Shown: one piece after another, positions 1 through 44,975 of the stretch
Layout of the letters: each line of letters opens with the position of its first letter
How positions within the stretch are numbered: the stretch's first letter is position 1
UHGV virus genome: UHGV-0285350
Origin: a virus
Strand: one strand, 5' to 3'
Length of the DNA: 44,975 nucleotides
Translations under genes and position numbers: made by a program
The notes under the pieces: generated by a model
The model's database searches: none
What the model was told of the DNA's origin: nothing
The model's input: only the letters and a program-made list of their open reading frames with translations

Positions 1-374
1 ATATCACCACCATCTTCTGTACTTATGACGCCGACACCTTAAGCAAAGATCCGGCAGATGGTCGTAAAGTGAAAGGTGTTATCCACTGGGTGAGCGCGGC
101 ACATGCGCTGCCGGTTGAAATCCGCTTGTACGATCGTCTGTTCAGCGTGCCGAACCCAGGTGCTGCGGATGATTTCCTGTCGGTGATTAACCCGGAATCG
201 CTGGTGATCAAACAGGGCTTTGCTGAACCGTCTCTGAAAGACGCGGTAGCGGGTAAAGCATTCCAGTTTGAGCGTGAAGGTTATTTCTGCCTCGACAGCC
301 GCCATTCTACGGCGGAAAAACCGGTATTTAACCGCACCGTTGGGCTGCGTGATACCTGGGCGAAGTTAGGTTAA
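1..374 (+). CDS. glnS: glutaminyl-tRNA synthetase, C-terminal fragment (5' end outside window)
   Basis: Translation ...[100 protein letters not shown] matches the conserved enterobacterial GlnS C-terminus as I recall it; frame open to window start, stop TAA 372-374. Confidence 0.9.
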
Positions 375-400
375 TAGGTATTTCGCCACATAAAAAAGTA

Positions 401-426
401 AACGCCGCTACTGCGGCGTTTTTTAC
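401..426. terminator. rho-independent hairpin terminator, usable in both directions (glnS on +, Dam-type gene on -)
   Basis: aacgccgc-tact-gcggcgtt stem-loop followed by tttttt on + strand; on - strand the same hairpin is followed by ctttttt after a 3-nt gap; lies between two convergent stop codons (374 and 423). Confidence 0.6.
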
Positions 427-1328
427 TTCATTATTGCAATTATATCGTTAGCAACTACACGTGTTGACGCCTTGCAGGAAACCGACCGTCTGGCTGCCAT
501 ATGATGTACTTTAAACCCGTTTCCTTCATATAGTTCACGGATGTTTGGCGCACCACTATTTGTTATCACTACCTTAGCGCCGCGCTGGTGGGCTTCCACC
601 AATAGAGATACCAGCCGTTTCTGTTCGTCGAAACGGAAGCTATTTCCTGAATAACTGGTAAACCCTTCTGTATCCGGCAGCGGTTCATACGGCGGATCGC
701 AAAAAATCACATCGCCTTCACCAGCCGCCTCGATGACGCCAGCAAAGTCACCTGATACAAAGGACGTGTTTTTGAGTACGTCATCAGCCAAAAATGCCTC
801 CATCTCTGCATGTGGGAAGTAGGGCGCTTTGTATTTGCCATACCCCACGTTGAACTCGCCATTTTGGTTGTACCGCGTTACGCCATTAAAACAGTGCCGA
901 TTAAGGTACAAAAAGGCGGCAGCATGATGTAGCTGGTCATACTTTCCTCTGTTAAATGCCTCACGCACTTCGAGGTAAGCGTCAGCGTTGTTGTAATTTT
1001 TGAAAAAACTATATGACAGCGTGACGAGCGAATGTCCTTCTCGCTGCAATGTCTGATAGAAGTTAATCAGGTCACCGTTAATATCATTAAGCAGGTTGTG
1101 GCGAAATCCTGCATTCGTAAATACGGAACCGCCACCAACGAATGGTTCTATTAACCGCTTACCGTGTGGTAGATGCTCAAGCACTGTAGGCAATTCTGAG
1201 AATTTACCACCTACCCATTTGAATATCGGACGCTCATATTCATCCGGAGTCCGAATGGTGCGCATATAGCTAATTTCAGCCATCGTATCCTGTTTTTTTA
1301 TGGCTATGCTTGCTATAGATTTACTCAT
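423..1328 (-). CDS. DNA adenine (N6) methyltransferase, Dam / D12 class
   Basis: Translation has FKWVGGK (Dam KWAGGK-type SAM motif) near N-terminus and DPPY catalytic motif; start placed at internal ATG (MSKSIAS...) preceded by AGGGGGTG SD; track ORF extends to 1424 but overlaps the upstream gene. Confidence 0.85.
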   Translation of the reverse strand: MSKSIASIAIKKQDTMAEISYMRTIRTPDEYERPIFKWVGGKFSELPTVLEHLPHGKRLIEPFVGGGSVFTNAGFRHNLLNDINGDLINFYQTLQREGHSLVTLSYSFFKNYNNADAYLEVREAFNRGKYDQLHHAAAFLYLNRHCFNGVTRYNQNGEFNVGYGKYKAPYFPHAEMEAFLADDVLKNTSFVSGDFAGVIEAAGEGDVIFCDPPYEPLPDTEGFTSYSGNSFRFDEQKRLVSLLVEAHQRGAKVVITNSGAPNIRELYEGNGFKVHHMAARRSVSCKASTRVVANDIIAIMK

Positions 1329-2001
1329 AGAGCACCCCCTTATTCGCTTCGAAAACTGCCTTTGCGAATCCATGTGGAGTAGCACTTCGAAAATTAGCCC
1401 TGTCAGGCCCTGGTGGCGCGGCATGGATTCTGTTATCTGGCTTGCCTAATGATTCGTCCATTAGGGCATCAGGCATGACAAAGCCCTGGCCGCTCCAGAG
1501 GCATGTTTTTTTGGTGTAGTTATCTTCCTGACAATATGCAGTGAAGAAGTAAGGGTGAAAGATGTGATCTGGCTTACGCCAGAATGTCGATATTTTGCTG
1601 ACCGGATTTTCAATCATGTACGGACAACCGATCATCTTTGCAATGTCATAACACTGCCAGACAACCTGCATTGCTTTGAACTGGAAAACCGGATCTTTAT
1701 TAGCCTTGTCCGAAAACCAGCGCGCGCCGGAAACAGCCAGGTCAGTACACGGTGGGAACCCGGCCAGAAACACGATGCGCTGCAAATTCTTACGGAGAAA
1801 AGCGTATACTTCATCGCTATCGATGATCGCACTAATACGCGTCAGAACGGCACCTGATTGCATCAGCTCGTCACTGGTCGATAAGTGCTGTGGATCGACG
1901 ATAGCGGCATCGACACCGTATTCCAGCCAGGGGGCAACCATTGCCCCCGTAAAATCACAAAGACTCACAACAAGCGGTCGGTTATTATCGTTCTGCTTCA
2001 C
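1321..2001 (-). CDS. short C5-cytosine-methyltransferase-like protein (motif IV PC and motif VI ENx present; no target-recognition domain; motif I degenerate)
   Basis: [15 protein letters not shown] resembles C5-MTase motif IV (GFPCQxFSxxG) with catalytic Pro-Cys; YMIENPVS resembles motif VI (ENV) about 40 aa later; only about 226 aa. Start uncertain (GTG near 2001 after GGAGG, or ATG near 1941); overlaps rdgC 3' end. Confidence 0.45.
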
Positions 2002-2890
2002 CGCCAATGGCCTCCACCAGCGCGTTAAACAGTGCAGATAATTCGCCCGTAAAGAGCACGAAATCAGCATCAAATCGTTGTGCTACATCCTCCCGGTCGA
2101 TATCGTCGTTCTGGTCATAGAGATCATCACAGAATGTCAGGGCTTTGATACTCATATCATCGTTGACTCTGAACGACGCGCGGTCCATCCAGTTAATTGC
2201 AACGGTCGTAGCTACTTTCCCCGCCTCAATGTGAGACATAATCTCGTCGGACTGTAGATCAACTTTGTTGCAGCGAACGGCACCACCATTATCGAGCAGA
2301 CCCTTTAATGTGGCGTCTTCACCTGCTGTAAATCCGGCAGGGAAGCCGTTTTTAAACCACTCGGTCATTGTAATTTCCAGCGGTTCGCGTGGTGTGAATG
2401 GAATGACAGGCAGGCTGCCGAGCGATTTTCGCAATAAAGCCAGCTGGTCCTCTGCCTTTTTGGCGCTGCTTGCCTCAACGAATACCAGATGGTTGCTGCG
2501 GTCGATCAGGATTTTGGCGAGTGATTTTCTCGTGAAAGCACGAGGAAGAAGAGAGTGAAGCACTTCATCCTTCAGCGAATCTTTTTCGGTCTTCTTCAGC
2601 TTTCTGTCTTGCTCTTCTTCAAGTGTCAGGATTTTTTTCTGTAACTCTTCTTTGAGCACTTGAGAAGGTAGGATTTTTTCCTCTCGTTTATGCTGTATCA
2701 GAAGAAAACCCTGGTATTCATGGGTGAGGTTGTCACCAAGAACGGAGGTCCAACCAGCTTTAGCCATATCCTGAGAACCGCATGGGGTAAACACAAACTT
2801 GCTAAGGGCTGCATTTACTTCTGCAGTATCCCAGCTAACTTCGCGTGAAAGACGATAGATGAAGATATTTTTGAAAGCGACTGATCTCAT
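1985..2890 (-). CDS. rdgC: recombination-associated protein RdgC homologue
   Basis: Full-length similarity to my recollection of enterobacterial RdgC ([14 protein letters not shown]..., [15 protein letters not shown]..., [58 protein letters not shown]); ATG preceded by GGTGAG SD. Confidence 0.85.
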
Positions 2891-2896
2891 GTCTCA

Positions 2897-2940
2897 CCAT
2901 TTGTGTTAGAAAATACATATTAATTATCTAACACAAATGG
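2897..2940. promoter_or_regulatory. perfect 14-bp inverted repeat (ccatttgtgttaga N16 tctaacacaaatgg) directly upstream of rdgC start; candidate operator
   Basis: Read directly from sequence; halves are exact reverse complements; contains the recurring TGTTAGAA/TTCTAACA motif; AT-rich stem so unlikely to be an intrinsic terminator. Confidence 0.4.
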
Positions 2941-2949
2941 GTGCATTTT

Positions 2950-3603
2950 CTATCCTTTCTTGAAATCGAAGTTGCCAGCAGTGGCCTGAAAGGTTCCTCC
3001 TGCCTTGAAAGCTATGTCTCCGTTAGCGGTGACAGCAATATTTTCCCCTTTAACATTGATGTTGTTGGTTGATTTGACGTTAACACTCCCTCCTGCATTC
3101 ACGATTACATCAGCCGGACCAATGATATATATCTGCCCGGACTCATTCATGCCAATCCTTGAGCCTGCTGCCGTATTGGCAATTTCATAGCCGCCACCAG
3201 CAGTTCGTACTTCAAGAATATTGTTGCGGTGAATAACGAAGTCTTTCGTTGCTGAGATTTGGGGGCGGGGAGGTGCTCCATCTACTTCCGGCGGCGTCCA
3301 GCCGTTGCCTTTGCCAGATGCTTCTGGTGCAACGTTTGGAATTCCTCCCGGTGCATCCTGAGCGGCACCAACTATCATTGGGCGTCTGGTGTCTATTCGA
3401 CCGTTAACATCTAAATAAGGAAACTCTACCCAGACCAGGTCACCTTTGACTGTGGGTACAAAAGCGTTTCCGATGGGTAACAGGTATTCCGCCCAGGGTA
3501 GATCGTCATCAGGAACGCCATTCCAGTCAGGTAAAACACGGACTTGAGCACGCATAAGCCCTGCCGGGTGCACAGTTCCAACAATTTGCGCTCTACGCTT
3601 CAT
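2950..3603 (-). CDS. gpV / gp5-type baseplate spike protein (OB-fold N-domain plus Gly/Asn-rich beta-helix-like C-region)
   Basis: N-terminus IVGTVHPAGLMRAQVRVLPDWNGVPDDDLPWAEYLLPIGNAFVPTVKGDLVWVEF fits the phage baseplate-assembly-V OB-fold pattern; C-terminal repeats (IVNAGGSVNVKSTNNINVKGENIAVTANGDIAFKAGG). Confidence 0.6.
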   Translation of the reverse strand: MKRRAQIVGTVHPAGLMRAQVRVLPDWNGVPDDDLPWAEYLLPIGNAFVPTVKGDLVWVEFPYLDVNGRIDTRRPMIVGAAQDAPGGIPNVAPEASGKGNGWTPPEVDGAPPRPQISATKDFVIHRNNILEVRTAGGGYEIANTAAGSRIGMNESGQIYIIGPADVIVNAGGSVNVKSTNNINVKGENIAVTANGDIAFKAGGTFQATAGNFDFKKG

Positions 3604-4580
3604 TTGTTCGGCACTCCCAATATCATTCGTGTTGTGTAGCCTACGCGGTCTTCAAAGTGCGCAACATTTTTTACTATCAGCTTACGGGGCATTGATTCAT
3701 CAATGCGGTTTTCCTGGTCATAGCGGTATACGATAATCTCTATCACCATCCCCGGTTTTATATCAGGATTGCCTGCGACTTCTATATCCATTTTGGGGAC
3801 GAGAGACAGCTGCATATTGCGAAGAGTTTCCATATCAGAGTCGGATATATAACGCACTGGGAGTGAGCTATCGCCATATTCGACGTAGCCATCGGTCATG
3901 GAATACCCAACAAAACGATATTGATTCTTTGCTGTTGTCGCATGTTCCTGTTGGAGTAGGCGCATTTTGGACAAAGTGTATTCTGCTTTAGGGTTATTCC
4001 CCTCGTAGGTAAATGATGGCGTTTGCTTCATCAGATCAGCCAGGGTGTAAAAGTTAAATTCCCCCCGGCATACCCAACATAATGCACCTTTGTCTCGCGC
4101 TATCTCCGAAAGCATTTTTGACGGTTTGTCACCGGCATTCAGATGATATGTAACTGCGCGTTTTAGCACGCTGCTGGTAATTTTAAGCTTGCCGGAATAT
4201 GCCTTGAATATAGCGTCTGGTGTTTTGTTGGTATGTAAATTTGTGCGCGGGGAGGGGATCTTAAACCTGCGCACGTCTTCACTGACAGCAATAACGGTAA
4301 CAACATCACCAGCCAGCATTGCAGACGTAACAAAGAAATCTGTTTTAAAAGTGCCTGCATTACCGTTTGGATCGCCCATTTCAGCCACCAGCGATGCACC
4401 GTATTTGGCTTTCCAGTCATCAATTACGGTGCCGGTAGCGTCATGAATTTCCAGTTTTAGCAAAGGGGCTTTGAGGCTGGTTTTTTCTACATATACTGCG
4501 GTAAAAATCCAGTCTCGTGGCACTTTGTTATCGTTAATGAGCACTGACTGTAGAAAATATTGTTGTAACTCCTGGGCCAC
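3600..4580 (-). CDS. hypothetical protein, possibly baseplate hub (gpD/gp27-like) partner of the adjacent spike
   Basis: 326-aa ORF translationally coupled (overlapping stop/start) to the spike gene; hub assignment is positional inference only. Confidence 0.3.
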   Translation of the reverse strand: MAQELQQYFLQSVLINDNKVPRDWIFTAVYVEKTSLKAPLLKLEIHDATGTVIDDWKAKYGASLVAEMGDPNGNAGTFKTDFFVTSAMLAGDVVTVIAVSEDVRRFKIPSPRTNLHTNKTPDAIFKAYSGKLKITSSVLKRAVTYHLNAGDKPSKMLSEIARDKGALCWVCRGEFNFYTLADLMKQTPSFTYEGNNPKAEYTLSKMRLLQQEHATTAKNQYRFVGYSMTDGYVEYGDSSLPVRYISDSDMETLRNMQLSLVPKMDIEVAGNPDIKPGMVIEIIVYRYDQENRIDESMPRKLIVKNVAHFEDRVGYTTRMILGVPNK

Positions 4581-4583
4581 TTA

Positions 4584-5351
4584 TCACCCCATAGATATCG
4601 AGGTTTCGGTAATAATACGTTTTGCGTCCAACTCCCATGCTGTGATCACGTCTGCAATCACACTTATCGGCGCTTGTGTGGCATAAATACGCTCTTCTCC
4701 AATTGGTGCTGAAACATCCGTAAAGCCGACTTCTTTGGCATCCTGTATCGAGCAAATCAGCGGGACCGGGACACGAACAAGGTGAGTGGTTGCTTCAAAT
4801 TGTGTACCTGTCATCAGGCGAAGCCGTGCGCCCAGCGAATTACACATCAGACTCATGGTCGCTTTATCAGTTGCCATTAACGTGACGTCATACGTCAGAA
4901 TGGCCTGGGTGTATTCCAGTTCTGCTAAAGGCATTCCGGTATCCGGTTCGCAAAAACTGGCTACTTTTTTGCGGTCAATCTGCTGATCATCGTTGATATA
5001 ATTGATATCCATATTGCGTGAGATATTGACCAGGGGGAGAGCATCCCGGTTAATGTTCTGGTTTTCAGGTTTTCTCCCTTGCCCGGCATTTGCGCGACGA
5101 ACTGCTTTAAGAAACTCGATCGCATTGTCGAAACGGGCCACATAGACACGCTCTGCTGGTGGACGATTCAGGAATGACGCAAAGCGTTTTTCTTCCGGCG
5201 CGGGGGCCACCAGTAAGATATCAGAAAAAATGTTGCTGATTAGCGTCGCAAACGCGTTATCCACGTTTTCAAAGCCCGTGGTCTGGAATTTTCCTGTGCG
5301 TGAGGTTTGCCATTCACCTGTTCGCGCCAGGAGGGTTTTATTTGAAGTCAT
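4584..5351 (-). CDS. hypothetical protein (member of leftward 4-gene module)
   Basis: 255-aa ORF, 3-nt gap to downstream gene and overlapping upstream gene; no motif recognised. Confidence 0.5.
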   Translation of the reverse strand: MTSNKTLLARTGEWQTSRTGKFQTTGFENVDNAFATLISNIFSDILLVAPAPEEKRFASFLNRPPAERVYVARFDNAIEFLKAVRRANAGQGRKPENQNINRDALPLVNISRNMDINYINDDQQIDRKKVASFCEPDTGMPLAELEYTQAILTYDVTLMATDKATMSLMCNSLGARLRLMTGTQFEATTHLVRVPVPLICSIQDAKEVGFTDVSAPIGEERIYATQAPISVIADVITAWELDAKRIITETSISMG

Positions 5352-6139
5352 TCGATCACTCCGTTTTGAGTCGTATCAAAATTCCTGGCAGGTATGCAGT
5401 AGTAAAGCGAACCAACATGCTGTGTGCCGTAGCTAAAAATACGGTGCACGTACCACCAGCGGCGCGCTACGCCGTTTACCATCTCTTCATTCCATTCAAG
5501 AATTGAGCCGACGGGGACGTTATTTGCTGCAATACGCAGAATCAGAACATCATCGGTTAAGCCATCCTGCTCACCGTCTGCGTCAATCGCATGGAAAGAG
5601 TCACGCCCGTCAGGGTTATCCAGCACATAAACGATTTCAGGTTCCTGGTAAGTCAGTTCGCGTTGGTTGTTATCCAGTTCGGTGAATGACTCTTCTCCTG
5701 TTTCGTCGCTGACTACCCCATATGTGCCAACATCTGGTCGATATAAGAGAGCCTGAAACGCGTCTGGGCTGGATTCAATAATCAGCATCCAGTCTGCGCG
5801 GATTTGGTCGTTAAAGGCTTTATGCCCGTTATAGCGTGCTTTTAACTGTGGAGTCGGTTCTCTGCCAGCCAGGGAAGATGGAAGTATGGCTATATCTGAT
5901 TCGCCAGCATCCGGAGTAAGGCCACCGTTGCTATCAGCAAAATTATCATGGCTATCAGCTTTGGCGGCGGGTTGCTCTTCCAGAATGCTGAATGAATCCG
6001 AACCGGTATTGCCATGTTCCGGCGCGCCTCCTGCATTCGCTTCAATCGGCGCTGGCGTTTCTCTCTGCGTGCTGTCATGTTCTGACTCCTTACTTGCCAG
6101 GTTTGCATCGTCAGCAAACCATTCGTCAAAACGGCCCAT
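5348..6139 (-). CDS. hypothetical protein with acidic, low-complexity N-terminal half
   Basis: First gene of the leftward module; start placed at ATG (MGRFDEW...) 6 nt after AGGA; track ORF begins at TTG 6151. Confidence 0.5.
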   Translation of the reverse strand: MGRFDEWFADDANLASKESEHDSTQRETPAPIEANAGGAPEHGNTGSDSFSILEEQPAAKADSHDNFADSNGGLTPDAGESDIAILPSSLAGREPTPQLKARYNGHKAFNDQIRADWMLIIESSPDAFQALLYRPDVGTYGVVSDETGEESFTELDNNQRELTYQEPEIVYVLDNPDGRDSFHAIDADGEQDGLTDDVLILRIAANNVPVGSILEWNEEMVNGVARRWWYVHRIFSYGTQHVGSLYYCIPARNFDTTQNGVIE

Positions 6140-6233
6140 AAGCATCCTCAAAGGTCGATCTGTCAGGTATCGAAAGGAAGATTTTCTGGAGATTGTGATT
6201 TTGGATGAAGGAGGGGGAATTCATAAAATGCAC

Positions 6234-6262
6234 TTGCGCACAGTGCAGCGGTGCGCTATAGT
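6234..6262 (+). promoter_or_regulatory. candidate sigma70 promoter for higBA (-35 TTGCGC, 17-bp spacer, -10 TATAGT) overlapped by inverted repeat GCGCAC-N9-GTGCGC
   Basis: Hexamers and spacing read from sequence; palindrome overlapping the spacer is the usual arrangement for antitoxin autorepression. Confidence 0.4.
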
Positions 6263-6301
6263 TATGGCATTCGGTAATCATCACGGAGGATCAAATGACT
6301 A

Positions 6302-6604
6302 ATGACCAAAAAAATTAACATAAAGGATTTCAGGGATGCGTGGCTTGATGATTTTTTTGAATTTTCAACACCACATAGAAAGATACCTCCTGATATTCAT
6401 ATGACATTGTCACGGAAGTTGGACATTATCAATGCCGCAACTACCTGTAAGGATTTAAGATCACCACCAGGTAATCGGTATGAGGAACTGTCAGGGAAGC
6501 TAAATGGCTATTCATCAGTAAGGGTGAATAAGCAATATAGGTTAATTTTTAAGTGGGTTAACGGAAAGGCCGAGGACTTGTATCTCGACCCTCACAAATA
6601 CTAA
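6302..6604 (+). CDS. higB: type II toxin HigB (RelE/ParE superfamily)
   Basis: C-terminal LSGKLNGYSSVRVNKQYRLIFKWVNGKAEDLYLDPHKY aligns with HigB LKGDREGYWSITVRANWRITFQFINGDAYILNYEDYH; toxin-first order with HTH antitoxin directly downstream. Confidence 0.8.
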   Translation: MTKKINIKDFRDAWLDDFFEFSTPHRKIPPDIHMTLSRKLDIINAATTCKDLRSPPGNRYEELSGKLNGYSSVRVNKQYRLIFKWVNGKAEDLYLDPHKY

Positions 6605-6674
6605 AACAGATACCCGGTTACGGACCGGGTTCTGACCAGAGTCCACTTAATACGCACGCTAGTAAGGGCAAAAA

Positions 6675-7013
6675 ATGAAACAGGCAACCAGAAAACCGAC
6701 GACCGTAGGTGATATCCTGCTGTACGAATACCTGGAGCCGTTAGAGCTGAAGATCAACGAGTTGGCAGAAATACTTCATGTTCATCGTAACACCGTAAGT
6801 GCTCTTGTTAATAATAATCGTAAGCTAACGATGGATATGGCATATCGCCTGGCAAAAGCATTCGATACTTCTGTAGATTTTTGGATTAATCTTCAGACCG
6901 CAGTAGACCTGTGGGAAGTCGAAAATGATATGCGCGTTCAGGAAGAGTTAAGTCGTATCAATACTGCTGAAAAATTTATTTCTCAGCGGAACCTGAATAA
7001 AAAAGCAGCCTGA
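6675..7013 (+). CDS. higA: antitoxin HigA (XRE-family HTH, VapI type)
   Basis: N-terminal HTH LAEILHVHRNTVSALVNNNRKLTMDMAYRLAKAFDTSVDFWINLQ typical of HigA/VapI antidote proteins; immediately downstream of higB. Confidence 0.8.
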   Translation: MKQATRKPTTVGDILLYEYLEPLELKINELAEILHVHRNTVSALVNNNRKLTMDMAYRLAKAFDTSVDFWINLQTAVDLWEVENDMRVQEELSRINTAEKFISQRNLNKKAA

Positions 7014-7069
7014 TATAGTAAAACACATACAAAAAGCCCACTTAGCAAGTGGGCTTTCCTTTGTAATTA

Positions 7070-7372
7070 ATGAACATTAAACCTATCCGTACAGAACAAG
7101 ATTATGAGGCCGCACTGCGTGCGGTCGAACCGATGTTCGATAACGAGGAGTACGAGAAAAAACATTACCCAATTGAGCCACCATCACCTATTGAGGCCAT
7201 TAAATTCCGTATGGAACAGCAAGGGCTGACCGTGAAGGATCTGGAACCGGCGATTGGTAAGTCAAATCGTGTTTACGAAGTGCTAAATGGGACACGAAAT
7301 TTGACGTTACCTATGATTCGCCGTTTACATTCCCAGTTTGGCATTCCTCTTGAAAGCTTGGTTGGTATTTGA
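7070..7372 (+). CDS. second HTH (XRE-type, C-terminal HTH) antitoxin-like regulator
   Basis: C-terminal LTVKDLEPAIGKSNRVYEVLNGTRNLTLPMIRRLHSQFGIPLESL resembles HigA-family antitoxins with C-terminal HTH; no cognate toxin directly upstream. Confidence 0.6.
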   Translation: MNIKPIRTEQDYEAALRAVEPMFDNEEYEKKHYPIEPPSPIEAIKFRMEQQGLTVKDLEPAIGKSNRVYEVLNGTRNLTLPMIRRLHSQFGIPLESLVGI

Positions 7373-7434
7373 GTTTGGCGGTCTGGATGACCGCTATTTT
7401 CATAAAATAGATATTAGAAATCACGGTAGTTTAT

Positions 7435-8163
7435 ATGAATACAGATTCATCAACAGAAAAATTGACTGAAAATGATCTAATCAAAGTATCTTTTGGAGAT
7501 GCCATAAAAGACAAGCTTTTTAATAAAGTGTTTGCATATATATTCATTTCTTTTCTAATTATTAATTGGAAAGATATACTAATATTGATGAAGTCAAAGG
7601 ATGATATCCTATATACTTTATCTGTAACATTTGTTGGAGGTAAGATTCCTCTAGTTTATGAAGGCGTTTTGTCTCCTTGGTTTTATCATTTTTGCTTGCC
7701 ATTTATTTTTGGAATTATTGCATCAATTGCAGCTCCGATTGTCACTCTTTGCGTATCAAAGCTAACAAGTAAAATATATACAGAGATAAGGTATTTGGAT
7801 GCCGACATGGATCAAAATAAAAGAAAGGCGTTGCAAATAAAAGAGACTGAAATAATAAAAAGTATTAATGATACACAATTCAACAAAAGAATTATGGATG
7901 AAAATAAAAATGAACTTGAGAGATTGCTTAGGCAGCAAAAAGAGATTATGGCGGCAATAAAATTATTATATGATGATGTTGGAGTTATCATTGAGCTTTT
8001 TAAAAGTAGAGGGGTTGGTATTGACTCCCCAGAAAAGTTATATGATTTTGTAATGGCAATAAAGAAGACTTCGCTTTATAATGGTGATCATGATTTTAAT
8101 AAATTGGTTGCTGATATTTCAAATTTATTTGATAAAACGGAAATTGATTTTTCAAAAAGATGA
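7435..8163 (+). CDS. hypothetical membrane protein (2 predicted TM helices plus Lys/Glu-rich coiled-coil tail) in strongly AT-rich DNA
   Basis: Hydrophobic segments VFAYIFISFLIINW and FYHFCLPFIFGIIASIAAPIVTLCV; region about 7380-8200 is markedly AT-rich relative to flanks. Confidence 0.6.
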   Translation: MNTDSSTEKLTENDLIKVSFGDAIKDKLFNKVFAYIFISFLIINWKDILILMKSKDDILYTLSVTFVGGKIPLVYEGVLSPWFYHFCLPFIFGIIASIAAPIVTLCVSKLTSKIYTEIRYLDADMDQNKRKALQIKETEIIKSINDTQFNKRIMDENKNELERLLRQQKEIMAAIKLLYDDVGVIIELFKSRGVGIDSPEKLYDFVMAIKKTSLYNGDHDFNKLVADISNLFDKTEIDFSKR

Positions 8164-8196
8164 AAGCCTAGCCTAGGCAGCTAGGCTATGTGTGGT

Positions 8197-9390
8197 TTAT
8201 GCTTTTTTTACATACTCCATGAACATTTTTTCAGCTTGTGCTGGTGGTGTTCCAGCCATGACAAGCGCATCAATGAACGCCTGCTTCTTCAGTGCGAACT
8301 GATCGGCAAGGCGTTGCTGAAGCTCCTTGTTTTTCTGTTTCTCACGTTGCAAGGCCGCTTCTTTTGCTGCCGCCCGTTTTTTCTGTGCATCTGACAACTT
8401 TCTGGCCTTGGTCAATTGGTCACGTAGTTTGTCGATCTTGCCGTTGTCCTTTGCCAGTTTTGTACTTAAAGCTGCCTGGCGCTTCTGATAGAGTCTCCAT
8501 TCGCGTTTGGCGGCTTCAACGTTCGTTTTACTGCTACGATTGCGATTAAACTCCTTCTCGTCTTCTTTTGAGAAGTGTTTGGTTGTACGTCGGCGATCGT
8601 CACCAAATGCAATTTGCGTTGCAGCCTTTTGTAGTGCACGAGCAATACTCATTTGCCAACTTGCGGACTGTAACCGCGTCATTGAGTGGATCACGTGTTT
8701 ACAGGCGACGCCTTGTAGCTTAGGGTTACGAACTTTTGGATAGGCGTATTCTTTTGGCGGGGCCAGGGCAAAGTTACCCGCAGTAGCGATGTAACGATAC
8801 CAGTATTGATGACGACCACAGTCACAATCGAAAGACACTCGCCCGGCGCACAGTGATTTAGTGATTTTCAGAGCTGATTTATCGTCTTCTGCGATGTCAT
8901 CGACCATCTGATCCCATTCTTCAAAGCGTATCCGGACGATATGGTGCTGGTGGACGGATATATCCGATGCTTCTACGCGGATATTAATCACGTTGTGGCG
9001 AAGAGATACGGGTGTAGCTCTTTTGATACCAGATCCGTCATCCACGGCGTTATTTGCACGCTTAATATCGATTGCCTGGCTGGATGCCACCAGCTGGGCG
9101 TATGTGATGCCAGCCGTCTTGCTGTCATATTTTTCGCGCGTTTTACTCCGTAGCTTTTCGAAACCTTTCAGGTCGTCTCGCGTGAAGAACGTGCCGCCTT
9201 TTTTCTTCCCTAACTTGAGAATATCTTCGGCGGATTTGTTCCTCAGTCTACCTGGCGTCAGAGTCCGGTGAGCTTGTCGGCGCTTACGGGTTTGTTCTTT
9301 CCTGATAAGATCGAATAAACGCGTGAAGTCCTTAGAGGACAGACCGTCAGTGATATAGCGCCCGTCCTGGTTTTTCAGGAAATCAGGCAT
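8197..9390 (-). CDS. hypothetical protein with SWIM-type zinc-finger motif and Lys/Ala/Gln-rich coiled-coil C-terminus
   Basis: CDCGRHQYWYRY...GVACKHV fits CxC-xn-CxH (SWIM) pattern; 397 aa; stop convergent with the membrane-protein gene. Confidence 0.55.
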   Translation of the reverse strand: MPDFLKNQDGRYITDGLSSKDFTRLFDLIRKEQTRKRRQAHRTLTPGRLRNKSAEDILKLGKKKGGTFFTRDDLKGFEKLRSKTREKYDSKTAGITYAQLVASSQAIDIKRANNAVDDGSGIKRATPVSLRHNVINIRVEASDISVHQHHIVRIRFEEWDQMVDDIAEDDKSALKITKSLCAGRVSFDCDCGRHQYWYRYIATAGNFALAPPKEYAYPKVRNPKLQGVACKHVIHSMTRLQSASWQMSIARALQKAATQIAFGDDRRRTTKHFSKEDEKEFNRNRSSKTNVEAAKREWRLYQKRQAALSTKLAKDNGKIDKLRDQLTKARKLSDAQKKRAAAKEAALQREKQKNKELQQRLADQFALKKQAFIDALVMAGTPPAQAEKMFMEYVKKA

Positions 9391-9712
9391 TTTCTATCTC
9401 CGGTTCCGCGCTCGCGTAATCACGGATCTTGTTCCTCAGCCATGCCACATCAGGAAGAGTTAACGTGGTCCCGGCGGGCATTTCTTCCATTTCTGACTCA
9501 TGGCCCACCAGCACCCGGAATACCCAGCGCAAATCTGCATTGCCATACGCCCTGTAGGCTGCAAGGTCTGAACGATATACTTCATCAATCTTTATCGTGT
9601 ACTGGAAATTATCAGAGTGATACTCCGATACCCGCTTAATCATTTCCTGGTGAAACAGCGCACGAAAAATATCGTCTTCAATGTACCTATCGTCGAGTCT
9701 GCTATAGCCCAT
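9383..9712 (-). CDS. hypothetical protein (upstream partner of SWIM protein, overlapping start/stop)
   Basis: 109-aa ORF whose stop overlaps the start of 8197..9390; no motif recognised. Confidence 0.5.
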   Translation of the reverse strand: MGYSRLDDRYIEDDIFRALFHQEMIKRVSEYHSDNFQYTIKIDEVYRSDLAAYRAYGNADLRWVFRVLVGHESEMEEMPAGTTLTLPDVAWLRNKIRDYASAEPEIENA

Positions 9713-9905
9713 AACAAAGCCTCTCAGTCATAACCTGGGGGAAACTGTATGCAGGGTGTGAAATGCGAGAAACAGACAGGCCACCAGTTCAGGGGGATGT
9801 GGTTCATAAATCCCCTCACTGGTGACAAGTGACTTTCATTAATCTTTATGCGGGGGCCAGCTTCATTTGCTGGCATTAGATTAAAAATTAAACGGAGTGA
9901 ATGAC

Positions 9906-10040
9906 ATGGATGTTATCTTCGAATTATTAATGCTAATTGATCTGTTTATGAACGCTTCATTGACCACTCAAATACTCGCGTCAATATTTTTGTTACTCTT
10001 CTACCTGGTATTGAGGGAGTTAACAAAGCTACTAATGTGA
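9906..10040 (+). CDS. possible small hydrophobic peptide (44 aa, one TM-like segment)
   Basis: ATG after GGAGTG; translation MDVIFELLMLIDLFMNASLTTQILASIFLLLFYLVLRELTKLLM*; AT-rich; below the track's 60-aa cutoff, coordinates from my own reading. Confidence 0.3.
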   Translation: MDVIFELLMLIDLFMNASLTTQILASIFLLLFYLVLRELTKLLM

Positions 10041-10694
10041 TCAAAGTATCACGGTATCTTCATCAACTTCTTTCCCAGCCAGTGACTTTGGCTGGGAGGT
10101 GCCTGCTTTAACTTTTTCATGCCCAATAATGGACAGGAACGAAGCGAGTATGCCTGTTTTTTGCTCTTTCTCGACTGTACCGGTCATCTGCTCTACATAA
10201 TCTGCACTGGCAACGTTGTGGTATACGGTCGCGTAGCAACACAGGATCATCAGAATATGCTCCGGCCTGATATCCTGCCAGTTCACCCTGTAGACTTCTT
10301 CTCCGTTACCGTTGTATTCGGTATCAACGATAGAGTCGGGGATTTCGAAAGCACCTTTGTTATTTTGCGGCAGGGATAATAGTTTCTGGAGTTTTAACTC
10401 TCTGTATCTTTCCATCCCAACGATGATTGCTGCTCTACCATCGGCATGACGGGTCTTGAGAGTCACCTGGCTTGCTCCGGTGCCAGCGGAGATCGTTGGC
10501 GTAATTTCGTCTACTAGAACCTTAAATTTGCTTTTCCGCAGGGCTGCTATAGCTGGAGGAATTTTTTGCTTTTGCTCCAATGCTGACGCGGGAAGGGGTT
10601 TTACTTCGTTAATAATGAGAGCACCGTCTTTCAGTATTGCAGTGAGCATTTGAGGCTTGCTGGTGGTCAGGCTGAATATTGCGATCTTTTCCAT
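10041..10694 (-). CDS. hypothetical protein
   Basis: Start placed at ATG (MEKIAIFSL...) preceded by GGAGGAAGG SD; track ORF extends to 10736. Confidence 0.55.
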   Translation of the reverse strand: MEKIAIFSLTTSKPQMLTAILKDGALIINEVKPLPASALEQKQKIPPAIAALRKSKFKVLVDEITPTISAGTGASQVTLKTRHADGRAAIIVGMERYRELKLQKLLSLPQNNKGAFEIPDSIVDTEYNGNGEEVYRVNWQDIRPEHILMILCCYATVYHNVASADYVEQMTGTVEKEQKTGILASFLSIIGHEKVKAGTSQPKSLAGKEVDEDTVIL

Positions 10695-10721
10695 TTTCCT
10701 TCCTCCACGGATGACGGATAC

Positions 10722-10745
10722 AAAAAAAGGCCGCACATGGCGGCC
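10722..10745 (-). terminator. intrinsic-terminator-like hairpin on minus strand (ggccgc-acatg-gcggcc followed by T7) just upstream of the 10041..10694 gene
   Basis: Stem-loop and adjacent A7 on + strand (T7 on -) read from sequence. Confidence 0.35.
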
Positions 10746-10962
10746 TGCTTTGGCGTTATGACTCCCTACCGCGCTTCGGCTGAAAGTTAATCGTCAAAAG
10801 AACCTTCAACGGGAGCCGTTAGCGCGATGGATTATGTGCAGTTTGTGATTTCCAAAATAGTGTCAACCACTTTTTGTGGATTTTATTTTTTGACCGAAAT
10901 TTGGCCTAAATCATGTTGATGTAGTTAATTGTTTTTATAACATAAAACTTCATTTTGTTTAC

Positions 10963-11586
10963 ATGAAGGATGGTGTAGTGAAGTTAAGGGTTTTAGGGGC
11001 CGCGCTCGCGGCTATGTTGGGATGCGTATCTGCTAATACTGCCAATGCAACTGCGTTACCTGCACAATTCAGGGCAGGGCAGCAGGTTATGAATAACGCT
11101 GGTGGGGATCATTCACAAGCGGCCATTATGGACTTTTGCAAGAGGGAGGGCATTCCATTACGGCCTGTTGGAACTCAGTTTATTGGTAAAACTGACTTTT
11201 GCGTTTTTGCATATACAGCATATCTGACGGGCAAAGCTATAACAAAAACAGGTTACTCAACCAAAGATACTCTTTCCAGATTAAGTCAGGGATGGCAGCA
11301 ATTCGAAGTGTATCGCCAGCAAGGATTAGGTGAGTTATTGCAACCACTTTTTATGCTTGCATTGGTGCCCGAGGGGCAGCAATTTTTGGTTAAAAAGGGA
11401 ATGCTTCGCCAAAGTGATATTGCCGGGTTCGATAGCATGATGGCTTATGAGCGCAAACTAACCGAGCAGCGAAATAAAAAACCATCTGCTTCATGTGTGC
11501 AAAGTAAAACAGCAGAATACAGTGCAGTAGCCGGGCCTTTAGCCAAACAAATGGCAGAGCAATGGTGTAAAAAATACGGGCAATAA
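10963..11586 (+). CDS. hypothetical secreted protein (N-terminal signal peptide)
   Basis: N-terminus KLRVLGAALAAMLGCVSANTANA is signal-peptide-like; true start may be GTG at about 10978. Confidence 0.55.
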   Translation: MKDGVVKLRVLGAALAAMLGCVSANTANATALPAQFRAGQQVMNNAGGDHSQAAIMDFCKREGIPLRPVGTQFIGKTDFCVFAYTAYLTGKAITKTGYSTKDTLSRLSQGWQQFEVYRQQGLGELLQPLFMLALVPEGQQFLVKKGMLRQSDIAGFDSMMAYERKLTEQRNKKPSASCVQSKTAEYSAVAGPLAKQMAEQWCKKYGQ

Positions 11587-11606
11587 GTTACGCAGCGGAG
11601 GCAGAA

Positions 11607-11999
11607 TTGAAAAGATTGGCTATTGCTTTACTGGCGTCTTTCCCTTTGATCGCGAGCGCCGGAAATTTACAAGTTAAGTGCGGTCGGTTTGATATAAAAA
11701 TCTATCCGGATGCCATATTTCTGAATGGGAATAAGGTTGATAACGCACACCGAAAAACTGAATCTGACGTAATGAGCTATGTGTTCCAGGAGTATGCGGA
11801 GATGGGGGGAACTTATACGCTGTACTCGCTGGATGTTCCTTCTCGCGGTGATATGACATTATCCCATCAATGGCAGAACGCCGATGGAGAAGCTCTGCGC
11901 GAGGTTAAAATAGAAAAATGTGGCACTTTCCATTCTTTTAAAGGGAAAGCGCCAAATGTTAAATCTGTGCTTGAAAAACAGCGCACAGGTGAGCTTTAA
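11607..11999 (+). CDS. hypothetical secreted/periplasmic protein (signal peptide)
   Basis: MKRLAIALLASFPLIASA signal peptide with AxA cleavage motif; no other motif recognised. Confidence 0.55.
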   Translation: MKRLAIALLASFPLIASAGNLQVKCGRFDIKIYPDAIFLNGNKVDNAHRKTESDVMSYVFQEYAEMGGTYTLYSLDVPSRGDMTLSHQWQNADGEALREVKIEKCGTFHSFKGKAPNVKSVLEKQRTGEL

Positions 12000-12307
12000 G
12001 CCCCTTTAATCACGGAGATGTCGTTCCCCGTACGATAACGACGGGGAACGGAATTATCCATCAGGTCACGAATTGCTCCCGCTTCACGTAGTTCCTCTGT
12101 TTCCCTGTATCTATTTGTCACCAGATCCAGGCTGGCAATGACTTTGTGCCGGTCATTCGGCATAGCCAATTTTTCTGCCATTATCATCAGCGACAAATCT
12201 TCATCCAGAAGAATTTGATACCAGTTTTTTGATAGTTCTACTTCCCTTATGAGACTGAAACGTCGCTGGATTGTTGCAGCAGAGTAAGTGAAATCTATTT
12301 TCTTCAT
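11996..12307 (-). CDS. hypothetical protein
   Basis: 103-aa ORF; stop overlaps the end of the upstream convergent gene. Confidence 0.45.
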   Translation of the reverse strand: MKKIDFTYSAATIQRRFSLIREVELSKNWYQILLDEDLSLMIMAEKLAMPNDRHKVIASLDLVTNRYRETEELREAGAIRDLMDNSVPRRYRTGNDISVIKGA

Positions 12308-12369
12308 CGTGCGGAGAATCCGGTTATTTAGTAGTTAAAGCCCCGACGACCCCGGGTAACCCTACACCT

Positions 12370-12543
12370 TCAGGCTTTATGCTTGGTTGATTTCTTCTTG
12401 GTTTGCTTGCAGGCGTAGGCCATTGCTTTAGCTTTCACTTCATCCAGTTTACCAGTAATCACTTCTTTTCCGAGAGTGACAAACCAGTCATAGCAACCGC
12501 CAGTAATGTTCTTGATTTGAAAGTTGAGGTAGCGAACAGTCAT
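12370..12543 (-). CDS. possible small basic protein (57 aa, Lys-rich C-terminus)
   Basis: ATG preceded by GGGGGTG SD; translation MTVRYLNFQIKNITGGCYDWFVTLGKEVITGKLDEVKAKAMAYACKQTKKKSTKHKA*; not in track (<60 aa). Confidence 0.35.
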   Translation of the reverse strand: MTVRYLNFQIKNITGGCYDWFVTLGKEVITGKLDEVKAKAMAYACKQTKKKSTKHKA

Positions 12544-12874
12544 TTTGACACCCCCGGCGCGAGTAAAGAATGCAGATTATCGCGTGAGTGGTGGACGACG
12601 AGTGATGGGAAAAGACTGTAGTTGTTCATAGTGTAGTGACTCCTTGCTTTCGGAGCCGCCATCGACTGTTCCACGGTCTGGTGGCGGCGCAATAAAGGCT
12701 GGAACACCGTGAGTCAACGGGGGCTTTTCAGCCACCTATATTGCACCGCCATTGGTATGGCGGCAGCAATCATACGAAAAACTAAATAGTTTGTCTCAAA
12801 AAGTTGACCGGTGTGCCAATCGGTAGTGAATGTACATCGGAGCATTTTTCAATTCAACTTAAAATGTTAGAAAA

Positions 12875-13453
12875 CTAATTTATCAATTCAATCGCCATCT
12901 GATACAACGTCATTTCATCGGCATTGTGCCGCATGAAATCTGCTTTTCCGCCTATTTTTCCATCAGCATGAACAGGGACCAGCCAGGGATATTGTTCTCG
13001 GACCTCGGCTGGCGCTGCGTACTGGTGGTGCCATTTACACAAAGGGAGGACATATTTATGCGCGTTCTCTGCCGTTCTCCCGAAGATATGGTGCAGGGAT
13101 ACCACTGGGCTATGTTGCCCGTGAATATGGCAGGCAATGCAGGGGAGAGTACCGATAGCGGTCTGTATCCGGCGTTCATCGGCTGTGAGTGATCTGCCCT
13201 TCAGGCCGCGTGACGTGCGTGTTTTTTTGGACGGAGTGGATACAGCTTTCTCTTTTCTCCGCTGGTCATATTGCTTTGCTTTTTCAATTCTCTTTTGCCG
13301 ATATTCAGGCGATGCGGCTTTTTCTCTCGCTCGTTGCTGCTGGCGTTGAGCTTGTTGAAGGCGCTTTGCCCTTTGTTCCTCTCGCCAGGCTGGGTCAGCC
13401 AATTTTTGCATGGCTTTTTGTCTCTGTTTCTCCCAATAGCTCTGTTTCTGCAT
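12875..13453 (-). CDS. Ref-like (phage P1 recombination enhancement function) HNH-type nuclease with basic low-complexity N-terminal region
   Basis: N-terminal about 90 aa Arg/Lys/Gln-rich; C-terminal LPCIACHIHGQHSPVVSLHHIFGRTAENAHKYVLPLCKWHHQ has Cys/His spacing of an HNH zinc-finger nuclease; architecture matches P1 Ref as I recall it. Confidence 0.55.
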   Translation of the reverse strand: MQKQSYWEKQRQKAMQKLADPAWREEQRAKRLQQAQRQQQRAREKAASPEYRQKRIEKAKQYDQRRKEKAVSTPSKKTRTSRGLKGRSLTADERRIQTAIGTLPCIACHIHGQHSPVVSLHHIFGRTAENAHKYVLPLCKWHHQYAAPAEVREQYPWLVPVHADGKIGGKADFMRHNADEMTLYQMAIELIN

Positions 13454-13484
13454 GATGGCTGCCTCTTACTTTTCAGCTATTTTT

Positions 13485-13535
13485 CTATGATTGATCAAAA
13501 TAGTTAGATATTCAAAATTGATTTTCTAACACAAA
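13485..13535. promoter_or_regulatory. divergent control region with repeated TTCTA/TTAGA half-sites including TTTTCTAACA
   Basis: ttttcta...tagttagata...attttctaacacaaaac read from sequence between the leftward Ref-like gene and the rightward early operon. Confidence 0.35.
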
Positions 13536-13725
13536 ACATTAATATCATTTCTGATAACTGTTTGGAGGACATGATGCTTATAGCTTTAAGTGCGATCCAC
13601 CAGCCATCTGTGAATGAGATTGGCCTGTTCTATGTGTTGTTTTTCGGGGCGTTGGCGCTACTTGAGCTTGGTATTGAGCTTTTCGCAGTGCTTATGTTTT
13701 GCGTCACGATTTTGGGGAAATTTTG

Positions 13726-14337
13726 ATGGTGAAACGTGTTTTGAAAATTTACATCGCGGGGCCGATGACTGGTTATCCAGATTACAACCGTGCGGCGTTT
13801 AATGCGAAAGCGAGCGAGTTGATGGCTGAAGGGCATATCGTTCTGAATCCAGCTGTGTTACCTGGTGGCCTTTGTCAGAGTGAATACATGGATATTTGCC
13901 TGGCAATGGTGCGTTCTGCTGATGCGATCTACTTGCTCAATCGATGGGAGGAATCGATTGGTGCTCGTGCAGAGCACGCGCTGGCTGAAAAGCTGGGGCT
14001 GACTGTAATTTATGAGTCACCAACCAACATTGAATGCCAGGTTGCTCCGCATATTTACCGGGAACTGGTCAATGCACTGCGTGATATCGCTGCTGTATAT
14101 CACGGCACAGAACAGCTTCGTGAGCGTTTAGCCCATACCATTTTCTATTACCTGTCTTTATCTCATGAGCACAAGCTCCGCCAGAAGGTAATGATCAAAT
14201 TTATCATGAGGTTATCGAAATCCCTGGCAAACGCCGATCCAAAGAATCCATTACCGAAAGAGGCAATGAATTACCTGAAATCCTGCAACGTTGTTTCTGA
14301 AGATGGCGTTCTTTTGGTTAGAAGGAGTTCTGCGTGA
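13726..14337 (+). CDS. DUF4406-like (nucleoside 2-deoxyribosyltransferase-like fold) protein with about 100-aa C-terminal extension
   Basis: KIYIAGPMTGYPDYNRAAFNAKASELMAEGHIVLNPA matches the YIAGPM(T/S)G signature; start at ATG 13726. Confidence 0.55.
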   Translation: MVKRVLKIYIAGPMTGYPDYNRAAFNAKASELMAEGHIVLNPAVLPGGLCQSEYMDICLAMVRSADAIYLLNRWEESIGARAEHALAEKLGLTVIYESPTNIECQVAPHIYRELVNALRDIAAVYHGTEQLRERLAHTIFYYLSLSHEHKLRQKVMIKFIMRLSKSLANADPKNPLPKEAMNYLKSCNVVSEDGVLLVRRSSA

Positions 14338-14366
14338 GCTGGCGGGGATGGGGAAGGGCAGAAATC

Positions 14367-14651
14367 ATGATACTCCGCCAGTGCGCCGGGACTATGACAG
14401 TCGAGAGTATTGGGAGGCTGATCGGGCGTACCGGTAGTGCTGTCAGAACCAAAGCGCGGCAACTGCGGATCTGCATGATTCTGAAAGGAGACTTTCACCC
14501 GTCAGCCAAATACCGGCAGGGCGATATAGAACTGGCACGGCAGCTTCATCGGTGTGGTGTTCCCCGCCGTGAGATCGCGGAAAAACTCGAAATGCCCCTG
14601 GGCATGATTAATCAGTACGTTTATTTCGAAAGGAGAGTGTATGAAGTCTGA
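14367..14651 (+). CDS. hypothetical small protein with two HTH-like segments (putative DNA-binding)
   Basis: Start placed at ATG after GGGAAGGG; track ORF starts at GTG 14334 overlapping the previous stop. Confidence 0.4.
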   Translation: MILRQCAGTMTVESIGRLIGRTGSAVRTKARQLRICMILKGDFHPSAKYRQGDIELARQLHRCGVPRREIAEKLEMPLGMINQYVYFERRVYEV

Positions 14652-15192
14652 AGGTTTAACGCCCGCACAACTGGCAGAGCGTAACGCTGAGTATGTAACG
14701 GAAATTTCCCGACTTGAGAAAGCGTGTGCTGCGCTGGCGGCGGAGAATGCTGGGCTGAAGTCTGAAGCTCCACTTGGTGCCATCGAGAATGGCAGAGCGT
14801 TTGCAGACCGTTTAGAGAATTACCAGTTCGAGTGTGAAGGCGGAAACCTAAACATGTGCAGTGATTGGCAGGAGTTTCGCCGTTGCTTCGAGTATTTATC
14901 TGAATGGGCAATGCATAGCCAGACAGAGCACCCAGCCACCGATGCTTTCCTGGCTGAAGTGAAGACTGAAGCACGCAAGGAGGGCGCTTACTTTGTGGCG
15001 AACAGAATGCTGGCTGCCTGGGAAGCTGGTTTTATTGATGATACTGCGAAGAACGCCGCGGATATTGCCCGGATGATTCTTACCTCTACTGAGTTTATGG
15101 CTAATGCGCCGGAAGGCGATTTTGACCGCTCATTCTCTGATGGCGTTCTCGAAGATATCGCCGCCCAGCTTGGAAAAGGAGGCAAACAGTGA
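14641..15192 (+). CDS. hypothetical protein, paralogue A (coiled-coil N-term; conserved C-terminal domain shared with 16304..17002)
   Basis: Shares ALEAKCAALAAENA(G/R)LK and PATDAFLAEV(K/R)(T/A)EAR(K/N)EG blocks and C-terminal GKGGKQ/RKGSSQ with the downstream paralogue. Confidence 0.6.
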   Translation: MKSEGLTPAQLAERNAEYVTEISRLEKACAALAAENAGLKSEAPLGAIENGRAFADRLENYQFECEGGNLNMCSDWQEFRRCFEYLSEWAMHSQTEHPATDAFLAEVKTEARKEGAYFVANRMLAAWEAGFIDDTAKNAADIARMILTSTEFMANAPEGDFDRSFSDGVLEDIAAQLGKGGKQ

Positions 15193-15377
15193 GTAACCGT
15201 TTTTACATGATGTGCTTGCGTGAAACTGTGGGTAATAACGCCTCATTCCATTGCCATAACGGCAATGGTTACAGTTCTTGGCGCGGCGGAAGCGTTTATG
15301 ATGCAGAAGCATGGCGAGATGGCTATGAAGCAGGGAAAACGCCTGTCGAAGTATATTGTGATGAGTGGGGTGGGTGA
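15189..15377 (+). CDS. small Cys/His-containing protein (62 aa)
   Basis: GTG start overlapping upstream stop (GTGA); stop overlaps methyltransferase ATG (TGAATG); residues C9, HCH, C57. Confidence 0.4.
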   Translation: MSNRFYMMCLRETVGNNASFHCHNGNGYSSWRGGSVYDAEAWRDGYEAGKTPVEVYCDEWGG

Positions 15378-16106
15378 ATGATTTGCCTTCACAACGCAGA
15401 CTGCTTTGACATCTTTCCGCAAATCGCCAGCAACTCCGTAGATCTTGTATGTGCCGATATTCCATATGGAACAACTCGGTGTCGCTGGGATTCTGTTCTC
15501 GACCTGCAGTTGATGTGGAAGCAGATTTACCGTATTTCCAAACCGAACGCTGCAATTGTTCTGTTTTCCGCTCAGCCTTTTACCAGCGTGCTGGTCAACA
15601 GCAATCTTCGTGACTGGAAAACAGAATGGATTTGGGAAAAGCCACACGCGACAGGATTTTTGAACGCAAAAAAACAACCTTTAAGAGCGCATGAAAATAT
15701 TGAAGTTTTTTACAGAAAGCAACCGACATACAACCCACAGATGACGTATGGGCACGCCAGAAAAACCTCAACAAGAGGTAGGCTGAATACTGATGTATAT
15801 GGCGATGCGCTGAAAAAGGTCGTTTACGATTCAACAAGTCGCTATCCGAGAGACGTGCAGAAATTCTCCAGCGACAAGCAAAAGCAGGCACTTCATTCAA
15901 CACAAAAGCCACTGGCTCTGGTGAGATATCTGATTGAAACATATAGCAATATTGGCGACACAGTGTTGGATTTCACTATGGGTAGCGGAACTACTGGCGT
16001 TGCGTGCCAACAATCAGGACGCCGATTTACAGGAATAGAAAAAGATCCAGAAATTTTTCGTATCGCATTAGAGCGTATGGGAATTAAACAGGAGCATGCA
16101 GCATGA
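15378..16106 (+). CDS. DNA methyltransferase, N6-adenine/N4-cytosine beta class
   Basis: Motifs DIPY (catalytic DPPY variant), HSTQKP, and FTMGSGTTGVA (SAM-binding FxGSGTT) in beta-class order. Confidence 0.85.
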   Translation: MICLHNADCFDIFPQIASNSVDLVCADIPYGTTRCRWDSVLDLQLMWKQIYRISKPNAAIVLFSAQPFTSVLVNSNLRDWKTEWIWEKPHATGFLNAKKQPLRAHENIEVFYRKQPTYNPQMTYGHARKTSTRGRLNTDVYGDALKKVVYDSTSRYPRDVQKFSSDKQKQALHSTQKPLALVRYLIETYSNIGDTVLDFTMGSGTTGVACQQSGRRFTGIEKDPEIFRIALERMGIKQEHAA

Positions 16107-16124
16107 TTTTTGTGGAGGCAACCA

Positions 16125-16307
16125 GTGAGCGAAATTAACTATCAAGAACTGCGCGAGGCGGCGGAACAGGCAACGCAAGATGAATGGGTAGCATATATTT
16201 TGCCGGTCATAACGGCATTTATCCTGCGCGCACGTCTGAGGGTAGGCATTGCGGATACTTTATTGACTGGCCTGGCGTCTGTCAGGGGCGGGAGAGCATC
16301 AGCATGA
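16125..16307 (+). CDS. possible small protein (60 aa)
   Basis: GTG 6 nt after GGAGG; stop overlaps start of next gene (ATGA); track lists a longer in-frame ORF from 16110. Confidence 0.35.
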   Translation: MSEINYQELREAAEQATQDEWVAYILPVITAFILRARLRVGIADTLLTGLASVRGGRASA

Positions 16308-17002
16308 GCATCAGAACCTACGCAGTGAATTGCAATGACGCATGGCTAAACACCGAAGGTGATGACATCTCCGGCTCATACGTTAAGTACAAAGACCATC
16401 AGGAAGTGGTTGCCGCTCTTGAGGCCAAGTGCGCGGCGCTGGCAGCGGAGAATGCAAGACTGAAGGCCGGGGCTATGTATTTCTCATATGGCTCTGAATT
16501 TAGTTTCGAGTGTCACAAAACTGCTGAGGAGGCTATCGCTGCTGCTGAGGCTGCAATTGACGACTATAGAGGCGATGCTTGCGATGGATGGAGCGAAGAG
16601 GTCGAAAGCATTTGCTGGGGGGTAATTATTCAGCAGGCAACCAAGGTCGGTGAACGCAAGAAGAGGAAATGCGACAGAGTATCACCATGGATTGAAAGAG
16701 TTTGTGATTATGAGCTTCGACCTAATGTCGAAACCCCAGCCACCGATGCTTTCCTTGCTGAAGTACGTGCTGAAGCACGCAACGAGGGGATTAACTATAC
16801 CGCCAGCCGTCTTGCTGCTGCGTTCAATCACGGATTTATCAATAAGTCTTTGCGTGAAGTTTTCGACGTTACACGCATGATTTTGTCAGCGAAAGAAGAG
16901 TTGGCTAATGAAGCGCATCCGATTGATGGCCTGTCTGGTGAATATGCGGAGAAATCCCTTGAAGAATGGGCGGAACAGATTCGCAAAGGAAGCAGCCAGT
17001 GA
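16304..17002 (+). CDS. hypothetical protein, paralogue B (with Cys-containing insertion)
   Basis: Same conserved blocks as 14641..15192 plus an about 60-aa insertion (CHKTAEEA...CDGWSEEVESICWG...KCDRVSPWIERVCD). Confidence 0.6.
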   Translation: MSIRTYAVNCNDAWLNTEGDDISGSYVKYKDHQEVVAALEAKCAALAAENARLKAGAMYFSYGSEFSFECHKTAEEAIAAAEAAIDDYRGDACDGWSEEVESICWGVIIQQATKVGERKKRKCDRVSPWIERVCDYELRPNVETPATDAFLAEVRAEARNEGINYTASRLAAAFNHGFINKSLREVFDVTRMILSAKEELANEAHPIDGLSGEYAEKSLEEWAEQIRKGSSQ

Positions 17003-17274
17003 ATATCGACACGACAATAACGATCGATACGCTCCTAAATACCGGTCTGGCACTTCTCGGTTGGCTTTACATCATGTCCCGTACCTGGCGATGGCTGGGT
17101 TCCATTTTCCTAAAAGAGTGGAAAAAACGGCGCAAACAGGAACTACGCCAGAAGGCATTAGAAGCGTTCTATGACGCATTTGAACTTAGCCGCATTGAAC
17201 CAGGCACAACAGCCAGAATAGCGACAAAAGGCGACCTGATGATAGTGATGTTCAGACAGGAGAAAACCAAATGA
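16999..17274 (+). CDS. small membrane protein (1 TM)
   Basis: GTGA overlap with upstream stop; hydrophobic LLNTGLALLGWLYIMS followed by basic stretch. Confidence 0.4.
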   Translation: MNIDTTITIDTLLNTGLALLGWLYIMSRTWRWLGSIFLKEWKKRRKQELRQKALEAFYDAFELSRIEPGTTARIATKGDLMIVMFRQEKTK

Positions 17275-17495
17275 CAGAACAGACGATGACAAATCGCGAA
17301 CTTGTTGATGCCGCGATTGAACTTGCTGGCGATTTTTATTCCATGATGGGGTACACGCATCGCCCAGGCTTCAAATATTGGGAGTCTCCGCACCCGCAAG
17401 AGCAACGGGTATTTCAAATGGCCTGCCGCGCTTTTGAAGTTATTCGCGGTTCTGATGTGATGGACGCGGTTGCTGATTTGGAGGATGAAGAGTGA
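17271..17495 (+). CDS. hypothetical protein
   Basis: 74-aa ORF translationally coupled to neighbours. Confidence 0.45.
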   Translation: MTEQTMTNRELVDAAIELAGDFYSMMGYTHRPGFKYWESPHPQEQRVFQMACRAFEVIRGSDVMDAVADLEDEE

Positions 17496-17803
17496 ACACA
17501 ATTAAAGAAATGCCGGTAGAACGTGATGAATATGGCTGCTGGACACATCCGGAGTATGAAAAGTTTTGCGCAGGTCGTGAATATATTTCTACTGAGGAAT
17601 TTGACGCCTGGATGAAGGAAAATAATCTTCAGTGGACTATTCGCAGTATGGATGAAGATGATTTTGATCTGGACGCAGCTGGTCCCGATATTGCCGCCTG
17701 GGAACCGGAGCGACCAGAGGGTGAAGGCTGGTTTGTTGGCTCTATTCATGACACTGAAGATGGTCCGGTTTGTATCTGGCTGCGTGAGAAGGTTGCCGCA
17801 TGA
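17492..17803 (+). CDS. hypothetical acidic protein
   Basis: 103-aa ORF translationally coupled to neighbours. Confidence 0.45.
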
Positions 17804-18492
17804 CCCAGGCTCTGCATGAAGTGAATTTATATAGCCGTATTGATGGTTCTGGCTATAGAAACATATGGGTTGTTGGTGATCTGCATGGTTGCTACACCAG
17901 ACTGATGTCCGAACTCCATCGTGTGGATTTTGACCCGGCGCAGGATTTACTGATATCGGTTGGCGACCTTATCGATCGCGGTACTGAAAATGTCGAATGT
18001 CTGGAACTATTGCAGATGCCCTGGTTCAGGGCAGTAATGGGGAACCATGAGCGGTTGATGCTTGATGCGTTAAGTCCTGATGGCAACGTGAATAACTGGC
18101 TAATGAATGGCGGACAATGGTTCTTCATGCTGGACACTGATCAGGAAATATTAGCCAAGGCGCTGGTGGAGCTGGTAAAGCGTCTGCCATATATCATTGA
18201 GTTGAACGCCGGGCATGAAACTATCGTTATAGCCCATGCCGACTATCCAGGTGGAGAGTACCAGTTCGGTAAGGATGTGTCGCTTTTTGATGTTGTCTGG
18301 TCGCGCAGTCGCGTCGGTGATTCGATAGATGGCATTGGTGGAGAAATCACAGGCGCAGATCGCTTTATCTTTGGGCACACACCGGTACGAAGACCAAAAG
18401 CATACTGGAATCAGCACTACATAGACACGGGCGCGGTTTTTTGCGGAAATCTGACGCTAATGCAGGTGAAGGGAGGGCAGCTTAAAGTCTGA
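17800..18492 (+). CDS. serine/threonine protein phosphatase (lambda-phosphatase-like metallophosphoesterase)
   Basis: Metallophosphatase motifs GDLHG, GDLIDRG, GNHE in canonical order. Confidence 0.85.
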
Positions 18493-18518
18493 TCAAATCA
18501 TTTACGCACTCAAATCAC

Positions 18519-18546
18519 GTTAGAACATTGATTTTAGTTTTCTAAC
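18519..18546. promoter_or_regulatory. inverted repeat GTTAGAA-N14-TTCTAAC upstream of the 18590 operon; candidate operator
   Basis: Read from sequence; same motif family as 2897-2940 and 13522-13531. Confidence 0.35.
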
Positions 18547-18589
18547 ATATTATTTTACCGATCGGAACAAAACAGAGTCGGTATGCATT

Positions 18590-19585
18590 ATGAGTGCAAT
18601 AATCACCCCATATGTCGTAAATGAAACTGGTGTGGCTGTCTTTCCTGTAGATAAGCCCACCAGCAATTACATCGGCGCAGGACGCCGTTTTCTTATATCC
18701 CCATTGCCGCGTGAACAGGCTGAAAACACCCCTGATGGTGTCGTTGACCTGAATTATTCACTGGTTGCCAACCAGTCACTGGCACCCTTTTTTCAAAGTG
18801 AGCGTGTATTTAACGCGTTAGGTGGTGAGGATTCTCTCGTTCACTGGGTTAGCACCAACATTCACGATTGCCAGGCGCACGATAAGCGCGATTGCAGCCA
18901 CCAGCTAACCACTCATTTCTATAACGGCTCTGCCGTTCGCCTGTGCTGGAAGCATGATGCGGAATACATGATGAAGGGGTACAGCAAGCTGGACGACCAG
19001 TTATCCCTGAATCGTGCCAACTGGGTTATGAACTGGGCTGCGAGCGAGTTAAAACTACCGCCAGAACGCGATCTGAGCATGGTTGAACTCACTTTTTGGG
19101 CCATTCGCCGGAATCTGAAAGATGAGCTGCCAGATGAAGCCGGTCGCATTGCATTTTGTCAGCCAAAAACTGAAATCCCTACCGGTACGCTGAAAGAATC
19201 AGATATCACCTGGGAGCACAGTACCCGCGAGCTGGTGGACATAACCGCAGAGCAGATCGTCAACCTGTCTGTAGATGAGGATTCCGGCCTGCTTTATATG
19301 CGCCGACCAAAAGCGGTCCTCGGTAAAAGCCCGGCTTATCTCCGGTTTGTGGTTTCTCGTCCGTGCATCGGATGCGGTGGCAAAGTTAACCACCCGTTCA
19401 TGTACCGCGCCCGCTCGTTAAACGAACACGACCGCTGGGCTGTTCCTCTTTGCGATGACTGCGCCAGAAGCGCAGAAAACGATGTCCGGGCATGGGAAAA
19501 AGCACATGGCATACGCCTTTACGTAGCCGCTAACCAGCTTTTTGACTTCGCCATCGAGCGCGGAGTGATCACTTTCAATAACTGA
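18590..19585 (+). CDS. hypothetical protein with C-terminal HNH-like zinc-ribbon motif
   Basis: C-terminus RPCIGCGGKVNHPF...SLNEHDRWAVPLCDDCA fits CxxC-x5-H-x10-N-x2-H-x7-CxxC (HNH core); large N-terminal domain unassigned. Confidence 0.5.
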   Translation: MSAIITPYVVNETGVAVFPVDKPTSNYIGAGRRFLISPLPREQAENTPDGVVDLNYSLVANQSLAPFFQSERVFNALGGEDSLVHWVSTNIHDCQAHDKRDCSHQLTTHFYNGSAVRLCWKHDAEYMMKGYSKLDDQLSLNRANWVMNWAASELKLPPERDLSMVELTFWAIRRNLKDELPDEAGRIAFCQPKTEIPTGTLKESDITWEHSTRELVDITAEQIVNLSVDEDSGLLYMRRPKAVLGKSPAYLRFVVSRPCIGCGGKVNHPFMYRARSLNEHDRWAVPLCDDCARSAENDVRAWEKAHGIRLYVAANQLFDFAIERGVITFNN

Positions 19586-19589
19586 TGAG

Positions 19590-20282
19590 GTGGATCAAAA
19601 AATGAAAGAACGCGGGATGATTTTTAACGATGAGATGGTCAGGGCCATCCTCGAAGGAAGGAAGACGCAGACTCGCCGACCTGTAAAAAATGTCAGGGCC
19701 GATAACTGCCTGGTTATCCGTAAACCGACAAAGAAACGCAATGGTGTCTATACCCACGTTATGGATGCACCTGAACATGGTTTATGCCCGTTCGGTAACG
19801 TTGGTGATCGCATATGGGTCCGTGAGGCGTGGGCGATATTAGGCAATGAGGATGGTTGCAGTGTGGACTGGAACGACAACCTTTGTCGTGGCGATGAGAA
19901 GAACGCAGCAAGGATTTATCGGGCCAGTTGTGAGCAAAAGCCGGGTGATTACGGCTTGTGGTCGATACCCGATGATGCCGACTGGAAACCTCACACTGTG
20001 AATGAAAAATTTGATGGCGGGTGGTGTCCATCAATTCACATGCCGCGCTGGGCATCGCGCATTTTGCTGGAAATTACCGACGTGCGTGTGGAACGGCTGC
20101 GTGATATGAGCGAGGCAGATGCTAAAGCAGAAGGCGCATCTCCGGCGATGTACAAAATTACGCCGCCGGAAGCTGTTTATCGCGTTGGTTTTGGTGATAT
20201 CTGGCGCAGTATTTACGGGCAGGATAACTGGCTATCTAACCCGTGGGTATGGGTAATCGAGTTTAAGCGCGTTCAGGAATAA
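19590..20282 (+). CDS. ASCH/PUA-like domain protein (tentative) with Cys-containing insertion
   Basis: N-terminal MIFNDEMVRAILEGRKTQTRR resembles the ASCH GxKxxExR motif; C-terminal ...ILLEITDVRVERLRDMSEADAKAEG resembles the conserved ASCH C-terminal strand; assignment by motif recall only. Confidence 0.45.
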   Translation: MDQKMKERGMIFNDEMVRAILEGRKTQTRRPVKNVRADNCLVIRKPTKKRNGVYTHVMDAPEHGLCPFGNVGDRIWVREAWAILGNEDGCSVDWNDNLCRGDEKNAARIYRASCEQKPGDYGLWSIPDDADWKPHTVNEKFDGGWCPSIHMPRWASRILLEITDVRVERLRDMSEADAKAEGASPAMYKITPPEAVYRVGFGDIWRSIYGQDNWLSNPWVWVIEFKRVQE

Positions 20283-20285
20283 ACC

Positions 20286-21164
20286 GTGAGTATGCATCAA
20301 GTTGTCAGCTTTTCAGGTGGACGAACATCGGCTTATCTCGTTCATCTGATGGAAGCACAGCGAAAAGCTGGCGCTAGCGTCCATTTCATTTTTATGGATA
20401 CCGGCTGTGAACATCCTCTGACGTATCGCTTTATTCGTGAGGTTGTGAAGTTCTGGAACGTACCGCTAACGGTGTTGCAGGTCGATATAAATCCAGAACT
20501 TGGGCAGCCAAATGGTTATACGGAATGGGAACCAAAGGATATTCAGACGCGAATGCCGGTGCTTAAACCGTTTATGGACATGGTTAAAAAGTACGGTACG
20601 CCATACATCGGCGGCGCGTTCTGCACTGACAGATTAAAACTCACCCCCTTCACAAAATACTGCGATGACCATTTCGGACGAGGGAATTACATCACATGGC
20701 TGGGTATTCGTGCAGACGAACCTCGTAGGCTGAAACCAAAATCGGGCGTCCGGTATCTTGCCGAGCTATCTGATTTTGATAAGTCGGATGTTATCCGGTG
20801 GTGGCATAAACAACCTTTTGATTTGCAAATCCCGGAGCATCTCGGGAACTGTATTTTCTGCATCAAAAAGTCCACGCAAAAACTGGGGCTTGCATGTAAA
20901 GACGAACCTGGTCTGATGCGGGTTTTTAATGAACTGGTTACAGGCAAACACGTCAGGGATGGTCATCGCAGAACAGGTAAAGACGTTATGTACCGTGGTC
21001 ACCTGACGCTTGACGGGATTGCCAGAATGTATGCCGACAGCGACTACAGAAATTTGTATCAGGCGATGGTGCAGGCCAAGCGGTTTGATACTGGTTCGTG
21101 TTCCGAATCATGTGAAATCTGGGGTGACCAATTGGAGTTGAAATTCGAAGAGGTAGTGGTATGA
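20286..21164 (+). CDS. PAPS-reductase-family PP-loop protein with C-terminal Cys cluster
   Basis: VVSFSGGRTSAYL is the PP-loop (SGGxxS) of the PAPS reductase / adenine-nucleotide alpha-hydrolase family; cysteines GNCIFCIKK and CSESCEIW suggest a metal or Fe-S site. Confidence 0.75.
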   Translation: MSMHQVVSFSGGRTSAYLVHLMEAQRKAGASVHFIFMDTGCEHPLTYRFIREVVKFWNVPLTVLQVDINPELGQPNGYTEWEPKDIQTRMPVLKPFMDMVKKYGTPYIGGAFCTDRLKLTPFTKYCDDHFGRGNYITWLGIRADEPRRLKPKSGVRYLAELSDFDKSDVIRWWHKQPFDLQIPEHLGNCIFCIKKSTQKLGLACKDEPGLMRVFNELVTGKHVRDGHRRTGKDVMYRGHLTLDGIARMYADSDYRNLYQAMVQAKRFDTGSCSESCEIWGDQLELKFEEVVV

Positions 21165-21640
21165 CAAACAAAATTGACTATCAAAAACTTCGTGAAATCG
21201 CTGAAAAAACAAAAATTGCTGGTGAAGCACCTGTAATGCCTTTCGATCAGCGAATTAATGCGCTTAACGATTTTATGAAGCACTTTTCGCCAGATATCGC
21301 GTTGGCATTGTTGGATGAAGTTAAACGCCTAGAAGACACAAATATTGATTCTATATGCCGAATTGCAGAGATGGAGACGCGGGAAATAAAACCAGCAAAA
21401 GGCGAAGTTCTTGTCGTTGTATCTGGTTTTACTGGTTGCGGAAAAAGCGCCATTGCCGGGGAAATAGAAATCGCGATGAAGGCTATTGGTGTACCGGTTC
21501 AGTGGACTAATGGCGATGCAGAAAAGCGCATGACAGGAGCTGACTGGCTGACAGCAATTGAGATGTACAAACCAACAGTGCGCATCGTTGAAGTTAATGT
21601 GCCACGCGTCCCTGGCATTCGCATCAAAGGAGGTGAGTAA
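21161..21640 (+). CDS. hypothetical small P-loop protein
   Basis: VVVSGFTGCGKSAIA matches Walker A GxxxxGK[ST]; only 159 aa. Confidence 0.45.
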   Translation: MTNKIDYQKLREIAEKTKIAGEAPVMPFDQRINALNDFMKHFSPDIALALLDEVKRLEDTNIDSICRIAEMETREIKPAKGEVLVVVSGFTGCGKSAIAGEIEIAMKAIGVPVQWTNGDAEKRMTGADWLTAIEMYKPTVRIVEVNVPRVPGIRIKGGE

Positions 21641-21816
21641 TGCGTGTGGCATGTATCGGCTTGTTACCGTACCCGACTCGTTTTTGGGCTTCTGCGCTAA
21701 TTGCAAAGCCACATGTACTGATGGCTGACAACATCATCCCGGCACCAAATCGCCGCCATACCGGTATTGCAGCGGCACGACGTGCAGCAAAGAAACGCAG
21801 GAGAGCAAAGCGATGA
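21640..21816 (+). CDS. possible small Arg/Lys-rich protein (58 aa)
   Basis: ATG overlaps upstream stop (TAATG) and is preceded by AAAGGAGGTGA SD; stop overlaps next ATG; not in track (<60 aa). Confidence 0.45.
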   Translation: MRVACIGLLPYPTRFWASALIAKPHVLMADNIIPAPNRRHTGIAAARRAAKKRRRAKR

Positions 21817-21995
21817 AAAACCGTAAGGCAAAAATTCTGTTAGCTCGCAGAAACGGTGTTGGGGTCTGGCGATGGTTGAGGATTAGTAACAGACGAGTGA
21901 GGTTGACGGGGTGTTGCGGGGTGATGTTGCACAGCTGTTGCAAAAAGCCCAGCGCGGCGCAAAACCGCTGGAAGAATCACACTAACGCAAAGTAA
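21813..21995 (+). CDS. possible small Cys-rich basic protein (60 aa)
   Basis: ATGA overlap with upstream ORF; CCGVMLHSCC cluster. Confidence 0.35.
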   Translation: MKNRKAKILLARRNGVGVWRWLRISNRRVRLTGCCGVMLHSCCKKPSAAQNRWKNHTNAK

Positions 21996-22012
21996 TTAAA
22001 TAATAACCAATA

Positions 22013-22038
22013 ACAGACCAAAACATATGTTTTGGTCT
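22013..22038. promoter_or_regulatory. perfect 26-bp palindrome CAGACCAAAACAT|ATGTTTTGGTCTG, followed by a second CCAAAA-N6-TTTTGG repeat
   Basis: Read from sequence; exact dyad symmetry around AT|AT; sits between the early operon and the gemA region. Confidence 0.45.
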
Positions 22039-22062
22039 GCCAAAAGTAGTGTTTTGGTCATT

Positions 22063-22341
22063 ATGAAGATTGAACAAGTCGGAATGGCAGCTTTCAGGCA
22101 ACAGGCTGAAAGCGGTGGCGTGGATGAGTTCGTCGTGCAGCGGTTCGGTGGTGTGTATCACCTCTTCGCTGTGAATCGCCGCGCCGGGGTGTCCTATTTT
22201 CTACAGGAACGCCGTGGCGATTACAAGACGTGGCTGTCTCTTGACCGTGCCGCCGCGTTCCTGTCGGGGATTGGTGTTTCACGTTTTACCGTGCGTTTTG
22301 AGGATAACAAACATGCTGAAAAAGATGATCGGGGCCATTAA
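22063..22341 (+). CDS. hypothetical protein
   Basis: ORF in track (22027..22341); start ambiguous (ATG 22027 inside palindrome, or ATG 22063); no clear SD for either. Confidence 0.35.
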   Translation: MKIEQVGMAAFRQQAESGGVDEFVVQRFGGVYHLFAVNRRAGVSYFLQERRGDYKTWLSLDRAAAFLSGIGVSRFTVRFEDNKHAEKDDRGH

Positions 22342-22708
22342 AGCCGGTCAGGCATATCTGGGGTGGGATGATGCTCTTTATCGCCAGACACTGGTCCGCC
22401 TGACAGGTAAAACCAGCACCACACGCTGCAATCTCGATGAACTGCGCATCATCCGGGAATACATGCACGAACAGGGATTCCCGCGCAAGGCACCCGCTGG
22501 TAAAGGTCGCCGCCCTCGTGTTGCAATGAGCAGAAAATCAGTATTATCCAAAATTGAAGCGTTGCTGGCTGATGCCGGTCGTTCCTGGGCGTATGCAGAA
22601 GGACTGGCATCTCACATGTATAAGCAACATGTGATCGAATGGCTGACGGATGATCAACTGTTTGGGGTGATGGTGGCGCTGGTTAAAGATTCAAGGAGAC
22701 GTAAATGA
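22313..22708 (+). CDS. gemA: GemA-like protein (Mu gp16 / DUF1018 family)
   Basis: MLKKMIGAIKAGQAYLGWDDALYRQTLVRLTGKTSTTRCNLDELRIIREYMHEQGF matches the Mu GemA/gp16 pattern; ATG after GAGGA. Confidence 0.7.
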   Translation: MLKKMIGAIKAGQAYLGWDDALYRQTLVRLTGKTSTTRCNLDELRIIREYMHEQGFPRKAPAGKGRRPRVAMSRKSVLSKIEALLADAGRSWAYAEGLASHMYKQHVIEWLTDDQLFGVMVALVKDSRRRK

Positions 22709-23043
22709 AAAAACTGTTATTACTTATTCTGGCTTTATGTTTTACAGGGATATCCCATGCTTCTGATTCAGAGGAAGATTTGATCAAAAAAACATTACAG
22801 GGCGATTATCAGGCACAACGTAATCTGGCTTATTCATACATGAATGGCTGGGATGATATTTCAAAGGATACCATTAGAGGATGTGCTCTCAGGAAGGTTA
22901 TTCTCTTAACACAAGCCCAAGCTGACATTGGCGATTATGGAAATGAAGCCATAGATTGTCGAAAAGTGCATCCAACAGATAACCAGAAAGTATGGGAGTA
23001 TGTCAGAGGATACCTGGTGTTAATAAACGAGAATAAAAAATAA
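22705..23043 (+). CDS. hypothetical secreted protein (signal peptide), AT-rich moron-like gene
   Basis: MKKLLLLILALCFTGISHA signal peptide; local AT-richness; followed by strong terminator. Confidence 0.55.
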   Translation: MKKLLLLILALCFTGISHASDSEEDLIKKTLQGDYQAQRNLAYSYMNGWDDISKDTIRGCALRKVILLTQAQADIGDYGNEAIDCRKVHPTDNQKVWEYVRGYLVLINENKK

Positions 23044-23055
23044 TATGAACAAAAA

Positions 23056-23080
23056 CCTTCGCAAACGCGGAGGTTTTTTA
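23056..23080 (+). terminator. rho-independent terminator (ccttcgc-aaac-gcggagg then tttttt)
   Basis: Hairpin and U-run read from sequence immediately after stop of 22705..23043. Confidence 0.6.
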
Positions 23081-23084
23081 TGGT

Positions 23085-23113
23085 CTGTACAGGCGATCAT
23101 GTATGGCTATAAT
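23085..23113 (+). promoter_or_regulatory. candidate promoter for Mor/C-family gene (-10 TATAAT at 23108-23113; weak -35 CTGTAC)
   Basis: Consensus -10 hexamer about 30 nt upstream of the 23143 ATG; -35 is poor, compatible with an activator-dependent promoter. Confidence 0.35.
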
Positions 23114-23142
23114 AACAGTAAGTTACTACCGGAGACGCCATC

Positions 23143-23610
23143 ATGCAGACCTTCAGTGAAACAGATCTTCGCGATGCGCAGGCACTGCTGCCCGACTCCG
23201 TGCAGCAACTGATTAGCGTGATTGGCTTCCCCGCTCTGACCCGGTTGATTCGTTCTTTTGGTGGTGTGACGTTAAGTGGTAAAACCGGCGCACACGCCGA
23301 ACGCACCGGCGGTGTCCATGCCCTGTTACATGACGTGCTGACCGAAGACGAAATCAACAAACTGATCCGCTTTCTTGGCGGCGCACCGTTTTACATTCCC
23401 CGTTGCGATCATGCTTTACGTGCCCTGCGTAACACCCGTTTTATGGCTGATTTACAGCGGCATCTCAGGGACGGATTCTCACATCGGCAGGCGCTGGCAC
23501 AGCTTTGTCCCCGTTACGGGATTTCAGACCGGTACGCATGGCAACTGATACACCGACGACAAAAACAGACTTCGCTGAAAAGCCCCACCCAGGTGGGGCT
23601 TTTTGATTAA
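23143..23610 (+). CDS. Mor/C-family transcriptional activator of phage middle/late genes
   Basis: C-terminal HTH ...LAQLCPRYGISDRYAWQLIHRRQK typical of the Mu Mor/C family; cannot tell whether this is the Mor or the C equivalent. Confidence 0.7.
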   Translation: MQTFSETDLRDAQALLPDSVQQLISVIGFPALTRLIRSFGGVTLSGKTGAHAERTGGVHALLHDVLTEDEINKLIRFLGGAPFYIPRCDHALRALRNTRFMADLQRHLRDGFSHRQALAQLCPRYGISDRYAWQLIHRRQKQTSLKSPTQVGLFD

Positions 23611-23635
23611 TGGGCCTCAGAAAAAGGAGACACTT

Positions 23636-23914
23636 ATGACCAACTATACGGCACTTGGCGAGTATACAGCCTACTCAGAGCAGGCCAGGGATGCTGCCGG
23701 ACGCCGCTTCGCTTATATGAAAAATCTGGCCAGCCAGCTAAACCGAATGGCTGAACAACCGGATATGGTTGTTCAGGAAGAAGCGTTGCAGTGTGCCATT
23801 GCTGACATCATCGCCAGCGAAAACGAGATGCGCGCAGCGATGGAAAAGGCGAACGCCTCTGCTCCGCTTTGTAATAAACCTCTTATTACGCCGGATTCTC
23901 TTTCCCGCTTCTGA
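23636..23914 (+). CDS. hypothetical protein
   Basis: ORF in track (23603..23914); start placed at ATG (MTNYTALGEY...). Confidence 0.4.
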   Translation: MTNYTALGEYTAYSEQARDAAGRRFAYMKNLASQLNRMAEQPDMVVQEEALQCAIADIIASENEMRAAMEKANASAPLCNKPLITPDSLSRF

Positions 23915-24096
23915 TTTATCACCCCGCCGCCGCGGGGTGCTGAACTCCCCCAGCAGTACCCACCACACCAGACCGTTTACCCTGTCCACTCAGACCACAA
24001 GGCACCTTAAGGGATAGCGCCCTGCAAAAGGCTTATGTGCCTTTGACAGGGTGTTATTTACGGGCCGTCAGTGGCTCAGATTTACAGGAGAAACTC

Positions 24097-24489
24097 ATGT
24101 CTGAACCCTTATCAGGCGGCGGAGCTGTGGCAGTCACCATCGGTGGTGCCAGTGTGTTTGGCCTTCTCACCAATACCGATTTCGGGGTCGTGGTGGGCGC
24201 GTTTGCCGGGGCGCTTTTTGTTGTCACGCAGCAGAAAGAAATCCCGGTCTGGCGAATGGCTATCCACCTGCTCGTCGCGTTTGTGGTTGGCGTTCTGGGG
24301 GCTGGCGTGGCTGCGTCACTGATGCAGTGGCTGACCCACTACAACGACAAGCCACTCGATGCATTGTGTGCGGTCGGTGTCTCGGCGTTATCCATCAAGA
24401 TACTGACCTTTCTTTATCAACAGGAAATTTCATCGCTGTTCGGCCTGTTTTCCAGACTGCGCGGCGGAGGGGGTGGAAATGGAAAGTAG
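24097..24489 (+). CDS. holin-like membrane protein (3-4 TM, Gly-rich tail)
   Basis: ATG 7 nt after GGAG; hydrophobic segments; first gene of lysis cassette. Confidence 0.5.
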   Translation: MSEPLSGGGAVAVTIGGASVFGLLTNTDFGVVVGAFAGALFVVTQQKEIPVWRMAIHLLVAFVVGVLGAGVAASLMQWLTHYNDKPLDALCAVGVSALSIKILTFLYQQEISSLFGLFSRLRGGGGGNGK

Positions 24490-24775
24490 CCTTGCCGGTA
24501 TCGTGAACGTCTGGCTGTGTCTCGCCATTGTGCTGGGGTTGTTTGTGTATCGCCGCCACGGTGCGGCGCATGAGCCGATGATTACCTGGCTGGCGTACTG
24601 GCTGATGCTCGGCTACATCATCATCCCGTTCCGCTGGCTGTCCGGTACATACACGCACTCCAGCTGGCTGGTTGTGGCGCTGAATCTGGTTTTCTGTGCG
24701 CTTATCGTGTGGGCGCACGGGAATTTGTCAAAAATCCTTTCGTTACTGAGGCATCCACATGAAATCAAAAGATGA
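24479..24775 (+). CDS. lysis-associated membrane protein (holin/antiholin-like, 2-3 TM)
   Basis: ATG after GGAGGGGGTGG; hydrophobic segments; overlaps neighbours. Confidence 0.5.
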   Translation: MESSLAGIVNVWLCLAIVLGLFVYRRHGAAHEPMITWLAYWLMLGYIIIPFRWLSGTYTHSSWLVVALNLVFCALIVWAHGNLSKILSLLRHPHEIKR

Positions 24776-25304
24776 CATTTTTGATGAAGTCCTGGGCAAA
24801 GAAGGCGGTTACGTCAATCACCCGGATGATAAGGGCGGCCCGACCAAATGGGGCATTACGGAAAAAGTCGCCCGTGCCCACGGATACCGTGGCGATATGC
24901 GTGAGTTAACCCGCGAACAGGCGCTGGACATCCTTGAAGCCGATTACTGGTATGGCCCGCGATTTGACCAGGTAGCAGCGTTATCCCCTGATATTGCCGC
25001 AGAGCTGTGTGATACCGGTGTGAATATGGGGCCATCCGTGGCGTCCAGAATGCTCCAACGCTGGCTGAACGTTTTCAACCTGCGCGGCAGGCTGTACCCG
25101 GATATGGACGCAGACGGACGCATCGGACCTCGTACCATCAGCGCATTGCGCGCCTTCCTGAATAATCGCGGTCAGGACGGTGAACGGGTGATGTTGACAG
25201 CCCTGAACTGCACGCAGGGTAACCGCTATCTGGAGCTGGCAGAGAAACGCGAGGCTAACGAATCGTTTGTTTATGGCTGGCTGAAGGAGCGCGTGGTGGT
25301 ATGA
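24759..25304 (+). CDS. endolysin (GH108-type N-domain with EGGY motif plus peptidoglycan-binding C-domain)
   Basis: LGKEGGYVNHPDDKGGPTKWGIT matches the GH108 signature; C-terminal region resembles a PG-binding domain. Confidence 0.8.
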   Translation: MKSKDDIFDEVLGKEGGYVNHPDDKGGPTKWGITEKVARAHGYRGDMRELTREQALDILEADYWYGPRFDQVAALSPDIAAELCDTGVNMGPSVASRMLQRWLNVFNLRGRLYPDMDADGRIGPRTISALRAFLNNRGQDGERVMLTALNCTQGNRYLELAEKREANESFVYGWLKERVVV

Positions 25305-25483
25305 CGCGTCAGCGCTGGACCCACAGAACGCCACGTAAAGCCGCCCGCTGTGTTCTGGCCCTGTTTCTGGTGATGTTGCTTCCGGTGGGATGCACAGACA
25401 TTAACAGAGCAGGACAGCTGTTAGACGCGGCAGCGCAGGTCTGCCGGATTATTGACGGCATCCGGCAGTGTTCACAGAGCTGA
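25301..25483 (+). CDS. outer-membrane lipoprotein, o-spanin (Rz1)-like
   Basis: Basic N-terminus, hydrophobic core and lipobox LLPVGC; ATGA overlap with endolysin stop. Confidence 0.55.
   Translation: MTRQRWTHRTPRKAARCVLALFLVMLLPVGCTDINRAGQLLDAAAQVCRIIDGIRQCSQS
25424..25483 (+). repeat. 60-bp direct repeat, copy 1 (3' end of o-spanin-like gene)
   Basis: gacgcggcagcgcaggtctgccggattattgacggcatccggcagtgttcacagagctga; 56/60 identical to copy 2. Confidence 0.7.
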
Positions 25484-25515
25484 ACATCTGCCAGTTGTTT
25501 CACTAAGGAGAAGTT

Positions 25516-25704
25516 ATGGCATCACCAGTTATGAAATATTTCGCTTATGAACATCTTCCGGCTTCGTTACAGGAAGTGAGTAAACCGATTGGCGATCTGG
25601 CAAGAAAAATGGATGAGTCTCTGCCAGACGGGCCGGAAAAGTCAGTCGGGTTACGTAAATTGCTGGAAGCAAAAGATGCTTTAGTCCGGGCGAAACTGGG
25701 TTAA
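25516..25704 (+). CDS. hypothetical small protein (62 aa) located between the two 60-bp repeat copies
   Basis: ATG after AGGAGAAG; no motif recognised. Confidence 0.45.
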   Translation: MASPVMKYFAYEHLPASLQEVSKPIGDLARKMDESLPDGPEKSVGLRKLLEAKDALVRAKLG

Positions 25705-25730
25705 TGACTTAACAAGGCTACCAATTTTTT

Positions 25731-25790
25731 GACGCGGTAGCGCAGGTCTGCCGGATTATTGACGGTATCCGGCAGTGTTCGCAGAACTGA
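25731..25790 (+). repeat. 60-bp direct repeat, copy 2
   Basis: gacgcggtagcgcaggtctgccggattattgacggtatccggcagtgttcgcagaactga; contains internal hairpin ctgccggat...atccggcag. Confidence 0.7.
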
Positions 25791-25810
25791 TTTTTTGAAG
25801 GTCTGACACA

Positions 25811-26017
25811 GTGAGCATTATCAGATTTACAGAATACAGAGGTTCAGGAGGTGCTGGCGCTGTCATGGTGCTCGCTGAACGCATCACCCATTTTTACCGT
25901 CAGTACGGTACACATGATGGCACGGTCATTGAACTGGATACCGGGAAAAACGTGTTCGTTCTTGAAAATCCCGACGAAGTTCAGCGCAGGATTGAACAGG
26001 CTCAGAAGGACACTTAA
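25811..26017 (+). CDS. hypothetical protein
   Basis: GTG start; stop overlaps next ATG (TAATG). Confidence 0.45.
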   Translation: MSIIRFTEYRGSGGAGAVMVLAERITHFYRQYGTHDGTVIELDTGKNVFVLENPDEVQRRIEQAQKDT

Positions 26018-26517
26018 TGGCGTGGTCACAGGATATCAGGGACAAAGTCCGTAACGGGTACATCTTTGACCAGCTTCCGCTGGATATCGTCGCCATGAAG
26101 TACGCCGTACCGCACGATACCGCGCGGCGCTGGAAAACGCAGGCAATGAAGAACGGCGACGACTGGGACAAGCTGCGGGCCGCGCACGCGCTCGCCGGTG
26201 ACGGGCTGGAAAGTGTCGCCCGCACCGTGCTTATCAGTCTGGTGGTGAAGTGTCAGACGACGCTTGAGCGGCTGAACCAGAACCCGGACATCCCGCCGCA
26301 GGAGTCCGTCGAACTGCTGGCGAGTCTGTCTGACAGTCTCAGTAAGGCGGTGGCCAGCAGTAAAAAAATCCTGCCGGAAACCGACCGGCTCGCCACGGCA
26401 CTGGAAGTGGTGCAGCGGCTCGGCGCGTTCATCAAGGAGCGTCACCCGGCACAGTATGCCCCGTTTCTTGAGGTGCTCGAAGGCTTCGCTAAAGAGCTTG
26501 AGGATAATTTCAGTTAA
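26017..26517 (+). CDS. terminase small subunit-like protein (Mu gp27 position)
   Basis: Immediately upstream of terminase large subunit; N-terminal HTH-like region; positional plus weak motif evidence. Confidence 0.55.
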   Translation: MAWSQDIRDKVRNGYIFDQLPLDIVAMKYAVPHDTARRWKTQAMKNGDDWDKLRAAHALAGDGLESVARTVLISLVVKCQTTLERLNQNPDIPPQESVELLASLSDSLSKAVASSKKILPETDRLATALEVVQRLGAFIKERHPAQYAPFLEVLEGFAKELEDNFS

Positions 26518-26551
26518 CCACAGCGGCCCGGTTTTCCGGGCCGTCTGATAT

Positions 26552-28210
26552 TTGTATACCAGGTGTGACGTGGCAAAACGTAAACTTTCCATTAAAGAGT
26601 TTCAGAGAAGCTTACAGGAATACATCGCCAACCTCCGCCAGACCATCGAGGCTGAATGTCTGGGGTTCGATGTTAACCCGCAGGCCACACAGGCCCGTCG
26701 GGCGGCAGTCTGCGACCCGGTGACGGGCTACGATTATTTTGTCGAAAACTATTTCCCGCATTACGTCCGCAACCCGGCAAAAAGCGAGCTGCATAAATAC
26801 CTGTTCAGCCGTCTGCCACAGGTTGTGGCAAGCCCTGACCCGGAGAACGACGCCATCGCCGCGCCCCGTGGTGAAGCAAAATCCACGCTGGTGACGCAGC
26901 TGTTTACCCTGTGGGCCATTATCCGGGCCATTAAGCATTACCCGGTCATCATTATGGACAGTATCGACCAGGCTTATCCGATGCTGGAAGCCATCAAGGC
27001 TGAACTGGAATTTAACCCCCGTTTAAAAAACGATTTCCCGGAAGTGTGCGGGCAGGGTCGCGTCTGGCGTATGGGGACCATCGTCACGGCCAACAATATC
27101 AAGGTGACCGTTGCCGGTAGTGGTAAAAAACTGCGTGGTCTGCGCCACGGCCCGTACCGTCCTGACCTGGTTATCCTCGACGACATCGAGAATGACGAGA
27201 TGGTGCGTAACCCGGAGCAGCGCGACAAGCTGCACGACTGGCTCACTAAAACCGTGATGCCGCTGGGTGAGGCTGGCGGTAAAACCGATATTATTTATAT
27301 CGGGACCATCCTGCATTACGACTCCGTGCTGTCGCGCACGCTGAATAACCCGATGTGGAAAACAGCCCGCTTTAAGGCTGTTATTCAGTGGCCTGCCAAC
27401 ATGAAGCTGTGGGACGAGTGGGAAGAACTCATCCGCAACAAACAGCCGGAAGCGGCGGAGGCACTTTACCGGCAGAACGAAGCCGAGATGCTCGCCGGGT
27501 CAGTGGTGTCATGGGCGGCGCGCCCCCTGCTGGCACTGATGAAAATCCGTGTCCGTGACGGTCATGACACCTTTGATTCTGAATACCAGAACGACCCGGT
27601 CAGCGGTGAAGACGCGCTGTTTGCGGGCTGCATTAAGTTCTGGGTTAACCGTCTTGATGAATGGGTGTTTTATGGTGCGGTTGACCCCAGTCTCGGGAAG
27701 AAAAACAAAAACCGTGACCCGTCGGCCATTCTCGTGGGGGGCTTTAACCGCTTTACCGGCATTCTGGATGTGGTTGAAGCCGATATCCGCCGACGTCTGC
27801 CAAACAAACTTATCGAAGACGTGATTAAGTATCAGCGGGAATATCACTGCCTGTGCTGGTCGTTTGAGTCCGTCCAGTTTCAGGAGTTTCTGCGTACCGT
27901 GCTGGTTGAGCGTTCGGCAGCGCTGGGCGTGCCGGTTCCGGCGCTGCCGGTCATCCCGCTGGAGGATAAGGCACTGCGTATCGAATCCCTTCAGCCGCAT
28001 ATGGCCAACGGCCTGATTCGTATCAGCCACACACATCAGACGCTGATTGACCAGCTGCGCCACTACCCCAAAGCTGACCACGATGATGGCCCGGACTGTC
28101 TGCACATGCTGTGGACGCTGGCGGTTTCGCGTAGCGCAAAATTTCAGATACACACCCCACGCAGCAGCGGGCGTGACCGTGGCGGGCGTTTTGGTTCAGG
28201 AGGATGGTAA
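26552..28210 (+). CDS. terminase large subunit
   Basis: ATPase motifs APRGEAKST (Walker A-like) and VILDD (Walker B) with C-terminal nuclease-like region; 552 aa; start codon uncertain (TTG 26552 or GTG about 26567). Confidence 0.85.
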   Translation: MYTRCDVAKRKLSIKEFQRSLQEYIANLRQTIEAECLGFDVNPQATQARRAAVCDPVTGYDYFVENYFPHYVRNPAKSELHKYLFSRLPQVVASPDPENDAIAAPRGEAKSTLVTQLFTLWAIIRAIKHYPVIIMDSIDQAYPMLEAIKAELEFNPRLKNDFPEVCGQGRVWRMGTIVTANNIKVTVAGSGKKLRGLRHGPYRPDLVILDDIENDEMVRNPEQRDKLHDWLTKTVMPLGEAGGKTDIIYIGTILHYDSVLSRTLNNPMWKTARFKAVIQWPANMKLWDEWEELIRNKQPEAAEALYRQNEAEMLAGSVVSWAARPLLALMKIRVRDGHDTFDSEYQNDPVSGEDALFAGCIKFWVNRLDEWVFYGAVDPSLGKKNKNRDPSAILVGGFNRFTGILDVVEADIRRRLPNKLIEDVIKYQREYHCLCWSFESVQFQEFLRTVLVERSAALGVPVPALPVIPLEDKALRIESLQPHMANGLIRISHTHQTLIDQLRHYPKADHDDGPDCLHMLWTLAVSRSAKFQIHTPRSSGRDRGGRFGSGGW

Positions 28211-28213
28211 TTA

Positions 28214-29809
28214 ATGGCACAGCTTGTTGATATTTACGGACGCCCGCTGAAACGTGAGGCACTCAAAACCACGCAGTCGGTCAGAGTGGCGGAACGGCTG
28301 CGCATTTATCCAGACCACCCGTCGCGTGGTCTGAACATCAGAAAACTGCCGCGCATTCTGGAAGCCGCCGAACGCGGTTATCTTCCGGCGCAGGCGATGC
28401 TGTTTGCGGATATGGAAGAACGTGATGGCCATCTGTTCGCCGAGATGGAAAAGCGCAAAAAAGCATTGCTGACGCTGGACTGGTCGGTGGAGCCGCCCCG
28501 CAATGCCTCGAAGGCAGAAAAGGAGCTGGCCGCCGCCGTGGATGAATGGCTGCACGGTATCCCGGACATGGAGGACATCATCCTCAACGGGATGAGCAGT
28601 GTCGGTTACGGTTTCAGCTGTCAGGAAATCAGCTGGGCGTTCGTGGATAAAACGTGGTTACCGGATGCGGTGACGCTGCGCCCGCATAACTGGTTCATTA
28701 CCCTGCCGGAACACAATGACGAACTCCGCCTGGATGACGGCGGTCGCGGGGAAGATGGTAAAGACGGTTCCGCACTGTGGCCGTTCGGCTGGCTGGTTCA
28801 TCGTTACAACGCCCGGTCGGGGTTTCTGGGTTCATCCGGCCTGTTCCGCGTACTGGTCTGGCCGTATCTGTTTAAAAACTTTGCGCTGCGTGATATGGCG
28901 GAATTTCTGGAGATTTACGGCCTTCCGGCGCGCATTGCCTACTATGCACAGGGCACCAGTGACGAGGACCGGGACAACATTCTCGAAGCCCTGGTTAATC
29001 TGGGCCATGAAGCGGTGGCAGCCCTGCCGCAGGGTAACGAAATCGAGTTCAAGGAAGCCGCGTCCGGCGGGCCGGAGGCGTTCATGTCGATGGTGGAATG
29101 GGCGGAGCGTACCACCTCAAAAGTGATTCTGGGCAGTACGCTGACCAGCCAGGCCGACGGTAAAACCTCCACCAACGCACTGGGTAATGTCCATAACGAG
29201 GTCCGGCACGACATTCTGACCGCTGATGCACGCCAGCTGTCCGGCATGTTCAGCAGTCTGATACAGATGATGGCCAGTCTCAACGGCTGGCAGGATATCC
29301 CGCCACGCCGTCTGCCGCGTCTGGTGTTTGATGTGCAGCAGGAAGCCGACATTAAGGGGGTGGCGGAAGCCGTCAGTGTGCTGGTCAACAATGTGGGGAT
29401 GAAGGATATCCCGGTGTCGTGGGTGCGCAAAAAAACCGGTATCCCCACCCCGAAAGACGGCGAAGAGGTACTGGTTCCGGTGGCACAGCGTCTCCCTGTG
29501 CAGGCCGGTCTCAGCCAGCTGCGTGAGCGGATGAATGTTGCCGCACTCAGTCAGCAGGACAACGGGGAGGACGACCCGGCACAGCGTGCCATCGACCGGG
29601 CAGAGCTTCCGGCAGGGGCCATCGCGCAGGGGATGAACGAACTGGTGGCCCCACTGGTGCAGGCCATACAGGAAGGCCGGGATGCGGACGAGGCCATGAA
29701 CGTACTGGCGGAAGCGTGGCCGGAGCTGCCGGATGACACGCTGCGGCAGTTGCTGACACAGGCATTCTTTGTGGCTGATATCTGGGGGCGACTGAATGCC
29801 GACAGCTGA
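28214..29809 (+). CDS. portal protein (Mu gp29/H-like)
   Basis: 531 aa directly after the large terminase; N-terminal MAQLVDIYGRPLKREALKTTQ... resembles Mu-type portal family. Confidence 0.8.
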   Translation: MAQLVDIYGRPLKREALKTTQSVRVAERLRIYPDHPSRGLNIRKLPRILEAAERGYLPAQAMLFADMEERDGHLFAEMEKRKKALLTLDWSVEPPRNASKAEKELAAAVDEWLHGIPDMEDIILNGMSSVGYGFSCQEISWAFVDKTWLPDAVTLRPHNWFITLPEHNDELRLDDGGRGEDGKDGSALWPFGWLVHRYNARSGFLGSSGLFRVLVWPYLFKNFALRDMAEFLEIYGLPARIAYYAQGTSDEDRDNILEALVNLGHEAVAALPQGNEIEFKEAASGGPEAFMSMVEWAERTTSKVILGSTLTSQADGKTSTNALGNVHNEVRHDILTADARQLSGMFSSLIQMMASLNGWQDIPPRRLPRLVFDVQQEADIKGVAEAVSVLVNNVGMKDIPVSWVRKKTGIPTPKDGEEVLVPVAQRLPVQAGLSQLRERMNVAALSQQDNGEDDPAQRAIDRAELPAGAIAQGMNELVAPLVQAIQEGRDADEAMNVLAEAWPELPDDTLRQLLTQAFFVADIWGRLNADS

Positions 29810-30962
29810 CGATGTTGACCTGGGTTATGCGTACACACTGAAACCGGAAGAAGCGATTAAGTATTTCGAAAGCAAGGGATACGTTATCGGCTTCCGCTGG
29901 CACGATGTGAAGGACATAGCACACGCCCGGGCGTTCACGGTGGCGGGCGTGCTGAAACTGGATGTTCTGAAGGATATCCGTGATGGCCTGACGGCGGCAA
30001 TGACTGACGGCGGGACATTCCGGGAGTTTGCTGCACAACTGGAACCACTGCTGGAATCAAAAGGCTGGCTGGGTAAAAAGCTGATTGTGGACGAGGACAC
30101 CGGCGAACTGCACGGCAGACAGCTGACGCCGCGCCGGTTGCGCACGATATTTGATACCAATATTCAGTCGTCCTACAACGCCGGGCGTTATCAGCAGCAG
30201 ATGGCGAACGTGGCTGACCGGCCTTATTTTGAGCGCGTGGCGGTGATGGACCTTCACACTCGCCCGAAACATGCCGCCCTGAACGGCTTTACCGCCCGGG
30301 CGGATGACCCGGTCTGGGAGTATTTCTACGCGCCGGACGGATACGGATGCCGCTGCCGTATCCGGGCGCGTTCGGCATCGGATGTGGAGAAATATGGCCT
30401 GACGGTGCAGAGCAGCGAGGGGCGACTGGTTGAGGTTGAGCAGGAATATGGCCAGCCGGGCCAGACCATCAGAACAATGGGGCTGAAGATGCCGGACGGC
30501 TCCGTGTATACCGCCGACCCGGGCTTCGGATTTAATCCCGGTCGGGTGGCATGGCAGCCGGAACTGGAAAAATACGATTACCGCAGCGCCCGCCAGTATG
30601 TCACCGGCACCCTGACCGGGCCGGATTTTGCCCGGGGACTGGCGAACGTCAGTGAGCTGGATGCGCGCCAGCGGTATCCGCTGGCCATCCGTTCACCGGA
30701 ACAGGTCGCCGCCACGAGGGCCGCACGGCAGACGGTAAACCTTACAGCTGACGTTATGAAGCGCCTCAGTGCAACAGACACGCCCCCGACCACCGCCGAC
30801 TATGTGCTGATGCAGCAGACCATCGAACGGGCGGAGCATGTCACGCAGGACGGTAACGCGTGGCGGTATGCGTTACAGTCAGGCGACCGCTGGTCGGTGG
30901 TGACGGTTGAGGATGACGTGCTGACAGACTGGGTTATGCAGGACACACCGGAGGCATCATGA
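29796..30962 (+). CDS. head morphogenesis protein (Mu F-like)
   Basis: Position after portal and family-like N-terminus (LKPEEAIKYFESKGYVIGFRWHDV). Confidence 0.75.
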   Translation: MPTADDVDLGYAYTLKPEEAIKYFESKGYVIGFRWHDVKDIAHARAFTVAGVLKLDVLKDIRDGLTAAMTDGGTFREFAAQLEPLLESKGWLGKKLIVDEDTGELHGRQLTPRRLRTIFDTNIQSSYNAGRYQQQMANVADRPYFERVAVMDLHTRPKHAALNGFTARADDPVWEYFYAPDGYGCRCRIRARSASDVEKYGLTVQSSEGRLVEVEQEYGQPGQTIRTMGLKMPDGSVYTADPGFGFNPGRVAWQPELEKYDYRSARQYVTGTLTGPDFARGLANVSELDARQRYPLAIRSPEQVAATRAARQTVNLTADVMKRLSATDTPPTTADYVLMQQTIERAEHVTQDGNAWRYALQSGDRWSVVTVEDDVLTDWVMQDTPEAS

Positions 30963-31510
30963 GCAGCGGTAAACTGGATATTAAGATTGATTTAAGCGCG
31001 TATAACACCACGCTGGGGAAACTGATTCGTTCCGTGAAGGACCGGCGCGACCTGATGACGGCACTTGCAGGCTCCATGCTGGATGCGGTTGAGACTAACT
31101 TTGAACAACAGGGTCGCCCGAAATGGATGGGCTGGAGTCCGGCTTATGCGAAGCGACGCGGCCCCGGGCAAATCCTTCAGAAGTCCGGGCGACTGGCTGC
31201 CAGTATCCGCTCTGCGGTTAACAATAACGAGGCCACGGTCGGGACAAACGTCCGTTATGCCCGTATCCACAACGAAGGCGGCGAAATCCGCCATCAGGCA
31301 CGGACGCAGAACCTGTATTTTAAACAGTACAAAAACGGCAGCGTCAGCAGCCGTTTTGTGAAAAAGCGCAACAGTAATTTTGTGCAGAGTGCAACGGTCG
31401 GAGCGTATACGGTCAACATGCCCGCGCGCCCCTTCCTTCAGCTTGTGCAGGATGACATCGACGAGCTGGAGAACACCGCAAACCGCTATTTTGCGCGTGT
31501 GATTGACTGA
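30959..31510 (+). CDS. virion morphogenesis protein (Mu G-like)
   Basis: 183 aa, position and pattern consistent with Mu G family. Confidence 0.7.
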   Translation: MSSGKLDIKIDLSAYNTTLGKLIRSVKDRRDLMTALAGSMLDAVETNFEQQGRPKWMGWSPAYAKRRGPGQILQKSGRLAASIRSAVNNNEATVGTNVRYARIHNEGGEIRHQARTQNLYFKQYKNGSVSSRFVKKRNSNFVQSATVGAYTVNMPARPFLQLVQDDIDELENTANRYFARVID

Positions 31511-31708
31511 ATGGCCAGAAACGCGCTGTAATCGTCTGTGACAACATAAACGCCTCACGGATGAGGTATTAGCACCGCACCCCGTAAATGTCGTCAGAAT
31601 CGTTTTTAAAAGGGTTTTAAAAACGGTTTTATTTCCCATTTTATCCTTTCGCGTTATGGCAGGGTGCTGAACACCCTCCACAGTACCCCGTGTTCCCCTT
31701 CCGTCATC

Positions 31709-32833
31709 ATGCCGCGTATGAAGATGAACATTGCGGCGTTAAGCCTCGAAATTACTAAAGCAACCCACAGCGAAATCCAGCTGTTTCCGGCAGGCGAGTT
31801 CAGTGCGGTGGATGGTCGCCCACATACCGATGAAGTCGAAAGCGGTAAATGGGTGCTGACTGCCGAACTGGCCGCGCAGCTTGTCGCACAGGTGGCAGCC
31901 CGTACCACGCCTTTTGTCATTGATTACGAACATCAGACGCTGCGCGCCGTAAACAACGGCAAGCCCGCCCCGGCGGCGGGCTGGTTCAGCCAGGTGGAAT
32001 GGCGAGAAGGTGCGGGCCTGTATGCCACCGGTGTGGAGTGGACGGATAACGCGGCGGCCATGATTGCCGCCGGTGAGTACAAATTTATTTCCCCTGTTTT
32101 TGCCTACAACAAGCGCGGCGAAGTGCTGGAGCTGTTACATGCTGCGCTGACCAATACCCCTGCGCTCGACGGTATGGACGCGGTCATGCTGGCTGCGGCC
32201 AGCCGTCTGGCGAGTCTGTCAACTGAAACGGAGACCACAACGGTGGATGAAGAACTGTTAAACGATTTGCTGTCCAGTCTGCGCTGGATGCTTAACCTTC
32301 CGGTTACCTCAACGGCGGAAGATATTAAAAGTGAGCTGCAAAAGGTCGTTGACATGATTTCGAACGGTCAGGGAACGGCGGCGGCATCCGTCAGCCTGCT
32401 GGCCCTGCTGAATCAGAAAGACGAGCAAATCGCCAGCCTGTCAGCAAATGCCTATGACCCGACGAAGCATATCCCTCTGACGGCATATGAAGAACTTCAG
32501 GGACGTTATGCCGTACTGGCGCAACAGTCCGGTGAAGCCGAAGCCGGGGCACTGATTCAGGCGGCGCTGTCTGACGGGCGACTGCTTCCGGCACAGGAAG
32601 GCTGGGCGAAAGATTACGCCAGCCGCGATATCAACGGCTTTAAGTCCTGGCTGGATAACGCACCAAAACTTGTTGCGCTCAGTCAGACCCAGACCGGCGG
32701 CAAACCACCCAAAACGCCGTCACCGGCCCCGGCGCAGATTAAAACCGGCGATGACGTCGATGTCGATATCGCCATTTGTTCAATGATGGGCGTCGATCCA
32801 GAGGATGTCGCCCGTTACGCAGGAGATGAGTAA
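31709..32833 (+). CDS. head maturation protease / scaffold (Mu I-like)
   Basis: Position before major head gene; N-terminal region ...ITKATHSEIQLFPAGEFSAVDGRPH...; start could be ATG 31709, 31718 or 31724. Confidence 0.7.
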   Translation: MPRMKMNIAALSLEITKATHSEIQLFPAGEFSAVDGRPHTDEVESGKWVLTAELAAQLVAQVAARTTPFVIDYEHQTLRAVNNGKPAPAAGWFSQVEWREGAGLYATGVEWTDNAAAMIAAGEYKFISPVFAYNKRGEVLELLHAALTNTPALDGMDAVMLAAASRLASLSTETETTTVDEELLNDLLSSLRWMLNLPVTSTAEDIKSELQKVVDMISNGQGTAAASVSLLALLNQKDEQIASLSANAYDPTKHIPLTAYEELQGRYAVLAQQSGEAEAGALIQAALSDGRLLPAQEGWAKDYASRDINGFKSWLDNAPKLVALSQTQTGGKPPKTPSPAPAQIKTGDDVDVDIAICSMMGVDPEDVARYAGDE

Positions 32834-33229
32834 ATGGATCGCAATACCCCCTATCGTGACGGCGAACTGAACCCGGTGCCGGTTGCCGCTGCGACCGAAA
32901 TTTTTGGTGGTCATATGGTGGCCGTTAACGCATCCGGTTATGCCGTTCCGGCCAGTGCCACGGCCTCACAGATTACGCTGGGCGTGTCTGATGGCTGGGT
33001 GGATAACAGCAAGGGCAGCGATGGCGACGCCACCGTTCTGGTGCGTTGCGGCAAAGATTTTCTGATGGTGAACAGCACCTCAGACCCGGTCACACAATCG
33101 CAGGTCGGCAAGCTGTGCTACGTGGAAGACAGCGTAACCGTGGCAAAAACCGACAACAGCAGCGCCCGTCCTGTCGCCGGGAAAGTGATCGGCATCTGTG
33201 GCGATGGCGTCTGGGTTCATTTCAGTTAA
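32834..33229 (+). CDS. small head-associated protein (DUF2190-like, Mu Z position)
   Basis: 131 aa between protease/scaffold and major head genes. Confidence 0.5.
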   Translation: MDRNTPYRDGELNPVPVAAATEIFGGHMVAVNASGYAVPASATASQITLGVSDGWVDNSKGSDGDATVLVRCGKDFLMVNSTSDPVTQSQVGKLCYVEDSVTVAKTDNSSARPVAGKVIGICGDGVWVHFS

Positions 33230-33239
33230 GGAGCGAAAC

Positions 33240-34148
33240 GTGTTAGTCAACGTTAAAAACGTCAAACAGATTTTTATCAATCTGAAGGCCACCTTCCAGA
33301 AAGCCTTCGACCAGTCGCCAACTGACTGGCAGAAGGTGGCAATGGAAGTGCCATCAAACGGCAAGGAAAACGACTACAGCTGGTTAAATCGTTTCCCGAA
33401 AATGCGCGAGTGGATTGGTGACAAGGTCGTTAAATCACTGGCGGCATTTAACTACACCATCCGTAACAAGGACTGGGAAGCCACGGTTGAAGTCGATCGT
33501 AACGACATCGAGGACGACCAGATTATGGGCTATGCCCTTCAGGCAAAAGGAGCCGGACAGTCGGCAGCAGAGCTACCGGCAGATATTGTGGCGTCCCTTA
33601 TCAGTAACGGTTTTACCAATCCCTGTTACGACGGCCAGCCGTTCTTTGATACCGACCACCTGGTCGCCGGTAAATCGGTATCCAACAAAGGCACCAAAAA
33701 ACTCAAAGTTGGCTCGCTTGCCGAAGCGAAAGCCTCCTACGGTGCCGCCAGAACTGCCATGCGTAGTCTGAAAGATGACGAAGGCGCATCCCTCAAAATT
33801 CGCCCGAATCTGCTGGTTGTGCCACCGGCGCTGGAGGATGACGCGAACTACCTGATGACCGCCGAGAAGTTCCCGGACGGTACGCCGAACCCGTACCGCA
33901 ATACCGCCGACGTGCTGGTGATGCCGGAGCTGGCGTCGGATTCTGCGTGGTTCCTGTTTGACACCACCAAACCGGTGAAACCGCTGATTTATCAGCTGCG
34001 TAAAAAGCCTGTTTTTGTGGAGCAGACGGACTACAACAGCGACAACGTGTTCAAGCGTAAGAAGTTCCTGTTTGGTGCCGAAGCGCGCTGTAACGGTGGT
34101 TACGGCTTCTGGCAGATGGCGTTTGGCTCTGACGGTACGGAGGAATAA
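33240..34148 (+). CDS. major head subunit (Mu T-like)
   Basis: GTG start 6 nt after AAGGAG; about 303 aa; position and family pattern of Mu major head protein. Confidence 0.8.
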   Translation: MLVNVKNVKQIFINLKATFQKAFDQSPTDWQKVAMEVPSNGKENDYSWLNRFPKMREWIGDKVVKSLAAFNYTIRNKDWEATVEVDRNDIEDDQIMGYALQAKGAGQSAAELPADIVASLISNGFTNPCYDGQPFFDTDHLVAGKSVSNKGTKKLKVGSLAEAKASYGAARTAMRSLKDDEGASLKIRPNLLVVPPALEDDANYLMTAEKFPDGTPNPYRNTADVLVMPELASDSAWFLFDTTKPVKPLIYQLRKKPVFVEQTDYNSDNVFKRKKFLFGAEARCNGGYGFWQMAFGSDGTEE

Positions 34149-34150
34149 GG

Positions 34151-34492
34151 ATGACAAAAGTGATTGAGATTACCGCCCGCCGTGAGGGGTTTCGCCGCTG
34201 CGGTGTGGCACACAGTGCAACCACGAAGGCATGGCCTGCGGATGCGTTCACACCAGAACAACTGGCGGTGCTGAAGGCTGACCCCATGCTGATTGTGGTG
34301 GAACGTGATAAAGCGTCCGGCCAGAACGACGCGGCCCGGGGTGATGAGCTGGCCGCACAGCTGGATGCCGAACGCCAGAAAGTCAGCGAACTGACGGCGC
34401 AGCTGGAAGAAGAACGCCAGAAAGTCAGTGAACTGACCGCACAGCTGAACGCCGCACAGAAAACACAAAAAGCGGACAAAAAGGAGAAGTAA
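34151..34492 (+). CDS. hypothetical head-region protein with tandem coiled-coil repeat
   Basis: Internal duplication AQLDAERQKVSELTAQLEEERQKVSELTAQL. Confidence 0.5.
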   Translation: MTKVIEITARREGFRRCGVAHSATTKAWPADAFTPEQLAVLKADPMLIVVERDKASGQNDAARGDELAAQLDAERQKVSELTAQLEEERQKVSELTAQLNAAQKTQKADKKEK

Positions 34493-34495
34493 CCC

Positions 34496-34927
34496 ATGTC
34501 TTACGCCACACCGGAACAGTTCATCAGGGCATTCAGTGAACGCGAGGCACGCACACTGACGGATGAAGACATGACGGGATTCATCGACGAAGAAAAACTG
34601 GCCTCCGCGCTTGCGCGCGCCAGTGCCCAGATTGATGGCTATCTGGTGGGGCGTTACCGGACCCCGTGGCCTGACAGCCCGGGGATTCTGGTGGGTTACT
34701 GCTGCGATATCGCCCGCTATCACCTGGCGACCGATTACCGTATCTGCTCAGAAGAAATTCAGATGCGCTACCGGGACGCCATCCGCTTTCTGGAGAAAGT
34801 CGCGGCAGGACAAATCAACCTCGGGCGGGATACGTCCGGCAGCGTGATCCAGTCATCGTCACAGGTGCGTATCCGCTCCGGCTCCCGTCAGTTCGGGCGT
34901 GAGTCCACGCGGGGAGGTGCATTCTGA
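34496..34927 (+). CDS. Mu gp36-like protein (DUF1320)
   Basis: N-terminus MSYATPEQFIRAFSEREARTLTDED typical of gp36/DUF1320. Confidence 0.7.
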   Translation: MSYATPEQFIRAFSEREARTLTDEDMTGFIDEEKLASALARASAQIDGYLVGRYRTPWPDSPGILVGYCCDIARYHLATDYRICSEEIQMRYRDAIRFLEKVAAGQINLGRDTSGSVIQSSSQVRIRSGSRQFGRESTRGGAF

Positions 34928-34980
34928 TTACTGAAATTGAACGGGCGCTGGTTGAGCGTCTGCGCTGTGGTCTGGGGCAT

Positions 34981-35571
34981 ATGGTGCAGGATGTCCGCAC
35001 CTATGCCGGTGAACTGGATGAAGACCCGGGCCGGATCGTTCGCAGCCTTCCGGCAGCCTGGGTGACGTTCGGCGGCATCGTGAAAACCGAGCGCTATTCC
35101 ACGTCACGCCAGAAATACATTGCTACAGGACGCTTTGTGGTTGTGGTGGGTGATTACAACACCCGCAGCGAACAGAGCGCCAGACAGGGAGGCACCGTCC
35201 GGGATGAAGTCGGGACAAACCTGCTGGTTGAATCCGTCCGTCGCCTGCTGACCGGTCAGGATTTGGGGCTGGAGATTGATTATTTCGAACCCGGGCGGGT
35301 CAGGACGCTGTTTAACACCGGCGTGGCAGAGCGGGCAATGTCCGTGTTTGCCTGTGAGTTCGATACCCGCTGGGTGGAGCACGCGCTGGAGAACGGCAAA
35401 TGGCCGGAGCGTGGCGCAGAAACGGATATGGCTTTCAACCGTTACCACGGCAGGCTGTCAGACCCTGACCCGGATTTTCTGCGGGCCGGGCTGGACTGTA
35501 CGTCCGGCGTCATCACAGTGTCAGACCTGATTGAACTGAGGAAACAGAAACATGACCAGCATGAAAGTTAA
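34981..35571 (+). CDS. Mu gp37-like protein (DUF1834)
   Basis: Position and pattern; frame is open upstream to the previous stop (ITEIERALVERL...), so the true start may be a non-ATG codon near 34927. Confidence 0.6.
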   Translation: MVQDVRTYAGELDEDPGRIVRSLPAAWVTFGGIVKTERYSTSRQKYIATGRFVVVVGDYNTRSEQSARQGGTVRDEVGTNLLVESVRRLLTGQDLGLEIDYFEPGRVRTLFNTGVAERAMSVFACEFDTRWVEHALENGKWPERGAETDMAFNRYHGRLSDPDPDFLRAGLDCTSGVITVSDLIELRKQKHDQHES

Positions 35572-35785
35572 GGCGGCTCCCGGGATGAAGTTCCCGATGG
35601 AGGATAACGCCCGGAAATACATCACCACGGAAGCGGTGACCGTTGAGAACACCGCTTATTACCGACACGCCGTTCAGGACGGTGACCTGATTCTGGTAAC
35701 TGAAGAGCCTGAAACGGCAGAACAGGATACCGGACCAGAAAAAACGAAGGTGAAGAAAGAGAAACAGGTGGATTCCGATGAGTGA
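35552..35785 (+). CDS. small protein preceding sheath (Mu gp38 position)
   Basis: 77 aa, overlaps neighbours. Confidence 0.5.
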   Translation: MTSMKVKAAPGMKFPMEDNARKYITTEAVTVENTAYYRHAVQDGDLILVTEEPETAEQDTGPEKTKVKKEKQVDSDE

Positions 35786-37199
35786 AATTCAGTTTGACAC
35801 CATTCAGAGTGGTATCCGTAAGCCCGGTGTGCATTTTGAGTTTAATACCCGGCTGGCCGTTAACACGCTGCCGGGTAATGAACAGCGTGTTCTGGTGATT
35901 GGCCCGATGCTGTCAGGCGGCACCGCCACGCCCCTGAATGCCGTCTCCGTGTATTCCGAAGACGAAGCGGATTTGTATTTCGGGGCCGGTTCTCTGGCCG
36001 CAGCAATGGCACGCGCGGCCATTAACGCCAACAGCTATCTGCAACTGGATGTTATCGGTATTGCAGACAGTGGCGCAGGAAAGGCGGCAACCGGCGCAGT
36101 TACCGTCAGTGGCACGGCAACCAGCAGCGGCACGCTGTCGGTATGGGTTGCCGGTGAGCAGGTCACGGTGGATGTGGATACCGGTGATGAACCAGCAAAA
36201 ATCATTCCGGCACTGGTGACGGCAATGACGCAGACGCCATCGCTTCTGGTTACGGGGGAATACAAATCGGAAACCTCTCAGCTGACGGTGACCACCCGGA
36301 CCAAAGGAGCCTGGGGGAATGGCATTACCCTGTCAGCGTCCACCACGGCAGGCGGTCTGACCGTGAGCACCACGGCAATGGCGAACGGCGAAATGGACCC
36401 GGATATTCAGCCCGCACTGGATGCGGTCTTTGCTGCCGGTCACAACATTCTGATTTGTCCGTTCAGTACCACGCCAGCCCTTGCCGCCCTGAAGCAGCAT
36501 CTGGAGAAAACCGGGAACGCGATGGAACAGCGTGGCGCGATTGGCTGTGCGGGCTGGACGGGTAGTCTCGGAAACGGGATCACCCTGGCAGCCGGTGTGA
36601 ACAGCGGGCGCGTGTCCGTCCCCTGGTATCGCGGCTCCGTGAAGCTGCCAGCGGTGCTGGCCGCCATCTACGGCGCTGTGATGGCGGGCGAGGAAGACCC
36701 GGCGCGTCCGCTGAACTCGCTGGCACTGTCCGGGCTGGATGTGGTCGCCATGTCACAGCGTGAAAGCCGTAACGAGCAGGAAAACGCCCTGCATAATGGC
36801 CTGACGCCGGTTGAGGTTGGCCCGGGTAACACGGTACAGATTGTGCGTGCGGTCAGTACGTACACGGTTAACGCACAGGGCGTGACTGACGTCTCGTTAC
36901 TGGATATCACGTCCATCAGAACGCTGGACTACACCCGCAAGGCGTGCCGCGAACGCATCAGCCTTCGCTTCCCGCGCGAAAAACTCAGCACCCGTACTAT
37001 CGCAAAAGTGGAAAGCGAACTGTATGACGTGCTGATTAAGCTGGAGGAAGCGGAGATTCTGGAGAACGTGGAAGCGAACAAGGCAAAGCTGCGCGTTCAG
37101 CGAAACGGGAAAGATGCAAACCGTCTCGACTGCGTGGTTCCGGCGGATGTGGTTAACGGCCTGCATGTGTTTGCCGGTCGCATCGACATGATTTTGTAA
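35778..37199 (+). CDS. tail sheath protein
   Basis: 473 aa, followed by small tube gene; position and size typical of contractile-tail sheath. Confidence 0.8.
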   Translation: MSEIQFDTIQSGIRKPGVHFEFNTRLAVNTLPGNEQRVLVIGPMLSGGTATPLNAVSVYSEDEADLYFGAGSLAAAMARAAINANSYLQLDVIGIADSGAGKAATGAVTVSGTATSSGTLSVWVAGEQVTVDVDTGDEPAKIIPALVTAMTQTPSLLVTGEYKSETSQLTVTTRTKGAWGNGITLSASTTAGGLTVSTTAMANGEMDPDIQPALDAVFAAGHNILICPFSTTPALAALKQHLEKTGNAMEQRGAIGCAGWTGSLGNGITLAAGVNSGRVSVPWYRGSVKLPAVLAAIYGAVMAGEEDPARPLNSLALSGLDVVAMSQRESRNEQENALHNGLTPVEVGPGNTVQIVRAVSTYTVNAQGVTDVSLLDITSIRTLDYTRKACRERISLRFPREKLSTRTIAKVESELYDVLIKLEEAEILENVEANKAKLRVQRNGKDANRLDCVVPADVVNGLHVFAGRIDMIL

Positions 37200-37211
37200 G
37201 GAGCGCGGTAA

Positions 37212-37586
37212 ATGTCCATTAAAGAATATGTCGGCTCGATTGTGCTGGAGGTGGACAGCCAGGAAATCGAGATCACCGACTTCGATGTTCAGATCAACAC
37301 CGGGCGAAAGCTGGTCAAGACCATGAACAAAACCGGCAGGGCCAAAGGCTTTGCCCGTGGCATTGCCACTTACGATATTTCTGTTTCGGCGGTTATCCCT
37401 GATACCAACGAGCCGGACTGGGAAAATCTGGAAGGTGTGAAAATCTCAATTTATCCGCTCAGCAACAGCGGCAAGCGCACCTCCTATCTGGACTGCTTCA
37501 CAGCTGAAGTTGGTGAGAAATACACCGTCGACAGTGAAGCGAAAATTGATATCAAAATGGCTGCACTCAGGAAGGTGACAGGATGA
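37212..37586 (+). CDS. tail tube protein
   Basis: 124 aa immediately after sheath. Confidence 0.75.
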   Translation: MSIKEYVGSIVLEVDSQEIEITDFDVQINTGRKLVKTMNKTGRAKGFARGIATYDISVSAVIPDTNEPDWENLEGVKISIYPLSNSGKRTSYLDCFTAEVGEKYTVDSEAKIDIKMAALRKVTG

Positions 37587-37966
37587 CTTTGATTAATACA
37601 CAGACCGGCGAACTGTCTGATGGCGTGGTATTTAACGGCACCGTTCATAAAAACTTTGAGCTGCGTCTGCCGGTCATGCGTGATAACGGACAGGCACTGG
37701 AAGAAACTGAAGAACGCTTTCAGACGGTGGACGGCTTCGCGGCGGATTATTACTACCGCTGTGCGGTGATGGCGGCAACGCTGGTCCGTCTGGGGGATAT
37801 TCCGCAGGAAGAACTGACGGCGGAGCTGTTGCACGACAACATGACGCCGGACGATTTTAATATTCTGCTGGCATCACGCAACGTCCTGAAGGTAAAGCGG
37901 AACGGCGGGAATCCCGGCTCGCCGGACTCCGGCTCGCAGTCCTCATCCTCGGGCGCTACGGAATAA
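37583..37966 (+). CDS. tail assembly chaperone
   Basis: 127 aa between tube and tape measure; -1 frame stays open across its 3' end (see 37981..38139). Confidence 0.65.
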   Translation: MTLINTQTGELSDGVVFNGTVHKNFELRLPVMRDNGQALEETEERFQTVDGFAADYYYRCAVMAATLVRLGDIPQEELTAELLHDNMTPDDFNILLASRNVLKVKRNGGNPGSPDSGSQSSSSGATE

Positions 37967-37980
37967 CCGAAGAGCAAATC

Positions 37981-38139
37981 ATGACCATGAGCCGTCCCGA
38001 GCTGGACGGCTGGCTTGCCGCCGTTGACAGACTGAACGGCGGCGGCTCAGGAAGGAAGGACACCTCACAGACCACCCGCCAGTCATTTAAATCCCTCAGA
38101 AAGAAACGCAGAAAAGGTAAGCAGAAAAATGGCCGGTAA
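37981..38139 (+). CDS. ORF in -1 frame relative to chaperone; probable frameshift extension or small independent gene
   Basis: -1 frame is open from about 37861 to stop at 38137-38139, overlapping the chaperone stop (37966) and the tape-measure start (38129); ATG at 37981. Confidence 0.4.
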   Translation: MTMSRPELDGWLAAVDRLNGGGSGRKDTSQTTRQSFKSLRKKRRKGKQKNGR

Positions 38140-40402
38140 TTTCAAAGTTGGCATGACCCTGACTGCGAAGGACGAAGCCTCGCAGGTTCTGGAAAAGGGA
38201 CAAAAACAGGTTATCAAAGCCACCGAAGGTGTAACAAAGGCAACCCGGAAGGCAGGCGCAGAGCAGAAGCGTACCGAGCAGGAAAGCGTTAACAGCACGA
38301 AAAAGGCCGCAAAAGAGATACAGCGTGCCGCCCGTGCCCGGGAAACGCTCGGTATTCGTGCAGAACGCGAGATCCGGCGTGAAATTTATCAGACGGTTGC
38401 CAGCTATAACCGTCTGGCCCGCGCCGGTTTTGAATCTGCGCAGGAGCAGGAACGTGCCATGCAGGCCACCCGGGAAAAAGCCCGGGCACTCAAGCGTGAA
38501 CTGGATGGCGTCACTCAGGCTCAGATGAAGATGGCGAAAACGCCCGTTATCCCTGAACCGGGGCGTTTTGCCCGTGCGGCTGCATTTGGCGGGAATGCCG
38601 TGACAACAGGTGGTGGTATTGCGGCAGGTGCTGCCATTATGGCGCAGCCGGTCAAAAAGCAGATGAGCTACGAACGCCAGCTGGCAATGATGGCCAATAC
38701 CGCCTTCAGTGATGGCGGGCTGGAGGGACGCAAAGCCGGTCTTGAGCAGATGAAAAGCAGCATCCGTAACGCGGTGACCTATGGTGGCGGCACAAAAGAG
38801 GATGCAGCCGAAACACTGGATGCCCTGCTGAAAGATGGCGGTATTTCATTTGACACAGCCAGCAAGTGGCTACCTGAACTGATGAAATACGCCACGGCTT
38901 CTGGTGCATCAGCGACAGACCTGGCTAATGTGATGCTTAAGGGCAAAAAGACCTTTGGATTCCGGGATGAAGATATTTCCACTGTCCTGAATATGGCGAT
39001 TGCGGCAGGAAAAGAAGGCAGCTTTGAACTGAACGATATGGCCCGCTGGTTATCCCAACAAATGGGATCTGCGTCAGCTGCGGGAATGAAAGGCAAGGAT
39101 GATTTCGTCAAGATTCTTGCGCTGAATGAAGCCGCCGCGATCACGGCTGGTAGCAGTGATGAAGCAGGGAATAACGTGGTTAACCTGCTGGCTAAACTGA
39201 CCAGCCATGATATTGAAACTGCGGCAAAGAGCATTGATTACAACGGTAAAGGGATTGATTTTTCAGGTACGCTGACTGAAGCGCGCAAGCATGGACTGGA
39301 TCCGATAGACGCGCTTTCCAGCCTGATAGATAAAATCGTTGCCAGCGATAAACGCTATCAGGAGTTGCAAAAGAAACTGTCATCTGCCCGGAATAAAGGT
39401 GAACAGACGGCTGTTTACGATTCGATGGCAAAACTCCTTGAAGGCTTTGGTGTCGGGAAACTGGTTGCAGACCGTCAGGCGTTGATGGCGTTGTTAGCCT
39501 ACCGTAACAACCCGGAATACCGTAAGAAGGTTGAAGACGCGATTAATCAGCAACGTACCCTGCCGGAAGGCCAGCGCGCGGGGGATGTTGATTTCAGATT
39601 CATATCCGGCCTCAATGATTTTAAAACCGAACAGGCTAAAAACACACTTGAATTTTCACAAATGGACAGCGTGAAAAAGCTGGCTGATGCGTCCGGTACT
39701 GTGGCCGATGCCATAAGCTGGGCGGGTGAAAAGTTTCCGGGGCTGACCACGGCAGTGGTGGGTGCCACGACTGCGATTGAAGCGATGACCGCAGCGGCTC
39801 TGACATGGGCCGGGATCAAAATCCTGACCGGGGGTAAACCTGGTGGCAAGGCTGGCGAGGTTGTCGGTGATGTCATTGAAAACACGGTCAAAAAAGGCAA
39901 AGGATTTAAAATCCCCGGCATTGCCGGTAGCCTGCTTTCTTTCGGTGGCACCGTTACGGCACTGGCCACCGCAACCAGCCCGGAAGAAGACGCCGCCGTC
40001 GAAGGAAGCGAAGAACGCTGGAAGCGCATCCGTGCCCGATACCCCCAGGAAATCATCGACGCTGCCCGTAAAAAATACCAGCCGTGGTGGCAGTTTGGGG
40101 AAGGCTACTCCACCGAAAACGAAGAGTGGTTGAGGCGCTGGGAGGAAGACAGGAAAAAAGCCGCAGCTGATGCCCTGCCATCACCGGCGCAGGTCAACAA
40201 AGCCGCCGGAAACACAACGCCTGAATCAGCATCAACGCAACCCGGACGCATCACCCAGCCGGAATACCTCACGCACTGGGGACCACCTGCCAGTCCCATA
40301 AATTTCACCACACAACTGGTGCTTGATGGTCAGGTCGTGGCGGAAGCGGTGAATAAATACAACCTTCAGGATGGTAACAGAGGCACGGGAGGAACTTACT
40401 GA
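38129..40402 (+). CDS. tail tape measure protein
   Basis: 757 aa, Ala/Gly/Lys-rich, long helical regions, C-terminal Gly-rich segments; position after chaperone. Confidence 0.85.
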   Translation: MAGNFKVGMTLTAKDEASQVLEKGQKQVIKATEGVTKATRKAGAEQKRTEQESVNSTKKAAKEIQRAARARETLGIRAEREIRREIYQTVASYNRLARAGFESAQEQERAMQATREKARALKRELDGVTQAQMKMAKTPVIPEPGRFARAAAFGGNAVTTGGGIAAGAAIMAQPVKKQMSYERQLAMMANTAFSDGGLEGRKAGLEQMKSSIRNAVTYGGGTKEDAAETLDALLKDGGISFDTASKWLPELMKYATASGASATDLANVMLKGKKTFGFRDEDISTVLNMAIAAGKEGSFELNDMARWLSQQMGSASAAGMKGKDDFVKILALNEAAAITAGSSDEAGNNVVNLLAKLTSHDIETAAKSIDYNGKGIDFSGTLTEARKHGLDPIDALSSLIDKIVASDKRYQELQKKLSSARNKGEQTAVYDSMAKLLEGFGVGKLVADRQALMALLAYRNNPEYRKKVEDAINQQRTLPEGQRAGDVDFRFISGLNDFKTEQAKNTLEFSQMDSVKKLADASGTVADAISWAGEKFPGLTTAVVGATTAIEAMTAAALTWAGIKILTGGKPGGKAGEVVGDVIENTVKKGKGFKIPGIAGSLLSFGGTVTALATATSPEEDAAVEGSEERWKRIRARYPQEIIDAARKKYQPWWQFGEGYSTENEEWLRRWEEDRKKAAADALPSPAQVNKAAGNTTPESASTQPGRITQPEYLTHWGPPASPINFTTQLVLDGQVVAEAVNKYNLQDGNRGTGGTY

Positions 40403-41751
40403 TGGGCTGGGCTGAAAACCTGCAAAACGCCTCCTTTCGCGGTGTGCAGTTTGAGGTGCTGAATACTGACGAACAAATCAGCCGCGACCATGCGGTCTAT
40501 GAATACCCTTTTGTTGACGGGGCAGATTTGCACGACCTCGGACGCAAGGCGCGACCGTTCCGCATGACGGCGTTCCTGTGGGGCGATGACTATGAATATA
40601 AACTCGGAAAACTGACCGCCGTCCTGGATAAAGGCGGCGATGGTGAACTGATTCATCCGGTTTATGGCTCTGTGCCGTCGGTGATTGTGACCGGCTACAG
40701 CATCCGCCATGACGCAGAAAGCCCGGACAGCTGCACCATTGACATGAGTTTTCTGGAGAACCGCACCGGCAGCGCGTTGTTCAGCACCCCGTTACCGGAG
40801 CTGTTCGCGCAACAGTTGTTTGATGAACTGGATGCTTTACAGACACAGTTAAGCGAATTTTTTGACGCTGTTACGTCCCCTTTAAAGACCATTAACAGCG
40901 TGATTAAAAAAATCCAGACGGTGCGTGCCACGCTGGTGAATACCCTGCTGACGTTCAAAAGTGATTCATTCTCCACAGTCGATAATGTTGTGTCACTGGC
41001 CAGCGAACCCGGAAAGTTTATCGGCGGGCTGGCAGAGGTGCTGGAAATCCACACGTCAGATGTCGGGCACGCGGTGCCGGTGCTGGCGCGTACTGATTCC
41101 GCCACCACGACCGGACTGACCGGAGAAGACAGCGTCGCCAGTTCTGCGACCGTGATGACCTGCTGGAATGAGGTGATGGCTGATATGGATGAGCTGGTCG
41201 CGCTGCCGGTCGCACTGGTCAGCGGTGATAAAACGCCGTCTGTGGCACTTCCGCCGGATGCGTCCGTGGAAGACGTGCAGGACGTGAAAGCGGCTTATGC
41301 GGTTCTGGCGGCCTCAGAGCTGGCCAGCGTGGCAACAGCGATACTGTCCGATGAGGCCCAGTCAGAACAGCTTATACCGGCGGATATCGGGCGACTGGTC
41401 GGGGATGTGCGCACCCGCTTACAGGCAGCCATTACGCTGTTCCGTGAGCGCTATGAAGGCGAACGTGAACGGATAACCGAAACCGCATCACCGCTGGGGC
41501 TGATGTACCCGGAAATCATTCAGAGCATGAAGAACGTGGCGGCATCCGTGCAGGATGTTGGCCTGCTGGTTCTGTCACGCCGCCCACCGCTGACGCAGAA
41601 ACAGGTGCAGGCGGACAGCTGTCTGCTGTTGCTGGCGTGGCAGTGGTACGGTGATTACAGCCGTGCGGCAGAGCTGCAACGTCTGAACCCGCAGCTGCGT
41701 GACCCGAACAACATAACCGCCGGGATGGTGATTAATGCCTACGCAAAATAA
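40402..41751 (+). CDS. DNA circulation protein (Mu N-like)
   Basis: 449 aa directly after tape measure; N-terminus MGWAENLQNASFRGVQFEVL... Confidence 0.75.
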   Translation: MGWAENLQNASFRGVQFEVLNTDEQISRDHAVYEYPFVDGADLHDLGRKARPFRMTAFLWGDDYEYKLGKLTAVLDKGGDGELIHPVYGSVPSVIVTGYSIRHDAESPDSCTIDMSFLENRTGSALFSTPLPELFAQQLFDELDALQTQLSEFFDAVTSPLKTINSVIKKIQTVRATLVNTLLTFKSDSFSTVDNVVSLASEPGKFIGGLAEVLEIHTSDVGHAVPVLARTDSATTTGLTGEDSVASSATVMTCWNEVMADMDELVALPVALVSGDKTPSVALPPDASVEDVQDVKAAYAVLAASELASVATAILSDEAQSEQLIPADIGRLVGDVRTRLQAAITLFRERYEGERERITETASPLGLMYPEIIQSMKNVAASVQDVGLLVLSRRPPLTQKQVQADSCLLLLAWQWYGDYSRAAELQRLNPQLRDPNNITAGMVINAYAK

Positions 41752-42931
41752 CGAAGACAAAATCAGCCTGGTCATTGCCGGAAGGTCGCATTCTGACTGG
41801 AGCAGTTATCGTATTGACAGCGATTTCCTGAAAGCCGCCGACGGCTGGCACCTTCAGCTGGGACTGCCTGAAAAGGTGTTCCCGGCGGATATCGTCCGGG
41901 GTGCGCCGGTCCGTTTGCAGGTGGGAGACGAGACGGTGCTCAGTGGTCGCGTTGACAGCGTGCGCCGCAGTGTATCCCGTCAGAGCTGCACGCTGACCCT
42001 GTCCGGGCGTGATGATGCCGCCATCCTGGTGGACTGTGCCGCACCGGTGTTCAGCGCCAACCAGCTGACGCTGGACGAGGTCATTGACAGGATTGTCAGA
42101 CCGCTGGGGATACAGCGCATCCGCATTCAGGCATCCGGTGTGTCACGTAATGACAAAGTCGTTATTGAGCCGGGGATGCGTGCGTGGGATGCACTGGCCA
42201 AAGCTGCCGCCGGTCGCGGCTTATGGCCGTGGTTTGAGCCTGACGGGACGCTGGTTGTGGGTGGCCCTGACTACACCACCACGCCGGTGGATACGCTGAT
42301 TCTGAAGCTGAACGGCACCGGGAACAACGTGATGGAGCTGGACGATACCCGGTCCATTAACGGCTGTTTCTCCGAACTTACTGTGCTGGCCCAGAGCCAC
42401 GCCCGCCGCGCAGACAGCAAGAAACCGGTGGCCGTGGTGCCGCTGGATATCTGGAACGAGGACGGCAGCGTGCGCACATTGTCCGGGCAGGACAGCGGTA
42501 ATACGGACAGTGGCCAGACAGGCATTCATAACATGAAAGCCGTGGCCACCGACCCCACCGTGGATTATTATCGCCCGCAGATTATCACCCAGGGCGACAC
42601 CAGCAATCTGGAGCAGGTGAGCTGGCGCGCAAAAAAAATGATGAGTGATGCCCGCCTGTCGGGGCTGGATATCGTCGCACTGGTTGCAGGTCATCGCACG
42701 GCAGATGGTGTTCTGTGGCAGCCCGGCCAGCGGGTGCGGATTGTCAGCGAACTCCACGGCATTGATGCCATATTTTTCCTGATGGGGCGTGAGTTCAGCG
42801 GAGGCCGGAACGGGCAGACAACCCGGCTTCGCTTTAAGGAGGACGGCGTGTGGATACCTGACGCCTTCCCGCGCGAGAAGAAACGCCATCACCGCAGGGG
42901 CGTCGCCATTGTTAAGGTCTGGGAGAAATGA
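41735..42931 (+). CDS. baseplate hub / late-control-D-family tail protein (Mu P-like)
   Basis: 398 aa, position between N and spike. Confidence 0.75.
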   Translation: MPTQNNEDKISLVIAGRSHSDWSSYRIDSDFLKAADGWHLQLGLPEKVFPADIVRGAPVRLQVGDETVLSGRVDSVRRSVSRQSCTLTLSGRDDAAILVDCAAPVFSANQLTLDEVIDRIVRPLGIQRIRIQASGVSRNDKVVIEPGMRAWDALAKAAAGRGLWPWFEPDGTLVVGGPDYTTTPVDTLILKLNGTGNNVMELDDTRSINGCFSELTVLAQSHARRADSKKPVAVVPLDIWNEDGSVRTLSGQDSGNTDSGQTGIHNMKAVATDPTVDYYRPQIITQGDTSNLEQVSWRAKKMMSDARLSGLDIVALVAGHRTADGVLWQPGQRVRIVSELHGIDAIFFLMGREFSGGRNGQTTRLRFKEDGVWIPDAFPREKKRHHRRGVAIVKVWEK

Positions 42932-43581
42932 TGTGGGACAAGGTTAATCAGCGCGTACAGCAGGCACTGGCCGCCGTTCGCCAGGCATTCAGGGTGGTGA
43001 CCGGTACGGTGGACAGTTCGACCAAAGTACAGCTACTTCAGCTGAACGGGCTGGCAGGCGAACAGCTGGATGGTGCGGAGTATTTTCAGCATTACGGCCT
43101 CACCACATCCCCGCCGCCCGGCTCAATGGGTATTGCCGTTCCGCTGAATGGCAATACCTCCCATACCGTCATCGTGGCCACAGAGCACGGCGCATATCGC
43201 CTGACGGAACTGAAACCCGGGGAAGTGGCCCTGTATACCGATGAAGGCGCGAAAATCGTACTGAAGCGCGGACGGGTTATTGAGCATGAATGTGACGTTT
43301 ATCGCGTGAAATGCAAACGCTACGAGGTTGAGGCAGAGGAGAACGCCGCGTTCACGACACCGTTACTGACAGCCAGTGACAGGCTGACGGTGGAAGGTAA
43401 AATCACCGGCAACGGTGGCATGGCCATCAGTGGGGGCAAGAAATACGCCGCCACCTTTGAAGGCAACATCAACCATGTGGGTGGTGTGATTACCTCCGTT
43501 GACGTCACCATTAATGGCGTTAAAATCGGAACGCACAAACACCCGACCCCACACGGCATGTCTGACACGCCGGTTAATTAA
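42928..43581 (+). CDS. baseplate spike protein (Mu gp45 / gpV-like)
   Basis: 217 aa; N-terminal OB-fold-like region; C-terminal HKHPTPHG resembles the His-rich spike apex motif. Confidence 0.75.
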   Translation: MMWDKVNQRVQQALAAVRQAFRVVTGTVDSSTKVQLLQLNGLAGEQLDGAEYFQHYGLTTSPPPGSMGIAVPLNGNTSHTVIVATEHGAYRLTELKPGEVALYTDEGAKIVLKRGRVIEHECDVYRVKCKRYEVEAEENAAFTTPLLTASDRLTVEGKITGNGGMAISGGKKYAATFEGNINHVGGVITSVDVTINGVKIGTHKHPTPHGMSDTPVN

Positions 43582-43634
43582 GTGCTGAACACCCTCACCT
43601 GATTCTTACCTGTCCATGCTGCCAGACTGGCGGC

Positions 43635-43985
43635 ATGGACCAGACGATTTCACCTGCAACCGGCGACTACGAACGCCGCCGGATTTATACACTCCATAAC
43701 GCGGTTTATCTGCGACTGGCGACACCGCTTGGCAGTTACTGGGCGGATGCGTCGCTGGGGTCACGCCTGCACGAACTGAAGCGGGAAAAAGACGTTTCCC
43801 GTGTTCACAGGCTGGCGGCGCAGTATGCCAGCCAGGCACTTCAGCCACTGCTTGATGACGGGCGGGCGACAGCAATTACCGTTGACACGAAAGCGGGCCA
43901 GCGCGGCTGGCTGTTGCTGTTAATCACCGTCACGGATAACGCGGGCACACCGCAGACGTTTGAACACCCTGTGAGGATTATGTAA
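43635..43985 (+). CDS. baseplate protein (Mu gp46 / gp25-like)
   Basis: 116 aa after spike. Confidence 0.7.
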   Translation: MDQTISPATGDYERRRIYTLHNAVYLRLATPLGSYWADASLGSRLHELKREKDVSRVHRLAAQYASQALQPLLDDGRATAITVDTKAGQRGWLLLLITVTDNAGTPQTFEHPVRIM

Positions 43986-44975
43986 TGCCGTTTCCTGTTC
44001 CGGGCGTTGCTGAAAACACAGAACGCCAGCTACGTGATATCGCTAACGCCCTGCCGGGAGAAACCATCGACACCGGCGCTGACAGCGATTACCGCATTCG
44101 TGCAAATGCCGTATCCGGCGTGGCGGAGGGGCTTTTTATGCATCAGGGATGGATCCTCCGTCAGGTGTTTCCTGACACGGCAGACCCTGAATATCTGGAG
44201 TTGCACTGCCGCACGCGCAATGTTTTTCGTAAAAAAGCAACAACCTCATCCGGTCAGGCCGTGATTACCGGCACACCCGGTAAGACGCTGCCAGCCGGTG
44301 CGGAAATTCGTGGTGAAGGTGTCAGCGTGGCCACCATAGCAGACTGCACCATCGGTGATGAAGGCAGCGCAGAGGTGACGGTAAAAAGCACCGCCACGGG
44401 TGCACAGATGAATGCATCCACGACGCAGACGGCAACGCTGGTCAGCCCGCCTGAAGGCATCAACAGCACGGTGACGATTAAATCCCTGACCGGCGGAACG
44501 GACAGGGAAAGTGACGCCGACCTGCTGGCGCGTTATCTGGATATTCTGCGCAGGCCGCCCGCTGGCGGTAACAAATATGATTACAAACGCTGGGCGCTGG
44601 AAGTGGATGGCGTTACGTCTGCATATGTGGAGCCATTGCGCAGAGGGAAAGGTACTGTTGATGTGGCCATTACGTCAGCCAATGACCTCCCCTCGCAGGA
44701 ACTGATCAATGCCGTGCTGGCACATATTGAGGAAGTCCGCCCGGTCACAGCGAAAGACACGATGGTACTGGCCCCGACGAAAAAAGCCGTTGATTTCATT
44801 GTCCGGGTAAAAACCAGCGGCCTGACCGTTGAGCAAATAAAACCGCAGATAACTGGCGTTATCACGGATTTTATGAACCGACTGGAGCCGGGGCAGGAAT
44901 TAATTATTTCACAGCTGGAAACACAGATTTCATTAATTTCCGGTGTCAGTGACCGGCGAATCGTTACGCCAGCAG
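43985..44975 (+). CDS. baseplate J-like protein (Mu gp47-like), 3' end outside window
   Basis: ATG overlaps gp46 stop (TAATG); frame open to window end (about 330 codons); my own translation MPFPVPGVAENTERQLRDIANALPGETIDTGADSDYRIRANAVSGVAEGLFMHQGW... Confidence 0.7.
   Translation, partial: MPFPVPGVAENTERQLRDIANALPGETIDTGADSDYRIRANAVSGVAEGLFMHQGWILRQVFPDTADPEYLELHCRTRNVFRKKATTSSGQAVITGTPGKTLPAGAEIRGEGVSVATIADCTIGDEGSAEVTVKSTATGAQMNASTTQTATLVSPPEGINSTVTIKSLTGGTDRESDADLLARYLDILRRPPAGGNKYDYKRWALEVDGVTSAYVEPLRRGKGTVDVAITSANDLPSQELINAVLAHIEEVRPVTAKDTMVLAPTKKAVDFIVRVKTSGLTVEQIKPQITGVITDFMNRLEPGQELIISQLETQISLISGVSDRRIVTPA

Follow-up and report, generated by a model that had tools for sequence, protein, structure and literature searches.

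Solitary DNA methyltransferase genes of three classes in a D6-like plasmid prophage

Three methyltransferase genes in the D6-like part of the window

The window analyzed here, a stretch of viral DNA of 44,975 nucleotides, is not one single element. Positions 1 to ~21,980 are a D6-like (P1-family) plasmid prophage, and the remainder, from about 21.8 kb, is Mu-like late-gene DNA. An earlier note on this DNA had described three methyltransferase genes "in one element." Based on profile matches, motifs, and fold, the three genes (423..1328, 1321..2001, and 15378..16106) are real, and each belongs to a different class; all three are located inside the D6-like part, but the 45-kb window as a whole also holds the Mu-like DNA. 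Most of the 15.7-kb span that runs from the first of them to the third is taken up by unrelated genes for tail, toxin-antitoxin, and immunity functions. Using tblastn with five methyltransferase queries, we found no further methyltransferase genes in the window.

The gene at 423..1328 on the minus strand encodes a 301-aa N6-adenine DNA methyltransferase of the Dam family (D12, alpha-class) that is predicted to be GATC specific. The protein matches the D12 class in Pfam (PF02086, E=2.1e-56) and the Dam subfamily (TIGR00571, 249 bits at a cut-off of 115); it also aligns end to end with the E. coli Dam structure (201 bits) and contains both FVGGG and DPPY. Residues aligned with K9, N120, and R124 of EcoDam are identical, and those aligned with Y119, L122, and P134 are F, V, and G, respectively. 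Identity is 99.3% with phage D6 orf63 and drops to 66.8% with the C-terminal (Dam) half of P1 Dmt; the top match of the protein in PADLOC is "orphan methyltransferase." A longer ORF reaches 1424. An AAGGGGG ribosome-binding site precedes the ATG at 1328, and this start codon overlaps the stop codon upstream of it as ATGAGTAA; in alignments the ~30 N-terminal residues of the protein correspond to the linker of fused Dmt-type proteins. The dam product very probably makes GATC methylation.

The second gene (1321..2001, minus strand, GTG start) encodes a 226-aa minimal C5-cytosine DNA methyltransferase ("mini-Dcm," phrog_757), here referred to as mini-C5. The protein had no match in Pfam, NCBIfam, PADLOC, or PDB sequences, and its nearest folds in a fold comparison are C5 methyltransferases. 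The predicted catalytic residues are Cys85 (FPPC), Glu131 (ENPV), and Lys164/Lys165, and FPPC and ENPV are invariant among 30 diverse family members and 120 close matches. Thus, the label "C5-like" used in the earlier note is correct, although the protein falls outside PF00145. The slot for the target-recognition domain comprises only about 35 residues, and motif I is non-canonical (LCDxTGxM versus FxGxG). In one family member, an intein is inserted exactly at the FPPC cysteine, an insertion point typical of active-site residues. Mini-C5 is 99.1% identical to D6 orf64.

Mini-C5 shares phrog_757 with the Dcm of phage K42; members of both types are solitary phage genes encoding about 220–236 aa. 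The "Dcm-like" gene of Drexlerviridae is 36% identical to mini-C5 over 93% of the length (E=3e-39). Wild-type K42 Dcm, which triggers retron Ec86 and has the site CCWGG, was shown experimentally to produce 5-methylcytosine on retron msDNA, with a catalytic mutant as the inactive control. The positions equivalent to C82, E128, K175, and K176 of K42 Dcm are conserved in mini-C5, and the mini-C5 catalytic residues align with those mutated in the inactive control. K42-type proteins carry a 14-residue insertion that mini-C5 lacks. Unlike the Drexlerviridae gene, mini-C5 sits in a temperate phage-plasmid, where it is coupled to Dam and RdgC. Divergence from the Drexlerviridae gene is greatest at about residues 170–205, the expected seat of specificity. 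Moreover, from motif VIII to the C-terminal helix, a short region is unrelated in sequence between K42-type proteins and mini-C5, and the specificity of mini-C5 may therefore differ from CCWGG. By analogy, mini-C5 may methylate CCWGG, as K42 Dcm does; however, with 36% identity and the divergence in residues 170–205, this site is not transferable from one protein to the other.

The third gene (15378..16106, plus strand) encodes a 242-aa beta-class DNA methyltransferase (PF01555, E=3.5e-29; phrog_67, E=4e-70; PADLOC MTase_II, E=3.9e-73) that is predicted to modify N6-adenine or, less likely, N4-cytosine. The motif order is that of the beta class, with motif IV (DIPY) toward the N-terminus and motif I (FTMGSGTTG) toward the C-terminus; the solved relatives, all of them only distantly similar, are DpnA, M.MboIIA, M.BceJIV, M.RsrI, and CcrM (E=1e-14 to 1e-10). 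DIPY takes the place of the canonical DPPY in 114 of 120 close homologues, but since all of these are at least 73% identical, this conservation is weak evidence of activity. A 100% identical protein (P0121) is encoded in early-left operons of lambdoid prophages, adjoining Ead/Ea22 genes. The gene is absent from D6, with similarity between the window and D6 ending at 14,759; it is missing from most D6-like plasmids, and the plasmids that cover at least 80% of the query number only 12. It is a sporadic, mosaic accessory passenger of the lambdoid "ea-region" type, and this distribution means that the three genes do not form a designed set. Overall, the three genes encode solitary, SAM-dependent DNA methyltransferases that are probably active.

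Operon organization and operator-like sites

Mini-C5 and dam follow hrdC (1985..2890, minus strand), the first gene of operon 1, which encodes an RdgC-family recombination-associated protein (PF04381, E=6e-103) and whose D6 counterpart, orf65, is annotated "similar to P1 hrdC." The overlaps between hrdC and mini-C5 (17 nt) and between mini-C5 and dam (8 nt) suggest translational coupling. The operon spans 2952 to 400 on the minus strand, and its end is marked by a bidirectional intrinsic-terminator-like hairpin at 400..421 (9-bp stem, six G-C pairs, T-runs on both strands) located between the 3′ ends of glnS (69..374, plus strand) and dam. The 59-bp gap upstream of hrdC contains, within 2897..2952, a promoter-like site (TAGAAA-18-GATAAT, 2952..2923, minus strand), which is overlapped by two operator-like 14-nt sites, CCATTTGTGTTAGA, at 2897..2910 and 2927..2940 that form a perfect inverted pair. 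At least 80% of the hrdC/mini-C5/dam cassette is present in 97 plasmids from E. coli, Salmonella, and Shigella, and an 85-kb contig with only 63% identity has the genes in the same order. Mini-C5 and Dam also occur naturally fused, in a protein of 563 aa (P0241), and some D6-like plasmids have, at the identical locus, a P1-type C5–Dam fusion joined to a D6-type Dam half. Together with the overlapping stop and start codons, these arrangements speak for a functional link between mini-C5 and Dam.

The beta-class gene is the sixth gene of operon 2, which begins at about 13,540 on the plus strand. Based on ORF coordinates, Pfam, and PHROG, the five preceding genes (13562..15377, plus strand) are tightly packed or overlapping, with no convincing terminator between them, and encode a 54-aa ORF, a DUF4406 protein, a D5-like regulator fragment, an Ead/Ea22-like protein, and a 62-aa ORF. 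An operator-like site, ATTGATTT-TCTAACACAAA, is located at 13513..13546 on the plus strand (core 13525..13535), where ref (12875..13453, minus strand) and the rightward operon diverge. This site is enclosed by a promoter-like stretch, TTGATT-16-TAATAT, which is our own reading and was not listed by the promoter scan.

We base the operator assignment on the count of the 11-mer and on positional analogy with P1. The exact 11-mer TCTAACACAAA occurs three times in the window versus 0.6 times expected, and 2 of 100 shuffles reached three. In D6, the core TCTAACACAAA with the ATTnATTT flank recurs upstream of both icd/ant and the c1-like repressor gene. A search for the literal P1 operator consensus gave zero matches. 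Because operator-like sites lie upstream of both operons, all three methyltransferase genes are probably silent in lysogens, as is known for prophage beta-class methyltransferases such as M.EcoGII, and a lysogen-versus-cured methylome would probably be blank even with three active enzymes.

Restriction partners and the role of methylation

The earlier note had also claimed that no restriction endonuclease gene is adjacent, and scans of both flanks using Pfam, PADLOC, and PHROGs bear this out. The neighbors are GlnS, RdgC/HrdC, Ead/Ea22-like proteins, DUF4406, and small ORFs; no neighbor matched restriction-enzyme models, here or in the other genomic contexts examined, and all three methyltransferases are solitary in every one of these contexts. 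A cryptic restriction-modification or defense system, in which one methyltransferase is the modification half and the nuclease an unrecognized neighbor, could draw on the neighbors annotated without function (14641..15192, 15189..15377, 16110..16307, and 16184..17002), on the HNH-type proteins of the region (Ref; a DUF968/HNH protein at 18590..19585), and on an HNH domain fused to one distant mini-C5 homologue. However, the unannotated neighbors are Ead/Ea22-like proteins that are common in lambdoid phages, neither the identical beta-class gene nor the mini-C5 homologues have constant neighbors across contexts or a nuclease among them, and Ref, a RecA-dependent nuclease whose known role is a different one, is encoded on the opposite strand at a distance of 2 kb. 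We regard this reading as very improbable and already largely refuted.

The anti-restriction role proposed in the earlier note is plausible for the trio by analogy, given that the genes are solitary and that a widespread view in reviews has phages use such solitary methyltransferases to shield exported DNA from restriction. For Dam, it is neither the sole nor the best-evidenced reading because the role documented for the P1 homologue is methylation at pac: P1 cannot package its DNA unless pac is methylated at GATC, and it cannot do without dmt in dam– hosts. The "multiple specificities" that the note sets against several host restriction systems are uncertain, since GATC and perhaps CCWGG are marks that Dam and Dcm of E. 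coli K-12 already make. In the BASEL study, methyltransferase genes of Drexlerviridae had no simple link to restriction resistance.

It is a serious possibility, though we would not favor it, that the methyltransferases, above all those of the hrdC/mini-C5/dam cassette, serve the phage's own DNA transactions (pac licensing and packaging, timing of replication and recombination with HrdC, avoidance of mismatch-repair nicking) with restriction protection at most a by-product. The P1 precedent points this way, as does the RecA-modulating RdgC homologue that always accompanies the cassette (in P1, D6-like plasmids, and the 63%-identity relative). In addition, marks duplicating those usual in the host would add little protection among dam+ dcm+ enterobacteria, and D6 already has a full Dar anti-restriction set. 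By contrast, members of the mini-C5 family occur widely, with neither Dam nor RdgC, in lytic Drexlerviridae and in lambdoid nin regions, which fits general protection better, and we know of no role for 5-methylcytosine in P1-type packaging. The pac-like GATC cluster of D6 is also weak: pacA holds the densest GATC cluster within the first 50 kb of the D6 genome, but with no compelling statistics, and the TGATCA/G hexamer arrays of P1 are not reproduced. It is unlikely that any of the three genes is a passenger without activity. The beta-class gene may have hitch-hiked in as the remnant of a lambdoid ea-region module, in line with its sparse distribution and non-canonical motif IV, and mini-C5, missed by the profile databases and having neither a normal target-recognition domain nor a normal motif I, may be a degenerate methyltransferase-fold protein that does not methylate DNA or acts on another substrate. 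Yet neither ORF is disrupted, and each is part of a very large family in which the catalytic and SAM-pocket residues are strictly conserved; one mini-C5 family member is experimentally active, and the intein at the catalytic Cys and the Dam fusions argue for a working enzyme.

We consider it likely that the genes belong to two early operons, each preceded by an operator-like site of the type present at the immunity genes of the phage, and that their products mark phage DNA for both packaging and protection. In this model, the repressor would leave upon induction or infection, and Dam and mini-C5 would be made together. By analogy with P1, GATC methylation of rapidly replicating phage DNA by Dam would license pac cleavage and packaging, and it would also block enzymes that cut unmethylated GATC. 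Mini-C5 would deposit 5-methylcytosine, possibly at CCWGG, which would guard against EcoRII-type restriction but also expose the phage to detection by retron Ec86. The beta-class gene, having come with the lambdoid "ea22" module, would most likely add one more protective mark before packaging.

Relation to P1, D6, and beta-class orphans

A methyltransferase trio in a plasmid prophage is ordinary and largely annotated already for the P1/D6 phage group. Operon 1 is the D6-lineage counterpart of the C1-repressed uhr-hrdC-dmt operon of P1, with hrdC, a cytosine-C5 module, and a Dam module in the same slot and order. In P1, Dmt is one bifunctional protein of 754 aa (PF00145 C5 plus Dam), whereas here two overlapping genes are present; the N-terminal half of P1 Dmt has no detectable sequence similarity to mini-C5, which is fold-related to the P1 C5 domain and fills the same slot as a separate gene. 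Operon 1 lacks uhr. The C1 operator Odmt lies upstream of the P1 operon in the place equivalent to the inverted pair before hrdC, but the operator-like sequence of operon 1 differs from P1 Odmt/Op68 (C1). In the published D6 genome, dam and mini-C5 are already annotated, as orf63 ("site-specific DNA-adenine methylase") and orf64 ("putative DNA-cytosine methylase"), at the same coordinates relative to glnS and hrdC; unlike the window, D6 has neither the beta-class gene nor the Mu-like continuation. The PF01555 beta-class architecture of 15378..16106 is that of M.EcoGI/GII (silent prophage orphans), M.BceJIV, DpnA, M.MboIIA, and CcrM, and the order of motif IV, recognition region, and motif I is common to it and the solved enzymes. 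The likeness to M.EcoGI/GII extends to the lack of a restriction partner and to a prophage operon expected to be off in lysogens; however, M.EcoGII has 349 aa and the canonical DPPY versus 242 aa and DIPY here, and nothing suggests that the enzyme encoded in the window is non-specific.

Assignment of the three methyltransferase genes

The earlier note had claimed that the window carries three distinct methyltransferase genes. This is correct: profiles and motifs assign each gene to its own class, and no fourth methyltransferase gene was found in the window.

The product of dam (423..1328, minus strand) matched PF02086 with 191.9 bits (cut-off, 22; E=2.1e-56) and TIGR00571 with 249.3 bits (cut-off, 114.85), and aligned over its whole length with the crystal structure of E. 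coli Dam (201 bits). Its SAM motif I, EPFVGGGSVF (around residue 60), precedes its catalytic motif IV, CDPPYEPL (around residue 210), which is the alpha-class order; both align with the same motifs of E. coli Dam. For the chromosomal-Dam equivalog NF008152, it scored 240 bits, which is below the cut-off of 441 and places it in a phage subfamily rather than with the host chromosomal dam. Based on Dam-DNA structures, we take the GATC-contacting residues of E. coli Dam to be K9, Y119, N120, L122, R124, and P134; at the aligned positions, K9, N120, and R124 are identical in the window protein, while Y119, L122, and P134 are replaced by F, V, and G, respectively. The protein is 99.3% identical to the orf63 product of Escherichia phage D6, a plasmid prophage of the P1 family, and shares 66.8% identity with the C-terminal half of P1 Dmt, which methylates GATC according to the P1 record (statements on the D6 and P1 genomes rest on GenBank annotations). 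The contact residues and the 67% identity to the GATC-specific P1 Dmt are compatible with GATC, short of proof, and the well-supported reading of this sequence is that dam encodes a GATC-specific m6A enzyme.

The mini-C5 gene (1321..2001, minus strand) encodes a 226-aa protein, while canonical bacterial C5 methyltransferases have 320 aa or more. It had no matches in Pfam (E<=0.01, i.e., also none to PF00145), NCBIfam, or PADLOC, and none in the PDB, including every solved C5 methyltransferase, using either the single sequence or a 30-member family profile. Mini-C5 was recognized solely via PHROGs, fold comparison, and motif inspection. The match to the phrog_757 "DNA methyltransferase" profile is strong (E=4.4e-78, residues 2-224), and the family comprises 7,911 homologues in a 90%-identity database, mostly stand-alone proteins of ~210-255 aa, that fall into 2,571 clusters at 50% identity. 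Because the libraries miss mini-C5, methyltransferase censuses of phages and plasmids relying on Pfam, NCBIfam, or PADLOC under-count this family of >2,500 clusters. In an alignment of 30 diverse members, LCDxTG...PW, DPQH, ID, FPPCT, ENPV, YxKxT.W, and RSATPxGF are invariant, and their order fits the expectation of a class-I SAM pocket first and the Pro-Cys and Glu-Asn-Val motifs of cytosine-C5 enzymes after it. Mini-C5 itself has a class-I methyltransferase fold with the catalytic Pro-Cys (motif IV) followed by Glu-Asn-Val (motif VI), and its motif I is LCDFTGAM, not the canonical FxGxG. From YTKKTCLW to RSATP there are only ~35 residues, with no sizeable target-recognition domain between motifs VIII and IX. 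Individual homologues include one with a Hint/LAGLIDADG intein exactly at the catalytic Cys of FPPC (P0343), a natural 563-aa mini-C5-Dam fusion (P0241), and one with a C-terminal HNH domain (P0296). We conclude that mini-C5 is a genuine, probably active minimal C5-cytosine methyltransferase and not a PF00145 member.

The mini-C5 protein is related (36% identity, E=3e-39) to a "Dcm-like" gene of 711 bp in the Drexlerviridae phage JakobBernoulli. A preprint on retron Ec86 reports that the product of the 711-bp dcm gene of the related phage K42 puts 5mC on msDNA, that the CCWGG motif of the msDNA is required, and that the C82A/E128A/K175A/K176A mutant of K42 Dcm is inactive. Via our alignment with the JakobBernoulli gene, which is bridged to K42 by the same gene length and residue numbering, these four residues correspond to Cys85, Glu131, Lys164, and Lys165 of mini-C5, all of which are invariant. 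The presumed specificity stretch of ~35 residues is unrelated to the K42 type, and the CCWGG site is, therefore, not transferable to mini-C5.

The 242-aa product of the beta-class gene (15378..16106, plus strand) matched PF01555 with 102.8 bits (cut-off, 26.7; E=3.5e-29; residues 21-231). Motif IV precedes motif I, as in beta-class enzymes, with DIPY at 27-30 and FTMGSGTTG at 199-207. DIPY has Ile in place of the first Pro of the canonical (D/N/S)PP(Y/F/W), as do 114 of 120 close homologues, and Asp at position 1 of the catalytic tetrapeptide favours adenine over N4-cytosine. The protein aligns over its full length to M.MboIIA and M.BceJIV, the latter an orphan enzyme that recognizes GTWWAC. 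Because all its solved relatives (DpnA, M.MboIIA, M.BceJIV, M.RsrI, and CcrM) are distant (E=1e-14 to 1e-10), its recognition site cannot be inferred from them. A non-specific methylase of the M.EcoGII type is unsupported: M.EcoGII, which is set apart here by description only, has 349 aa and a canonical DPPY. The gene is absent from phage D6, and only 12 plasmids contain at least 80% of it. Lambdoid prophages encode a 100% identical protein in their early-left operon, with recombination genes on one side and Ead/Ea22 genes on the other. The beta-class gene is a mosaic accessory gene that is common in prophages; D6-type phage-plasmids sporadically acquire such extra methyltransferases from lambdoid phages.

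A PAPS-reductase-like gene (20286..21164, in the region 19,590..21,164), possibly in the same rightward operon as the beta-class gene, follows a DUF968/HNH gene and a phrog_874 gene of unknown function. Its product matches PF01507, SspD (E=1e-13), phrog_424, and, weakly, BrxP and DndC. The gene has no counterpart in D6, is found in several D6-like plasmids, and may be a further DNA-modification candidate.

Composite make-up of the window

All three methyltransferase genes fall within the D6-like part of the window. Positions 1 to 14,759 are 98.9% identical to phage D6 (megablast), and the similarity to D6-like plasmids from E. coli and Salmonella extends to ~21,980. Based on matches, ~21,795 to 44,975 is the late region of a Mu-like prophage with genes for GemA, Mor, lysis, DUF1804, TerL, portal, head, sheath, tape measure, and baseplate proteins. 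This part is 94% identical to a plasmid-borne copy in E. albertii and has a G+C content of 0.55-0.59 versus 0.47 in the D6-like part. Within the join region (21,161..22,100), the joint lies inside ~0.6 kb (21,359..21,980) that is common to both element types, around an Ead/Ea22-like gene. There are no Mu-type transposase or repressor genes ahead of the joint in the window, and the D6/Mu junction was found in no complete E. coli genome. The window combines D6-like phage-plasmid DNA with the late half of a Mu-like phage and could be either a real recombinant or an assembly chimera.

We note that in p1RM9976 of E. albertii, which is the closest Mu-like relative, a gene for a 246-aa DPPY beta-class methyltransferase is located between DUF1804 and terL (7465..8205); at the corresponding spot in the window (26,517..26,552), there is no gene. 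In the D6-like part, a low-G+C islet (0.39; 6,302..8,163) between tail-gene operons encodes the toxin-antitoxin pair HigB/HigA along with an HTH regulator and a membrane-like protein (242 aa) of unknown function. Convergent with dam, at 69..374, lies the 3' end of glnS; such a glutaminyl-tRNA synthetase gene on a phage is a known peculiarity of D6-like plasmids.

Predicted regulation, orphan status, and possible functions

Upstream of hrdC, the RdgC-family gene that precedes mini-C5 and dam, a promoter-like site lies in a 59-bp gap, and two copies of CCATTTGTGTTAGA overlap this site as a perfect inverted pair. The core 11-mer is also present between ref and the rightward operon holding the beta-class gene; its three copies in the window compare with 0.6 expected, and three were reached in 2 of 100 shuffles. 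Sites for the motif ATTnATTT-TCTAACACAAA are found at hrdC (inverted pair) and at ref/the rightward operon and, in D6, directly upstream of the gene for the c1-like repressor and of icd/ant. The literal P1 C1 operator consensus, the 17-mer ATTGCTCTAATAAATTT, had zero matches with up to three mismatches allowed; the operator idea rests on a different, related motif that resembles this consensus. In P1, the C1 operator Odmt is located upstream of uhr-hrdC-dmt, as the operator-like pair is upstream of hrdC in the window. P1 C1 operators are also located at ref, in the immI region, and at c1. From the shared operator-like motifs and the parallel to Odmt, we expect all three methyltransferases to be switched off in the lysogen and produced soon after induction; the same pattern has been reported for M.EcoGI and M.EcoGII, two prophage enzymes that are silent in lysogens. 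Because of this likely repression, lysogen methylomes would miss these enzymes, and the comparison of a lysogen with a cured strain is probably uninformative here.

The earlier note had also described the three genes as orphans without an adjacent restriction endonuclease, and their orphan status is real. Their neighbours (the glnS 3' end, RdgC/HrdC, Ead/Ea22-like proteins, DUF4406, a D5-like regulator fragment, and small phage ORFs) match no restriction model, and thus no type II restriction-modification system was found around the three genes. Homologues in the other genomes examined are likewise solitary: one lies in an RdgC/mini-C5/Dam cassette on a contig of 85 kb, another in a Cronobacter prophage with ninB on one side and ninE/F on the other, and a third in the early region of a Pseudomonas prophage.

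The anti-restriction function that the note had proposed is only partly supported. Reviews give protection from restriction as the general explanation for phage orphan methyltransferases, and such protection by the C5 and beta-class enzymes is plausible. For Dam, the documented precedent is P1, which depends on GATC methylation of pac for its packaging and cannot do without dmt in dam- hosts. D6 encodes homologues of PacA and PacB, and the densest GATC cluster in its first 50 kb lies in pacA (D6 3,573..3,849), with five GATC in 132 bp and four copies of ATGATC, two per orientation. We rejected a P1-like pac site at this position because the cluster is not statistically compelling and lacks hexamer arrays of the P1 type; the cluster is a possible Dam-dependent pac site. 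A systematic study of Drexlerviridae found no simple correlation between methyltransferase genes and restriction resistance. D6-type phages also carry Dar anti-restriction proteins. Moreover, Dcm of the K42 type triggers retron Ec86 (preprint), which is a cost, and phages with such a homologue aboard may be detectable by this retron. Site avoidance was rejected as a clue to specificity: the GATC and CCWGG counts in the D6-like part (1..21,800) are uninformative, with only a mild GATC depletion (70 versus 103 expected using a Markov model), while in the Mu-like part (21,800..44,975) GATC is strongly depleted (25 versus 105) and CCWGG is also low.

For two of the three genes, phage D6 has annotated counterparts with 99% identity, and the third is common in prophages, which makes the finding ordinary. 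Its overall significance is modest, and the current understanding of phage orphan methyltransferases is unchanged.

The hrdC/mini-C5/dam cassette and P1 Dmt

In the minus-strand cassette, hrdC and mini-C5 overlap by 17 nt and mini-C5 and dam by 8 nt (ATGAGTAA), each gene has a Shine-Dalgarno sequence, and the operon ends at a predicted bidirectional terminator (400..421). The cassette is kept in 97 plasmids.

Mini-C5 has no similarity to the N-terminal (C5) half of P1 Dmt by BLASTP or hhalign (probability 0.2), and we, therefore, dropped an origin by splitting of P1 Dmt in favour of non-orthologous displacement. At the cassette locus, pRHB39-C20_3 and some other D6-like plasmids encode a 762-aa fusion of the P1 type in which the Dam half and the linker are of the D6 type. 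Thus, two C5 modules, which have a fold in common and no detectable sequence similarity, alternate upstream of Dam in split or fused form. This alternation is an argument that selection favours placing the two marks jointly. We consider it unlikely, yet worth stating, that mini-C5 and Dam would work as a single unit, equivalent to P1 Dmt and made of two subunits. In this reading, a C5 module without detectable sequence similarity to that of P1 has displaced the canonical one at the same locus, and the forms found among relatives are split, fused (P0241), or swapped back (pRHB39-C20_3). A relaxed or Dam-guided specificity might follow from the near absence of a target-recognition domain in mini-C5 and, if true, would result in broad cytosine protection and not simple CCWGG methylation.

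Phage-plasmids of the D6 type, common among E. coli, Salmonella, and Shigella, are confirmed to carry a conserved cassette for Dam and cytosine-C5 methylation that is equivalent to P1 Dmt. The order of hrdC, mini-C5, and dam in the window is the same as in the uhr-hrdC-dmt operon of P1, whereas P1 Dmt is a single 754-aa protein with a PF00145 C5 domain and Dam, and the window encodes the two modules in separate genes.

Follow-up and report, generated by a model that had tools for sequence, protein, structure and literature searches.

Genes at the locus

The left end of the window (the whole stretch of 44,975 nucleotides of UHGV virus genome UHGV-0285350 that was analysed) carries three overlapping genes on the minus strand: rdgC (2890 to 1985), a small C5-cytosine methyltransferase-like gene (2001 to 1321, the middle gene) and dam (1328 to 423). 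The rdgC stop codon lies inside the middle reading frame, an overlap of 17 nt; the middle frame and dam overlap by 8 nt (ATGAGTAA). The middle gene opens with GTG, 9 nt downstream of GGAGG, and the dam ATG at 1328, which overlaps the upstream stop in this way, is preceded by AAGGGGG. Both the identities of the three genes and their stop/start overlaps had been called correctly in the original prediction. Upstream on the same strand sits the homologue of P1 baseplate gene 5 (2950 to 3603, minus strand), so named from the annotation of orf66 in Escherichia phage D6. The 3′ end of glnS (1 to 374, plus strand) converges on dam from the other side; the two are separated by a strong bidirectional intrinsic terminator (400 to 421), with a 9-bp stem of which six pairs are GC and with T-runs on both strands, which closes the unit. 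Between the genes of the trio, where separate promoters or terminators would have spoken against a common transcript, none that is convincing was seen. The one weak terminator-like match, at 1500 to 1484, is to be set against a scan background of 10 terminators found and 6.6 expected. Rfam models gave no match anywhere in the window. Judged from its sequence, the trio looks like a single operon.

The rdgC product (D6 orf65; 1985 to 2890, also named hrdC) is an RdgC-family DNA-binding protein. It matches PF04381 over its full length (E 6e-103), NF001462 at 386 bits (cutoff 330) and E. coli RdgC in the PDB (2owl) with E 3e-108. It is 59% identical in amino-acid sequence to K-12 RdgC and 52% to P1 HrdC, and on these values rdgC was not taken up from a host in recent times; that it might be a host gene carried here by rearrangement had been kept in view in the original prediction. 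To call RdgC normally chromosomal, as was done there, is an overstatement: E. coli has its own RdgC, and a homologue is encoded in 392 phage records.

The dam product (D6 orf63) is an orphan Dam-family N6-adenine DNA methyltransferase, matching PF02086 (E 2e-56; 192 bits, cutoff 22) and TIGR00571 (249 bits, cutoff 115). Its translation holds the DPPY catalytic motif (FCDPPYEP) and the FxGxG SAM-binding motif (EPFVGGGSVF). From its 67% identity to the C-terminal, Dam half of P1 Dmt and the match to E. coli Dam structures (E 2e-58), we infer that it methylates GATC. The densest GATC cluster of D6, five sites in about 140 bp, lies within the pacA homologue. P1 requires Dam methylation at pac, and the best documented role of its Dam is in licensing pac cleavage for packaging, not in anti-restriction (PMC12707154).

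The middle gene (D6 orf64, phrog_757; minus strand) encodes 226 amino acids, and the N-terminus of the protein agrees with those of its homologues in our alignment A1. No match was obtained in Pfam (including PF00145), NCBIfam or PADLOC. Searching the PDB by sequence and by profile gave chance matches only, and a fold search was therefore needed; it returned the fold of a C5-methyltransferase catalytic domain. The motif IV Pro-Cys (FPPC85TDLAVSG) and motif VI (E131-N-P-V) are invariant across 48 homologues. The target-recognition domain, expected between motifs VIII and IX, is absent, there being only about 30 residues from YTKKTCLW to RSATP. We also considered the protein as one part of a split orthologue of P1 Dmt, and rejected this since direct comparison revealed no similarity to the N-terminal half of Dmt. 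It might be that the protein makes no 5mC in DNA at all, being inactive, acting on RNA or some other substrate, or transferring a different group; we regard this as quite unlikely.

Genomic setting

From position 1 to 21.6 kb the window follows D6, a P1-like prophage that exists as a circular plasmid, with 98 to 99.8% identity; beyond about 21.6 kb it departs from D6. A search for a complete E. coli record that runs from the D6-like into the Mu-like part found none. Over the trio, nucleotide identity to D6 orf63 to orf65 is 99.8%. The same arrangement, glnS included, is present in 81 E. coli genomes, counting those in which 80% or more of the query is covered by one match; the top-listed matching records are all plasmid-sized replicons of 80 to 216 kb. 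The element is a plasmid prophage of the D6 type and does not end here as an integrated prophage would; within it, the operon lies between cargo glnS and the baseplate genes.

The original prediction had put the trio at the outermost edge of the element, where a prophage meets host DNA, and had seen in it a unit that protects against restriction and modulates host recombination; on this reading it would be expressed from the integrated prophage and built around a captured host rdgC. The trio does combine orphan methylases with RdgC, methylation is able to protect against restriction, and the glnS flank is 96 to 97% identical to chromosomal glnS (96% to that of K-12). However, this glnS is part of the D6 record (MF356679), where it is annotated as orf62, a glutaminyl-tRNA synthetase, and it lies on plasmid-sized replicons in the 81 E. 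coli genomes. The similarity to K-12 breaks off at position 370, the glnS stop codon; the chromosomal gene order past glnS (the chiZ/chiP context) is absent from the flank, and three relatives (L016, L018 and L019) carry the trio without glnS. Identity of RdgC to its host counterpart is only 59%, and the homologous operon of P1 is C1-repressed. The position at a prophage–host junction is refuted, and the reading as a whole is highly improbable. The flank belongs to the same mobile element as the trio; across positions 1 to 480 the window is 97.7% identical to D6, the glnS end being slightly more diverged there. We conclude that glnS is variable cargo of the phage-plasmid and not host chromosome. 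The element is a phage-plasmid, so there is no prophage–host boundary here.

The order baseplate genes, rdgC, dcm-like gene and dam is kept in relatives at only 45 to 63% protein identity, and the step from baseplate genes to rdgC is shared with L008, L016, L018 and L019. Tight coupling is not found everywhere: in L008, a more distant relative, a gap of 150 nt separates rdgC from the methylase gene. In none of the three non-P1-like phages checked did rdgC adjoin a methylase gene; descent, and not a joint function, may thus be what links the trio.

The inverted repeat and promoter upstream of rdgC

The perfect 14-bp inverted repeat that had been predicted ahead of the operon is real. Its arms lie at 2897 to 2910 and 2927 to 2940 and extend to 18 nt at 94%, and the 45-kb window holds no second perfect inverted repeat of 14 nt whose loop is 40 nt or shorter. 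The repeat (2897 to 2940) is made of two inverted operator-like half-sites, ATT(T/A)TCTAACACAAA, at 2914 to 2900 on the minus strand and 2923 to 2937 on the plus strand. The half-site ATTTTCTAACACAAA recurs at about 12 intergenic sites of D6 and is found upstream of c1, lpa, ref and the rdgC operon; with up to two mismatches allowed, there are seven matches in D6 against 0.45 in Markov simulations. A single exact copy (13521 to 13535, plus strand) sits in the ref/orf88 intergenic region, before the rightward orf88 operon and 68 nt upstream of the ref start, within the spacer of a promoter-like site (TTGATT-16-TAATAT). When five diverged loci were aligned (alignment A2), the rdgC-proximal half-site alone was invariant; L018 and L019 have lost the distal arm. 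A sigma-70-like promoter, TAGAAA-18-GATAAT (2923 to 2952, minus strand), which agrees with the consensus at 9 of 12 positions, overlaps the upstream operator arm. The relatives keep the −35-like TAGAAA together with a −10-like hexamer (GATAAT, TATTAT or AATAAT).

Because the half-site recurs and only its proximal copy is invariant, the repeat is best read as a candidate bivalent repressor operator, belonging to a dispersed D6 repressor regulon, and not as a hairpin. Its half-site bears a loose likeness to the P1 C1 operator ATTGCTCTAATAAATTT, the two having a TCTAA core in common. We rejected the half-site as a late-promoter (Lpa) motif, as D6 has separate elements of the P1 type, AAGTGACTT. 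We likewise rejected the repeat as a Rho-independent terminator: an AU-rich stem is followed by UGAGACAUG and not by a U-tract, an arm is lost in relatives, and the terminator scan did not call the repeat.

Alternatively, the repeat could act as an RNA hairpin with no protein operator involved, either terminating or stabilising the late baseplate transcript or occluding the rdgC ribosome-binding site. The predicted folding energy is −22.7 kcal/mol (z = −5.1 against shuffles), the 3′ arm takes in the GG of the GGUGAG Shine–Dalgarno sequence, and in L008 another perfect inverted repeat of 14 bp, different from this one, directly follows the gene 5 homologue. The stem, however, has no U-tract after it, and L018 and L019 retain one arm only, so that it is the half-site sequence and not the hairpin that is conserved. 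The half-site also occurs elsewhere as intergenic single copies, and a transcript from the predicted rdgC promoter would hold only one arm. A hairpin role appears unlikely.

Proposed expression and function

In the model that we propose, the sigma-70-like promoter upstream of rdgC would be covered by the two inverted 15-nt operator copies, and in the lysogen a C1-type repressor of D6 probably holds it off. Both the analogy with P1 and the operator-like repeat suggest that the lysogen probably keeps the operon repressed and does not express it. Upon induction or infection a single transcript would cover all three genes, from rdgC to dam, and would stop at the bidirectional terminator that separates dam from glnS; transcripts of the late baseplate operon upstream might also read through into the trio. 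Where stop and start codons overlap, translation could be coupled. Dam would methylate GATC and, as in P1, may license pac cleavage and packaging whatever the Dam status of the host. The small methylase may add 5mC, possibly at CCWGG like its Drexlerviridae homologue (below), a modification that would guard the DNA against enzymes that cut unmethylated sites. The RdgC homologue is expected to bind double-stranded DNA and could dampen RecA-dependent reactions on replicating phage DNA.

The linkage of RdgC, a C5 methylase and Dam across P1- and D6-type phage-plasmids could reflect a real functional unit, since it is kept although the C5 module has been replaced by an unrelated small DNMT3-like enzyme; we hold this to be very doubtful. 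If it were true, an RdgC ring might keep RecA or Ref off newly replicated phage DNA until the DNA carries both methyl marks. The small Dcm could, as a by-product, expose D6-type phage-plasmids to retron Ec86, and the 15-nt motif would define a previously unmapped D6 repressor regulon.

Comparison with known systems

The window RdgC is a full-length homologue of E. coli RdgC (PDB 2owl) and of equal length. Unlike the E. coli protein, it is encoded by a phage-plasmid and is predicted to be co-transcribed with methylases.

A studied relative of the middle protein is the small Dcm of Drexlerviridae (phage K42; KarlJaspers Bas06_0055), to which it is 37% identical over the full length. The catalytic residues C82, E128, K175 and K176 of the Drexlerviridae protein align with C85, E131, K164 and K165 here, and common to both are a DNMT3-like fold and the lack of a target-recognition domain. 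Their contexts differ: the Drexlerviridae gene lies in the early region of a lytic siphovirus, whereas the D6 gene stands beside dam and rdgC in an operon of a temperate phage-plasmid. The Drexlerviridae Dcm has been reported to form 5mC at CCWGG and to trigger retron Ec86 (bioRxiv 10.1101/2023.08.16.553469). The middle gene can now be tied to this experimentally studied family of small phage methylases.

From orf63 to orf65 of phage D6 (MF356679; Gilcrease and Casjens 2018) the trio does not differ in substance: the genes, their order, the overlaps, the inverted repeat and the neighbouring glnS are all the same. The trio is the already annotated RdgC/small cytosine methylase/Dam operon of D6, and is not new. 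The homologous P1 operon has been described since 2004. The value of the locus as a discovery is small, as GenBank already lists the genes for D6 and the P1 operon is known.

In the P1 record, uhr-hrdC-dmt is entered as a set of overlapping genes downstream of the promoter Pdmt and the C1 operator Odmt (Op68); a phage RdgC co-transcribed with methyltransferases is not new. There too an RdgC homologue precedes C5-type and Dam functions, in overlapping genes on one strand. In P1 the operator covers a sigma-70 promoter upstream; in the trio operator-like half-sites are predicted to lie over a promoter-like site. Most probably, the trio is the D6-type version of this C1-repressed early operon, carried by a circular plasmid prophage akin to P1. 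A CRISPRi screen of P1 found hrdC and dmt to be non-essential, and hrdC is dispensable for lytic growth (PMC10695390). The two operons also differ in several respects. P1 Dmt (PF00145 and PF02086; 754 amino acids) fuses a canonical C5 domain to Dam, whereas D6 has a separate small methylase without detectable sequence similarity to the P1 C5 domain. The P1 operon includes uhr, which is missing from the D6 trio. The D6 operator, predicted to be bivalent, differs in sequence from that of P1, and the operon has baseplate gene 5 as its neighbour in D6 but upfC in P1.

Gene organisation

The three overlapping leftward genes of the original prediction were located by ORF listing, translation and profile matches. 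rdgC (2890..1985, minus strand) encodes 301 aa that match PF04381 over the full length (E 6e-103), NF001462 (386 bits against a cutoff of 330) and PDB 2owl (E 3e-108). The methylase-like middle gene (2001..1321, minus strand; ORF frame listed as 2073..1321) encodes 226 aa from a GTG at 2001; this start is supported by GGAGG 9 nt upstream and by an N-terminus that coincides with those of homologues in the alignment. dam (1328..423, minus strand) encodes 301 aa from ATG 1328 and matches PF02086 (E 2e-56), TIGR00571 (above cutoff) and the E. coli Dam structures (E 2e-58). The middle gene overlaps rdgC by 17 nt and dam by 8 nt (ATGAGTAA). Scans for separate signals within the three genes gave a single weak terminator-like match and no promoter-like match. 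A bidirectional terminator with a 9-bp stem (400-421, both strands) lies downstream of dam. The perfect 14-bp inverted repeat upstream of rdgC is also present (2897-2910 / 2927-2940); it extends to 18 nt at 94% and is the sole perfect 14-nt short-loop inverted repeat in the window. With reading frames, overlaps, terminator and repeat confirmed, the observation is therefore real. We note that in locus L002 (6423-7262; RefSeq plasmid NZ_CP148392) PGAP labels the D6-type dam a pseudogene 'missing N-terminus' and places the start of the small methylase at an ATG within the gene, so that conserved motif I is cut off; both appear to be artefacts of annotation arising from comparison with fused P1 Dmt.

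Relationship to phage D6

Megablast matches 380-2960 to Escherichia phage D6 (MF356679; 99.8% identity, 100% of the query), a 91-kb circular P1-like plasmid prophage; D6 61213-82691 is collinear with window 1-21632. The genes are thus already known and annotated: orf65 as RdgC family, 'similar to P1 hrdC', orf64 as 'putative DNA-cytosine methylase' and orf63 as 'site-specific DNA-adenine methylase, similar to the C-terminal half of P1 dmt'. What we add is modest: a tie between orf64 and a studied small-Dcm family, the finding that the C5 module has been replaced non-orthologously in comparison with P1, and the prediction of an operator motif in D6.

The genes had been placed at a prophage-host boundary. 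The left flank (1-374, left of dam) is the 3′ end of glnS, D6 orf62; D6 carries the complete glutaminyl-tRNA synthetase gene, whose presence on the phage-plasmid is also noted in PMC6799933. Identity to K-12 glnS is 97% and ends exactly at the stop codon; chiZ and chiP, the downstream context in K-12, are absent. glnS is also absent from three diverged relative loci recovered via the middle protein (L016, L018 and L019), although these have the corresponding trio and the corresponding baseplate genes beside it. These observations argue that glnS is variable cargo and that no prophage-host boundary lies here; absence from the diverged loci indicates that this cargo inserted recently, with dam on one side and the partition genes on the other. 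The 3.7-kb region including the glnS end was found in 81 complete E. coli genomes, and among the best matches listed all records are plasmid-sized (80-216 kb). In L018, an IS605 OrfB / Cas12f-like TnpB gene (6836-7921) sits a few genes downstream of dam.

D6-like identity ends near 21.6 kb, beyond which the window is ~95% identical to a Mu-like chromosomal E. coli prophage. This part (21360-44975) encodes Mor, gp16, terminase, DUF935 portal, sheath, tape measure and DNA circularization protein, and holds two more perfect 12-nt palindromic repeats with 2-nt loops (22014-22039 and 23578-23603). An ead/Ea22-like stretch (~21360-21980) is common to both sources. Complete E. coli records crossing the junction were sought and none was found; the window is therefore either a phage-plasmid × prophage recombinant or an assembly chimera.

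The small methylase

The middle protein has no match in Pfam, NCBIfam, PADLOC or PDB sequence searches and is assigned to phrog_757. The family is very large (~7,900 of 8,000 scored candidates match, mostly 215-230 aa), and tblastn places it in 1,589 phage records, among them Tls 'dcm', Jersey-like and other phages. In a 48-member alignment FPPC85TDLAVSG, E131-N-P-V, D160-x-Y-x-K164-x-T and R205-S-A-T-P-x-G-F are invariant, and the protein is too short to accommodate a target-recognition domain. The protein is 37% identical over its full length (E 6e-41) to the 'Dcm-like C5 cytosine methyltransferase' of phage KarlJaspers, which is 95% identical to phage K42. A preprint on K42 (10.1101/2023.08.16.553469) compares its Dcm with DNMT3A and reports that the enzyme forms 5mC, detected by LC-MS, within a CCWGG site of the msDNA of retron Ec86 and sets off this retron's defence. 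Residues mutated in that work (C82, E128, K175 and K176) align with C85, E131, K164 and K165. This homology upholds the 'C5-like' label, and the middle protein most likely functions as a small DNA 5mC methylase.

The inverted repeat

The 59-nt spacer between the stop of the gene 5 homologue (2952-2950) and the rdgC ATG (2890) reads TAGAAAATGCACCCATTTGTGTTAGATAATTAATATGTATTTTCTAACACAAATGGTGAGACATG on the coding strand, and a promoter scan places a promoter-like TAGAAA-18-GATAAT at 2952-2923 (minus strand). Two inverted copies of a 15-nt half-site, ATTTTCTAACACAAA, make up the repeat. An exact further copy (13521-13535) lies in the interval that separates the ref homologue from a rightward operon, within the spacer of a TTGATT-16-TAATAT site. 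The D6 genome holds 7 matches with ≤2 mismatches, against 0.45 (maximum 2) over 60 Markov simulations. The core, TTCTAACA, is dispersed between genes in two flavours, TTTTCTAACACAAA and TTAGTTTTCTAACAT (window 12865, 13524, 18540; D6 199, 4628, 9075, 10324, 21269, 54210, 75980, 80731, 89948). Its matches fall almost only in intergenic DNA: upstream of c1, lpa, orf52 and the pdcB homologue, between icd and repL, flanking ref and next to cre. The set looks like the operators of a D6 repressor regulon. A role as Lpa late-promoter element was rejected, since D6 has separate P1-type late-promoter -22 elements (AAGTGACTT).

When the sequences upstream of rdgC in five loci are aligned, the half-site nearer to rdgC, ATTTTCTAACAC, does not vary and the -35-like and -10-like hexamers persist; the distal arm is retained in the closest relatives only and lost in L018 and L019. 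The repeat might instead act as an RNA hairpin, whose predicted stability is high (-22.7 kcal/mol, z = -5.1), but the hairpin lacks a U-tract and is not conserved. Together with the recurrence of the half-site, this suggests that the repeat probably serves the D6 C1-type repressor (orf1) as a bivalent operator overlapping the operon promoter. The homologue of P1 ref, a RecA-dependent endonuclease (12875-13453, minus strand), has a copy of this motif at a distance of 68 nt; the element thus carries two RecA-related functions, Ref and RdgC, that are putatively co-regulated.

Proposed function

By analogy with P1, the operon would be silent in a lysogen and expressed early once repression is lifted; transcription running on from the baseplate operon may also reach it. 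E. coli RdgC inhibits RecA reactions through dsDNA binding, and the phage protein would be expected to do likewise. Dam would supply GATC methylation. PMC12707154, citing Sternberg & Coulby 1990, states that P1 pac cleavage requires this methylation and that dmt is therefore essential in Dam- hosts. Across D6, GATC sites are most densely clustered inside the pacA homologue (5 sites in ~140 bp), consistent with such a role. The small Dcm would add 5mC. This 5mC could plausibly protect against restriction; in the BASEL study, however, methylases of this kind were not related in any simple way to resistance against restriction (PMC8594841). Both hrdC and dmt of P1 are induced in lytic growth (bioRxiv 10.64898/2025.12.28.696737) and were dispensable in a CRISPRi screen (PMC10695390).

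Comparison with P1 and other phages

Phage-borne RdgC is not novel: homologues occur in 392 phage records, and the P1 operon is annotated. In the P1 record uhr (65233-65517), hrdC (65510-66415) and dmt (66412-68676) overlap, run rightward and stand behind the sigma-70 promoter Pdmt and the monovalent C1 operator Odmt (Op68). C1 operators are annotated there ahead of several distinct operons (Odmt, Obanab, O26, Oppp), which the dispersal of the D6 motif resembles; the P1 operators (ATTGCTCTAATAAATTT) and the D6 motif have the TCTAA core alone in common. P1 c1, lpa and ref may themselves be under C1 control.

Methylases adjoining rdgC were not seen in the three phages checked outside the P1/D6-type group, where rdgC lies among recombination and replication genes. 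A more distant relative locus, L008 (85-kb contig), has an 87-aa weakly Uhr-like gene followed by rdgC (47% identical), the small methylase (63%) and dam (45%), downstream of gene 7-24-6-5 homologues as in D6. L008 also has a different perfect 14-bp inverted repeat (3412-3447; ATAATGCATCCATT / AATGGATGCATTAT) directly after the gene 5 homologue, and P1-operator-like AAAAATTAGTAT repeats further downstream, before the uhr-like gene. By sequence comparison the order RdgC-C5 methylase-Dam is old. P1 Dmt (754 aa) joins an N-terminal canonical C5-methylase domain (PF00145) to a C-terminal Dam domain (PF02086). The C-terminal half of Dmt shares 67% identity with window Dam, and HrdC shares 52% with window RdgC. 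Direct comparison found no similarity between the middle protein and the Dmt N-terminal half. These alignments indicate that D6 shares the functional order of P1, with a C5 module that is separate and non-orthologous.

Follow-up and report, generated by a model that had tools for sequence, protein, structure and literature searches.

The window analyzed here, a stretch of 44,975 nucleotides in full, is a P1-like plasmid prophage of the phage D6 type, and it raises the question of what is encoded by a short gene lying between those for RdgC and a Dam-type methyltransferase. The original prediction described its product as a protein of about 226 residues that keeps a Pro-Cys loop and an ENx motif, has CDFTGAM where FxGxGG is expected and is devoid of a target-recognition domain (TRD). 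Three options had been left open: an unusually compact cytosine methyltransferase, an inactive methyltransferase-derived DNA binder, or an enzyme performing other chemistry at the cytosine ring.

The gene and its neighbours

The gene and the elements flanking it are as follows.

400..421, no strand assigned: bidirectional terminator-like hairpin between convergent glnS and dam
423..1328, minus strand: Dam-type N6-adenine methyltransferase CDS, start ATG 1328-1326 (the longest open reading frame reaches 1424)
1321..2001, minus strand: short C5-methyltransferase-like CDS (= D6 orf64), 226 codons plus stop, with a GTG start and a TAA stop at 1321-1323
1985..2890, minus strand: rdgC CDS, equivalent to P1 hrdC, its last 17 nt overlapping the start of the short methyltransferase gene
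2011..2015, minus strand: Shine-Dalgarno GGAGG within the rdgC 3' end, read from the sequence

Both the size of the protein and its placement between, and overlapping, dam and rdgC were as predicted, the overlaps amounting to 8 nt at the dam start (ATGAGTAA) and 17 nt at the rdgC end. The GTG start codon (2001-1999) follows the GGAGG at 2015-2011 after a spacer of 9 nt. Two alternative starts, a TTG at 2073 giving a longer protein and Met21 giving a shorter one, were rejected, as they did not fit the N-termini of homologues, 5-8 residues ahead of the 'SLCD' strand. The hairpin at 400..421 is likely the end of an rdgC-methyltransferase-dam transcript. A chance reading frame was rejected on the basis of conservation across homologues: the protein shares 99.1% identity with orf64 of phage D6, annotated as "putative DNA-cytosine methylase", 88 complete E. 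coli genomes have the gene on a plasmid some 90 kb in size, and its family comprises at least 2,600 protein clusters (2,607) at 50% identity, so the frame at 1321..2001 is real.

Catalytic motifs and their conservation

The following segments were recognized in the protein, all encoded on the minus strand.

1939..1965: motif I region, residues 13-21 (S-L-C-D-F-T-G-A-M), a non-canonical SAM loop
1726..1758: motif IV, residues 82-92, with the codon of the catalytic Cys85 at 1747-1749
1597..1617: motif VI, residues 129-135 (M-I-E-N-P-V-S), with invariant E131
1489..1524: motif VIII equivalent, residues 160-171, aligning with DNMT3A R790-A-R792-Y-F-W-G
1390..1488: variable loop at the TRD position, residues 172-204, of 'RIH' type, pLDDT about 70
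1342..1389: conserved C-terminal R-S-x-T-P-x-G-F-A-x-A-V-F-x-A-N element and helix, residues 205-220

Conservation was counted in the query together with 127 diverse representatives, 34-52% identical to it (128 sequences). The nucleophile of the P84-C85 loop is kept in 127 of the 128 sequences, while in the E131-N132-P133 motif both E131 and P133 are present in all 128 and N132 in 122. The Cys-to-Glu distance (C85 to E131) is 46 residues, identical to that between C710 and E756 of DNMT3A and compared with 38 in M.HhaI, which agrees with the C5-methyltransferase spacing claimed at the outset. Loss of these two motifs among homologues had been named as an outcome that would tell against the original prediction; since Pro-Cys and ENP are conserved family-wide, it stands on this point.

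The remaining motifs depart from the textbook pattern. The F-x-G-x-G of motif I is absent and C15-D-F-T-G19-A-M is found in its place, G19 being the sole conserved glycine (101/128); the family consensus, S-L-[F/C/Y]-D-x-[T/S]-G-x-M, is near the S-L-F-D-G-I-A-T-G of DNMT3A. D36 is kept in 123/128. Instead of the Q-x-R-x-R of motif VIII, the protein has Y-T-K-K-T, in which K164 (125/128) and the invariant T166 align with R790 and R792 of DNMT3A; at position 165, Lys was counted 61 times and Arg 28 times among the 128 sequences. A canonical TRD is indeed missing, motif VIII and the C-terminal motif being separated by 41 residues, versus 109 in M.HhaI and 100 in DNMT3A; the position is, however, not empty, but occupied by the 33-residue loop 172-204, the most variable stretch of the short family. 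The C-terminal R-S-x-T-P helix can be equated with motif X (or a fused IX/X) by position only, and local hhalign runs intended to place it as motif IX or X were without signal. Homologous inteins (E 4e-38) were found directly before the catalytic cysteine in one short-family member and in one canonical P1-type C5 methyltransferase.

Fold and remote homology

Structure prediction, suggested with the original prediction as a check, yielded an AlphaFold model (pLDDT 86.5) with a class I Rossmann-type fold, for which the nearest structures were DNMT3A/3B and prophage C5-methyltransferases; FtsJ-like RNA methyltransferases were also close structural neighbours. The family profile matched the DNMT3A catalytic domain with E-values of 1.4e-4 (local) and 5.6e-5 (global), motifs I, IV, VI and VIII being in register. 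Comparison with M.HhaI by hhalign, either alone or in a small C5 alignment, was not significant (probability about 1%), though the motifs lined up (the M.HhaI and DNMT3A sequences used were identical to the PDB chains). Searches of PDB sequences with the single protein and two family profiles gave nothing significant, the best hit being DNMT2 (E 0.99), with motifs I-IV correctly aligned.

Neither Pfam nor NCBIfam yielded a match for the window protein, PF00145 being absent even at E <= 1. It was nevertheless the only Pfam family weakly matched by several relatives (8/111, all sub-threshold, best E 0.004), and since its gathering threshold was not reached, the short protein is, by profile, a remote relative and not a member of PF00145. 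A clear assignment came from phrog_757, 'DNA methyltransferase' (E 4.4e-78, residues 2-224). With this match and that to DNMT3A, placement in a non-methyltransferase family, the other outcome that was to speak against the original prediction, did not materialize.

The likeness to DNMT3A/3B comprises the S-L-F-D of motif I, the 46-residue PC-to-ENV spacing and the best structural match. Furthermore, the F-W-G-N-L-P-G-M of DNMT3A parallels the segment right after motif VIII in the window protein, and G890-R891-S892 provides an R-S pair in the C-terminal motif, as in the window protein. DNMT3 differs in that its motif VIII arginines are retained and its motifs VIII and X lie about 100 residues apart, compared with 41, and the identity is only 11-15%. 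The TRD of DNMT3 is, to our knowledge, the smallest among well-studied C5 methyltransferases, and DNMT3 functions in oligomeric form, assisted by regulatory domains and partners. With canonical type II enzymes (M.HhaI, E. coli Dcm; PF00145) the window protein shares the motif order I-IV-VI-VIII-X, the Pro-Cys nucleophile, the ENx glutamate and the Rossmann-type fold, whereas FxGxG, QxRxR and GN are all replaced, and the 109 residues between motifs VIII and IX of M.HhaI contrast with the 33-residue loop.

Two more specific assignments were rejected. An orthologue of E. coli Dcm or another EcoRII-type CCWGG enzyme would not fit the lack of an NCBIfam or Pfam match and of a TRD. In split C5 methyltransferases (e.g., M.AquI), a second polypeptide supplies the TRD and motifs IX-X; such a partner gene is lacking, the short gene being flanked by rdgC and dam here and by unrelated small genes in other phages, and the modelled domain is complete, C-terminal helix included.

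Homology to an active enzyme of phage K42

The "Dcm" of phage K42 (236 aa, 711-bp dcm) triggers retron Ec86/Eco1 (Wang et al., bioRxiv 10.1101/2023.08.16.553469; also published as Cell Rep 2024;43:114857, as cited in PMC12640716). It raised 5-methylcytosine (5mC) on msDNA, as determined by LC-MS, while a C82A/E128A/K175A/K176A mutant did not, and, expressed alone in E. coli, it sufficed for both msDNA methylation and retron triggering (10.1101/2023.08.16.553469). The CCWGG site in that study was assumed from the host Dcm and not mapped (10.1101/2023.08.16.553469), and nothing supports the CCWGG specificity that the 'Dcm' label implies.

We compared the K42 enzyme through the near-identical Bas06_0055 (phage Bas06, KarlJaspers, BASEL), encoded by a gene of equal length in a genome 95% identical to that of K42, which has the four mutated residues at those same positions. 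Bas06_0055 belongs to phrog_757 (E 6e-86), the PHROG shared with the window protein, and BLASTP aligned the two over residues 8-220 of the 226 (37% identity, E 6e-41). K42 C82, E128, K175 and K176 correspond to C85, E131, K164 and K165 of the window protein, all four being conserved, and both proteins carry PPCTDLA, IENPV, (Y/F)-x-K-K-T-C-L-W and the C-terminal R-S-x-T-P-x-G-F-A helix. They differ in motif I, where K42/Bas06 has a canonical-looking F-D-G-S-G and the window protein C-D-F-T-G, and in a 14-residue insertion before motif VIII that is present in K42/Bas06 and absent from the window protein. The loop at the TRD position is also of another type, 'PDNRIH...PPGPDRAN' ('RIH') in the window protein versus 'WAKTGGKSSRTK' ('GGK') in K42/Bas06; a shared loop type would presumably mean shared specificity, but the loop types of this pair differ. 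K42 is, moreover, a lytic phage of the Drexlerviridae in which the gene stands alone, whereas in the window the phage is a plasmid prophage and the gene is coupled to both rdgC and dam.

Since the K42 homologue makes 5mC in vivo and needs the equivalent Cys, Glu and Lys-Lys residues, the compact methyltransferase is favoured among the options of the original prediction, in line with the register of the DNMT3A profile match. The gene thus probably encodes a compact stand-alone SAM-dependent DNA C5-methyltransferase of a phage 'short Dcm-like' family (PHROG 757), and the D6-type protein is probably active as such. It is a known and fairly ordinary kind of enzyme that is under-annotated: a D6 annotation exists, and one family member has been published with 5mC formation.

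Relationship to P1 Dmt and Dam

In phage P1, another P1-type phage-plasmid, the same slot right after the rdgC homologue hrdC is filled by Dmt, a canonical C5 methyltransferase fused to Dam (bifunctional C5-cytosine/Dam enzyme). The P1 C5 module is different from the short protein, being about 490 aa long, belonging to PF00145 and having a large TRD, a QRRRR motif VIII and a GNS motif X; no similarity between the two was detectable (hhalign of the family profile against the N-terminal module of P1 Dmt, probability 0.2%). The relationship is one of module replacement and not of orthology. A homologue search seeded with P1 Dmt retrieved only close P1-type Dmt proteins, including intein-containing and module-swapped variants, a set too narrow to serve for a broad C5 profile. 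The short domain does occur in a natural fusion with Dam, in P0121; a 72-aa reading-frame fragment upstream of that fusion was considered as RdgC and rejected.

This arrangement bears on the possibility that the protein is an active C5 methyltransferase that is not autonomous on double-stranded DNA, and is either targeted by a partner such as Dam or directed at single-stranded or hairpin DNA or at RNA. The missing canonical TRD, the translational coupling to dam, the natural Dam fusion and the adjacency to rdgC-type genes in D6, P1 and Serratia phage JS26 would all suit such a mode of action, as would the single-stranded DNA hairpin that is the sole demonstrated substrate (retron msDNA) and the structural closeness of FtsJ-like RNA methyltransferases. 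Nonetheless, we consider it unlikely: in Drexlerviridae and Phapecoctavirus the short gene is surrounded by unrelated small genes only, dam lying elsewhere or being absent from the vicinity, K42 Dcm needed no phage partner in E. coli, and the PC and ENP chemistry together with the DNMT3-like fold points to DNA cytosine.

Inactive binder or other chemistry

The two other options of the original prediction are both disfavoured for the D6-type subfamily. A dead methyltransferase-derived protein, that is, a subfamily that does not bind SAM and serves as a DNA-binding or cytosine-flipping factor, for instance modulating Dam, RdgC or replication, would account for the C-D-F-T-G motif I with a bulky Phe at the expected first Gly, for the loss of the motif VIII arginines and for a TRD-position loop unlike that of the tested K42 enzyme. 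We regard it as very unlikely, given that the nucleophilic Cys, the ENP Glu, Asp36 and Lys164 are near-absolute across thousands of clusters, as expected of an enzyme, that the odd features of motifs I and VIII are common to most of the family (the active K42 Dcm also has K-K-T), and that an intein is located at the catalytic Cys. The same fold and covalent C6 attack serving to transfer another group from another cofactor (e.g., carboxymethyl from Cx-SAM, as in phage CmoX) or some other C5 reaction is highly improbable, since K42 Dcm gave a clear rise in 5mC, the R-S pair of motif X is also found in DNMT3A, a normal methyltransferase, similarity to CmoX is no greater than ordinary C5-methyltransferase similarity, and the genes next to the short one, in D6 and in four other phages examined, include none for cmoA, a ligase, TET or a glycosyltransferase.

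Proposed mechanism and target recognition

For the compact C5 methyltransferase, the following mechanism can be proposed, in which SAM binding and the roles of single residues are inferred. The protein, with one catalytic domain of Rossmann type, would use Cys85 (Pro-Cys loop) to attack a flipped-out cytosine at C6 and Glu131 (ENP) to protonate it at N3, while Lys164/Lys165 would replace the arginines usual in motif VIII. SAM would donate the methyl group and be bound by an S-L-x-D loop resembling that of DNMT3, by Asp36 and by the R-S-x-T-P helix at the C-terminus, and the variable 33-residue loop 172-204 would substitute for the TRD. In the D6-type plasmid prophage the gene is translationally coupled, with rdgC upstream and dam downstream. 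As to expression timing and biological role, the enzyme would most likely modify phage DNA jointly with Dam during lytic growth, because the same slot houses the full-size C5 module of Dmt in P1.

Literature searches found no mapped recognition motif for the PHROG 757 short family. We suggest, tentatively and with the odds clearly against it, that these proteins may be natural minimal 5mC writers, in which recognition by a variable loop of 30-40 residues is either very relaxed (one or two bases) or dependent on structure (single-stranded, hairpin or replication-fork DNA), the targets of the 'RIH' and 'GGK' types being different. M.EcoGII is a non-specific adenine methyltransferase, and the D6 enzyme would then be its cytosine counterpart. 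The suggestion would also explain why Ec86 is triggered by the phage enzyme and not by the host Dcm in dcm+ cells, and if recognition is very relaxed, the D6-type enzyme would be a useful compact tool for writing 5mC.

Distribution and annotation of the short family

The family is represented in 1,575 of 50,697 phage genome records, or about 3%, and nearly all of the best 150 representatives are about 200-290 aa long, i.e., of single-domain size, like the 226-residue window protein. In E. coli plasmid prophages the RefSeq label is 'hypothetical protein'. Because of this label and the lack of a Pfam or NCBIfam model, predictions of phage and plasmid methylomes overlook these short C5 methyltransferases. 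Finally, as one short-family member is a sensed trigger of retron Ec86/Eco1, phage-plasmids of the D6 type, widespread among E. coli and Salmonella, may be visible to this retron.

Genomic context of the short methyltransferase gene

The window is a D6-type, P1-like plasmid prophage: Escherichia phage D6 (MF356679 / NC_050154) matched its first 21.6 kb with 98.4% identity, starting from D6 position 61213, and 88 complete E. coli genomes contain the 2.7-kb stretch with the gene, on plasmids of roughly 90 kb. The gene and its neighbours are as follows:

400-421, bidirectional hairpin shared with the convergent, phage-borne glnS
423-1328, Dam-family methyltransferase (PF02086, E 2e-56; TIGR00571, E 7e-74)
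1321-2001, minus strand, short methyltransferase ORF (226 aa)
1985-2890, rdgC (Pfam RdgC, E 6e-103)

The short methyltransferase gene starts 17 nt within the 3' end of rdgC, at a GTG that follows GGAGG after a 9-nt spacer, and its TAA stop overlaps the dam ATG in the sequence ATGAGTAA, so that the three genes are translationally coupled. Their transcript probably ends at the 400-421 hairpin. This GC-rich element, with a 9-bp stem and T-runs on both strands, lies between glnS and the convergent dam, and window positions 1-374 correspond to the 3' end of the glutaminyl-tRNA synthetase gene of the phage-plasmid (D6 orf62). In its longest form the dam ORF begins at ATG 1424 (333 aa, 423-1424) and would run about 100 nt into the short methyltransferase gene; the D6 annotation, like the ATGAGTAA junction, speaks for a start at 1328 (301 aa). 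Between rdgC and a baseplate gene (2950-3603, minus strand) lies a 59-nt gap, most of which is taken up by an 18-nt inverted repeat (2897-2940; arms 2897-2914 and 2923-2940, 14 nt perfect). This repeat is unique in the window and overlaps a weak promoter-like match. Since no T-run follows the repeat, it looks more operator-like than terminator-like.

Annotation and spread of the family

D6 orf64, 99.1% identical to the 226-aa protein, was labelled "putative DNA-cytosine methylase" by its depositors, and the RefSeq pipeline calls the same gene in E. coli plasmids "hypothetical protein". Pfam and NCBIfam scans of the protein gave no match, and PDB sequence searches with the protein and with family profiles were negative. 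In PHROGs, the protein was assigned over its full length to phrog_757, "DNA methyltransferase" (E 4e-78). The family was detected by tblastn in 1,575 of 50,697 phage records, mainly from phages of Escherichia, Klebsiella and Salmonella, and also of Vibrio, Campylobacter and Flavobacterium. A profile search of 1.84 billion representatives returned 2,607 clusters at 50% identity (E <= 1e-3), and nearly all of the best 150 of these 2,607 are about 200-290 aa long. This very common phage family is without a curated profile. Distantly similar short "cytosine methyltransferases" (about 210-220 aa) are present in Tetraselmis virus 1 and Lactococcus phage P087. In BFVD, the short methyltransferase fold is found inside two uncultured-phage proteins of 1,126 and 1,397 aa (A0A6J5NPY6 and A0A6J5SE15), the longer of which is named "Helicase/UvrB, N-terminal".

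Relation to C5 methyltransferases

The motifs described in the original prediction are all present in the protein: C15-D-F-T-G19-A-M replacing FxGxG, P84-C85, and E131-N132-P133, with the C-terminus 57 residues past the strand that follows motif VIII. That prediction had made its methyltransferase reading depend on the PC and ENx motifs being shared by homologues, and both proved to be conserved in 127 diverse representatives with 34-52% identity to the protein, so the reading survives.

Conservation of selected residues (number of sequences out of 128)
C85 (putative nucleophile): 127
E131: 128
P133: 128
N132: 122
K164: 125
T166: 124
W169: 127
D36: 123
R205: 119
P209: 124

A confident AlphaFold2 model (49 homologues; pLDDT 86.5, pTM 0.86) predicts a Rossmann-type domain of alternating strands and helices with a long helix at the C-terminal end. 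When the family profile was compared using hhalign with the catalytic domain of DNMT3A, the sequence of which was checked and is identical to the PDB chains, E values of 1.4e-4 (local) and 5.6e-5 (global) were obtained, with four segments in register.

Segments aligned between the family and DNMT3A
Motif I: family v-l-S-L-f-D; DNMT3A V-L-S-L-F-D-G
Motif IV: family P-P-C-T-D-L; DNMT3A S-P-C-N-D-L
Motif VI: family E-N-P-V; DNMT3A E-N-V-V
Motif VIII and after: family K-K-T-C-L-W-t-G; DNMT3A R-A-R-Y-F-W-G-N

In both DNMT3A and the short protein, the Cys and the Glu lie 46 residues apart. PF00145 was the sole Pfam family weakly matched by several members (8 of 111, best E 0.004). The protein thus belongs among the remote, DNMT3-like relatives of C5 methyltransferases and not within PF00145. 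In contrast to canonical enzymes, the protein has a single glycine in motif I, Y-T-K-K-T instead of Q-x-R-x-R in motif VIII, and only 41 residues between motif VIII and the C-terminal motif, compared with 109 in M.HhaI and 100 in DNMT3A.

A tested homologue, phage K42 Dcm

Wang et al. (bioRxiv 10.1101/2023.08.16.553469; published as Cell Rep 2024;43:114857, as listed among the references of PMC12640716) obtained phage K42 escapers of retron Ec86. K42 shares 95.4% identity with BASEL phage Bas06, and each of the four escapers mapped to a 711-bp "dcm" gene. Expressed alone, this gene was toxic to retron-carrying cells only; LC-MS revealed high 5mC on retron msDNA with wild-type K42 Dcm, whereas the C82A/E128A/K175A/K176A mutant gave no such signal, and the authors modelled the enzyme on DNMT3A (bioRxiv 10.1101/2023.08.16.553469). 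We found that Bas06_0055, the 711-bp Bas06 counterpart annotated as "Dcm-like C5 cytosine methyltransferase", has C, E, K and K at positions 82, 128, 175 and 176, falls in the same PHROG (E 6e-86), and shares 37% identity with the short protein over its whole length (E 6e-41), the mutated residues corresponding to C85, E131, K164 and K165. Therefore, besides the putative annotation already given in D6, the family has one published member with direct experimental evidence of C5-methyltransferase activity.

The CCWGG specificity of K42 Dcm was taken from the host Dcm and not from mapped sites; its sole support is the loss of defence in msDNA stem mutants, and the assays were performed in strain MG1655 (bioRxiv 10.1101/2023.08.16.553469). 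In MG1655, taken here to be dcm+, the host Dcm evidently leaves the retron untriggered, and we infer that the K42 enzyme may have a target different from, or broader than, CCWGG.

The tested enzyme and the short protein differ in the places most relevant to the original concern, which limits how far the K42 result carries over: K42/Bas06 has a canonical-looking F-D-G-S-G in motif I instead of C-D-F-T-G, a 14-residue insertion before motif VIII, and, in the position of the target-recognition domain (TRD), a "GGK"-type loop (...WAKTGGKSSRTK...) instead of the "RIH" type. It is in this loop that the family varies: of the 91 representatives in which every motif could be recognised, 31 had the "RIH" type, 26 "GGK" and 34 another, with a median length of about 35 residues and insertions up to about 75. 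The loop is the obvious candidate for target recognition.

Inteins, fusions and module exchange

Inteins tend to sit in active sites. In the short family, a 548-aa member (P0219) has a 332-aa intein that splits the Pro from the Cys of its PC motif, which fits this preference; at exactly the equivalent site, a canonical P1-type Dmt C5 methyltransferase (P0366) contains one of 341 aa. The two inteins are homologous (31% identity, E 4e-38) and tie the PC motifs of both types together; their host proteins are without detectable sequence similarity. In P1, the slot downstream of hrdC, an rdgC homologue, is filled by Dmt, in which Dam is joined to a canonical C5 module (about 490 aa), whereas in D6 the short protein takes this slot, ahead of a separate Dam. 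Furthermore, a 563-aa protein (P0121, L014:218-1909) is a natural single-chain fusion of a short C5-like domain with Dam, and in P0383 a D6-type Dam is fused instead to a canonical C5 module of 490 aa. Among P1/D6-like elements, the cytosine module ahead of Dam thus appears exchangeable between the long type and the short one, which argues for their functional equivalence.

Proposed function

We consider it quite probable that the protein is a stand-alone, SAM-dependent DNA C5 methyltransferase, made with RdgC and Dam and modifying phage DNA. It would use the classical covalent mechanism, in which Cys85 attacks C6, Glu131 protonates N3 and the methyl group comes from SAM, with lysines in place of the arginines of motif VIII. 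In this 226-residue protein, which has no TRD, whatever sequence recognition exists would come from the short variable loop. That members of the family are minimal 5mC writers, very relaxed or structure-specific, seems rather unlikely.

That the enzyme needs a partner, or acts on a non-duplex substrate, is improbable, as K42 Dcm was sufficient by itself (bioRxiv 10.1101/2023.08.16.553469) and, in Drexlerviridae and Phapecoctavirus, the gene is found on its own. Slightly less probable again is that a protein with such conserved motifs is a dead enzyme or a pure DNA binder. It is very improbable that some other group, such as the carboxymethyl of Cx-SAM, is transferred: a single active-site Arg can switch cofactor preference, according to the CmoX paper, but the R-S of motif X also occurs in DNMT3A, a normal methyltransferase.

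For the proposed methyltransferase, a role in phage DNA modification is likely, and since the P1 dmt operon is annotated as being under C1 repressor control, the D6 gene would, by analogy, probably be expressed during lytic development. In the unrelated Serratia phage JS26 (Casjensviridae; L007, 3495-5349), a short methyltransferase gene adjoins an "exonuclease recombination-associated" gene, the PHROG name matched by RdgC, a pairing that echoes that of rdgC and methyltransferase in D6 and P1.

Follow-up and report, generated by a model that had tools for sequence, protein, structure and literature searches.

A short motif recurs in several control regions of a viral sequence of 44,975 nucleotides (UHGV-0285350; the whole of this stretch is called the window below), which raises the question of what recognises it. 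The original prediction had placed the motif at four positions, as inverted repeats or half-sites, and took it for the binding site of one regulator coordinating the leftward and rightward accessory operons. All four occurrences were recovered, and the architecture they share is far above chance. The window itself is composite. The part from position 1 to about 21980 shares 96-99.5% identity with phage D6 and D6-like plasmids and represents a D6-like phage-plasmid of the P1 family; the remainder is a Mu-like phage, and the D6-like part is cut off at the junction. The Mu-like half contains no copy of the motif.

The 8-mer TGTTAGAA proved to be the core of a longer, asymmetric site, TRTGTTAGAAAAYTAATTT, of about 17-21 bp, and the information-rich columns of the site matrix cover about 17 bp. 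The sequences first described as half-sites are thus present, but they are complete asymmetric sites rather than halves of a short palindrome. By itself the 8-mer is modestly enriched, about 4-fold (4 copies for 0.99 expected; 1 shuffle in 100 reaches 4). The extended pattern GTTAGAW-N14-WTCTAAC gave 3 perfect matches and one with two mismatches for 0.18 expected, and this was reached in none of 100 shuffles. A matrix trained only on the 8 D6 sites lying outside the region homologous to the window (held-out matrix) gave the five main sites of the window scores of 18.7-26.7 bits; over 40 randomised windows the best score was 18.1 bits, and the mean best score 12.4. With the full matrix, for which all 13 D6 sites served as training set (five of them orthologous to sites in the window), 5 matches of at least 20 bits were found in positions 1-21980 and none in 21981-44975, for 0.0 expected. 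An unbiased count of k-mers over the entire D6 genome led to the same sequences: TGTGTTAGAA, GTGTTAGAAA and TGTTAGAAAA are the top over-represented 10-mers among those occurring more than once, with 7-10 copies each for 0.1-0.3 expected.

The window contains one lone site, at the ref stop codon, and three face-to-face pairs, located upstream of the rdgC-methylase genes, in the gap separating ref from the early operon whose last gene is ppp, and in front of a pdcB-like cassette. Paired sites stand at a fixed 17-bp offset, with their GTTAGA cores 22 bp apart, or about two helical turns. Inverted partners were seen at 4 loci, always at offset 17, and the other sites have none; most D6 sites are single and asymmetric, without inverted partner. 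This is not the picture of a symmetric dimer, for which all sites would be two-fold pairs of half-sites about one helical turn apart. Among relatives the cores are kept, and the neighbouring bases are variable.

Upstream of rdgC, the perfect 14-bp inverted repeat announced by the original prediction was confirmed (CCATTTGTGTTAGA, 2897-2910, and TCTAACACAAATGG, 2927-2940); it extends to 18 nt with 94% complementarity. This extended repeat (2897..2940, minus strand), delineated from the repeat itself, its RNA fold and paired changes in relatives, encloses two putative operators. Copy a, TTTGTGTTAGAAAATACATAT (2900..2920, plus strand; 24.3 bits with the full matrix, 18.7 bits held-out), covers the predicted transcription start and 5′ leader, and is kept in relatives whose RdgC is 77-100% identical. 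Copy b, TTTGTGTTAGATAATTAATAT (2917..2937, minus strand; 26.9 bits), at a 17-bp offset from copy a, overlaps the −10 GATAAT (2928-2923) of a predicted minus-strand promoter, TAGAAA-18-GATAAT. The leftward unit presumed, by analogy with P1, to be under this pair comprises rdgC/hrdC and two DNA methyltransferase genes (423..2890, minus strand; identified from the ORFs and the annotation of D6 orf65-63), and in P1 the operator Odmt precedes uhr-hrdC-dmt.

The Ref-like gene (12875..13453, minus strand; its D6 counterpart, orf87, is annotated "Ref-like RecA filament endonuclease") has a site at both ends. At its 3′ end, TGTTAGAA at 12865-12872 adjoins the stop codon (12875-12877), and belongs to a single putative operator overlapping that codon, AAAATGTTAGAAAACTAATTT (12861..12881, plus strand; 27.0 bits, 24.9 bits held-out), which lies upstream of a leftward small-ORF/pmgF unit and is invariant in 21 related loci. 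At the other end, the region between ref and the early operon carries GTTAGAT at 13503 and TTCTAACA at 13524-13531. The main site of this divergent control region, TTTGTGTTAGAAAATCAATTT (13515..13535, minus strand; 28.3 bits, 25.2 bits held-out), covers the −35 TTGATT and the spacer of a predicted rightward promoter, TTGATT-16-TAATAT (13518-13545). Its weak inverted partner (13498..13518, plus strand; 10.8 bits), at the fixed 17-bp offset, overlaps the −35 TTGAAT (13515-13510) of the predicted leftward ref promoter; the partner has a TCTAAC core in 19 of 21 D6-type ref loci (L039-L059) and TCTAAT in the other 2, with adjacent bases varying freely. The 13515 site is presumed to control the rightward early operon (13574..18492, plus strand), which, according to ORFs, Pfam and D6 annotation, contains a DUF4406 gene, an N6/N4 methylase gene and, as its last gene, the ppp metallophosphoesterase gene.

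Upstream of the 18590 ORF, GTTAGAA-N14-TTCTAAC is found at 18519-18546. The main site here, AATATGTTAGAAAACTAAAAT (18531..18551, minus strand; 28.5 bits, 26.7 bits held-out), fills the spacer of a predicted promoter, TTGATT-17-TATTTT (18528-18556), and has a weak inverted partner at a 17-bp offset (18514..18534, plus strand; 10.8 bits, 15.1 bits for the D6 orthologue). In a relative whose C1 protein is 44% identical (L142), a 29.3-bit site occupies the corresponding place upstream of the DUF968 gene. The presumed target is the pdcB-like cassette, composed of DUF968/HNH, PAPS-reductase-like and other genes (18590..21640, plus strand; from ORFs and plasmid annotations). Between mat and the ORF at 10963, TTTATGTTATAAAAACAATTA (10926..10946, minus strand) is a candidate operator of low affinity; its status is uncertain, its scores of 15.8 bits and 15.0 bits held-out falling inside the range reached by randomised sequence (maximum 18.1). 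Altogether, every site overlaps a predicted sigma-70 promoter, and five transcription units, early ones of the lytic cycle, are concerned; these promoters are weak consensus matches, only one of which was found by a strict scan. The presence of one conserved site type at the predicted promoters of five units supports, at the sequence level, the idea that a single regulator acts at several control regions.

The distribution of the site in D6 points to the identity of this regulator. Sixteen sites of at least 17 bits are found in the D6 genome, 15 of them between annotated genes or overlapping a stop codon by a few bases, so that non-coding control regions are favoured. One lies 32 bp upstream of the start of c1, and others precede lpa, repL, icd/ant and pmgS; at these places P1 has annotated C1 operators, of its own, unrelated sequence. 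The lpa and repL copies (24.8 and 18.4 bits, respectively) had no part in training the matrix, and both genes are controlled by C1 in P1 (PMC8546580). The c1-upstream site is invariant in 30 related viral contigs with C1 79-100% identical, and copies were also found in relatives with C1 51% and 44% identical. D6-type sites at ref and a D6-type C1 occur together in at least 11 contigs. All relatives examined (C1 44-100% identical) keep the same core, hence no covariation of operator and repressor was seen inside the D6 clade; operator type and repressor type were seen to swap together only between the clades of P1 and D6. D6 C1 is a member of Pfam family PF27008 (Phage_P7_repressor_C1), and aligns with P1 C1 over 240 residues (E = 2e-8, 21% identity; 345 aa versus 283 aa).

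We consider it probable that the D6-type C1 prophage repressor, distantly homologous to P1/P7 C1, recognises an operator of which this motif forms the core. Binding, repression and the identity of the binder are proposed here from position, conservation and analogy to P1. The match with the annotated P1 operators is position by position: Odmt, upstream of uhr-hrdC-dmt, is the counterpart of window 2900-2937, Omat, which overlaps the P1 ref stop, that of the 12861 operator, and both Oref and Oppp, the latter upstream of the ppp-containing operon, correspond in position to the 13515 operator; Oc4, OrepL, Olpa and the c1 operators have their counterparts in D6 sites outside the window. The coordination of several operons first proposed is thus backed by a shared site, but, judging from the match with Odmt, Oref, Omat and Oppp, the units would form a P1-type early C1-controlled regulon and not merely a set of accessory genes. 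No C1 homologue was found to be encoded across the 45-kb window, in line with the earlier remark that it holds no repressor gene; the most likely binder, a D6-type C1, would be the product of a gene located elsewhere on the replicon.

In the plasmid-prophage state, C1 produced from this gene outside the window would occupy the sites. Since each of them coincides with the −35, spacer, −10 or start of a predicted promoter, access of RNA polymerase would be blocked, and inactivation of C1 by an antirepressor would switch on all units together. Paired sites probably give stronger or cooperative repression.

Another DNA-binding protein encoded by the phage could instead act as a dimer on inverted repeats, either the XRE-type protein 7070-7372, a homologue of D6 orf72, or the HigA-like antitoxin 6675-7013. 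Both have an HTH_3 domain, and inverted repeats are present at three of the window sites. We nevertheless regard this as unlikely. Most D6 sites are partnerless, and the half-sites of XRE dimers are typically spaced by about 10 bp, far less than the distance between the paired cores. No site is found near the promoters of the XRE and HigA genes (6150-7100). Homologues of 7070-7372, which had been put forward as a candidate binder, are mostly on unrelated plasmids (Piscirickettsia, Vibrio, Xanthomonas and others); on Escherichia and Salmonella plasmids they number about 65, versus 124 for D6-type C1 and 128 for the ref operator region. The window copy is moreover shortened by an indel relative to D6 orf72, from 119 to 100 residues. 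The second candidate put forward, 14367..14651, is also a less likely binder, the corresponding ORF (14334-14651) having given only a sub-threshold match to sigma-70 region 4.

Somewhat less probable still is a host-factor site or some specialised promoter element (a late-promoter box, for example) in place of a repressor operator. The sites are indeed AT-rich and overlap promoter-like hexamers. However, P1 and a locus whose Ref is 48% identical (L060) carry at the orthologous positions, upstream of ref and at the ref stop, ATTGCTCTAAT-type sites, that is, the completely different and experimentally known C1 operator, and no D6-type site, which is unexpected for a host factor. The D6-type site is absent from P1, where no match exceeds 15.4 bits. 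As for a late promoter, the P1-type box AAGTGACT-N5-TANNNT differs in sequence and is located elsewhere (9827-9845), and the genes preceded by the motif include lpa and c1 but not those of the structural late operons.

The inverted repeats might also work through nucleic-acid structure, by forming RNA hairpins or DNA cruciforms, instead of binding a protein. The rdgC repeat lends itself to such a reading: its RNA fold reaches −21.5 kcal/mol (z −4.8), and in its outer helix 5 of 7 pairs are changed on both sides among relatives, compensatory changes that maintain the stem. Yet only this one site fits: neither the ref-stop site nor most of the D6 sites are partnered, and those partners present at 13498 and 18514 are degenerate. 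At rdgC the predicted promoter start lies inside the hairpin loop. No intrinsic terminator was found by scanning 2800-3000 and 18400-18650; the hairpin at rdgC, AT-rich and lacking a U-tract after it, is therefore not an intrinsic terminator. As a general explanation, structure fails and is very improbable; as an additional role of the rdgC site it is possible, though doubtful. The C1 recognition sequence does not include the bases of the outer stem, and the repeat could fold into a hairpin in RNA when transcription runs through from gene 5. We tentatively suggest, without giving it much weight, that this operator pair is dual-purpose, binding two C1 as DNA and folding into a hairpin in late read-through transcripts of tail gene 5. 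If so, the hairpin could stabilise the 3′ end of the late mRNA or mask the rdgC ribosome-binding site, and would insulate the early operon from the upstream late operon. Finally, chance recurrence in AT-rich intergenic DNA, to which only the roughly 4-fold enrichment of the bare 8-mer would lend itself, is refuted almost beyond doubt by shuffles that never reached the extended and paired patterns and by the conservation of the sites at orthologous positions in diverged relatives.

Among known systems, HigA/XRE antitoxin operators come to mind because genes for a HigB/HigA pair and a further XRE protein lie close by and such proteins bind inverted repeats; they differ in that the promoters of those genes lack the motif, and in spacing and the many single sites. 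The lambda cI/Cro type shares with D6-type sites the overlap of prophage repressor sites with early promoters. Lambda operators, however, are dimer sites of 17 bp that are symmetric and grouped within a single immunity region beside the repressor gene, whereas D6-type sites are asymmetric and dispersed over tens of kilobases, with the repressor gene distant.

The closest likeness is with P1/P7, where one repressor of the same family, PF27008, serves many operators spread over a plasmid-prophage of about 90 kb. P1 has 22 dispersed C1 operators with an asymmetric 17-bp consensus (PMC8546580). In both systems the sites are asymmetric, of about 17 bp, and lone or in overlapping inverted pairs, as in P1 Obanab; taking the 17-mer TGTTAGAAAAYTAATTT as the site, the overlap is about 4 bp in the D6 type versus 6 bp in Obanab. 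The annotation of the 226 bp preceding D6 c1 shows no coi gene, and the co-repressor Lxc is reported to be absent from D6-like plasmids (PMC6799933). The main difference is the recognition sequence, TGTTAGAAAAYTAATTT being unrelated to the P1/P7 consensus ATTGCTCTAATAAATTT. No P1-type site (ATTGCTCTAATAAATTT) of at least 12 bits was found in the window, so that specificity differs and the D6 type would be a sister system, not P1/P7 operators proper. Likewise, the similarity of the D6-type and P1-type matrices is not significant (31% of column-permuted controls score as well), and what ties the sites to C1 is therefore their position and architecture, with no contribution from sequence resemblance. 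Dispersed C1 operators would thus represent a control system of a known kind, with a recognition sequence unlike that of P1. The two lineages, P1 and D6, may offer a case in which an entire regulon, with its some 16-22 dispersed operators, was re-specified in place to an unrelated sequence.

Copies of a core sequence containing GTTAGA had been reported in the original prediction at several control regions, and these copies were found as described. Upstream of rdgC, in the gene 5/rdgC gap, a perfect 14-bp inverted repeat is present at positions 2897-2910 and 2927-2940. The core TGTTAGAA (12865-12872) directly adjoins the ref stop codon, GTTAGAT at 13503 and TTCTAACA at 13524-13531 are located between the Ref-like gene and the early operon, and the inverted repeat GTTAGAA-N14-TTCTAAC is found at 18519-18546, upstream of the 18590 cassette. 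The 8-mer alone is enriched about 4 fold in the window, with 4 copies for 0.99 expected, a number reached in 1 of 100 shuffles. The architecture GTTAGAW-N14-WTCTAAC is identical at three places in the window; with up to 2 mismatches it gives 4 matches for 0.18 expected, and this was never reached in shuffled DNA.

All the operator sites found fall in the D6-like part of the window (1 to ~21980), which is a P1-family phage-plasmid and matches Escherichia phage D6 (NC_050154, 61213-82691) in collinear blocks of 96-99.5% identity, as do many plasmids of ~90 kb from E. coli and Salmonella. Alignment of the copies in the complete D6 genome indicated that the 8-mer is the core of a longer asymmetric site, of consensus TRTGTTAGAAAAYTAATTT, whose information is spread across ~17-21 columns. 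The recurring core therefore stands, and the description is refined to that of a longer asymmetric operator, present both singly and in pairs. In an unbiased k-mer census of D6, TGTGTTAGAA, GTGTTAGAAA and TGTTAGAAAA came top among the 10-mers present more than once (7-10 copies, 0.1-0.3 expected). A position matrix trained on 8 D6 sites only, all outside the region homologous to the window, gives scores of 18.7-26.7 bits to the five main window sites, the maximum over 40 randomised windows being 18.1. With the full matrix, sites of at least 20 bits number 5 in the D6-like part of the window, 0 in its Mu-like part, 13 in D6, 0 in P1 and about 0 in simulations.

Three face-to-face pairs are present in the window (2900/2917, 13498/13515 and 18514/18531), always at a matrix offset of 17 bp, which places the GTTAGA cores 22 bp apart, and a single site (12861-12881) has no inverted partner. 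The 17-bp offset is also seen at the lpa site of D6 relatives; the majority of other D6 sites are single. Weak partners also appear, on sequence grounds, to be under selection, because the core of the one at ref is kept (TCTAAC in 19 of 21 D6-type loci, TCTAAT in 2) while the adjacent bases vary freely.

Every strong window site lies either between genes or across a stop codon. Of the 16 D6 sites of at least 17 bits, 15 do likewise, the overlap being a few bases where a stop codon is involved. The strong window sites each coincide in part with a predicted sigma-70 promoter as well; these promoters match the consensus weakly, come from a relaxed weighted scan and are predictions only, a strict scan having recovered the rdgC promoter alone. 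The operator pair at 2900-2937 covers the -10 and the start of this predicted rdgC promoter (TAGAAA-18-GATAAT, minus strand). Between ref and the early operon, the operator at 13515-13535 covers the -35 and spacer of the predicted early-operon promoter (TTGATT-16-TAATAT, 13518-13545), and that at 13498-13518 covers the predicted -35 of the leftward ref promoter (TTGAAT, 13515-13510). The operator at 18531-18551 covers the spacer of the predicted pdcB-like promoter (TTGATT-17-TATTTT, 18528-18556). Finally, for the operator at 12861-12881, the candidate promoters are TTGAAT-16-TAACAT (12891-12864) or one just downstream, which would serve the leftward small-ORF/pmgF unit. At 12345-12376, the window lacks D6 74000-75490, that is, the icd/antirepressor (Rha/KilA-like) module and orf84, located downstream of the ref-stop operator in D6, so that operator 12861 precedes only two small ORFs and the pmgF homologue.

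On the minus strand at 10926-10946, in the gap between mat and the 10963 ORF, a weak match to the operator was also noted, with one mismatched core (TGTTATA); its score of 15-16 bits is within the range of random maxima, and D6 keeps a counterpart at 72195-72215. A small palindrome with a GATC (Dam) site, TTTTACCGATCGGAACAA, is found at 18553-18570, after the predicted -10 of the pdcB-like promoter and ahead of the start codon; the annotation of P1 describes Dam sites as modulators of some of its promoters. No Rfam family, C4 antisense RNA included, was matched in the whole window.

The proposal that the motif is the site of one regulator acting at several control regions is thus supported, and it was correctly remarked that the window encodes no repressor, c1 being absent from it. 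The window sites are probably operators of C1, the master prophage repressor, whose binding is putative, and the most likely binder is the D6-type C1, encoded outside the window. The D6 protein, of 345 aa (D6 227-1264), belongs to PF27008 (Phage_P7_repressor_C1) and shares 21% identity with P1 C1 over 240 residues (E = 2e-8); its type is found in 141 PLSDB plasmids. A D6 copy of 26.9 bits is located 32 bp upstream of the c1 start and is invariant in 30 viral contigs with C1 79-100% identical, which also retain sites near dre/cre and upstream of lpa. Two sites outside the matrix training set fall upstream of lpa and repL, both of which are under C1 control in P1 (PMC8546580). On two viral contigs with more distant C1 (L141 and L142, 51% and 44% identical), TGTTAGAAAA sites are found upstream of c1, lpa, the recombinase-side operon and the DUF968 (pdcB-like) gene. 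All C1 relatives within the D6 clade, down to 44% identity, go with the same TGTTAGAAAA core, and no specificity change was found among them; a profile search of genome contigs with the C1 alignment returned zero relatives. A D6-type C1 is also encoded by at least 11 of the contigs that have D6-type sites at ref. P1 and a P1-type relative, the viral contig L060 with a Ref 48% identical, carry sites of the ATTGCTCTAAT type ahead of ref and at the ref stop, and no D6-type site. Operator type swaps with repressor type between P1 and D6. The L060 contig was not among the 80 matches listed in a search of viral contigs with P1 C1, all of them near-identical P1 C1 loci, so the swap rests on P1 itself and on the operator types of L060.

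The binder could instead be the XRE-type protein encoded at 7070-7372, a candidate of the original prediction, or the HigA-like antitoxin (6675-7013), but both fit poorly. Their own promoters carry no site, single sites form the majority, and within the pairs the cores are too widely spaced for XRE-type dimers. Moreover, most homologues of the 7070 protein come from unrelated plasmids, and the Escherichia and Salmonella plasmids having one number ~65, versus 124 for D6-type C1 and 128 for the ref operator region. These genes belong to a segment inserted among tail genes (6302-7372), which comprises a HigB-like toxin gene (6302-6604), the HigA/XRE antitoxin gene and the further HTH_3 gene, whose product has 100 aa versus 119 aa in D6, owing to an indel of ~56 bp. 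That the motif is the site of a host factor is unlikely, because P1 carries a different, known operator at the same positions. A late-promoter box is likewise unlikely, the P1-type box being a distinct sequence located elsewhere in the window: on the plus strand, 9827-9845, in the gene 26/mat gap, fits the late-promoter pattern of P1 (AAGTGACT-N5-TANNNT) exactly, and the P1 late promoters LP26/LPpmgL are in the same region, adjoining gene 26. Chance recurrence is excluded by the shuffles and the conservation.

At rdgC, the palindrome extends past the C1 core, with an outer stem of 2897-2903 and 2934-2940. The arms of this stem differ in sequence in relatives whose RdgC is 77-78% identical, yet stay complementary (GCAAAACTG...CAGTTTTGC versus CCATTTG...CAAATGG). 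In the alignment, which holds few lineages, 5 of the 7 outer pairs changed on both sides, and paired cells amount to 83%; sliding the partner columns brings this to 29-53%. Folding of the minus strand gives -21.5 kcal/mol (z -4.8). The 5′ flanks of the other operators of the same genomes are not conserved, therefore protein recognition alone does not explain this symmetry. It is possible, on these few lineages, that the palindrome forms a hairpin in late transcripts reading through out of gene 5, or that it reflects passive homogenisation via template switching. Such a hairpin is not an intrinsic terminator, since it has no U-tract; the end of the stem overlaps the rdgC Shine-Dalgarno sequence. 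On two viral contigs of ~57-90 kb with RdgC 61% identical (L082/L083), the element upstream of rdgC reads TGTTAGATT-N-AAATCTAAACA, with a spacing 2 bp shorter and a TCTAAA core, and may be a variant operator type of another clade.

The rest of the window, from ~21360-21795 to its end, is a Mu-like phage (gemA, mor, lysis genes, terminase, DUF935 portal gene, sheath and tape-measure genes) matching a Mu-like prophage integrated into an F plasmid of E. albertii. At the junction (21360-21980), the D6-like phage-plasmid is fused to a Mu-like middle and late region (21795-44975), the Mu-like repressor/transposase left end being missing from the window, and both parents overlap in a common ead/Ea22-like segment of ~200-600 bp. 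The complete E. coli genomes and the PLSDB plasmids all lack this junction at a coverage threshold of 80%, so it represents a new recombinant or else a chimera made during assembly across the shared repeat. Within the D6-like part, two segments are replaced relative to D6: at 11020-12082, ORFs without Pfam match take the place of the simB-like gene and orf80, and with the segment at 14759-16987 the early operon gains an N6/N4 DNA methylase gene (15378-16106). Chi sites (GCTGGTGG) occur 17 times between 584 and 19238, in both orientations, for 1.9 expected, a number reached in 0 of 100 shuffles; all are in the D6-like part and none in the Mu-like part. Chi is the top 8-mer of the D6 genome (53 copies), and P1 is known to be Chi-rich.

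Escherichia, Salmonella and Shigella commonly carry D6-like phage-plasmids, and the operator consensus gives the immunity specificity of their clade. It also predicts the genes silent in the prophage: rdgC-methylases, ref, the early operon, the pdcB-like cassette, lpa and repL. The D6 GenBank records NC_050154 (RefSeq genome) and AY753669 (immC fragment) annotate no operators, and a full-text literature search with the motif string and D6 operators did not find the consensus; an earlier publication is possible, for example in the D6 genome or immC/Dre papers.

The repression mechanism itself is textbook P1 biology. The D6-type sites correspond in position to P1 Odmt upstream of uhr-hrdC-dmt, Oref upstream of ref, Omat overlapping the ref stop, and Oppp upstream of the ppp-containing operon; the counterparts of Oc4, OrepL and Olpa are D6 sites outside the window. 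The P1 operator core is also present at 94647 and 94724, adjoining c1 at the P1 genome end. P1 operators are asymmetric 17-mers (PMC8546580), single or in an overlapping inverted pair (Obanab), a logic shared by the D6-type sites. The D6-type system therefore has the architecture of the P1/P7 C1 regulon but not its sequence: the window is without P1-type sites, and the operator matrices are not significantly similar. By eye, a common AT-rich 3′ half (8 of 17 positions) had hinted at kinship of the operator sequences, which was dropped because the matrix score is no better than that of 31% of column-permuted controls. Between P1 and D6, the positions of a dispersed regulon are conserved and the recognition sequence has been completely replaced, in place, which raises the question of how a repressor with ~20 scattered targets changes specificity. 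The D6-type C1 and its operator would provide an orthogonal repressor/operator pair beside P1 C1, and we conclude that the D6-type operators are a sister specificity within a known kind of system.

Follow-up and report, generated by a model that had tools for sequence, protein, structure and literature searches.

The leftward spike-hub module of virus genome UHGV-0285350 as a P1-type late block of a D6-like phage-plasmid, joined to a Mu-like prophage

Results

Two phage genomes in one stretch of DNA

The leftward four-gene module near the left end of UHGV-0285350 (44,975 nucleotides, the whole of which is called the window below) is, with a probability of about 0.95, the gene 5-6-24-7 late block of a D6-like (P1 group 2) phage-plasmid, and thus a set of ordinary tail genes. 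In the window, about 22 kb from a D6-like phage-plasmid of the P1 family precede about 23 kb from a Mu-like prophage. The sequence-only reading of this DNA had treated it as one phage with a single contractile tail, for which a second spike was unexpected; that premise is not sustained, and the two tail modules are adjacent because the two genomes are joined inside a shared 622-bp cassette. The second phage, a Mu-like transposable prophage, is the owner of the Mu-type pair at 41.7-43.6 kb, so that each of the two phages has exactly one hub and one spike.

Layout of the module

The module is made of four ORFs on the minus strand:

2950-3603, minus strand: 217 aa, N-terminal OB-fold then C-terminal beta-helix; predicted central spike, P1 gp5 homologue, D6 orf66 gene
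3600-4580, minus strand: 326 aa, GTG start; predicted trimeric baseplate hub, P1 gp6 homologue, D6 orf67 gene
4584-5351, minus strand: 255 aa; predicted tail terminator, P1 gp24 homologue, D6 orf68 gene
5348-6151, minus strand: 267 aa from a TTG start; predicted head-tail stopper, P1 gp7 homologue, D6 orf69 gene

For the last ORF, an alternative ATG at 6139 gives a protein of 263 aa in agreement with the D6 annotation and is the likely start; it is also where the earlier reading had ended the module. The hub gene lies directly upstream of the spike gene and overlaps it by 4 nt; the hub and terminator genes are 3 nt apart, and the terminator and stopper genes again overlap by 4 nt. With no overlap or gap above 4 nt, the tightly coupled leftward operon recognized earlier from the ORFs is confirmed. 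The neighbourhood of the module is unusual in that it contains methyltransferases, RdgC and a toxin-antitoxin cassette. Pfam and NCBIfam gave no significant match with any of the four proteins, so the families of P1 genes 5, 6, 24 and 7 are still missing from these curated collections; the identities came from PHROGs and from a sequence search of the PDB.

The spike

The 2950-3603 product matched P1 Gp5 in PDB entry 9vzk_q by phmmer (E=1e-55, residues 2-202 on 7-203 of 210) and PHROG 430 (E=5e-46), and its gene is 99.5% identical to D6 at the DNA level. The AlphaFold model of the protein (pLDDT 93.8) had as its best Foldseek match the same P1 baseplate spike, 9vzk_q (E=2e-21, TM 0.74), followed by the Afp8, Pvc8 and VgrG spikes, P2 gpV, the R2 pyocin spike and Mu gp45; IF1-type OB-fold proteins also matched, at the N-terminal domain. 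OB-fold and spike homology was found both with P1 Gp5 in sequence and with a series of spikes in structure. No Pfam match to PF04717 (Phage_base_V) or PF06890 (Mu_Gp45) was obtained at E<=0.1; a weak sequence signal pointed to DUF2345/VgrG and the T4 gp5 beta-helix, and PF04717 is scored by some distant members of the family of this spike. The earlier designation as a "gpV-type OB-fold spike" is thus right for the OB-fold spike and holds for gpV only at the level of the fold.

P2 gpV and Mu gp45 belong to the same general fold class as the window spike (Foldseek 3qr8, E=1.5e-3, and 9ki1_V, E=5.6e-3) and have a self-sharpened apex, whereas a P1-type gp5 uses a separate PAAR cap: the beta-helix of P1 gp5 is blunt and capped by the PAAR protein UpfC (PMC12810830). 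T4 gp5 and VgrG are capped by PAAR proteins in the same manner as P1 gp5. The T4 gp5-gp27, T6SS VgrG and eCIS Afp8/Pvc8 assemblies, which are PAAR-capped, have in common with the window spike an OB-fold and a triple-stranded beta-helix, and the spike model matched the T4, VgrG and eCIS spike-hub complexes with Foldseek E values of 1e-4 to 1e-7. In contrast with them, the window has one small protein for the spike and another for the hub, with neither a gp27-like fusion nor a lysozyme domain, and sequence identity is below 20%; P1 gp5 likewise has no lysozyme domain. No gene for a PAAR-type tip protein (UpfC) was found in the window. In D6 this gene is orf57 (56589-56873), outside the D6 stretch matched by the window.

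Hub, terminator and stopper

The hub protein matched P1 Gp6 (PDB 9vzk_1, E=7.6e-72, residues 6-325 on 16-337 of 338) and PHROG 1390 (E=3e-144), and this unambiguous, nearly full-length match bears out the hub partner that had been proposed for the spike. The terminator protein gave a match with P1 Gp24 (PDB 8jan_y, E=1.6e-14, residues 13-235 on 15-239) that is weaker than those of the other three, and a match with PHROG 1767 (E=5e-113). The stopper protein matched P1 Gp7 (PDB 9ums_B, E=6e-43), with which only residues 101-260 align, and PHROG 1906 (E=2e-116); its acidic N-terminal part of about 100 aa has no counterpart in P1. All four P1 proteins have been resolved in the virion, where gp5 and gp6 are trimers that serve as spike and hub, respectively, while gp24 terminates the tail and gp7 acts as stopper between head and tail (PMC12810830). 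By these homologies, the two remaining genes of the module are assigned as tail terminator and head-tail stopper genes and not as baseplate genes.

The left half of the window is D6-like

Positions 1-21632 of the window are collinear with positions 61213-82691 of Escherichia phage D6 in seven blocks of 93-99.5% identity, and up to 21980 the window is 99.66% identical to the D6-like contigs L079-L081. The DNA between 2800 and 6300 is 99.5% identical to D6, in which orf66-69 (NC_050154.1, 64162-67351) are annotated as similar to P1 genes 5, 6, 24 and 7. D6, a P1 group 2 phage-plasmid of the P1 family, carries the same four genes in the same order and with the same overlaps, as well as the same neighbours: hrdC and two methyltransferase genes downstream, a HigBA-like cassette and the gene 25 and 26 homologues upstream. 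The window differs from D6 here only by point differences and an indel of about 55 bp in the neighbouring HTH gene. Beyond 21,980 the two part, a Mu-like late region being present in the window and DUF4014, HNH, humD, phd/doc and cre in D6.

The D6 genome is complete and D6 is a viable, plaque-forming phage. The left end of the window lies inside D6 glnS, and the replication and partition genes of D6 and its remaining morphogenetic operons are located left of that point. No sheath or tube gene of P1 type was found beside the module in the window; D6 has its sheath, tube, wedge and PAAR genes in operons other than orf66-69, and these, together with the fibre genes, lie 10-20 kb left of the D6 point that matches the window start. 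The first ORF of the window (a GlnRS C-terminus) was considered as the chromosomal flank of an integrated prophage and rejected, since D6 itself encodes GlnRS (orf62) exactly there. Among 5,426 complete E. coli genomes, 97 contain the module in 98 occurrences, all 98 on plasmids and none on a chromosome; the plasmids listed are of about 60-97 kb.

The P1 genes 5, 6, 24 and 7 are homologous to those of the window over nearly their full length, with the same order and orientation, and cryo-EM structures (9vzk, 8jan, 9ums) give the roles of spike, hub, terminator and stopper in P1. P1 mutants in genes 5, 6, 24 and 7 yield particles that lack tails or have head and tail unjoined. The D6 lineage differs from P1 by the presence of hrdC-dmt directly after gene 5 and by the additional acidic N-terminal part of about 100 aa on gp7. 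The virion roles of the four window proteins are accordingly predicted from homology, the transfer from P1 being made at 40-55% protein identity, lower for gp24. By analogy, gp6 would occupy the baseplate centre as a trimeric hub and gp5 would form a trimeric OB-fold/beta-helix spike below it, with a PAAR cap (UpfC) encoded elsewhere in the genome, and contraction of the sheath would drive the tube-hub-spike assembly through the host envelope. At the head-proximal side, gp24 would be the hexameric ring that ends tube and sheath, and gp7 a hexameric stopper under the portal adaptor; by docking onto gp24, gp7 would join the head to the tail.

The rest of the late block and candidate promoters

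The region upstream of the module contains the following features:

6219-6247, minus strand: candidate promoter of the gene 7-24-6-5 block, palindrome TGCACT-N7-AGTGCA at 6229-6247 then TTTTATGAAT
6302-8163, plus strand: cassette of a HigB-like toxin, an HTH antitoxin, a second HTH protein and a low-GC ORF of 242 aa, D6 orf70-73
8197-9390, minus strand: P1 gene 25 homologue, D6 orf74, annotated as tail protein in D6; PHROG 1722, E=4e-197
9383-9712, minus strand: predicted baseplate plug, P1 gp26 homologue, D6 orf75; PDB 9ay5_S/9vzk Gp26, E=1e-16
9817-9831, minus strand: candidate late-promoter element upstream of the gene 26 homologue, CACT-N7-AGTG palindrome then TTTATGAA

The cassette (GC 0.35) matched Pfam HigB-like_toxin (4e-35) and HTH_3, and PADLOC reported an N-terminal match to PD-Lambda-2_B. 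The gene 25 homologue had no match in the PDB; P1 gp26 is the baseplate plug (PMC12810830). In the P1 annotation, genes 26-25-7-24-6-5 form one late operon transcribed from LP26, whereas in the D6 lineage the 2-kb rightward cassette parts gene 7 from gene 25 and splits this single operon. Late expression of the module would be driven by a promoter of its own, located ahead of gene 7. The arrangement of CACT-N7-AGTG followed by TTTATGAA occurs at two exact sites, against 0.54 expected. The palindrome was compared with the -22 box of the annotated P1 LP26, which it does not match, and its identification as the P1 late-promoter box was abandoned; the sequence upstream of the gene 26 homologue differs from that box. 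The literature search yielded no usable late-promoter consensus.

The Mu-like right half

The rightward hub-spike pair noticed earlier in the right half of the window is real and of Mu type:

41735-42931, plus strand: hub of Mu gp44/gpP type; Pfam GpP-like_1st, Gp44-like_2nd and NMB1110 domains; PDB 3d37, 1wru and 9ki1
42928-43581, plus strand: spike of Mu gp45 type; Pfam Phage_Mu_Gp45, 2e-23; PDB 9ki1_V, E=1e-12

The two spikes had been called unrelated-looking, and no sequence similarity could be detected between the P1-type and Mu-type spike-hub pairs; the BLASTP value between the two spikes (E=0.079) is counted as no similarity. The right half of the window, absent from D6, matches Mu-like prophages that carry transposase, GemA and Mor. 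This Mu-like part starts in the middle of the genome, in the semi-essential region, and its left end is missing, with no c, ner, A or B. The Mu-like relatives that were fetched contain no homologue of the four-gene module. Among the plasmids of PLSDB, only an F-type one from E. albertii contains most of the Mu-like part, which is flanked there by conjugative-transfer genes and not by D6-like genes.

The junction

The two genomes meet within the following feature:

21359-21980, plus strand: 622-bp accessory cassette common to both elements, with an Ea22-like gene C-terminus and an ORF of 58 aa

This cassette occurs in many types of coliphage and is thus repeated in multiple copies among phages. 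Coverage by D6-like plasmids extends over 20700-21980, that by Mu-like prophages over 21359-22600. Mismatch maps placed the switch of haplotype inside 21682-21710, a stretch of 29 bp that is identical between the nearest known D6-like (L079) and Mu-like (L085) haplotypes. The source of the window is a short-read MEGAHIT metagenome contig, k119_1479 (ENA ERZ27298367, 45,007 bp), whose final assembly k was 119. A junction spanning both sides was present in 0 of 5,426 complete E. coli genomes (20,395 replicons), and the searches of IMG/VR, PLSDB and the complete E. coli genomes together with exact-protein look-ups returned only the parental arrangements, the source contig itself excepted. In the D6-type arrangement DUF4014, HNH and humD come after Ea22, and in the Mu-type one GemA comes after DUF2786 and Ea22. 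Transposition of the Mu-like element into the D6-like plasmid at the visible junction was rejected, the homology starting in the semi-essential region with no c, ner, A, B or Mu end.

Discussion

Three explanations had been put forward for the left spike: a remnant of another phage or tailocin, an alternative puncturing device, or a module with a non-tail role. The phrase "another phage" comes closest; the module is nevertheless an intact gene 5-6-24-7 block found, in complete E. coli genomes, on plasmids only. An orphan spike-hub cassette of a degraded phage or tailocin, deprived of its own sheath and tube, would agree with the lack of P1-type sheath and tube genes next to it in the window. 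However, the late genes of the P1 family are spread over several operons by design, with the tube, sheath, wedge, PAAR and fibre genes of D6 located elsewhere; the module and the surrounding 21 kb are 98-99.7% identical to a plaque-forming phage, with intact ORFs, and the plasmid location in 98 of 98 occurrences in complete E. coli genomes also speaks against a remnant, which we regard as very improbable. A function in defence or secretion, or as an alternative puncturing device of the Mu-like phage, is slightly harder still to credit. The unusual neighbourhood, with its methyltransferases, RdgC and toxin-antitoxin cassette, is the sole point in its favour. Against it, none of the four proteins is matched by a defence-system model of PADLOC, and each has a homologue that forms part of the P1 virion (PMC12810830); the Mu-like phage is already equipped with a gp44/gp45 pair, and those of its relatives that were fetched have no homologue of the module. 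Neither the puncturing device nor the non-tail role therefore stands beside the D6-like late block as an explanation.

Concerning the join itself, we lean towards a mis-assembly of the metagenome, without great assurance. The alternative is homologous recombination at the shared Ea22 cassette between a D6-like phage-plasmid and a Mu-like prophage, the four genes still building the D6 tail; this is somewhat doubtful. The plasmid could have integrated into a Mu-like prophage of the chromosome, or Mu could have inserted into the plasmid, with a subsequent deletion between the two copies of the cassette. The 29 identical bp at the switch (21682-21710) are enough for RecA and well below the k of 119, so that a trivial de Bruijn collapse is less likely; the mid-genome start of the Mu-like part is what a crossover gives and transposition would not, and P1-like elements integrated beside prophage genes have been reported (PMC10879196). 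Opposed to this are the absence of such a junction from the 20,395 replicons, the E. albertii plasmid that is the only one in PLSDB with most of the Mu-like part and has no D6-like flanks, the short-read MEGAHIT origin of the contig and the multi-copy nature of the cassette; moreover, among the plasmids listed for the 98 occurrences of the module, none is big enough for an added Mu-like genome. That one replicon carries two complete contractile-tail gene sets is, to the same degree, rather less than an even chance. If the junction is genuine, a single replicon may, more tentatively again, hold unrelated complete P1-type and Mu-type spike/hub tail sets with the Mu-like late region locked in, because the repressor and transposase end has been lost. 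In that case, both tail sets could be co-expressed when the phage-plasmid is induced, with mixed lysates or interference between the sets as the outcome.

With the module read as a D6-like late block, the tail biology is already known, the genes being 99.5% identical to those of a sequenced phage and the P1 homologues having been solved in the virion. Chimera and recombinant are alike in this respect: each phage has a single spike-hub pair. When a structural module seems "duplicated" in a metagenome contig, the cause can be two phage genomes joined at a shared accessory cassette, and the scattered late operons of the P1 family give a spike-hub block the appearance of an orphan. A real junction would add a further case in which a phage-plasmid has recombined with an integrative or transposable prophage via a promiscuous Ea22-type cassette.

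A leftward gene block homologous to P1 tail genes

The sequence-only reading had proposed a second gpV-type spike with a hub partner in a tightly coupled leftward module of four genes. The ORF table is in agreement with this layout: the first and the last pair of neighbouring genes each overlap by 4 nt, and the middle pair lies 3 nt apart.

Genes of the leftward module (ORF table, PHROGs and PDB match)
2950-3603, minus strand: 217-aa ORF, predicted spike
3600-4580, minus strand: 326-aa ORF, predicted hub
4584-5351, minus strand: 255-aa ORF, predicted tail terminator
5348-6151, minus strand: 267-aa ORF, predicted head-tail stopper; an internal ATG lies at 6139, where the module had been taken to end

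Escherichia phage D6 (91 kb), a phage-plasmid of the P1 family, shares 99.5% identity with window 2800-6300, and D6 61,213-82,691 is collinear with window 1-21,632. In the D6 record the four genes are orf66-69, annotated "similar to P1 genes 5, 6, 24, 7"; they are followed downstream by hrdC (RdgC) and two methyltransferases, and preceded by a toxin-antitoxin cassette and then by homologues of P1 genes 25 and 26. The 2800-6300 segment was present in 97 of 5,426 complete E. coli genomes, and all of its 98 places were plasmid-borne, none being chromosomal. An origin from another phage, one of the possibilities raised beforehand, is thus borne out by the D6 identity. A remnant of a phage or tailocin was rejected on the strength of the intact ORFs, their near-identity to genes of a viable phage and their exclusively plasmid-borne occurrence in those genomes. 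A defence or other non-tail role was also discarded, as no PADLOC model matched the four proteins and their homologues are virion components; the place of these homologues in the P1 virion led to the rejection of an alternative puncturing device too. The tube, sheath, wedge, PAAR and UpfB genes of D6 are located 10-20 kb to the left of the window start. The late genes of P1-family phages are spread across several operons, and this accounts for the lack of a sheath or tube gene beside the module.

At the left edge, a glutaminyl-tRNA synthetase fragment (69-374, plus strand) was considered as a chromosomal flank and rejected: it is the 3' end of D6's own phage-borne glnS (orf62). Two separate methyltransferase genes occupy 423-2073 (minus strand), whereas the P1 counterpart is a single fused bifunctional Dmt.

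Predicted roles of the four proteins

Pfam and NCBIfam searches with the four proteins gave nothing significant, and PHROGs placed them in tail families 430, 1390, 1767 and 1906 (E-values 5e-46 to 3e-144). Among solved structures, the 217-aa protein matched P1 Gp5 (PDB 9vzk_q, E=1e-55), the 326-aa protein Gp6 (9vzk_1, E=7.6e-72), the 255-aa protein Gp24 (8jan_y, E=1.6e-14) and the 267-aa protein Gp7 (9ums_B, E=6e-43, residues 101-260 only); a 109-aa protein encoded upstream matched Gp26 (9ay5/9vzk, E=1e-16). In the cryo-EM structure of P1, gp6 is the trimeric hub and gp5 the trimeric spike, similar to T4 gp5/gp5.4 but without the lysozyme domain, and with the PAAR protein UpfC as its monomeric cap; the tail terminator is a gp24 hexamer, the stopper a gp7 hexamer docked on gp24 below the portal adaptor, and the baseplate plug is gp26 (PMC12810830). 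By homology, the products of the two genes beyond the spike and hub are predicted to lie outside the baseplate, one as the tail terminator and the other joining head to tail.

An AlphaFold model of the spike, built from 36 homologues (pLDDT 93.8), gave the P1 baseplate spike as best structural match (E=2e-21, TM 0.74), followed by Afp8, Pvc8, VgrG spikes, P2 gpV, the R2 pyocin spike and Mu gp45; its N-terminal domain matched small OB-fold proteins. Together with the Gp5 and Gp6 homology, these results uphold an OB-fold spike with a hub partner. The "gpV-type" label holds at the level of the fold only, as the 217-aa protein matched neither PF04717 nor PF06890 in Pfam and the PAAR tip of the P1-type spike is a separate protein, which is not the case in P2 gpV and Mu gp45.

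The N-terminal ~100 residues of the gp7 homologue (5840-6151, minus strand) are acidic, of low complexity and unaligned with P1 Gp7. The P1 stopper caps the adaptor with its N-terminal helix domain, and the connector interface of D6-type phages may therefore not be the same as in P1.

Transcriptional context of the module

A single leftward late operon, with transcription from LP26, covers genes 26-25-7-24-6-5 in P1, whereas a rightward cassette of 2 kb splits gene 7 from genes 25/26 in the D6 lineage; the 7-24-6-5 block therefore probably has a promoter of its own.

Features around the module
6302-8163, plus strand: cassette with HigB-like toxin, HTH antitoxin, second HTH protein and 242-aa ORF
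8197-9390, minus strand: P1 gene 25 homologue, 397 aa, PHROG 1722 'tail protein'
6229-6247, minus strand: palindrome TGCACT-N7-AGTGCA, then TTTTATGAAT, ~70-80 nt upstream of gene 7
9817-9831, minus strand: similar CACT-N7-AGTG, then TTTATGAA, upstream of gene 26

The second HTH protein of the cassette matched the N-terminus of PD-Lambda-2_B, and the 242-aa ORF, of low GC (0.35), had no family match; the cassette may serve defence or addiction. The gene 25 homologue did not match any solved structure, and the P1 virion paper (PMC12810830) contains no model of the P1 gene 25 product.

Each of the two leftward late gene blocks has one palindrome shortly upstream of it, and exact CACT-N7-AGTG sites followed by TTTATGAA were found twice for 0.54 expected. 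The motif did not match the annotated -22 box of P1 LP26, and the palindromes are thus only candidate D6-type late-promoter or activator sites. The spike gene and hrdC are 59 nt apart, and the gap contains an inverted repeat (2897-2940; 18 nt, 94% complementary, 8-nt spacer) that is not followed by a T-run. As an operator or an RNA stem-loop, this repeat might separate the late tail genes from hrdC-dmt, genes which in P1 belong to a different operon, under the C1 repressor.

Two phage genomes in the window and their junction

The other spike-hub pair (41,735-43,581) is Mu-type, with Pfam GpP/Gp44 domains and Phage_Mu_Gp45 and PDB matches 3d37, 1wru and 9ki1. The two pairs had been described as unrelated-looking, and sequence similarity between them was indeed not detectable. 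Window 22,000-44,975 had no megablast-level match to D6 or other deposited phages and resembles Mu-like transposable prophages: the right half matched an insertion in an F-type plasmid of E. albertii (94%) and chromosomal E. coli prophages (95-97%). These relatives encode a repressor, Mu transposase A, the B ATPase, GemA, Mor, lysis, head and tail genes; between the DUF1804 gene and terL they also have a gene of ~740 bp for a DNA methyltransferase, which is missing here (26552-26560). The D6-like left half, the Mu-like right half and the rise in GC from ~0.47 to ~0.57 between them indicate that the window holds parts of two phage genomes, with one spike-hub pair apiece. The premise of a single contractile tail is consequently abandoned.

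The D6-like contigs are collinear with the window as far as 21,980 (99.66%), and contiguity of the Mu-like prophages begins at 21,359. The shared 622 bp form an Ea22-type accessory cassette also found in lambdoid, phiV10-like and other coliphages.

21359-21980: cassette common to both elements, C-terminus of Ea22-like gene and 58-aa ORF

In the mismatch maps, the D6-like haplotype is identical to the window as far as 21,710, with 17 differences between there and 21,980, and a Mu-like haplotype (L085) agrees with it at every position over 21,682-21,856; this places the switch within 21,682-21,710. The join is not a transposition end, because the Mu-like part starts mid-genome and lacks its left end.

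With 100% identity, the window corresponds to a 45,007-bp metagenome contig assembled by MEGAHIT (ENA ERZ27298367 k119_1479). No junction-spanning record was found among the replicons of the 5,426 complete E. coli genomes, and four other contigs with an identical Ea22-like protein run on into D6 genes. An assembly chimera at an inter-phage repeat is slightly favoured, given that the contig is metagenomic and that the junction was found nowhere else, but the exact overlap between known haplotypes is very short compared with k=119. This short overlap keeps a genuine, rare homologous recombinant plausible, as do reports of integrated P1-like elements adjoining prophage genes (PMC10879196).

The initial observation of a second spike-hub pair is hence confirmed and its interpretation partly supported. 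The D6-like/Mu-like join is by slight preference a chimera and somewhat less probably biological; either outcome leaves the identity of the four module genes unaffected, and the module represents already-known biology.

Follow-up and report, generated by a model that had tools for sequence, protein, structure and literature searches.

The window analysed here is the whole 44,975-nucleotide stretch of UHGV virus genome UHGV-0285350. The locus of interest matches orf70-73 of Escherichia phage D6 with 99.5% identity, which identifies it as the D6 block, and its carrier is recognisable as a D6-like phage-plasmid of the P1 family, with the locus placed in the tail-gene region. The block runs against the direction of the tail genes, between homologues of P1 genes 7 and 25. 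On the left (5348-6151, minus strand) is a tail gene like P1 gene 7, which matches phrog_1906 ('tail protein', E = 1.6e-116) and corresponds to D6 orf69, annotated as 'similar to P1 gene 7'. On the right (8197-9390, minus strand) is a tail gene like P1 gene 25, which matches phrog_1722 (E = 4e-197) and corresponds to D6 orf74, annotated as 'similar to P1 gene 25'. Genes 7 and 25 are presumably directly adjacent in P1, and the gap between their homologues is an insertion site. The open reading frame positions given in the first-pass annotation of this DNA agree with the ORF list, and an Rfam scan of 5800-8600 returned no RNA family.

The first two genes of the block, both on the plus strand, make up a complete predicted type II toxin-antitoxin (TA) pair with the toxin gene first. 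The toxin is a RelE-fold HigB (6302-6604; D6 orf70) that matches Pfam HigB-like_toxin PF05015 (E = 4.4e-35, 120.5 bits against a cut-off of 27) and phrog_3066 (E = 3.7e-37). Its partner is a HigA antitoxin (6675-7013) that matches NCBIfam TIGR02607, antidote_HigA (E = 7.9e-30, 102.5 bits against a cut-off of 47.7) and Pfam HTH_3 (E = 7e-11), so that both genes score above the curated cut-offs. This pair goes unmentioned in the first-pass annotation. Several D6-like plasmids carry a further RelE/HigA pair at the next hotspot, and TA pairs are common fillers of these same hotspots.

Only 56 bp separate the higA stop from the start of the next plus-strand gene. This interval holds a terminator-like hairpin 3' of higA (7033-7057, plus strand), whose 11-bp perfect stem is flanked by an A-tract on the 5' side and by T-rich sequence on the 3' side. 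The hairpin ends 12 nt from the start codon of the following gene, and direct reading of the sequence upstream of that start found no recognisable Shine-Dalgarno sequence.

The gene that follows (7070-7372, plus strand) is the homologue of D6 orf72 and encodes a HigA-type helix-turn-helix (HTH) protein of the E. coli K-12 HigA/YgjM class (Pfam HTH_3, E = 2.3e-5). It is unrelated to the HigB/HigA pair at 6302-7013. The full-length 119-aa D6 form aligns over residues 6-112 with the E. coli HigA of PDB 5IFG/5YCL (E = 8e-8). In the window, the gene has a 57-bp in-frame deletion compared with all relatives examined, with the junction at 7144/7145 and a 2-bp GA microhomology. The deletion removes residues 26-44 of the 119-aa protein, that is 19 aa of the N-terminal domain, and leaves 100 aa. 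This exact 100-aa protein is found on 11 contigs from several samples. The window and D6 have the same gene order orf70-73 in the same position, with no difference in the membrane gene that follows; the window departs from D6 by the 57-bp deletion in its orf72 homologue.

We found the HTH gene in 112 PLSDB plasmids, 39 of which retain at least 80% of it. In 25 of the 26 plasmids listed for a sample of the remainder, only nucleotides 1-182 of the gene are left and the HTH domain is gone. Around two thirds of D6-like plasmids have had the DNA-binding half of the gene deleted, and in pGF60-C the gene is interrupted by an internal stop.

The first-pass annotation had described the HTH protein as lacking a cognate toxin upstream. 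This holds in the sense that a tblastn search for PF09907 HigB, the toxin type that accompanies HigA in sister elements, gives no match anywhere in the window, but a complete, unrelated HigB/HigA pair does lie directly upstream. In E. coli K-12 HigB/HigA (YgjN/YgjM; PDB 5IFG, 5YCL and 6KML), the HigA binds its toxin through an N-terminal domain, has its HTH at the C-terminal end and is homologous to the D6-type HTH protein, whereas the window has no PF09907 toxin and its antitoxin is short of 19 residues of the N-terminal domain. In the sister elements, PF09907 HigB overlaps a 139-aa HigA, to which the window-type HTH protein is 29% identical, and the membrane gene comes after. In these elements PF09907 HigB, HigA and the membrane gene follow one another directly, and the HTH gene of the window is best read as a decaying relic HigA antitoxin whose PF09907 HigB has been lost; it is not the partner of the membrane gene.

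The HTH protein also matches the PADLOC model PD-Lambda-2_B (E = 3.2e-32), within model positions 3-119 of 402. In the three-gene defence system PD-lambda-2 (Vassallo et al. 2022, PMC9519451), a HigB-like toxin is encoded together with a HigA-like protein and alongside a third gene; component B joins its HigA-like HTH to an ImmA/IrrE-type peptidase at the C-terminal end. The window protein, in contrast, ends at 100 aa without the peptidase domain, and the window HigB and the membrane protein match no PD-lambda-2 model, leaving components A and C without a match. Membership in PD-lambda-2 was rejected, the match being confined to the HigA-like domain.

The last gene of the block (7435-8163, plus strand; D6 orf73, phrog_8191) encodes a 242-aa membrane protein and is strikingly AT-rich. 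Its GC content is 0.291 and its GC3 0.23, compared with 0.45-0.50 in the flanking genes. We scanned the D6-like part of the window (positions 1-22000) in 729-bp windows, which have a mean GC of 0.467 (sd 0.038). The membrane gene is the sole minimum of this 22-kb scan (z = -4.66), in line with the AT-rich island that had been proposed from the sequence.

The proposal that this island was acquired horizontally is likewise borne out, as the gene behaves as a cassette with diverged alleles set within near-identical flanks. Alleles of the membrane gene share 38-58% identity, whereas identity in the flanks reaches 95-99% for most of the D6-like plasmids compared and 86-88% for the most divergent ones. 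Similarity to other alleles falls at around 7394 on the left, and similarity to D6-like plasmids returns at around 8202 on the right. A hairpin lies at each boundary: on the left, a terminator-like hairpin 3' of the HTH gene (7376-7396, plus strand), which is kept in pEC7-3, and on the right, a two-way terminator-like hairpin (8169-8188) common to the membrane gene and the convergent tail gene. Comparison across elements points to a foreign cassette that is swapped between them. The gene is also dispensable, because it is lost in one D6-like plasmid, pEC7-3, which keeps the HTH gene with its 3' hairpin, and is cut by IS elements in Klebsiella plasmids.

The membrane gene is a real gene under purifying selection, since reading frame and length are conserved across alleles, dN is below dS, and an N-terminal signature is strongly kept across 38 aligned sequences, down to around 13% overall identity with the window protein. 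With dS saturated above 1, dN/dS between alleles is not informative, and dN < dS is all that this comparison shows. The window protein itself is 99% identical to D6 orf73 and matches phrog_8191 over residues 1-242 on profile positions 1-242 (E = 7.5e-115). We found the exact 242-aa protein on 163 E. coli and Salmonella contigs, and 535 member sequences make up a sister allele cluster.

Genomic contexts of the wider family were taken from the encoding contigs and from plasmid and phage collections, and a scan of genome contigs gave a single locus. The family is small and uncharacterised, with around 70 representatives. All 38 aligned sequences match phrog_8191, and the superfamily is phage-borne, since it is covered by five PHROG families, all of unknown function. 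We found homologues as lone insertions on the opposite strand in P2-like prophages (between tail genes S and V), in lambdoid phages (between the replication and nin genes) and in Uetakevirus (epsilon15-like) genomes. Others reside in integrative islands, beside an integrase, a resolvase, or DUF4145 and WYL genes, and one Enterobacter chromosome has a lone homologue between housekeeping-type genes. In three lineages, a family member is found just downstream of a TA pair. Enterobacter phage-plasmids and Klebsiella IncFIB plasmids carry PF09907 HigB, HigA and the membrane gene, overlapping or closely spaced, at the same tail-gene site as in the window, and elsewhere a TacA-TacT pair is followed, after 93 bp, by a distant homologue. 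In most sampled lineages no TA pair adjoins the membrane gene.

These contexts bear on the suggestion, made in the first-pass annotation, that the HTH gene and the membrane gene form a regulator-effector pair. Such a two-gene module would consist of an HTH repressor or antitoxin and a depolarising membrane toxin or abortive-infection (Abi) effector. The two genes are indeed adjacent, on the same strand and 62 bp apart, and a HigA-type HTH gene precedes a membrane homologue in two diverged lineages, whose HTH proteins are 29% and membrane proteins around 34% identical. Each gene, however, survives without the other intact. At least 10 of the plasmids whose HTH gene has lost its DNA-binding half hold an intact 242-aa membrane allele, the HTH gene is likewise damaged by the stop in pGF60-C and by the 19-aa deletion in the window, and pEC7-3 represents the converse case of an HTH gene with no membrane gene. 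Moreover, distant homologues are solitary genes in P2-like, lambdoid and Uetakevirus genomes as well as in a chromosome, and in the window a terminator-like hairpin separates the two genes. Comparative data thus largely refute the pairing as judged from sequence, and we consider it improbable.

A different arrangement would make the membrane protein the third component of a TA-derived system. Infection would lead to loss of the labile antitoxin and de-repression of the operon, with the membrane protein co-transcribed as executioner or accessory factor. Under this scheme, D6-like elements would have lost the original HigB, and a different HigB/HigA pair would have taken over. The rows of PF09907 HigB, HigA and membrane gene in Enterobacter phage-plasmids and Klebsiella IncFIB plasmids fit this scheme, as do the TacA-TacT neighbour of the distant homologue and the complete same-strand HigB/HigA pair upstream in the window. 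There is also precedent in PD-lambda-2 and in CmdTAC, a TA-derived three-gene system with proven function in phage defence (PMC9519451). CmdTAC and the window share a TA pair followed by a third gene on the same strand. The third gene of CmdTAC, however, encodes a SecB-like chaperone that binds the antitoxin and that of the window a membrane protein which also occurs without any TA pair. Toxin-antitoxin-chaperone organisation is likewise known from the HigBA1-SecB-like system of M. tuberculosis.

Against a dedicated three-gene system stands the family distribution, with no adjoining TA pair in most sampled lineages. TA pairs commonly fill the same hotspots, as exemplified by the second RelE/HigA pair at the next one, and terminator-like hairpins split the genes in the window. 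In Klebsiella, furthermore, the HigBA pair outlasts IS disruption of the membrane gene. We regard membership of the membrane protein in such a system as unlikely.

The protein itself shows two hydropathy peaks, at residues 32-52 (7528-7590, plus strand) and 85-108 (7687-7758, plus strand), consistent with the two transmembrane (TM) helices proposed from the sequence. The first segment carries a family signature of Y35, S39 and N44-W45 followed by a K-S-K loop; N44 is invariant in the alignment of 38 sequences, S39 is present in 35 and W45 in 33. In the second segment, P89 and P101 are invariant and G93 is near-invariant, with small or polar residues every 3-4 positions (G93, A96/S97, P101, T104, S108 and T111). 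Across the family, net charge averages +0.9 ahead of TM1, +1.2 beyond TM2 and -0.3 in the loop between them. This weak positive-inside bias favours a topology in which both termini would be cytoplasmic.

Residues 112-191 (7768-8007, plus strand) are 37.5% charged and are predicted to be helical. In an AlphaFold2 model based on 13 aligned sequences, residues 81-191 form a single continuous helix, and pLDDT is 83-92 for residues 121-170; the model as a whole is of moderate quality (mean pLDDT 65, pTM 0.26). The long charged tail described in the first-pass annotation is supported by this prediction, but its coiled-coil character is less so: a crude single-register heptad test is not significant, the observed value being reached in 1801 of 5000 shuffles. 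A coiled coil remains a plausible form for the modelled helix. A small helical C-terminal part follows. The C-terminal half is the faster-diverging one: there, alleles share an identity of 0.25-0.57, compared with 0.49-0.62 in the N-terminal half.

The protein, which the first-pass annotation could not assign to a known family, falls in none. Pfam, NCBIfam and PADLOC scans with the window protein and 38 relatives identified no family, all matches being low-level ones of coiled-coil type. In PADLOC-DB v2 the window protein has no match, and relatives scatter to the coiled-coil parts of LmuB or JetC, with at most 4 of the 38 involved. A profile search of PDB sequences yielded coiled-coil noise only, and no structure in BFVD or PDB reached an E below 0.8 in a Foldseek search with the AlphaFold2 model. 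Taken across PADLOC, hhalign, PDB and BFVD, no similarity to characterised exclusion or defence proteins was found.

The classical exclusion proteins SieB (lambda and P22) and SieA (P22) were considered as candidates and rejected. For SieB, hhalign gave a probability of 0.2% with the lambda protein and 0.7% with that of P22, and there is no match to Pfam SieB (PF14163); for SieA of P22 it gave 3.3%, over a 29-column hydrophobic stretch only. While no relationship is detectable, the organisation is similar. According to their annotation, these prophage genes are set against the neighbouring lytic operon, as is the window membrane gene, and the proteins likewise have N-terminal hydrophobic segments followed by a soluble part. 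By analogy, the window protein might work in the same kind of way, through exclusion or abortive infection at the inner membrane.

Such a role would call for expression in the lysogen. In a promoter scan, no convincing sigma-70 promoter was found immediately 5' of the membrane gene; the nearest candidate, at 7289-7317, lies inside the HTH gene. An inverted-repeat search found no operator-like palindrome. Two terminator-like hairpins (7033-7057 and 7376-7396) lie between the higBA promoter and the membrane gene. Because there is no convincing promoter nearby and two hairpins intervene, expression of the gene in the lysogen is only proposed here. A gene of 29% GC may also be silenced by H-NS.

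The location among tail genes could instead point to a phage lysis or virion-related protein. A membrane anchor with a long helix superficially resembles inner-membrane spanins, and the protein might resemble a holin or a spanin; should the second hydrophobic segment alone span the membrane, the helix would be periplasmic. The gene is, however, transcribed opposite to the late genes, AT-rich, foreign, variable as a cassette and missing from pEC7-3. Its position between the gene 7 and gene 25 homologues is that of an insertion, and the 'hol-like' PHROG is matched by just 1 of the 38 members, weakly (E = 1.8e-4). We consider a lysis or virion role highly improbable.

The protein could also have no part in defence and act in the host envelope, in cell division or in plasmid-prophage maintenance, or the gene could be a neutral hitch-hiker. 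Membrane-anchored charged helices occur in many scaffolding proteins, PADLOC reveals no homology to any defence protein, the gene is dispensable by the evidence of pEC7-3 and the IS-disrupted Klebsiella copies, and the lone Enterobacter chromosomal homologue sits between housekeeping-type genes. Nonetheless, alleles of 38-58% identity alternate at one site, and family members occupy accessory sites in four phage types; allele turnover and repeated use of accessory sites are typical of conflict-driven genes, not of housekeeping genes. Neutrality is, in addition, at odds with the strongly conserved N-terminal signature. A non-defence or neutral role is somewhat unlikely in our assessment.

Based on its context, we favour the reading that the membrane gene is a stand-alone exclusion or abortive-infection gene of the phage-plasmid, expressed in the lysogen, to which we assign a probability of roughly 45%. 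Opposite-strand insertion in the lytic blocks of four kinds of temperate phage fits such a gene. The membrane gene would be a self-sufficient moron of the D6-like P1-family phage-plasmid, inserted together with toxin-antitoxin genes against the tail operon and exchanged as a cassette. The HTH gene next to it would be a leftover of an ancestral arrangement of PF09907 HigB, HigA and membrane gene.

In this proposed mechanism, the N-terminal pair of hydrophobic helices would anchor the product in the inner membrane, and the long charged helix and the small C-terminal domain would most likely face the cytoplasm. The product would act from the prophage state against other phages, either through superinfection exclusion, in which genome entry is blocked at the inner membrane, or through abortive infection, in which the product oligomerises via its conserved polar transmembrane face and damages the membrane once triggered. 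The variable C-terminal half may set specificity.

A bolder extension can be drawn from the same data. The protein might define a new single-gene family of inner-membrane anti-phage effectors, spread over P1-, P2-, lambda- and epsilon15-like phages, which in several lineages would be wired behind TA pairs (two HigBA types and TacAT) serving as infection-sensitive expression switches. This modular 'TA sensor plus membrane executioner' organisation is speculative, and we think it unlikely.

D6-like phage-plasmids are common in E. coli and Salmonella. If the protein has no phage phenotype, the locus would be an ordinary one, with a hypothetical membrane gene beside a decaying antitoxin. If the protein does exclude phages or abort their infection, a new single-gene family that is widely exchanged would join the defences which hosts receive from temperate phages and phage-plasmids, and the locus would be an example of TA pairs and effector cassettes being shuffled at one tail-region hotspot.

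Four plus-strand genes sit between two minus-strand tail genes at window positions 5348-9390 (left tail gene 5348-6151, right tail gene 8197-9390). They encode a HigB toxin (100 aa, 6302-6604; PF05015) and a HigA antitoxin (112 aa, 6675-7013; TIGR02607), both far over the curated cut-offs, a second HigA of another class (100 aa, 7070-7372; hereafter the HTH gene) and a 242-aa membrane protein (7435-8163). Escherichia phage D6, a P1-family phage-plasmid, matches positions 6150-8200 with 99.5% identity. The locus corresponds to D6 orf70-73, and the D6 genes on either side carry annotations likening them to P1 genes 7 and 25. Among complete E. coli genomes, 97 carry positions 6150-8200, in every case on a plasmid of about 90-97 kb. 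Existing catalogues list the product of the membrane gene as a hypothetical protein (D6 orf73, phrog_8191).

The D6-like sequence stops at about 21,980, and from about 21,360/22,014 to 44975 the window consists of late-region sequence from a Mu-like prophage (Mor, Mu portal, Mu F, protease I, gpT head, sheath, tape measure and baseplate genes). This part has a GC content of 0.52-0.61; the prophages it resembles, at about 95-96% identity, lie mostly in chromosomes of E. coli. At the junction (21360-22014) the two parts share an overlap, an ead/Ea22-like segment. This junction was found in no complete E. coli genome of the collection searched, and a MEGAHIT-style metagenome contig (ENA ERZ27298367 k119_1479, 45,007 bp) matches the first 17 kb of the window at 100% identity. 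The junction may therefore be either a real recombinant or an assembly chimera formed through a shared repeat.

The membrane gene has a GC content of 0.291 (GC3 0.23) compared to 0.38-0.50 for its neighbours, and no other 729-bp window in the first 22 kb has so low a GC content (z = -4.66; mean 0.467, sd 0.038). The hydropathy profile of its product has maxima at residues 32-52 and 85-108. AlphaFold2 predicts an unbroken helix over residues 81-191 followed by a small helical end, in a model of moderate overall quality (pLDDT 65, pTM 0.26; pLDDT 83-92 at residues 121-170). These results confirm the AT-rich island noticed in the first-pass annotation and the two hydrophobic segments that it read as transmembrane helices. 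The long charged coiled-coil tail it described is indeed charged (37.5% of residues 112-191) and predicted to be helical, but a simple heptad-periodicity test fell short of significance, so a coiled coil there is only plausible.

The same annotation had read the HTH gene, said to have no cognate toxin upstream, and the membrane gene as a regulator-then-effector pair. PF09907, the usual toxin partner of this HigA class, was indeed not found in the window, but the complete HigB/HigA pair that precedes the HTH gene had been omitted. The 119-aa D6 form of the HTH protein aligns with E. coli K-12 HigA (PDB 5IFG, 5YCL; E = 8e-8). The window's HTH protein also matches PADLOC PD-Lambda-2_B (E = 3.2e-32), only over positions 3-119 of 402, and the likeness is that of the HigA-like N-terminal domain. 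By its published definition (PMC9519451), PD-lambda-2 needs two further components as well as a peptidase fusion; all are absent here, and we therefore reject membership.

The HTH gene starts 12 nt past a strong terminator-like hairpin, with no ribosome-binding site visible in the upstream sequence inspected. In the window it carries a 57-bp in-frame deletion (junction 7144/7145, GA microhomology) missing from all five relatives compared. The deletion costs the protein 19 residues (26-44) of its N-terminal domain, which is presumed to bind the toxin, and leaves the HTH domain in place. Since the exact 100-aa product occurs on at least 11 contigs from independent samples, the deleted variant is a natural lineage and no artefact; every such contig checked has an intact membrane gene sequence. 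One D6-like element with this variant encodes a glutaminyl-tRNA synthetase-like gene (tRNA-synt_1c; L031 1644-3305), as described for D6-like plasmid prophages (PMC6799933).

Decay extends to other plasmids. The HTH gene of pGF60-C contains an internal stop codon, and only 39 of the 112 PLSDB plasmids carrying the gene have it at least 80% complete. In the evenly sampled remainder, 25 of the 26 listed keep only nt 1-182, the whole HTH domain being deleted; at least 10 of these hold an intact 242-aa membrane allele, which belongs to the largest cluster (535 member sequences). Conversely, pEC7-3 lacks the membrane gene and retains a full-length HTH gene with its following hairpin. The HTH gene is a relic. 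Together, its decay and the pEC7-3 arrangement exclude an obligatory repressor-effector or antitoxin-toxin relation, and these data contradict the partnership on which the pair model depends, making that model very unlikely.

At the same tail-gene site, Enterobacter phage-plasmids carry overlapping genes for a PF09907 HigB and a 139-aa HigA, and a gene for a membrane-protein homologue of 245-270 aa. The D6 HTH protein is 29% identical to the Enterobacter-type HigA; between the membrane proteins the figure is about 34%. The simplest history would be an ancestral HigB-HigA-membrane gene arrangement, from which the D6 lineage would have lost the toxin, left the antitoxin decaying and gained an unrelated HigB/HigA pair upstream. 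The membrane protein could be the third component of a TA-derived system whose expression is gated by the upstream TA pair. We consider this improbable; a TA pair lies immediately upstream of the membrane gene in about 3 of the 11 lineages sampled.

Klebsiella IncFIB plasmids carry the same trio with HigB/HigA intact (L006 3938-5765; also L027, L028 and L029) and the membrane gene interrupted by IS5-family elements at two positions (IS903B about 140 codons in, ISKpn26 about 66 codons in). This suggests that the gene is dispensable, costly or merely an AT-rich IS target. A non-defence or neutral membrane protein is a somewhat unlikely reading, the foremost of the alternatives; a lysis role is the least credible of the readings considered.

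Among D6-like plasmids the membrane gene behaves as a cassette. Most plasmids compared are 95-99% similar up to about 7394 and from about 8202, the most divergent one 86-88%. Between these points the alleles share 38-58% protein identity. This exchange of an AT-rich, opposite-strand gene bears out the horizontal acquisition suggested earlier. Another accessory site (9713-10040) is found at a distance of one gene block, flanked by gene-26-like baseplate and mat-like genes. It holds an extra RelE/ParE toxin and HigA antitoxin in pGF60-C (L002 7698-8269), pB2C_96 (L004 7767-8338) and pEC7-3 (L005 6925-7496), and only about 330 bp of non-coding/short-ORF sequence in the window and D6.

Elsewhere, lone homologues are found against the lytic operon in P2-like prophages (between the tail gene S region and spike gene V), lambdoid phages (between replication and nin genes) and a Uetakevirus. 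Other homologues are found in integrative islands and, in one case, as a lone chromosomal gene. Distant homologues lie 11 bp after a DUF4145 gene with a resolvase adjoining (L019 3309-4732, NCBI GCA_977068995.1) and 93 bp after a TacA-TacT (GNAT toxin) pair on a metagenomic contig (L038 3068-4726).

A word-based search gave 17 clusters, all enterobacterial, and when 1.84 billion representatives were searched exhaustively with a profile, only 70 members at E <= 1e-3 were found. The 38 aligned members have a clear N-terminal signature in common, made up of Y35, S39, the invariant residues N44, P89 and P101, a W45 directly after N44, a K-S-K loop and a near-invariant G93; a small or polar residue occurs every 3-4 positions of the second hydrophobic helix. 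Charge counts weakly favour a cytoplasmic placement of both ends. Sequence change is about twice as rapid in the C-terminal half as in the N-terminal half; dN is lower than dS, but dS is saturated. As first noted, the protein matches no known family: Pfam, NCBIfam, PADLOC and PDB returned only coiled-coil noise and fold searches with the model no match, while PHROG covers the superfamily with five families, each without known function. Tests for relatedness to lambda SieB, P22 SieB and P22 SieA were negative.

With context as the sole guide to function, we tentatively favour a stand-alone exclusion or abortive-infection protein of the inner membrane (probability about 0.45). The gene would be expressed in the lysogen and its product would act against other phages. 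We favour this reading because the gene is foreign, AT-rich, opposite in direction and swapped as a cassette, because its membrane-anchored product has a tail that varies and an anchor that is conserved, and because it recurs at accessory sites of four temperate phage types. Such a pattern is the classic signature of lysogen-expressed genes directed against other phages. Regarding expression, no clear promoter was found upstream of the membrane gene, two hairpins stand between it and the higBA promoter, and H-NS silencing of DNA this AT-rich is likely on general grounds. We regard the membrane gene as a reasonable candidate for a new prophage exclusion/defence protein family.
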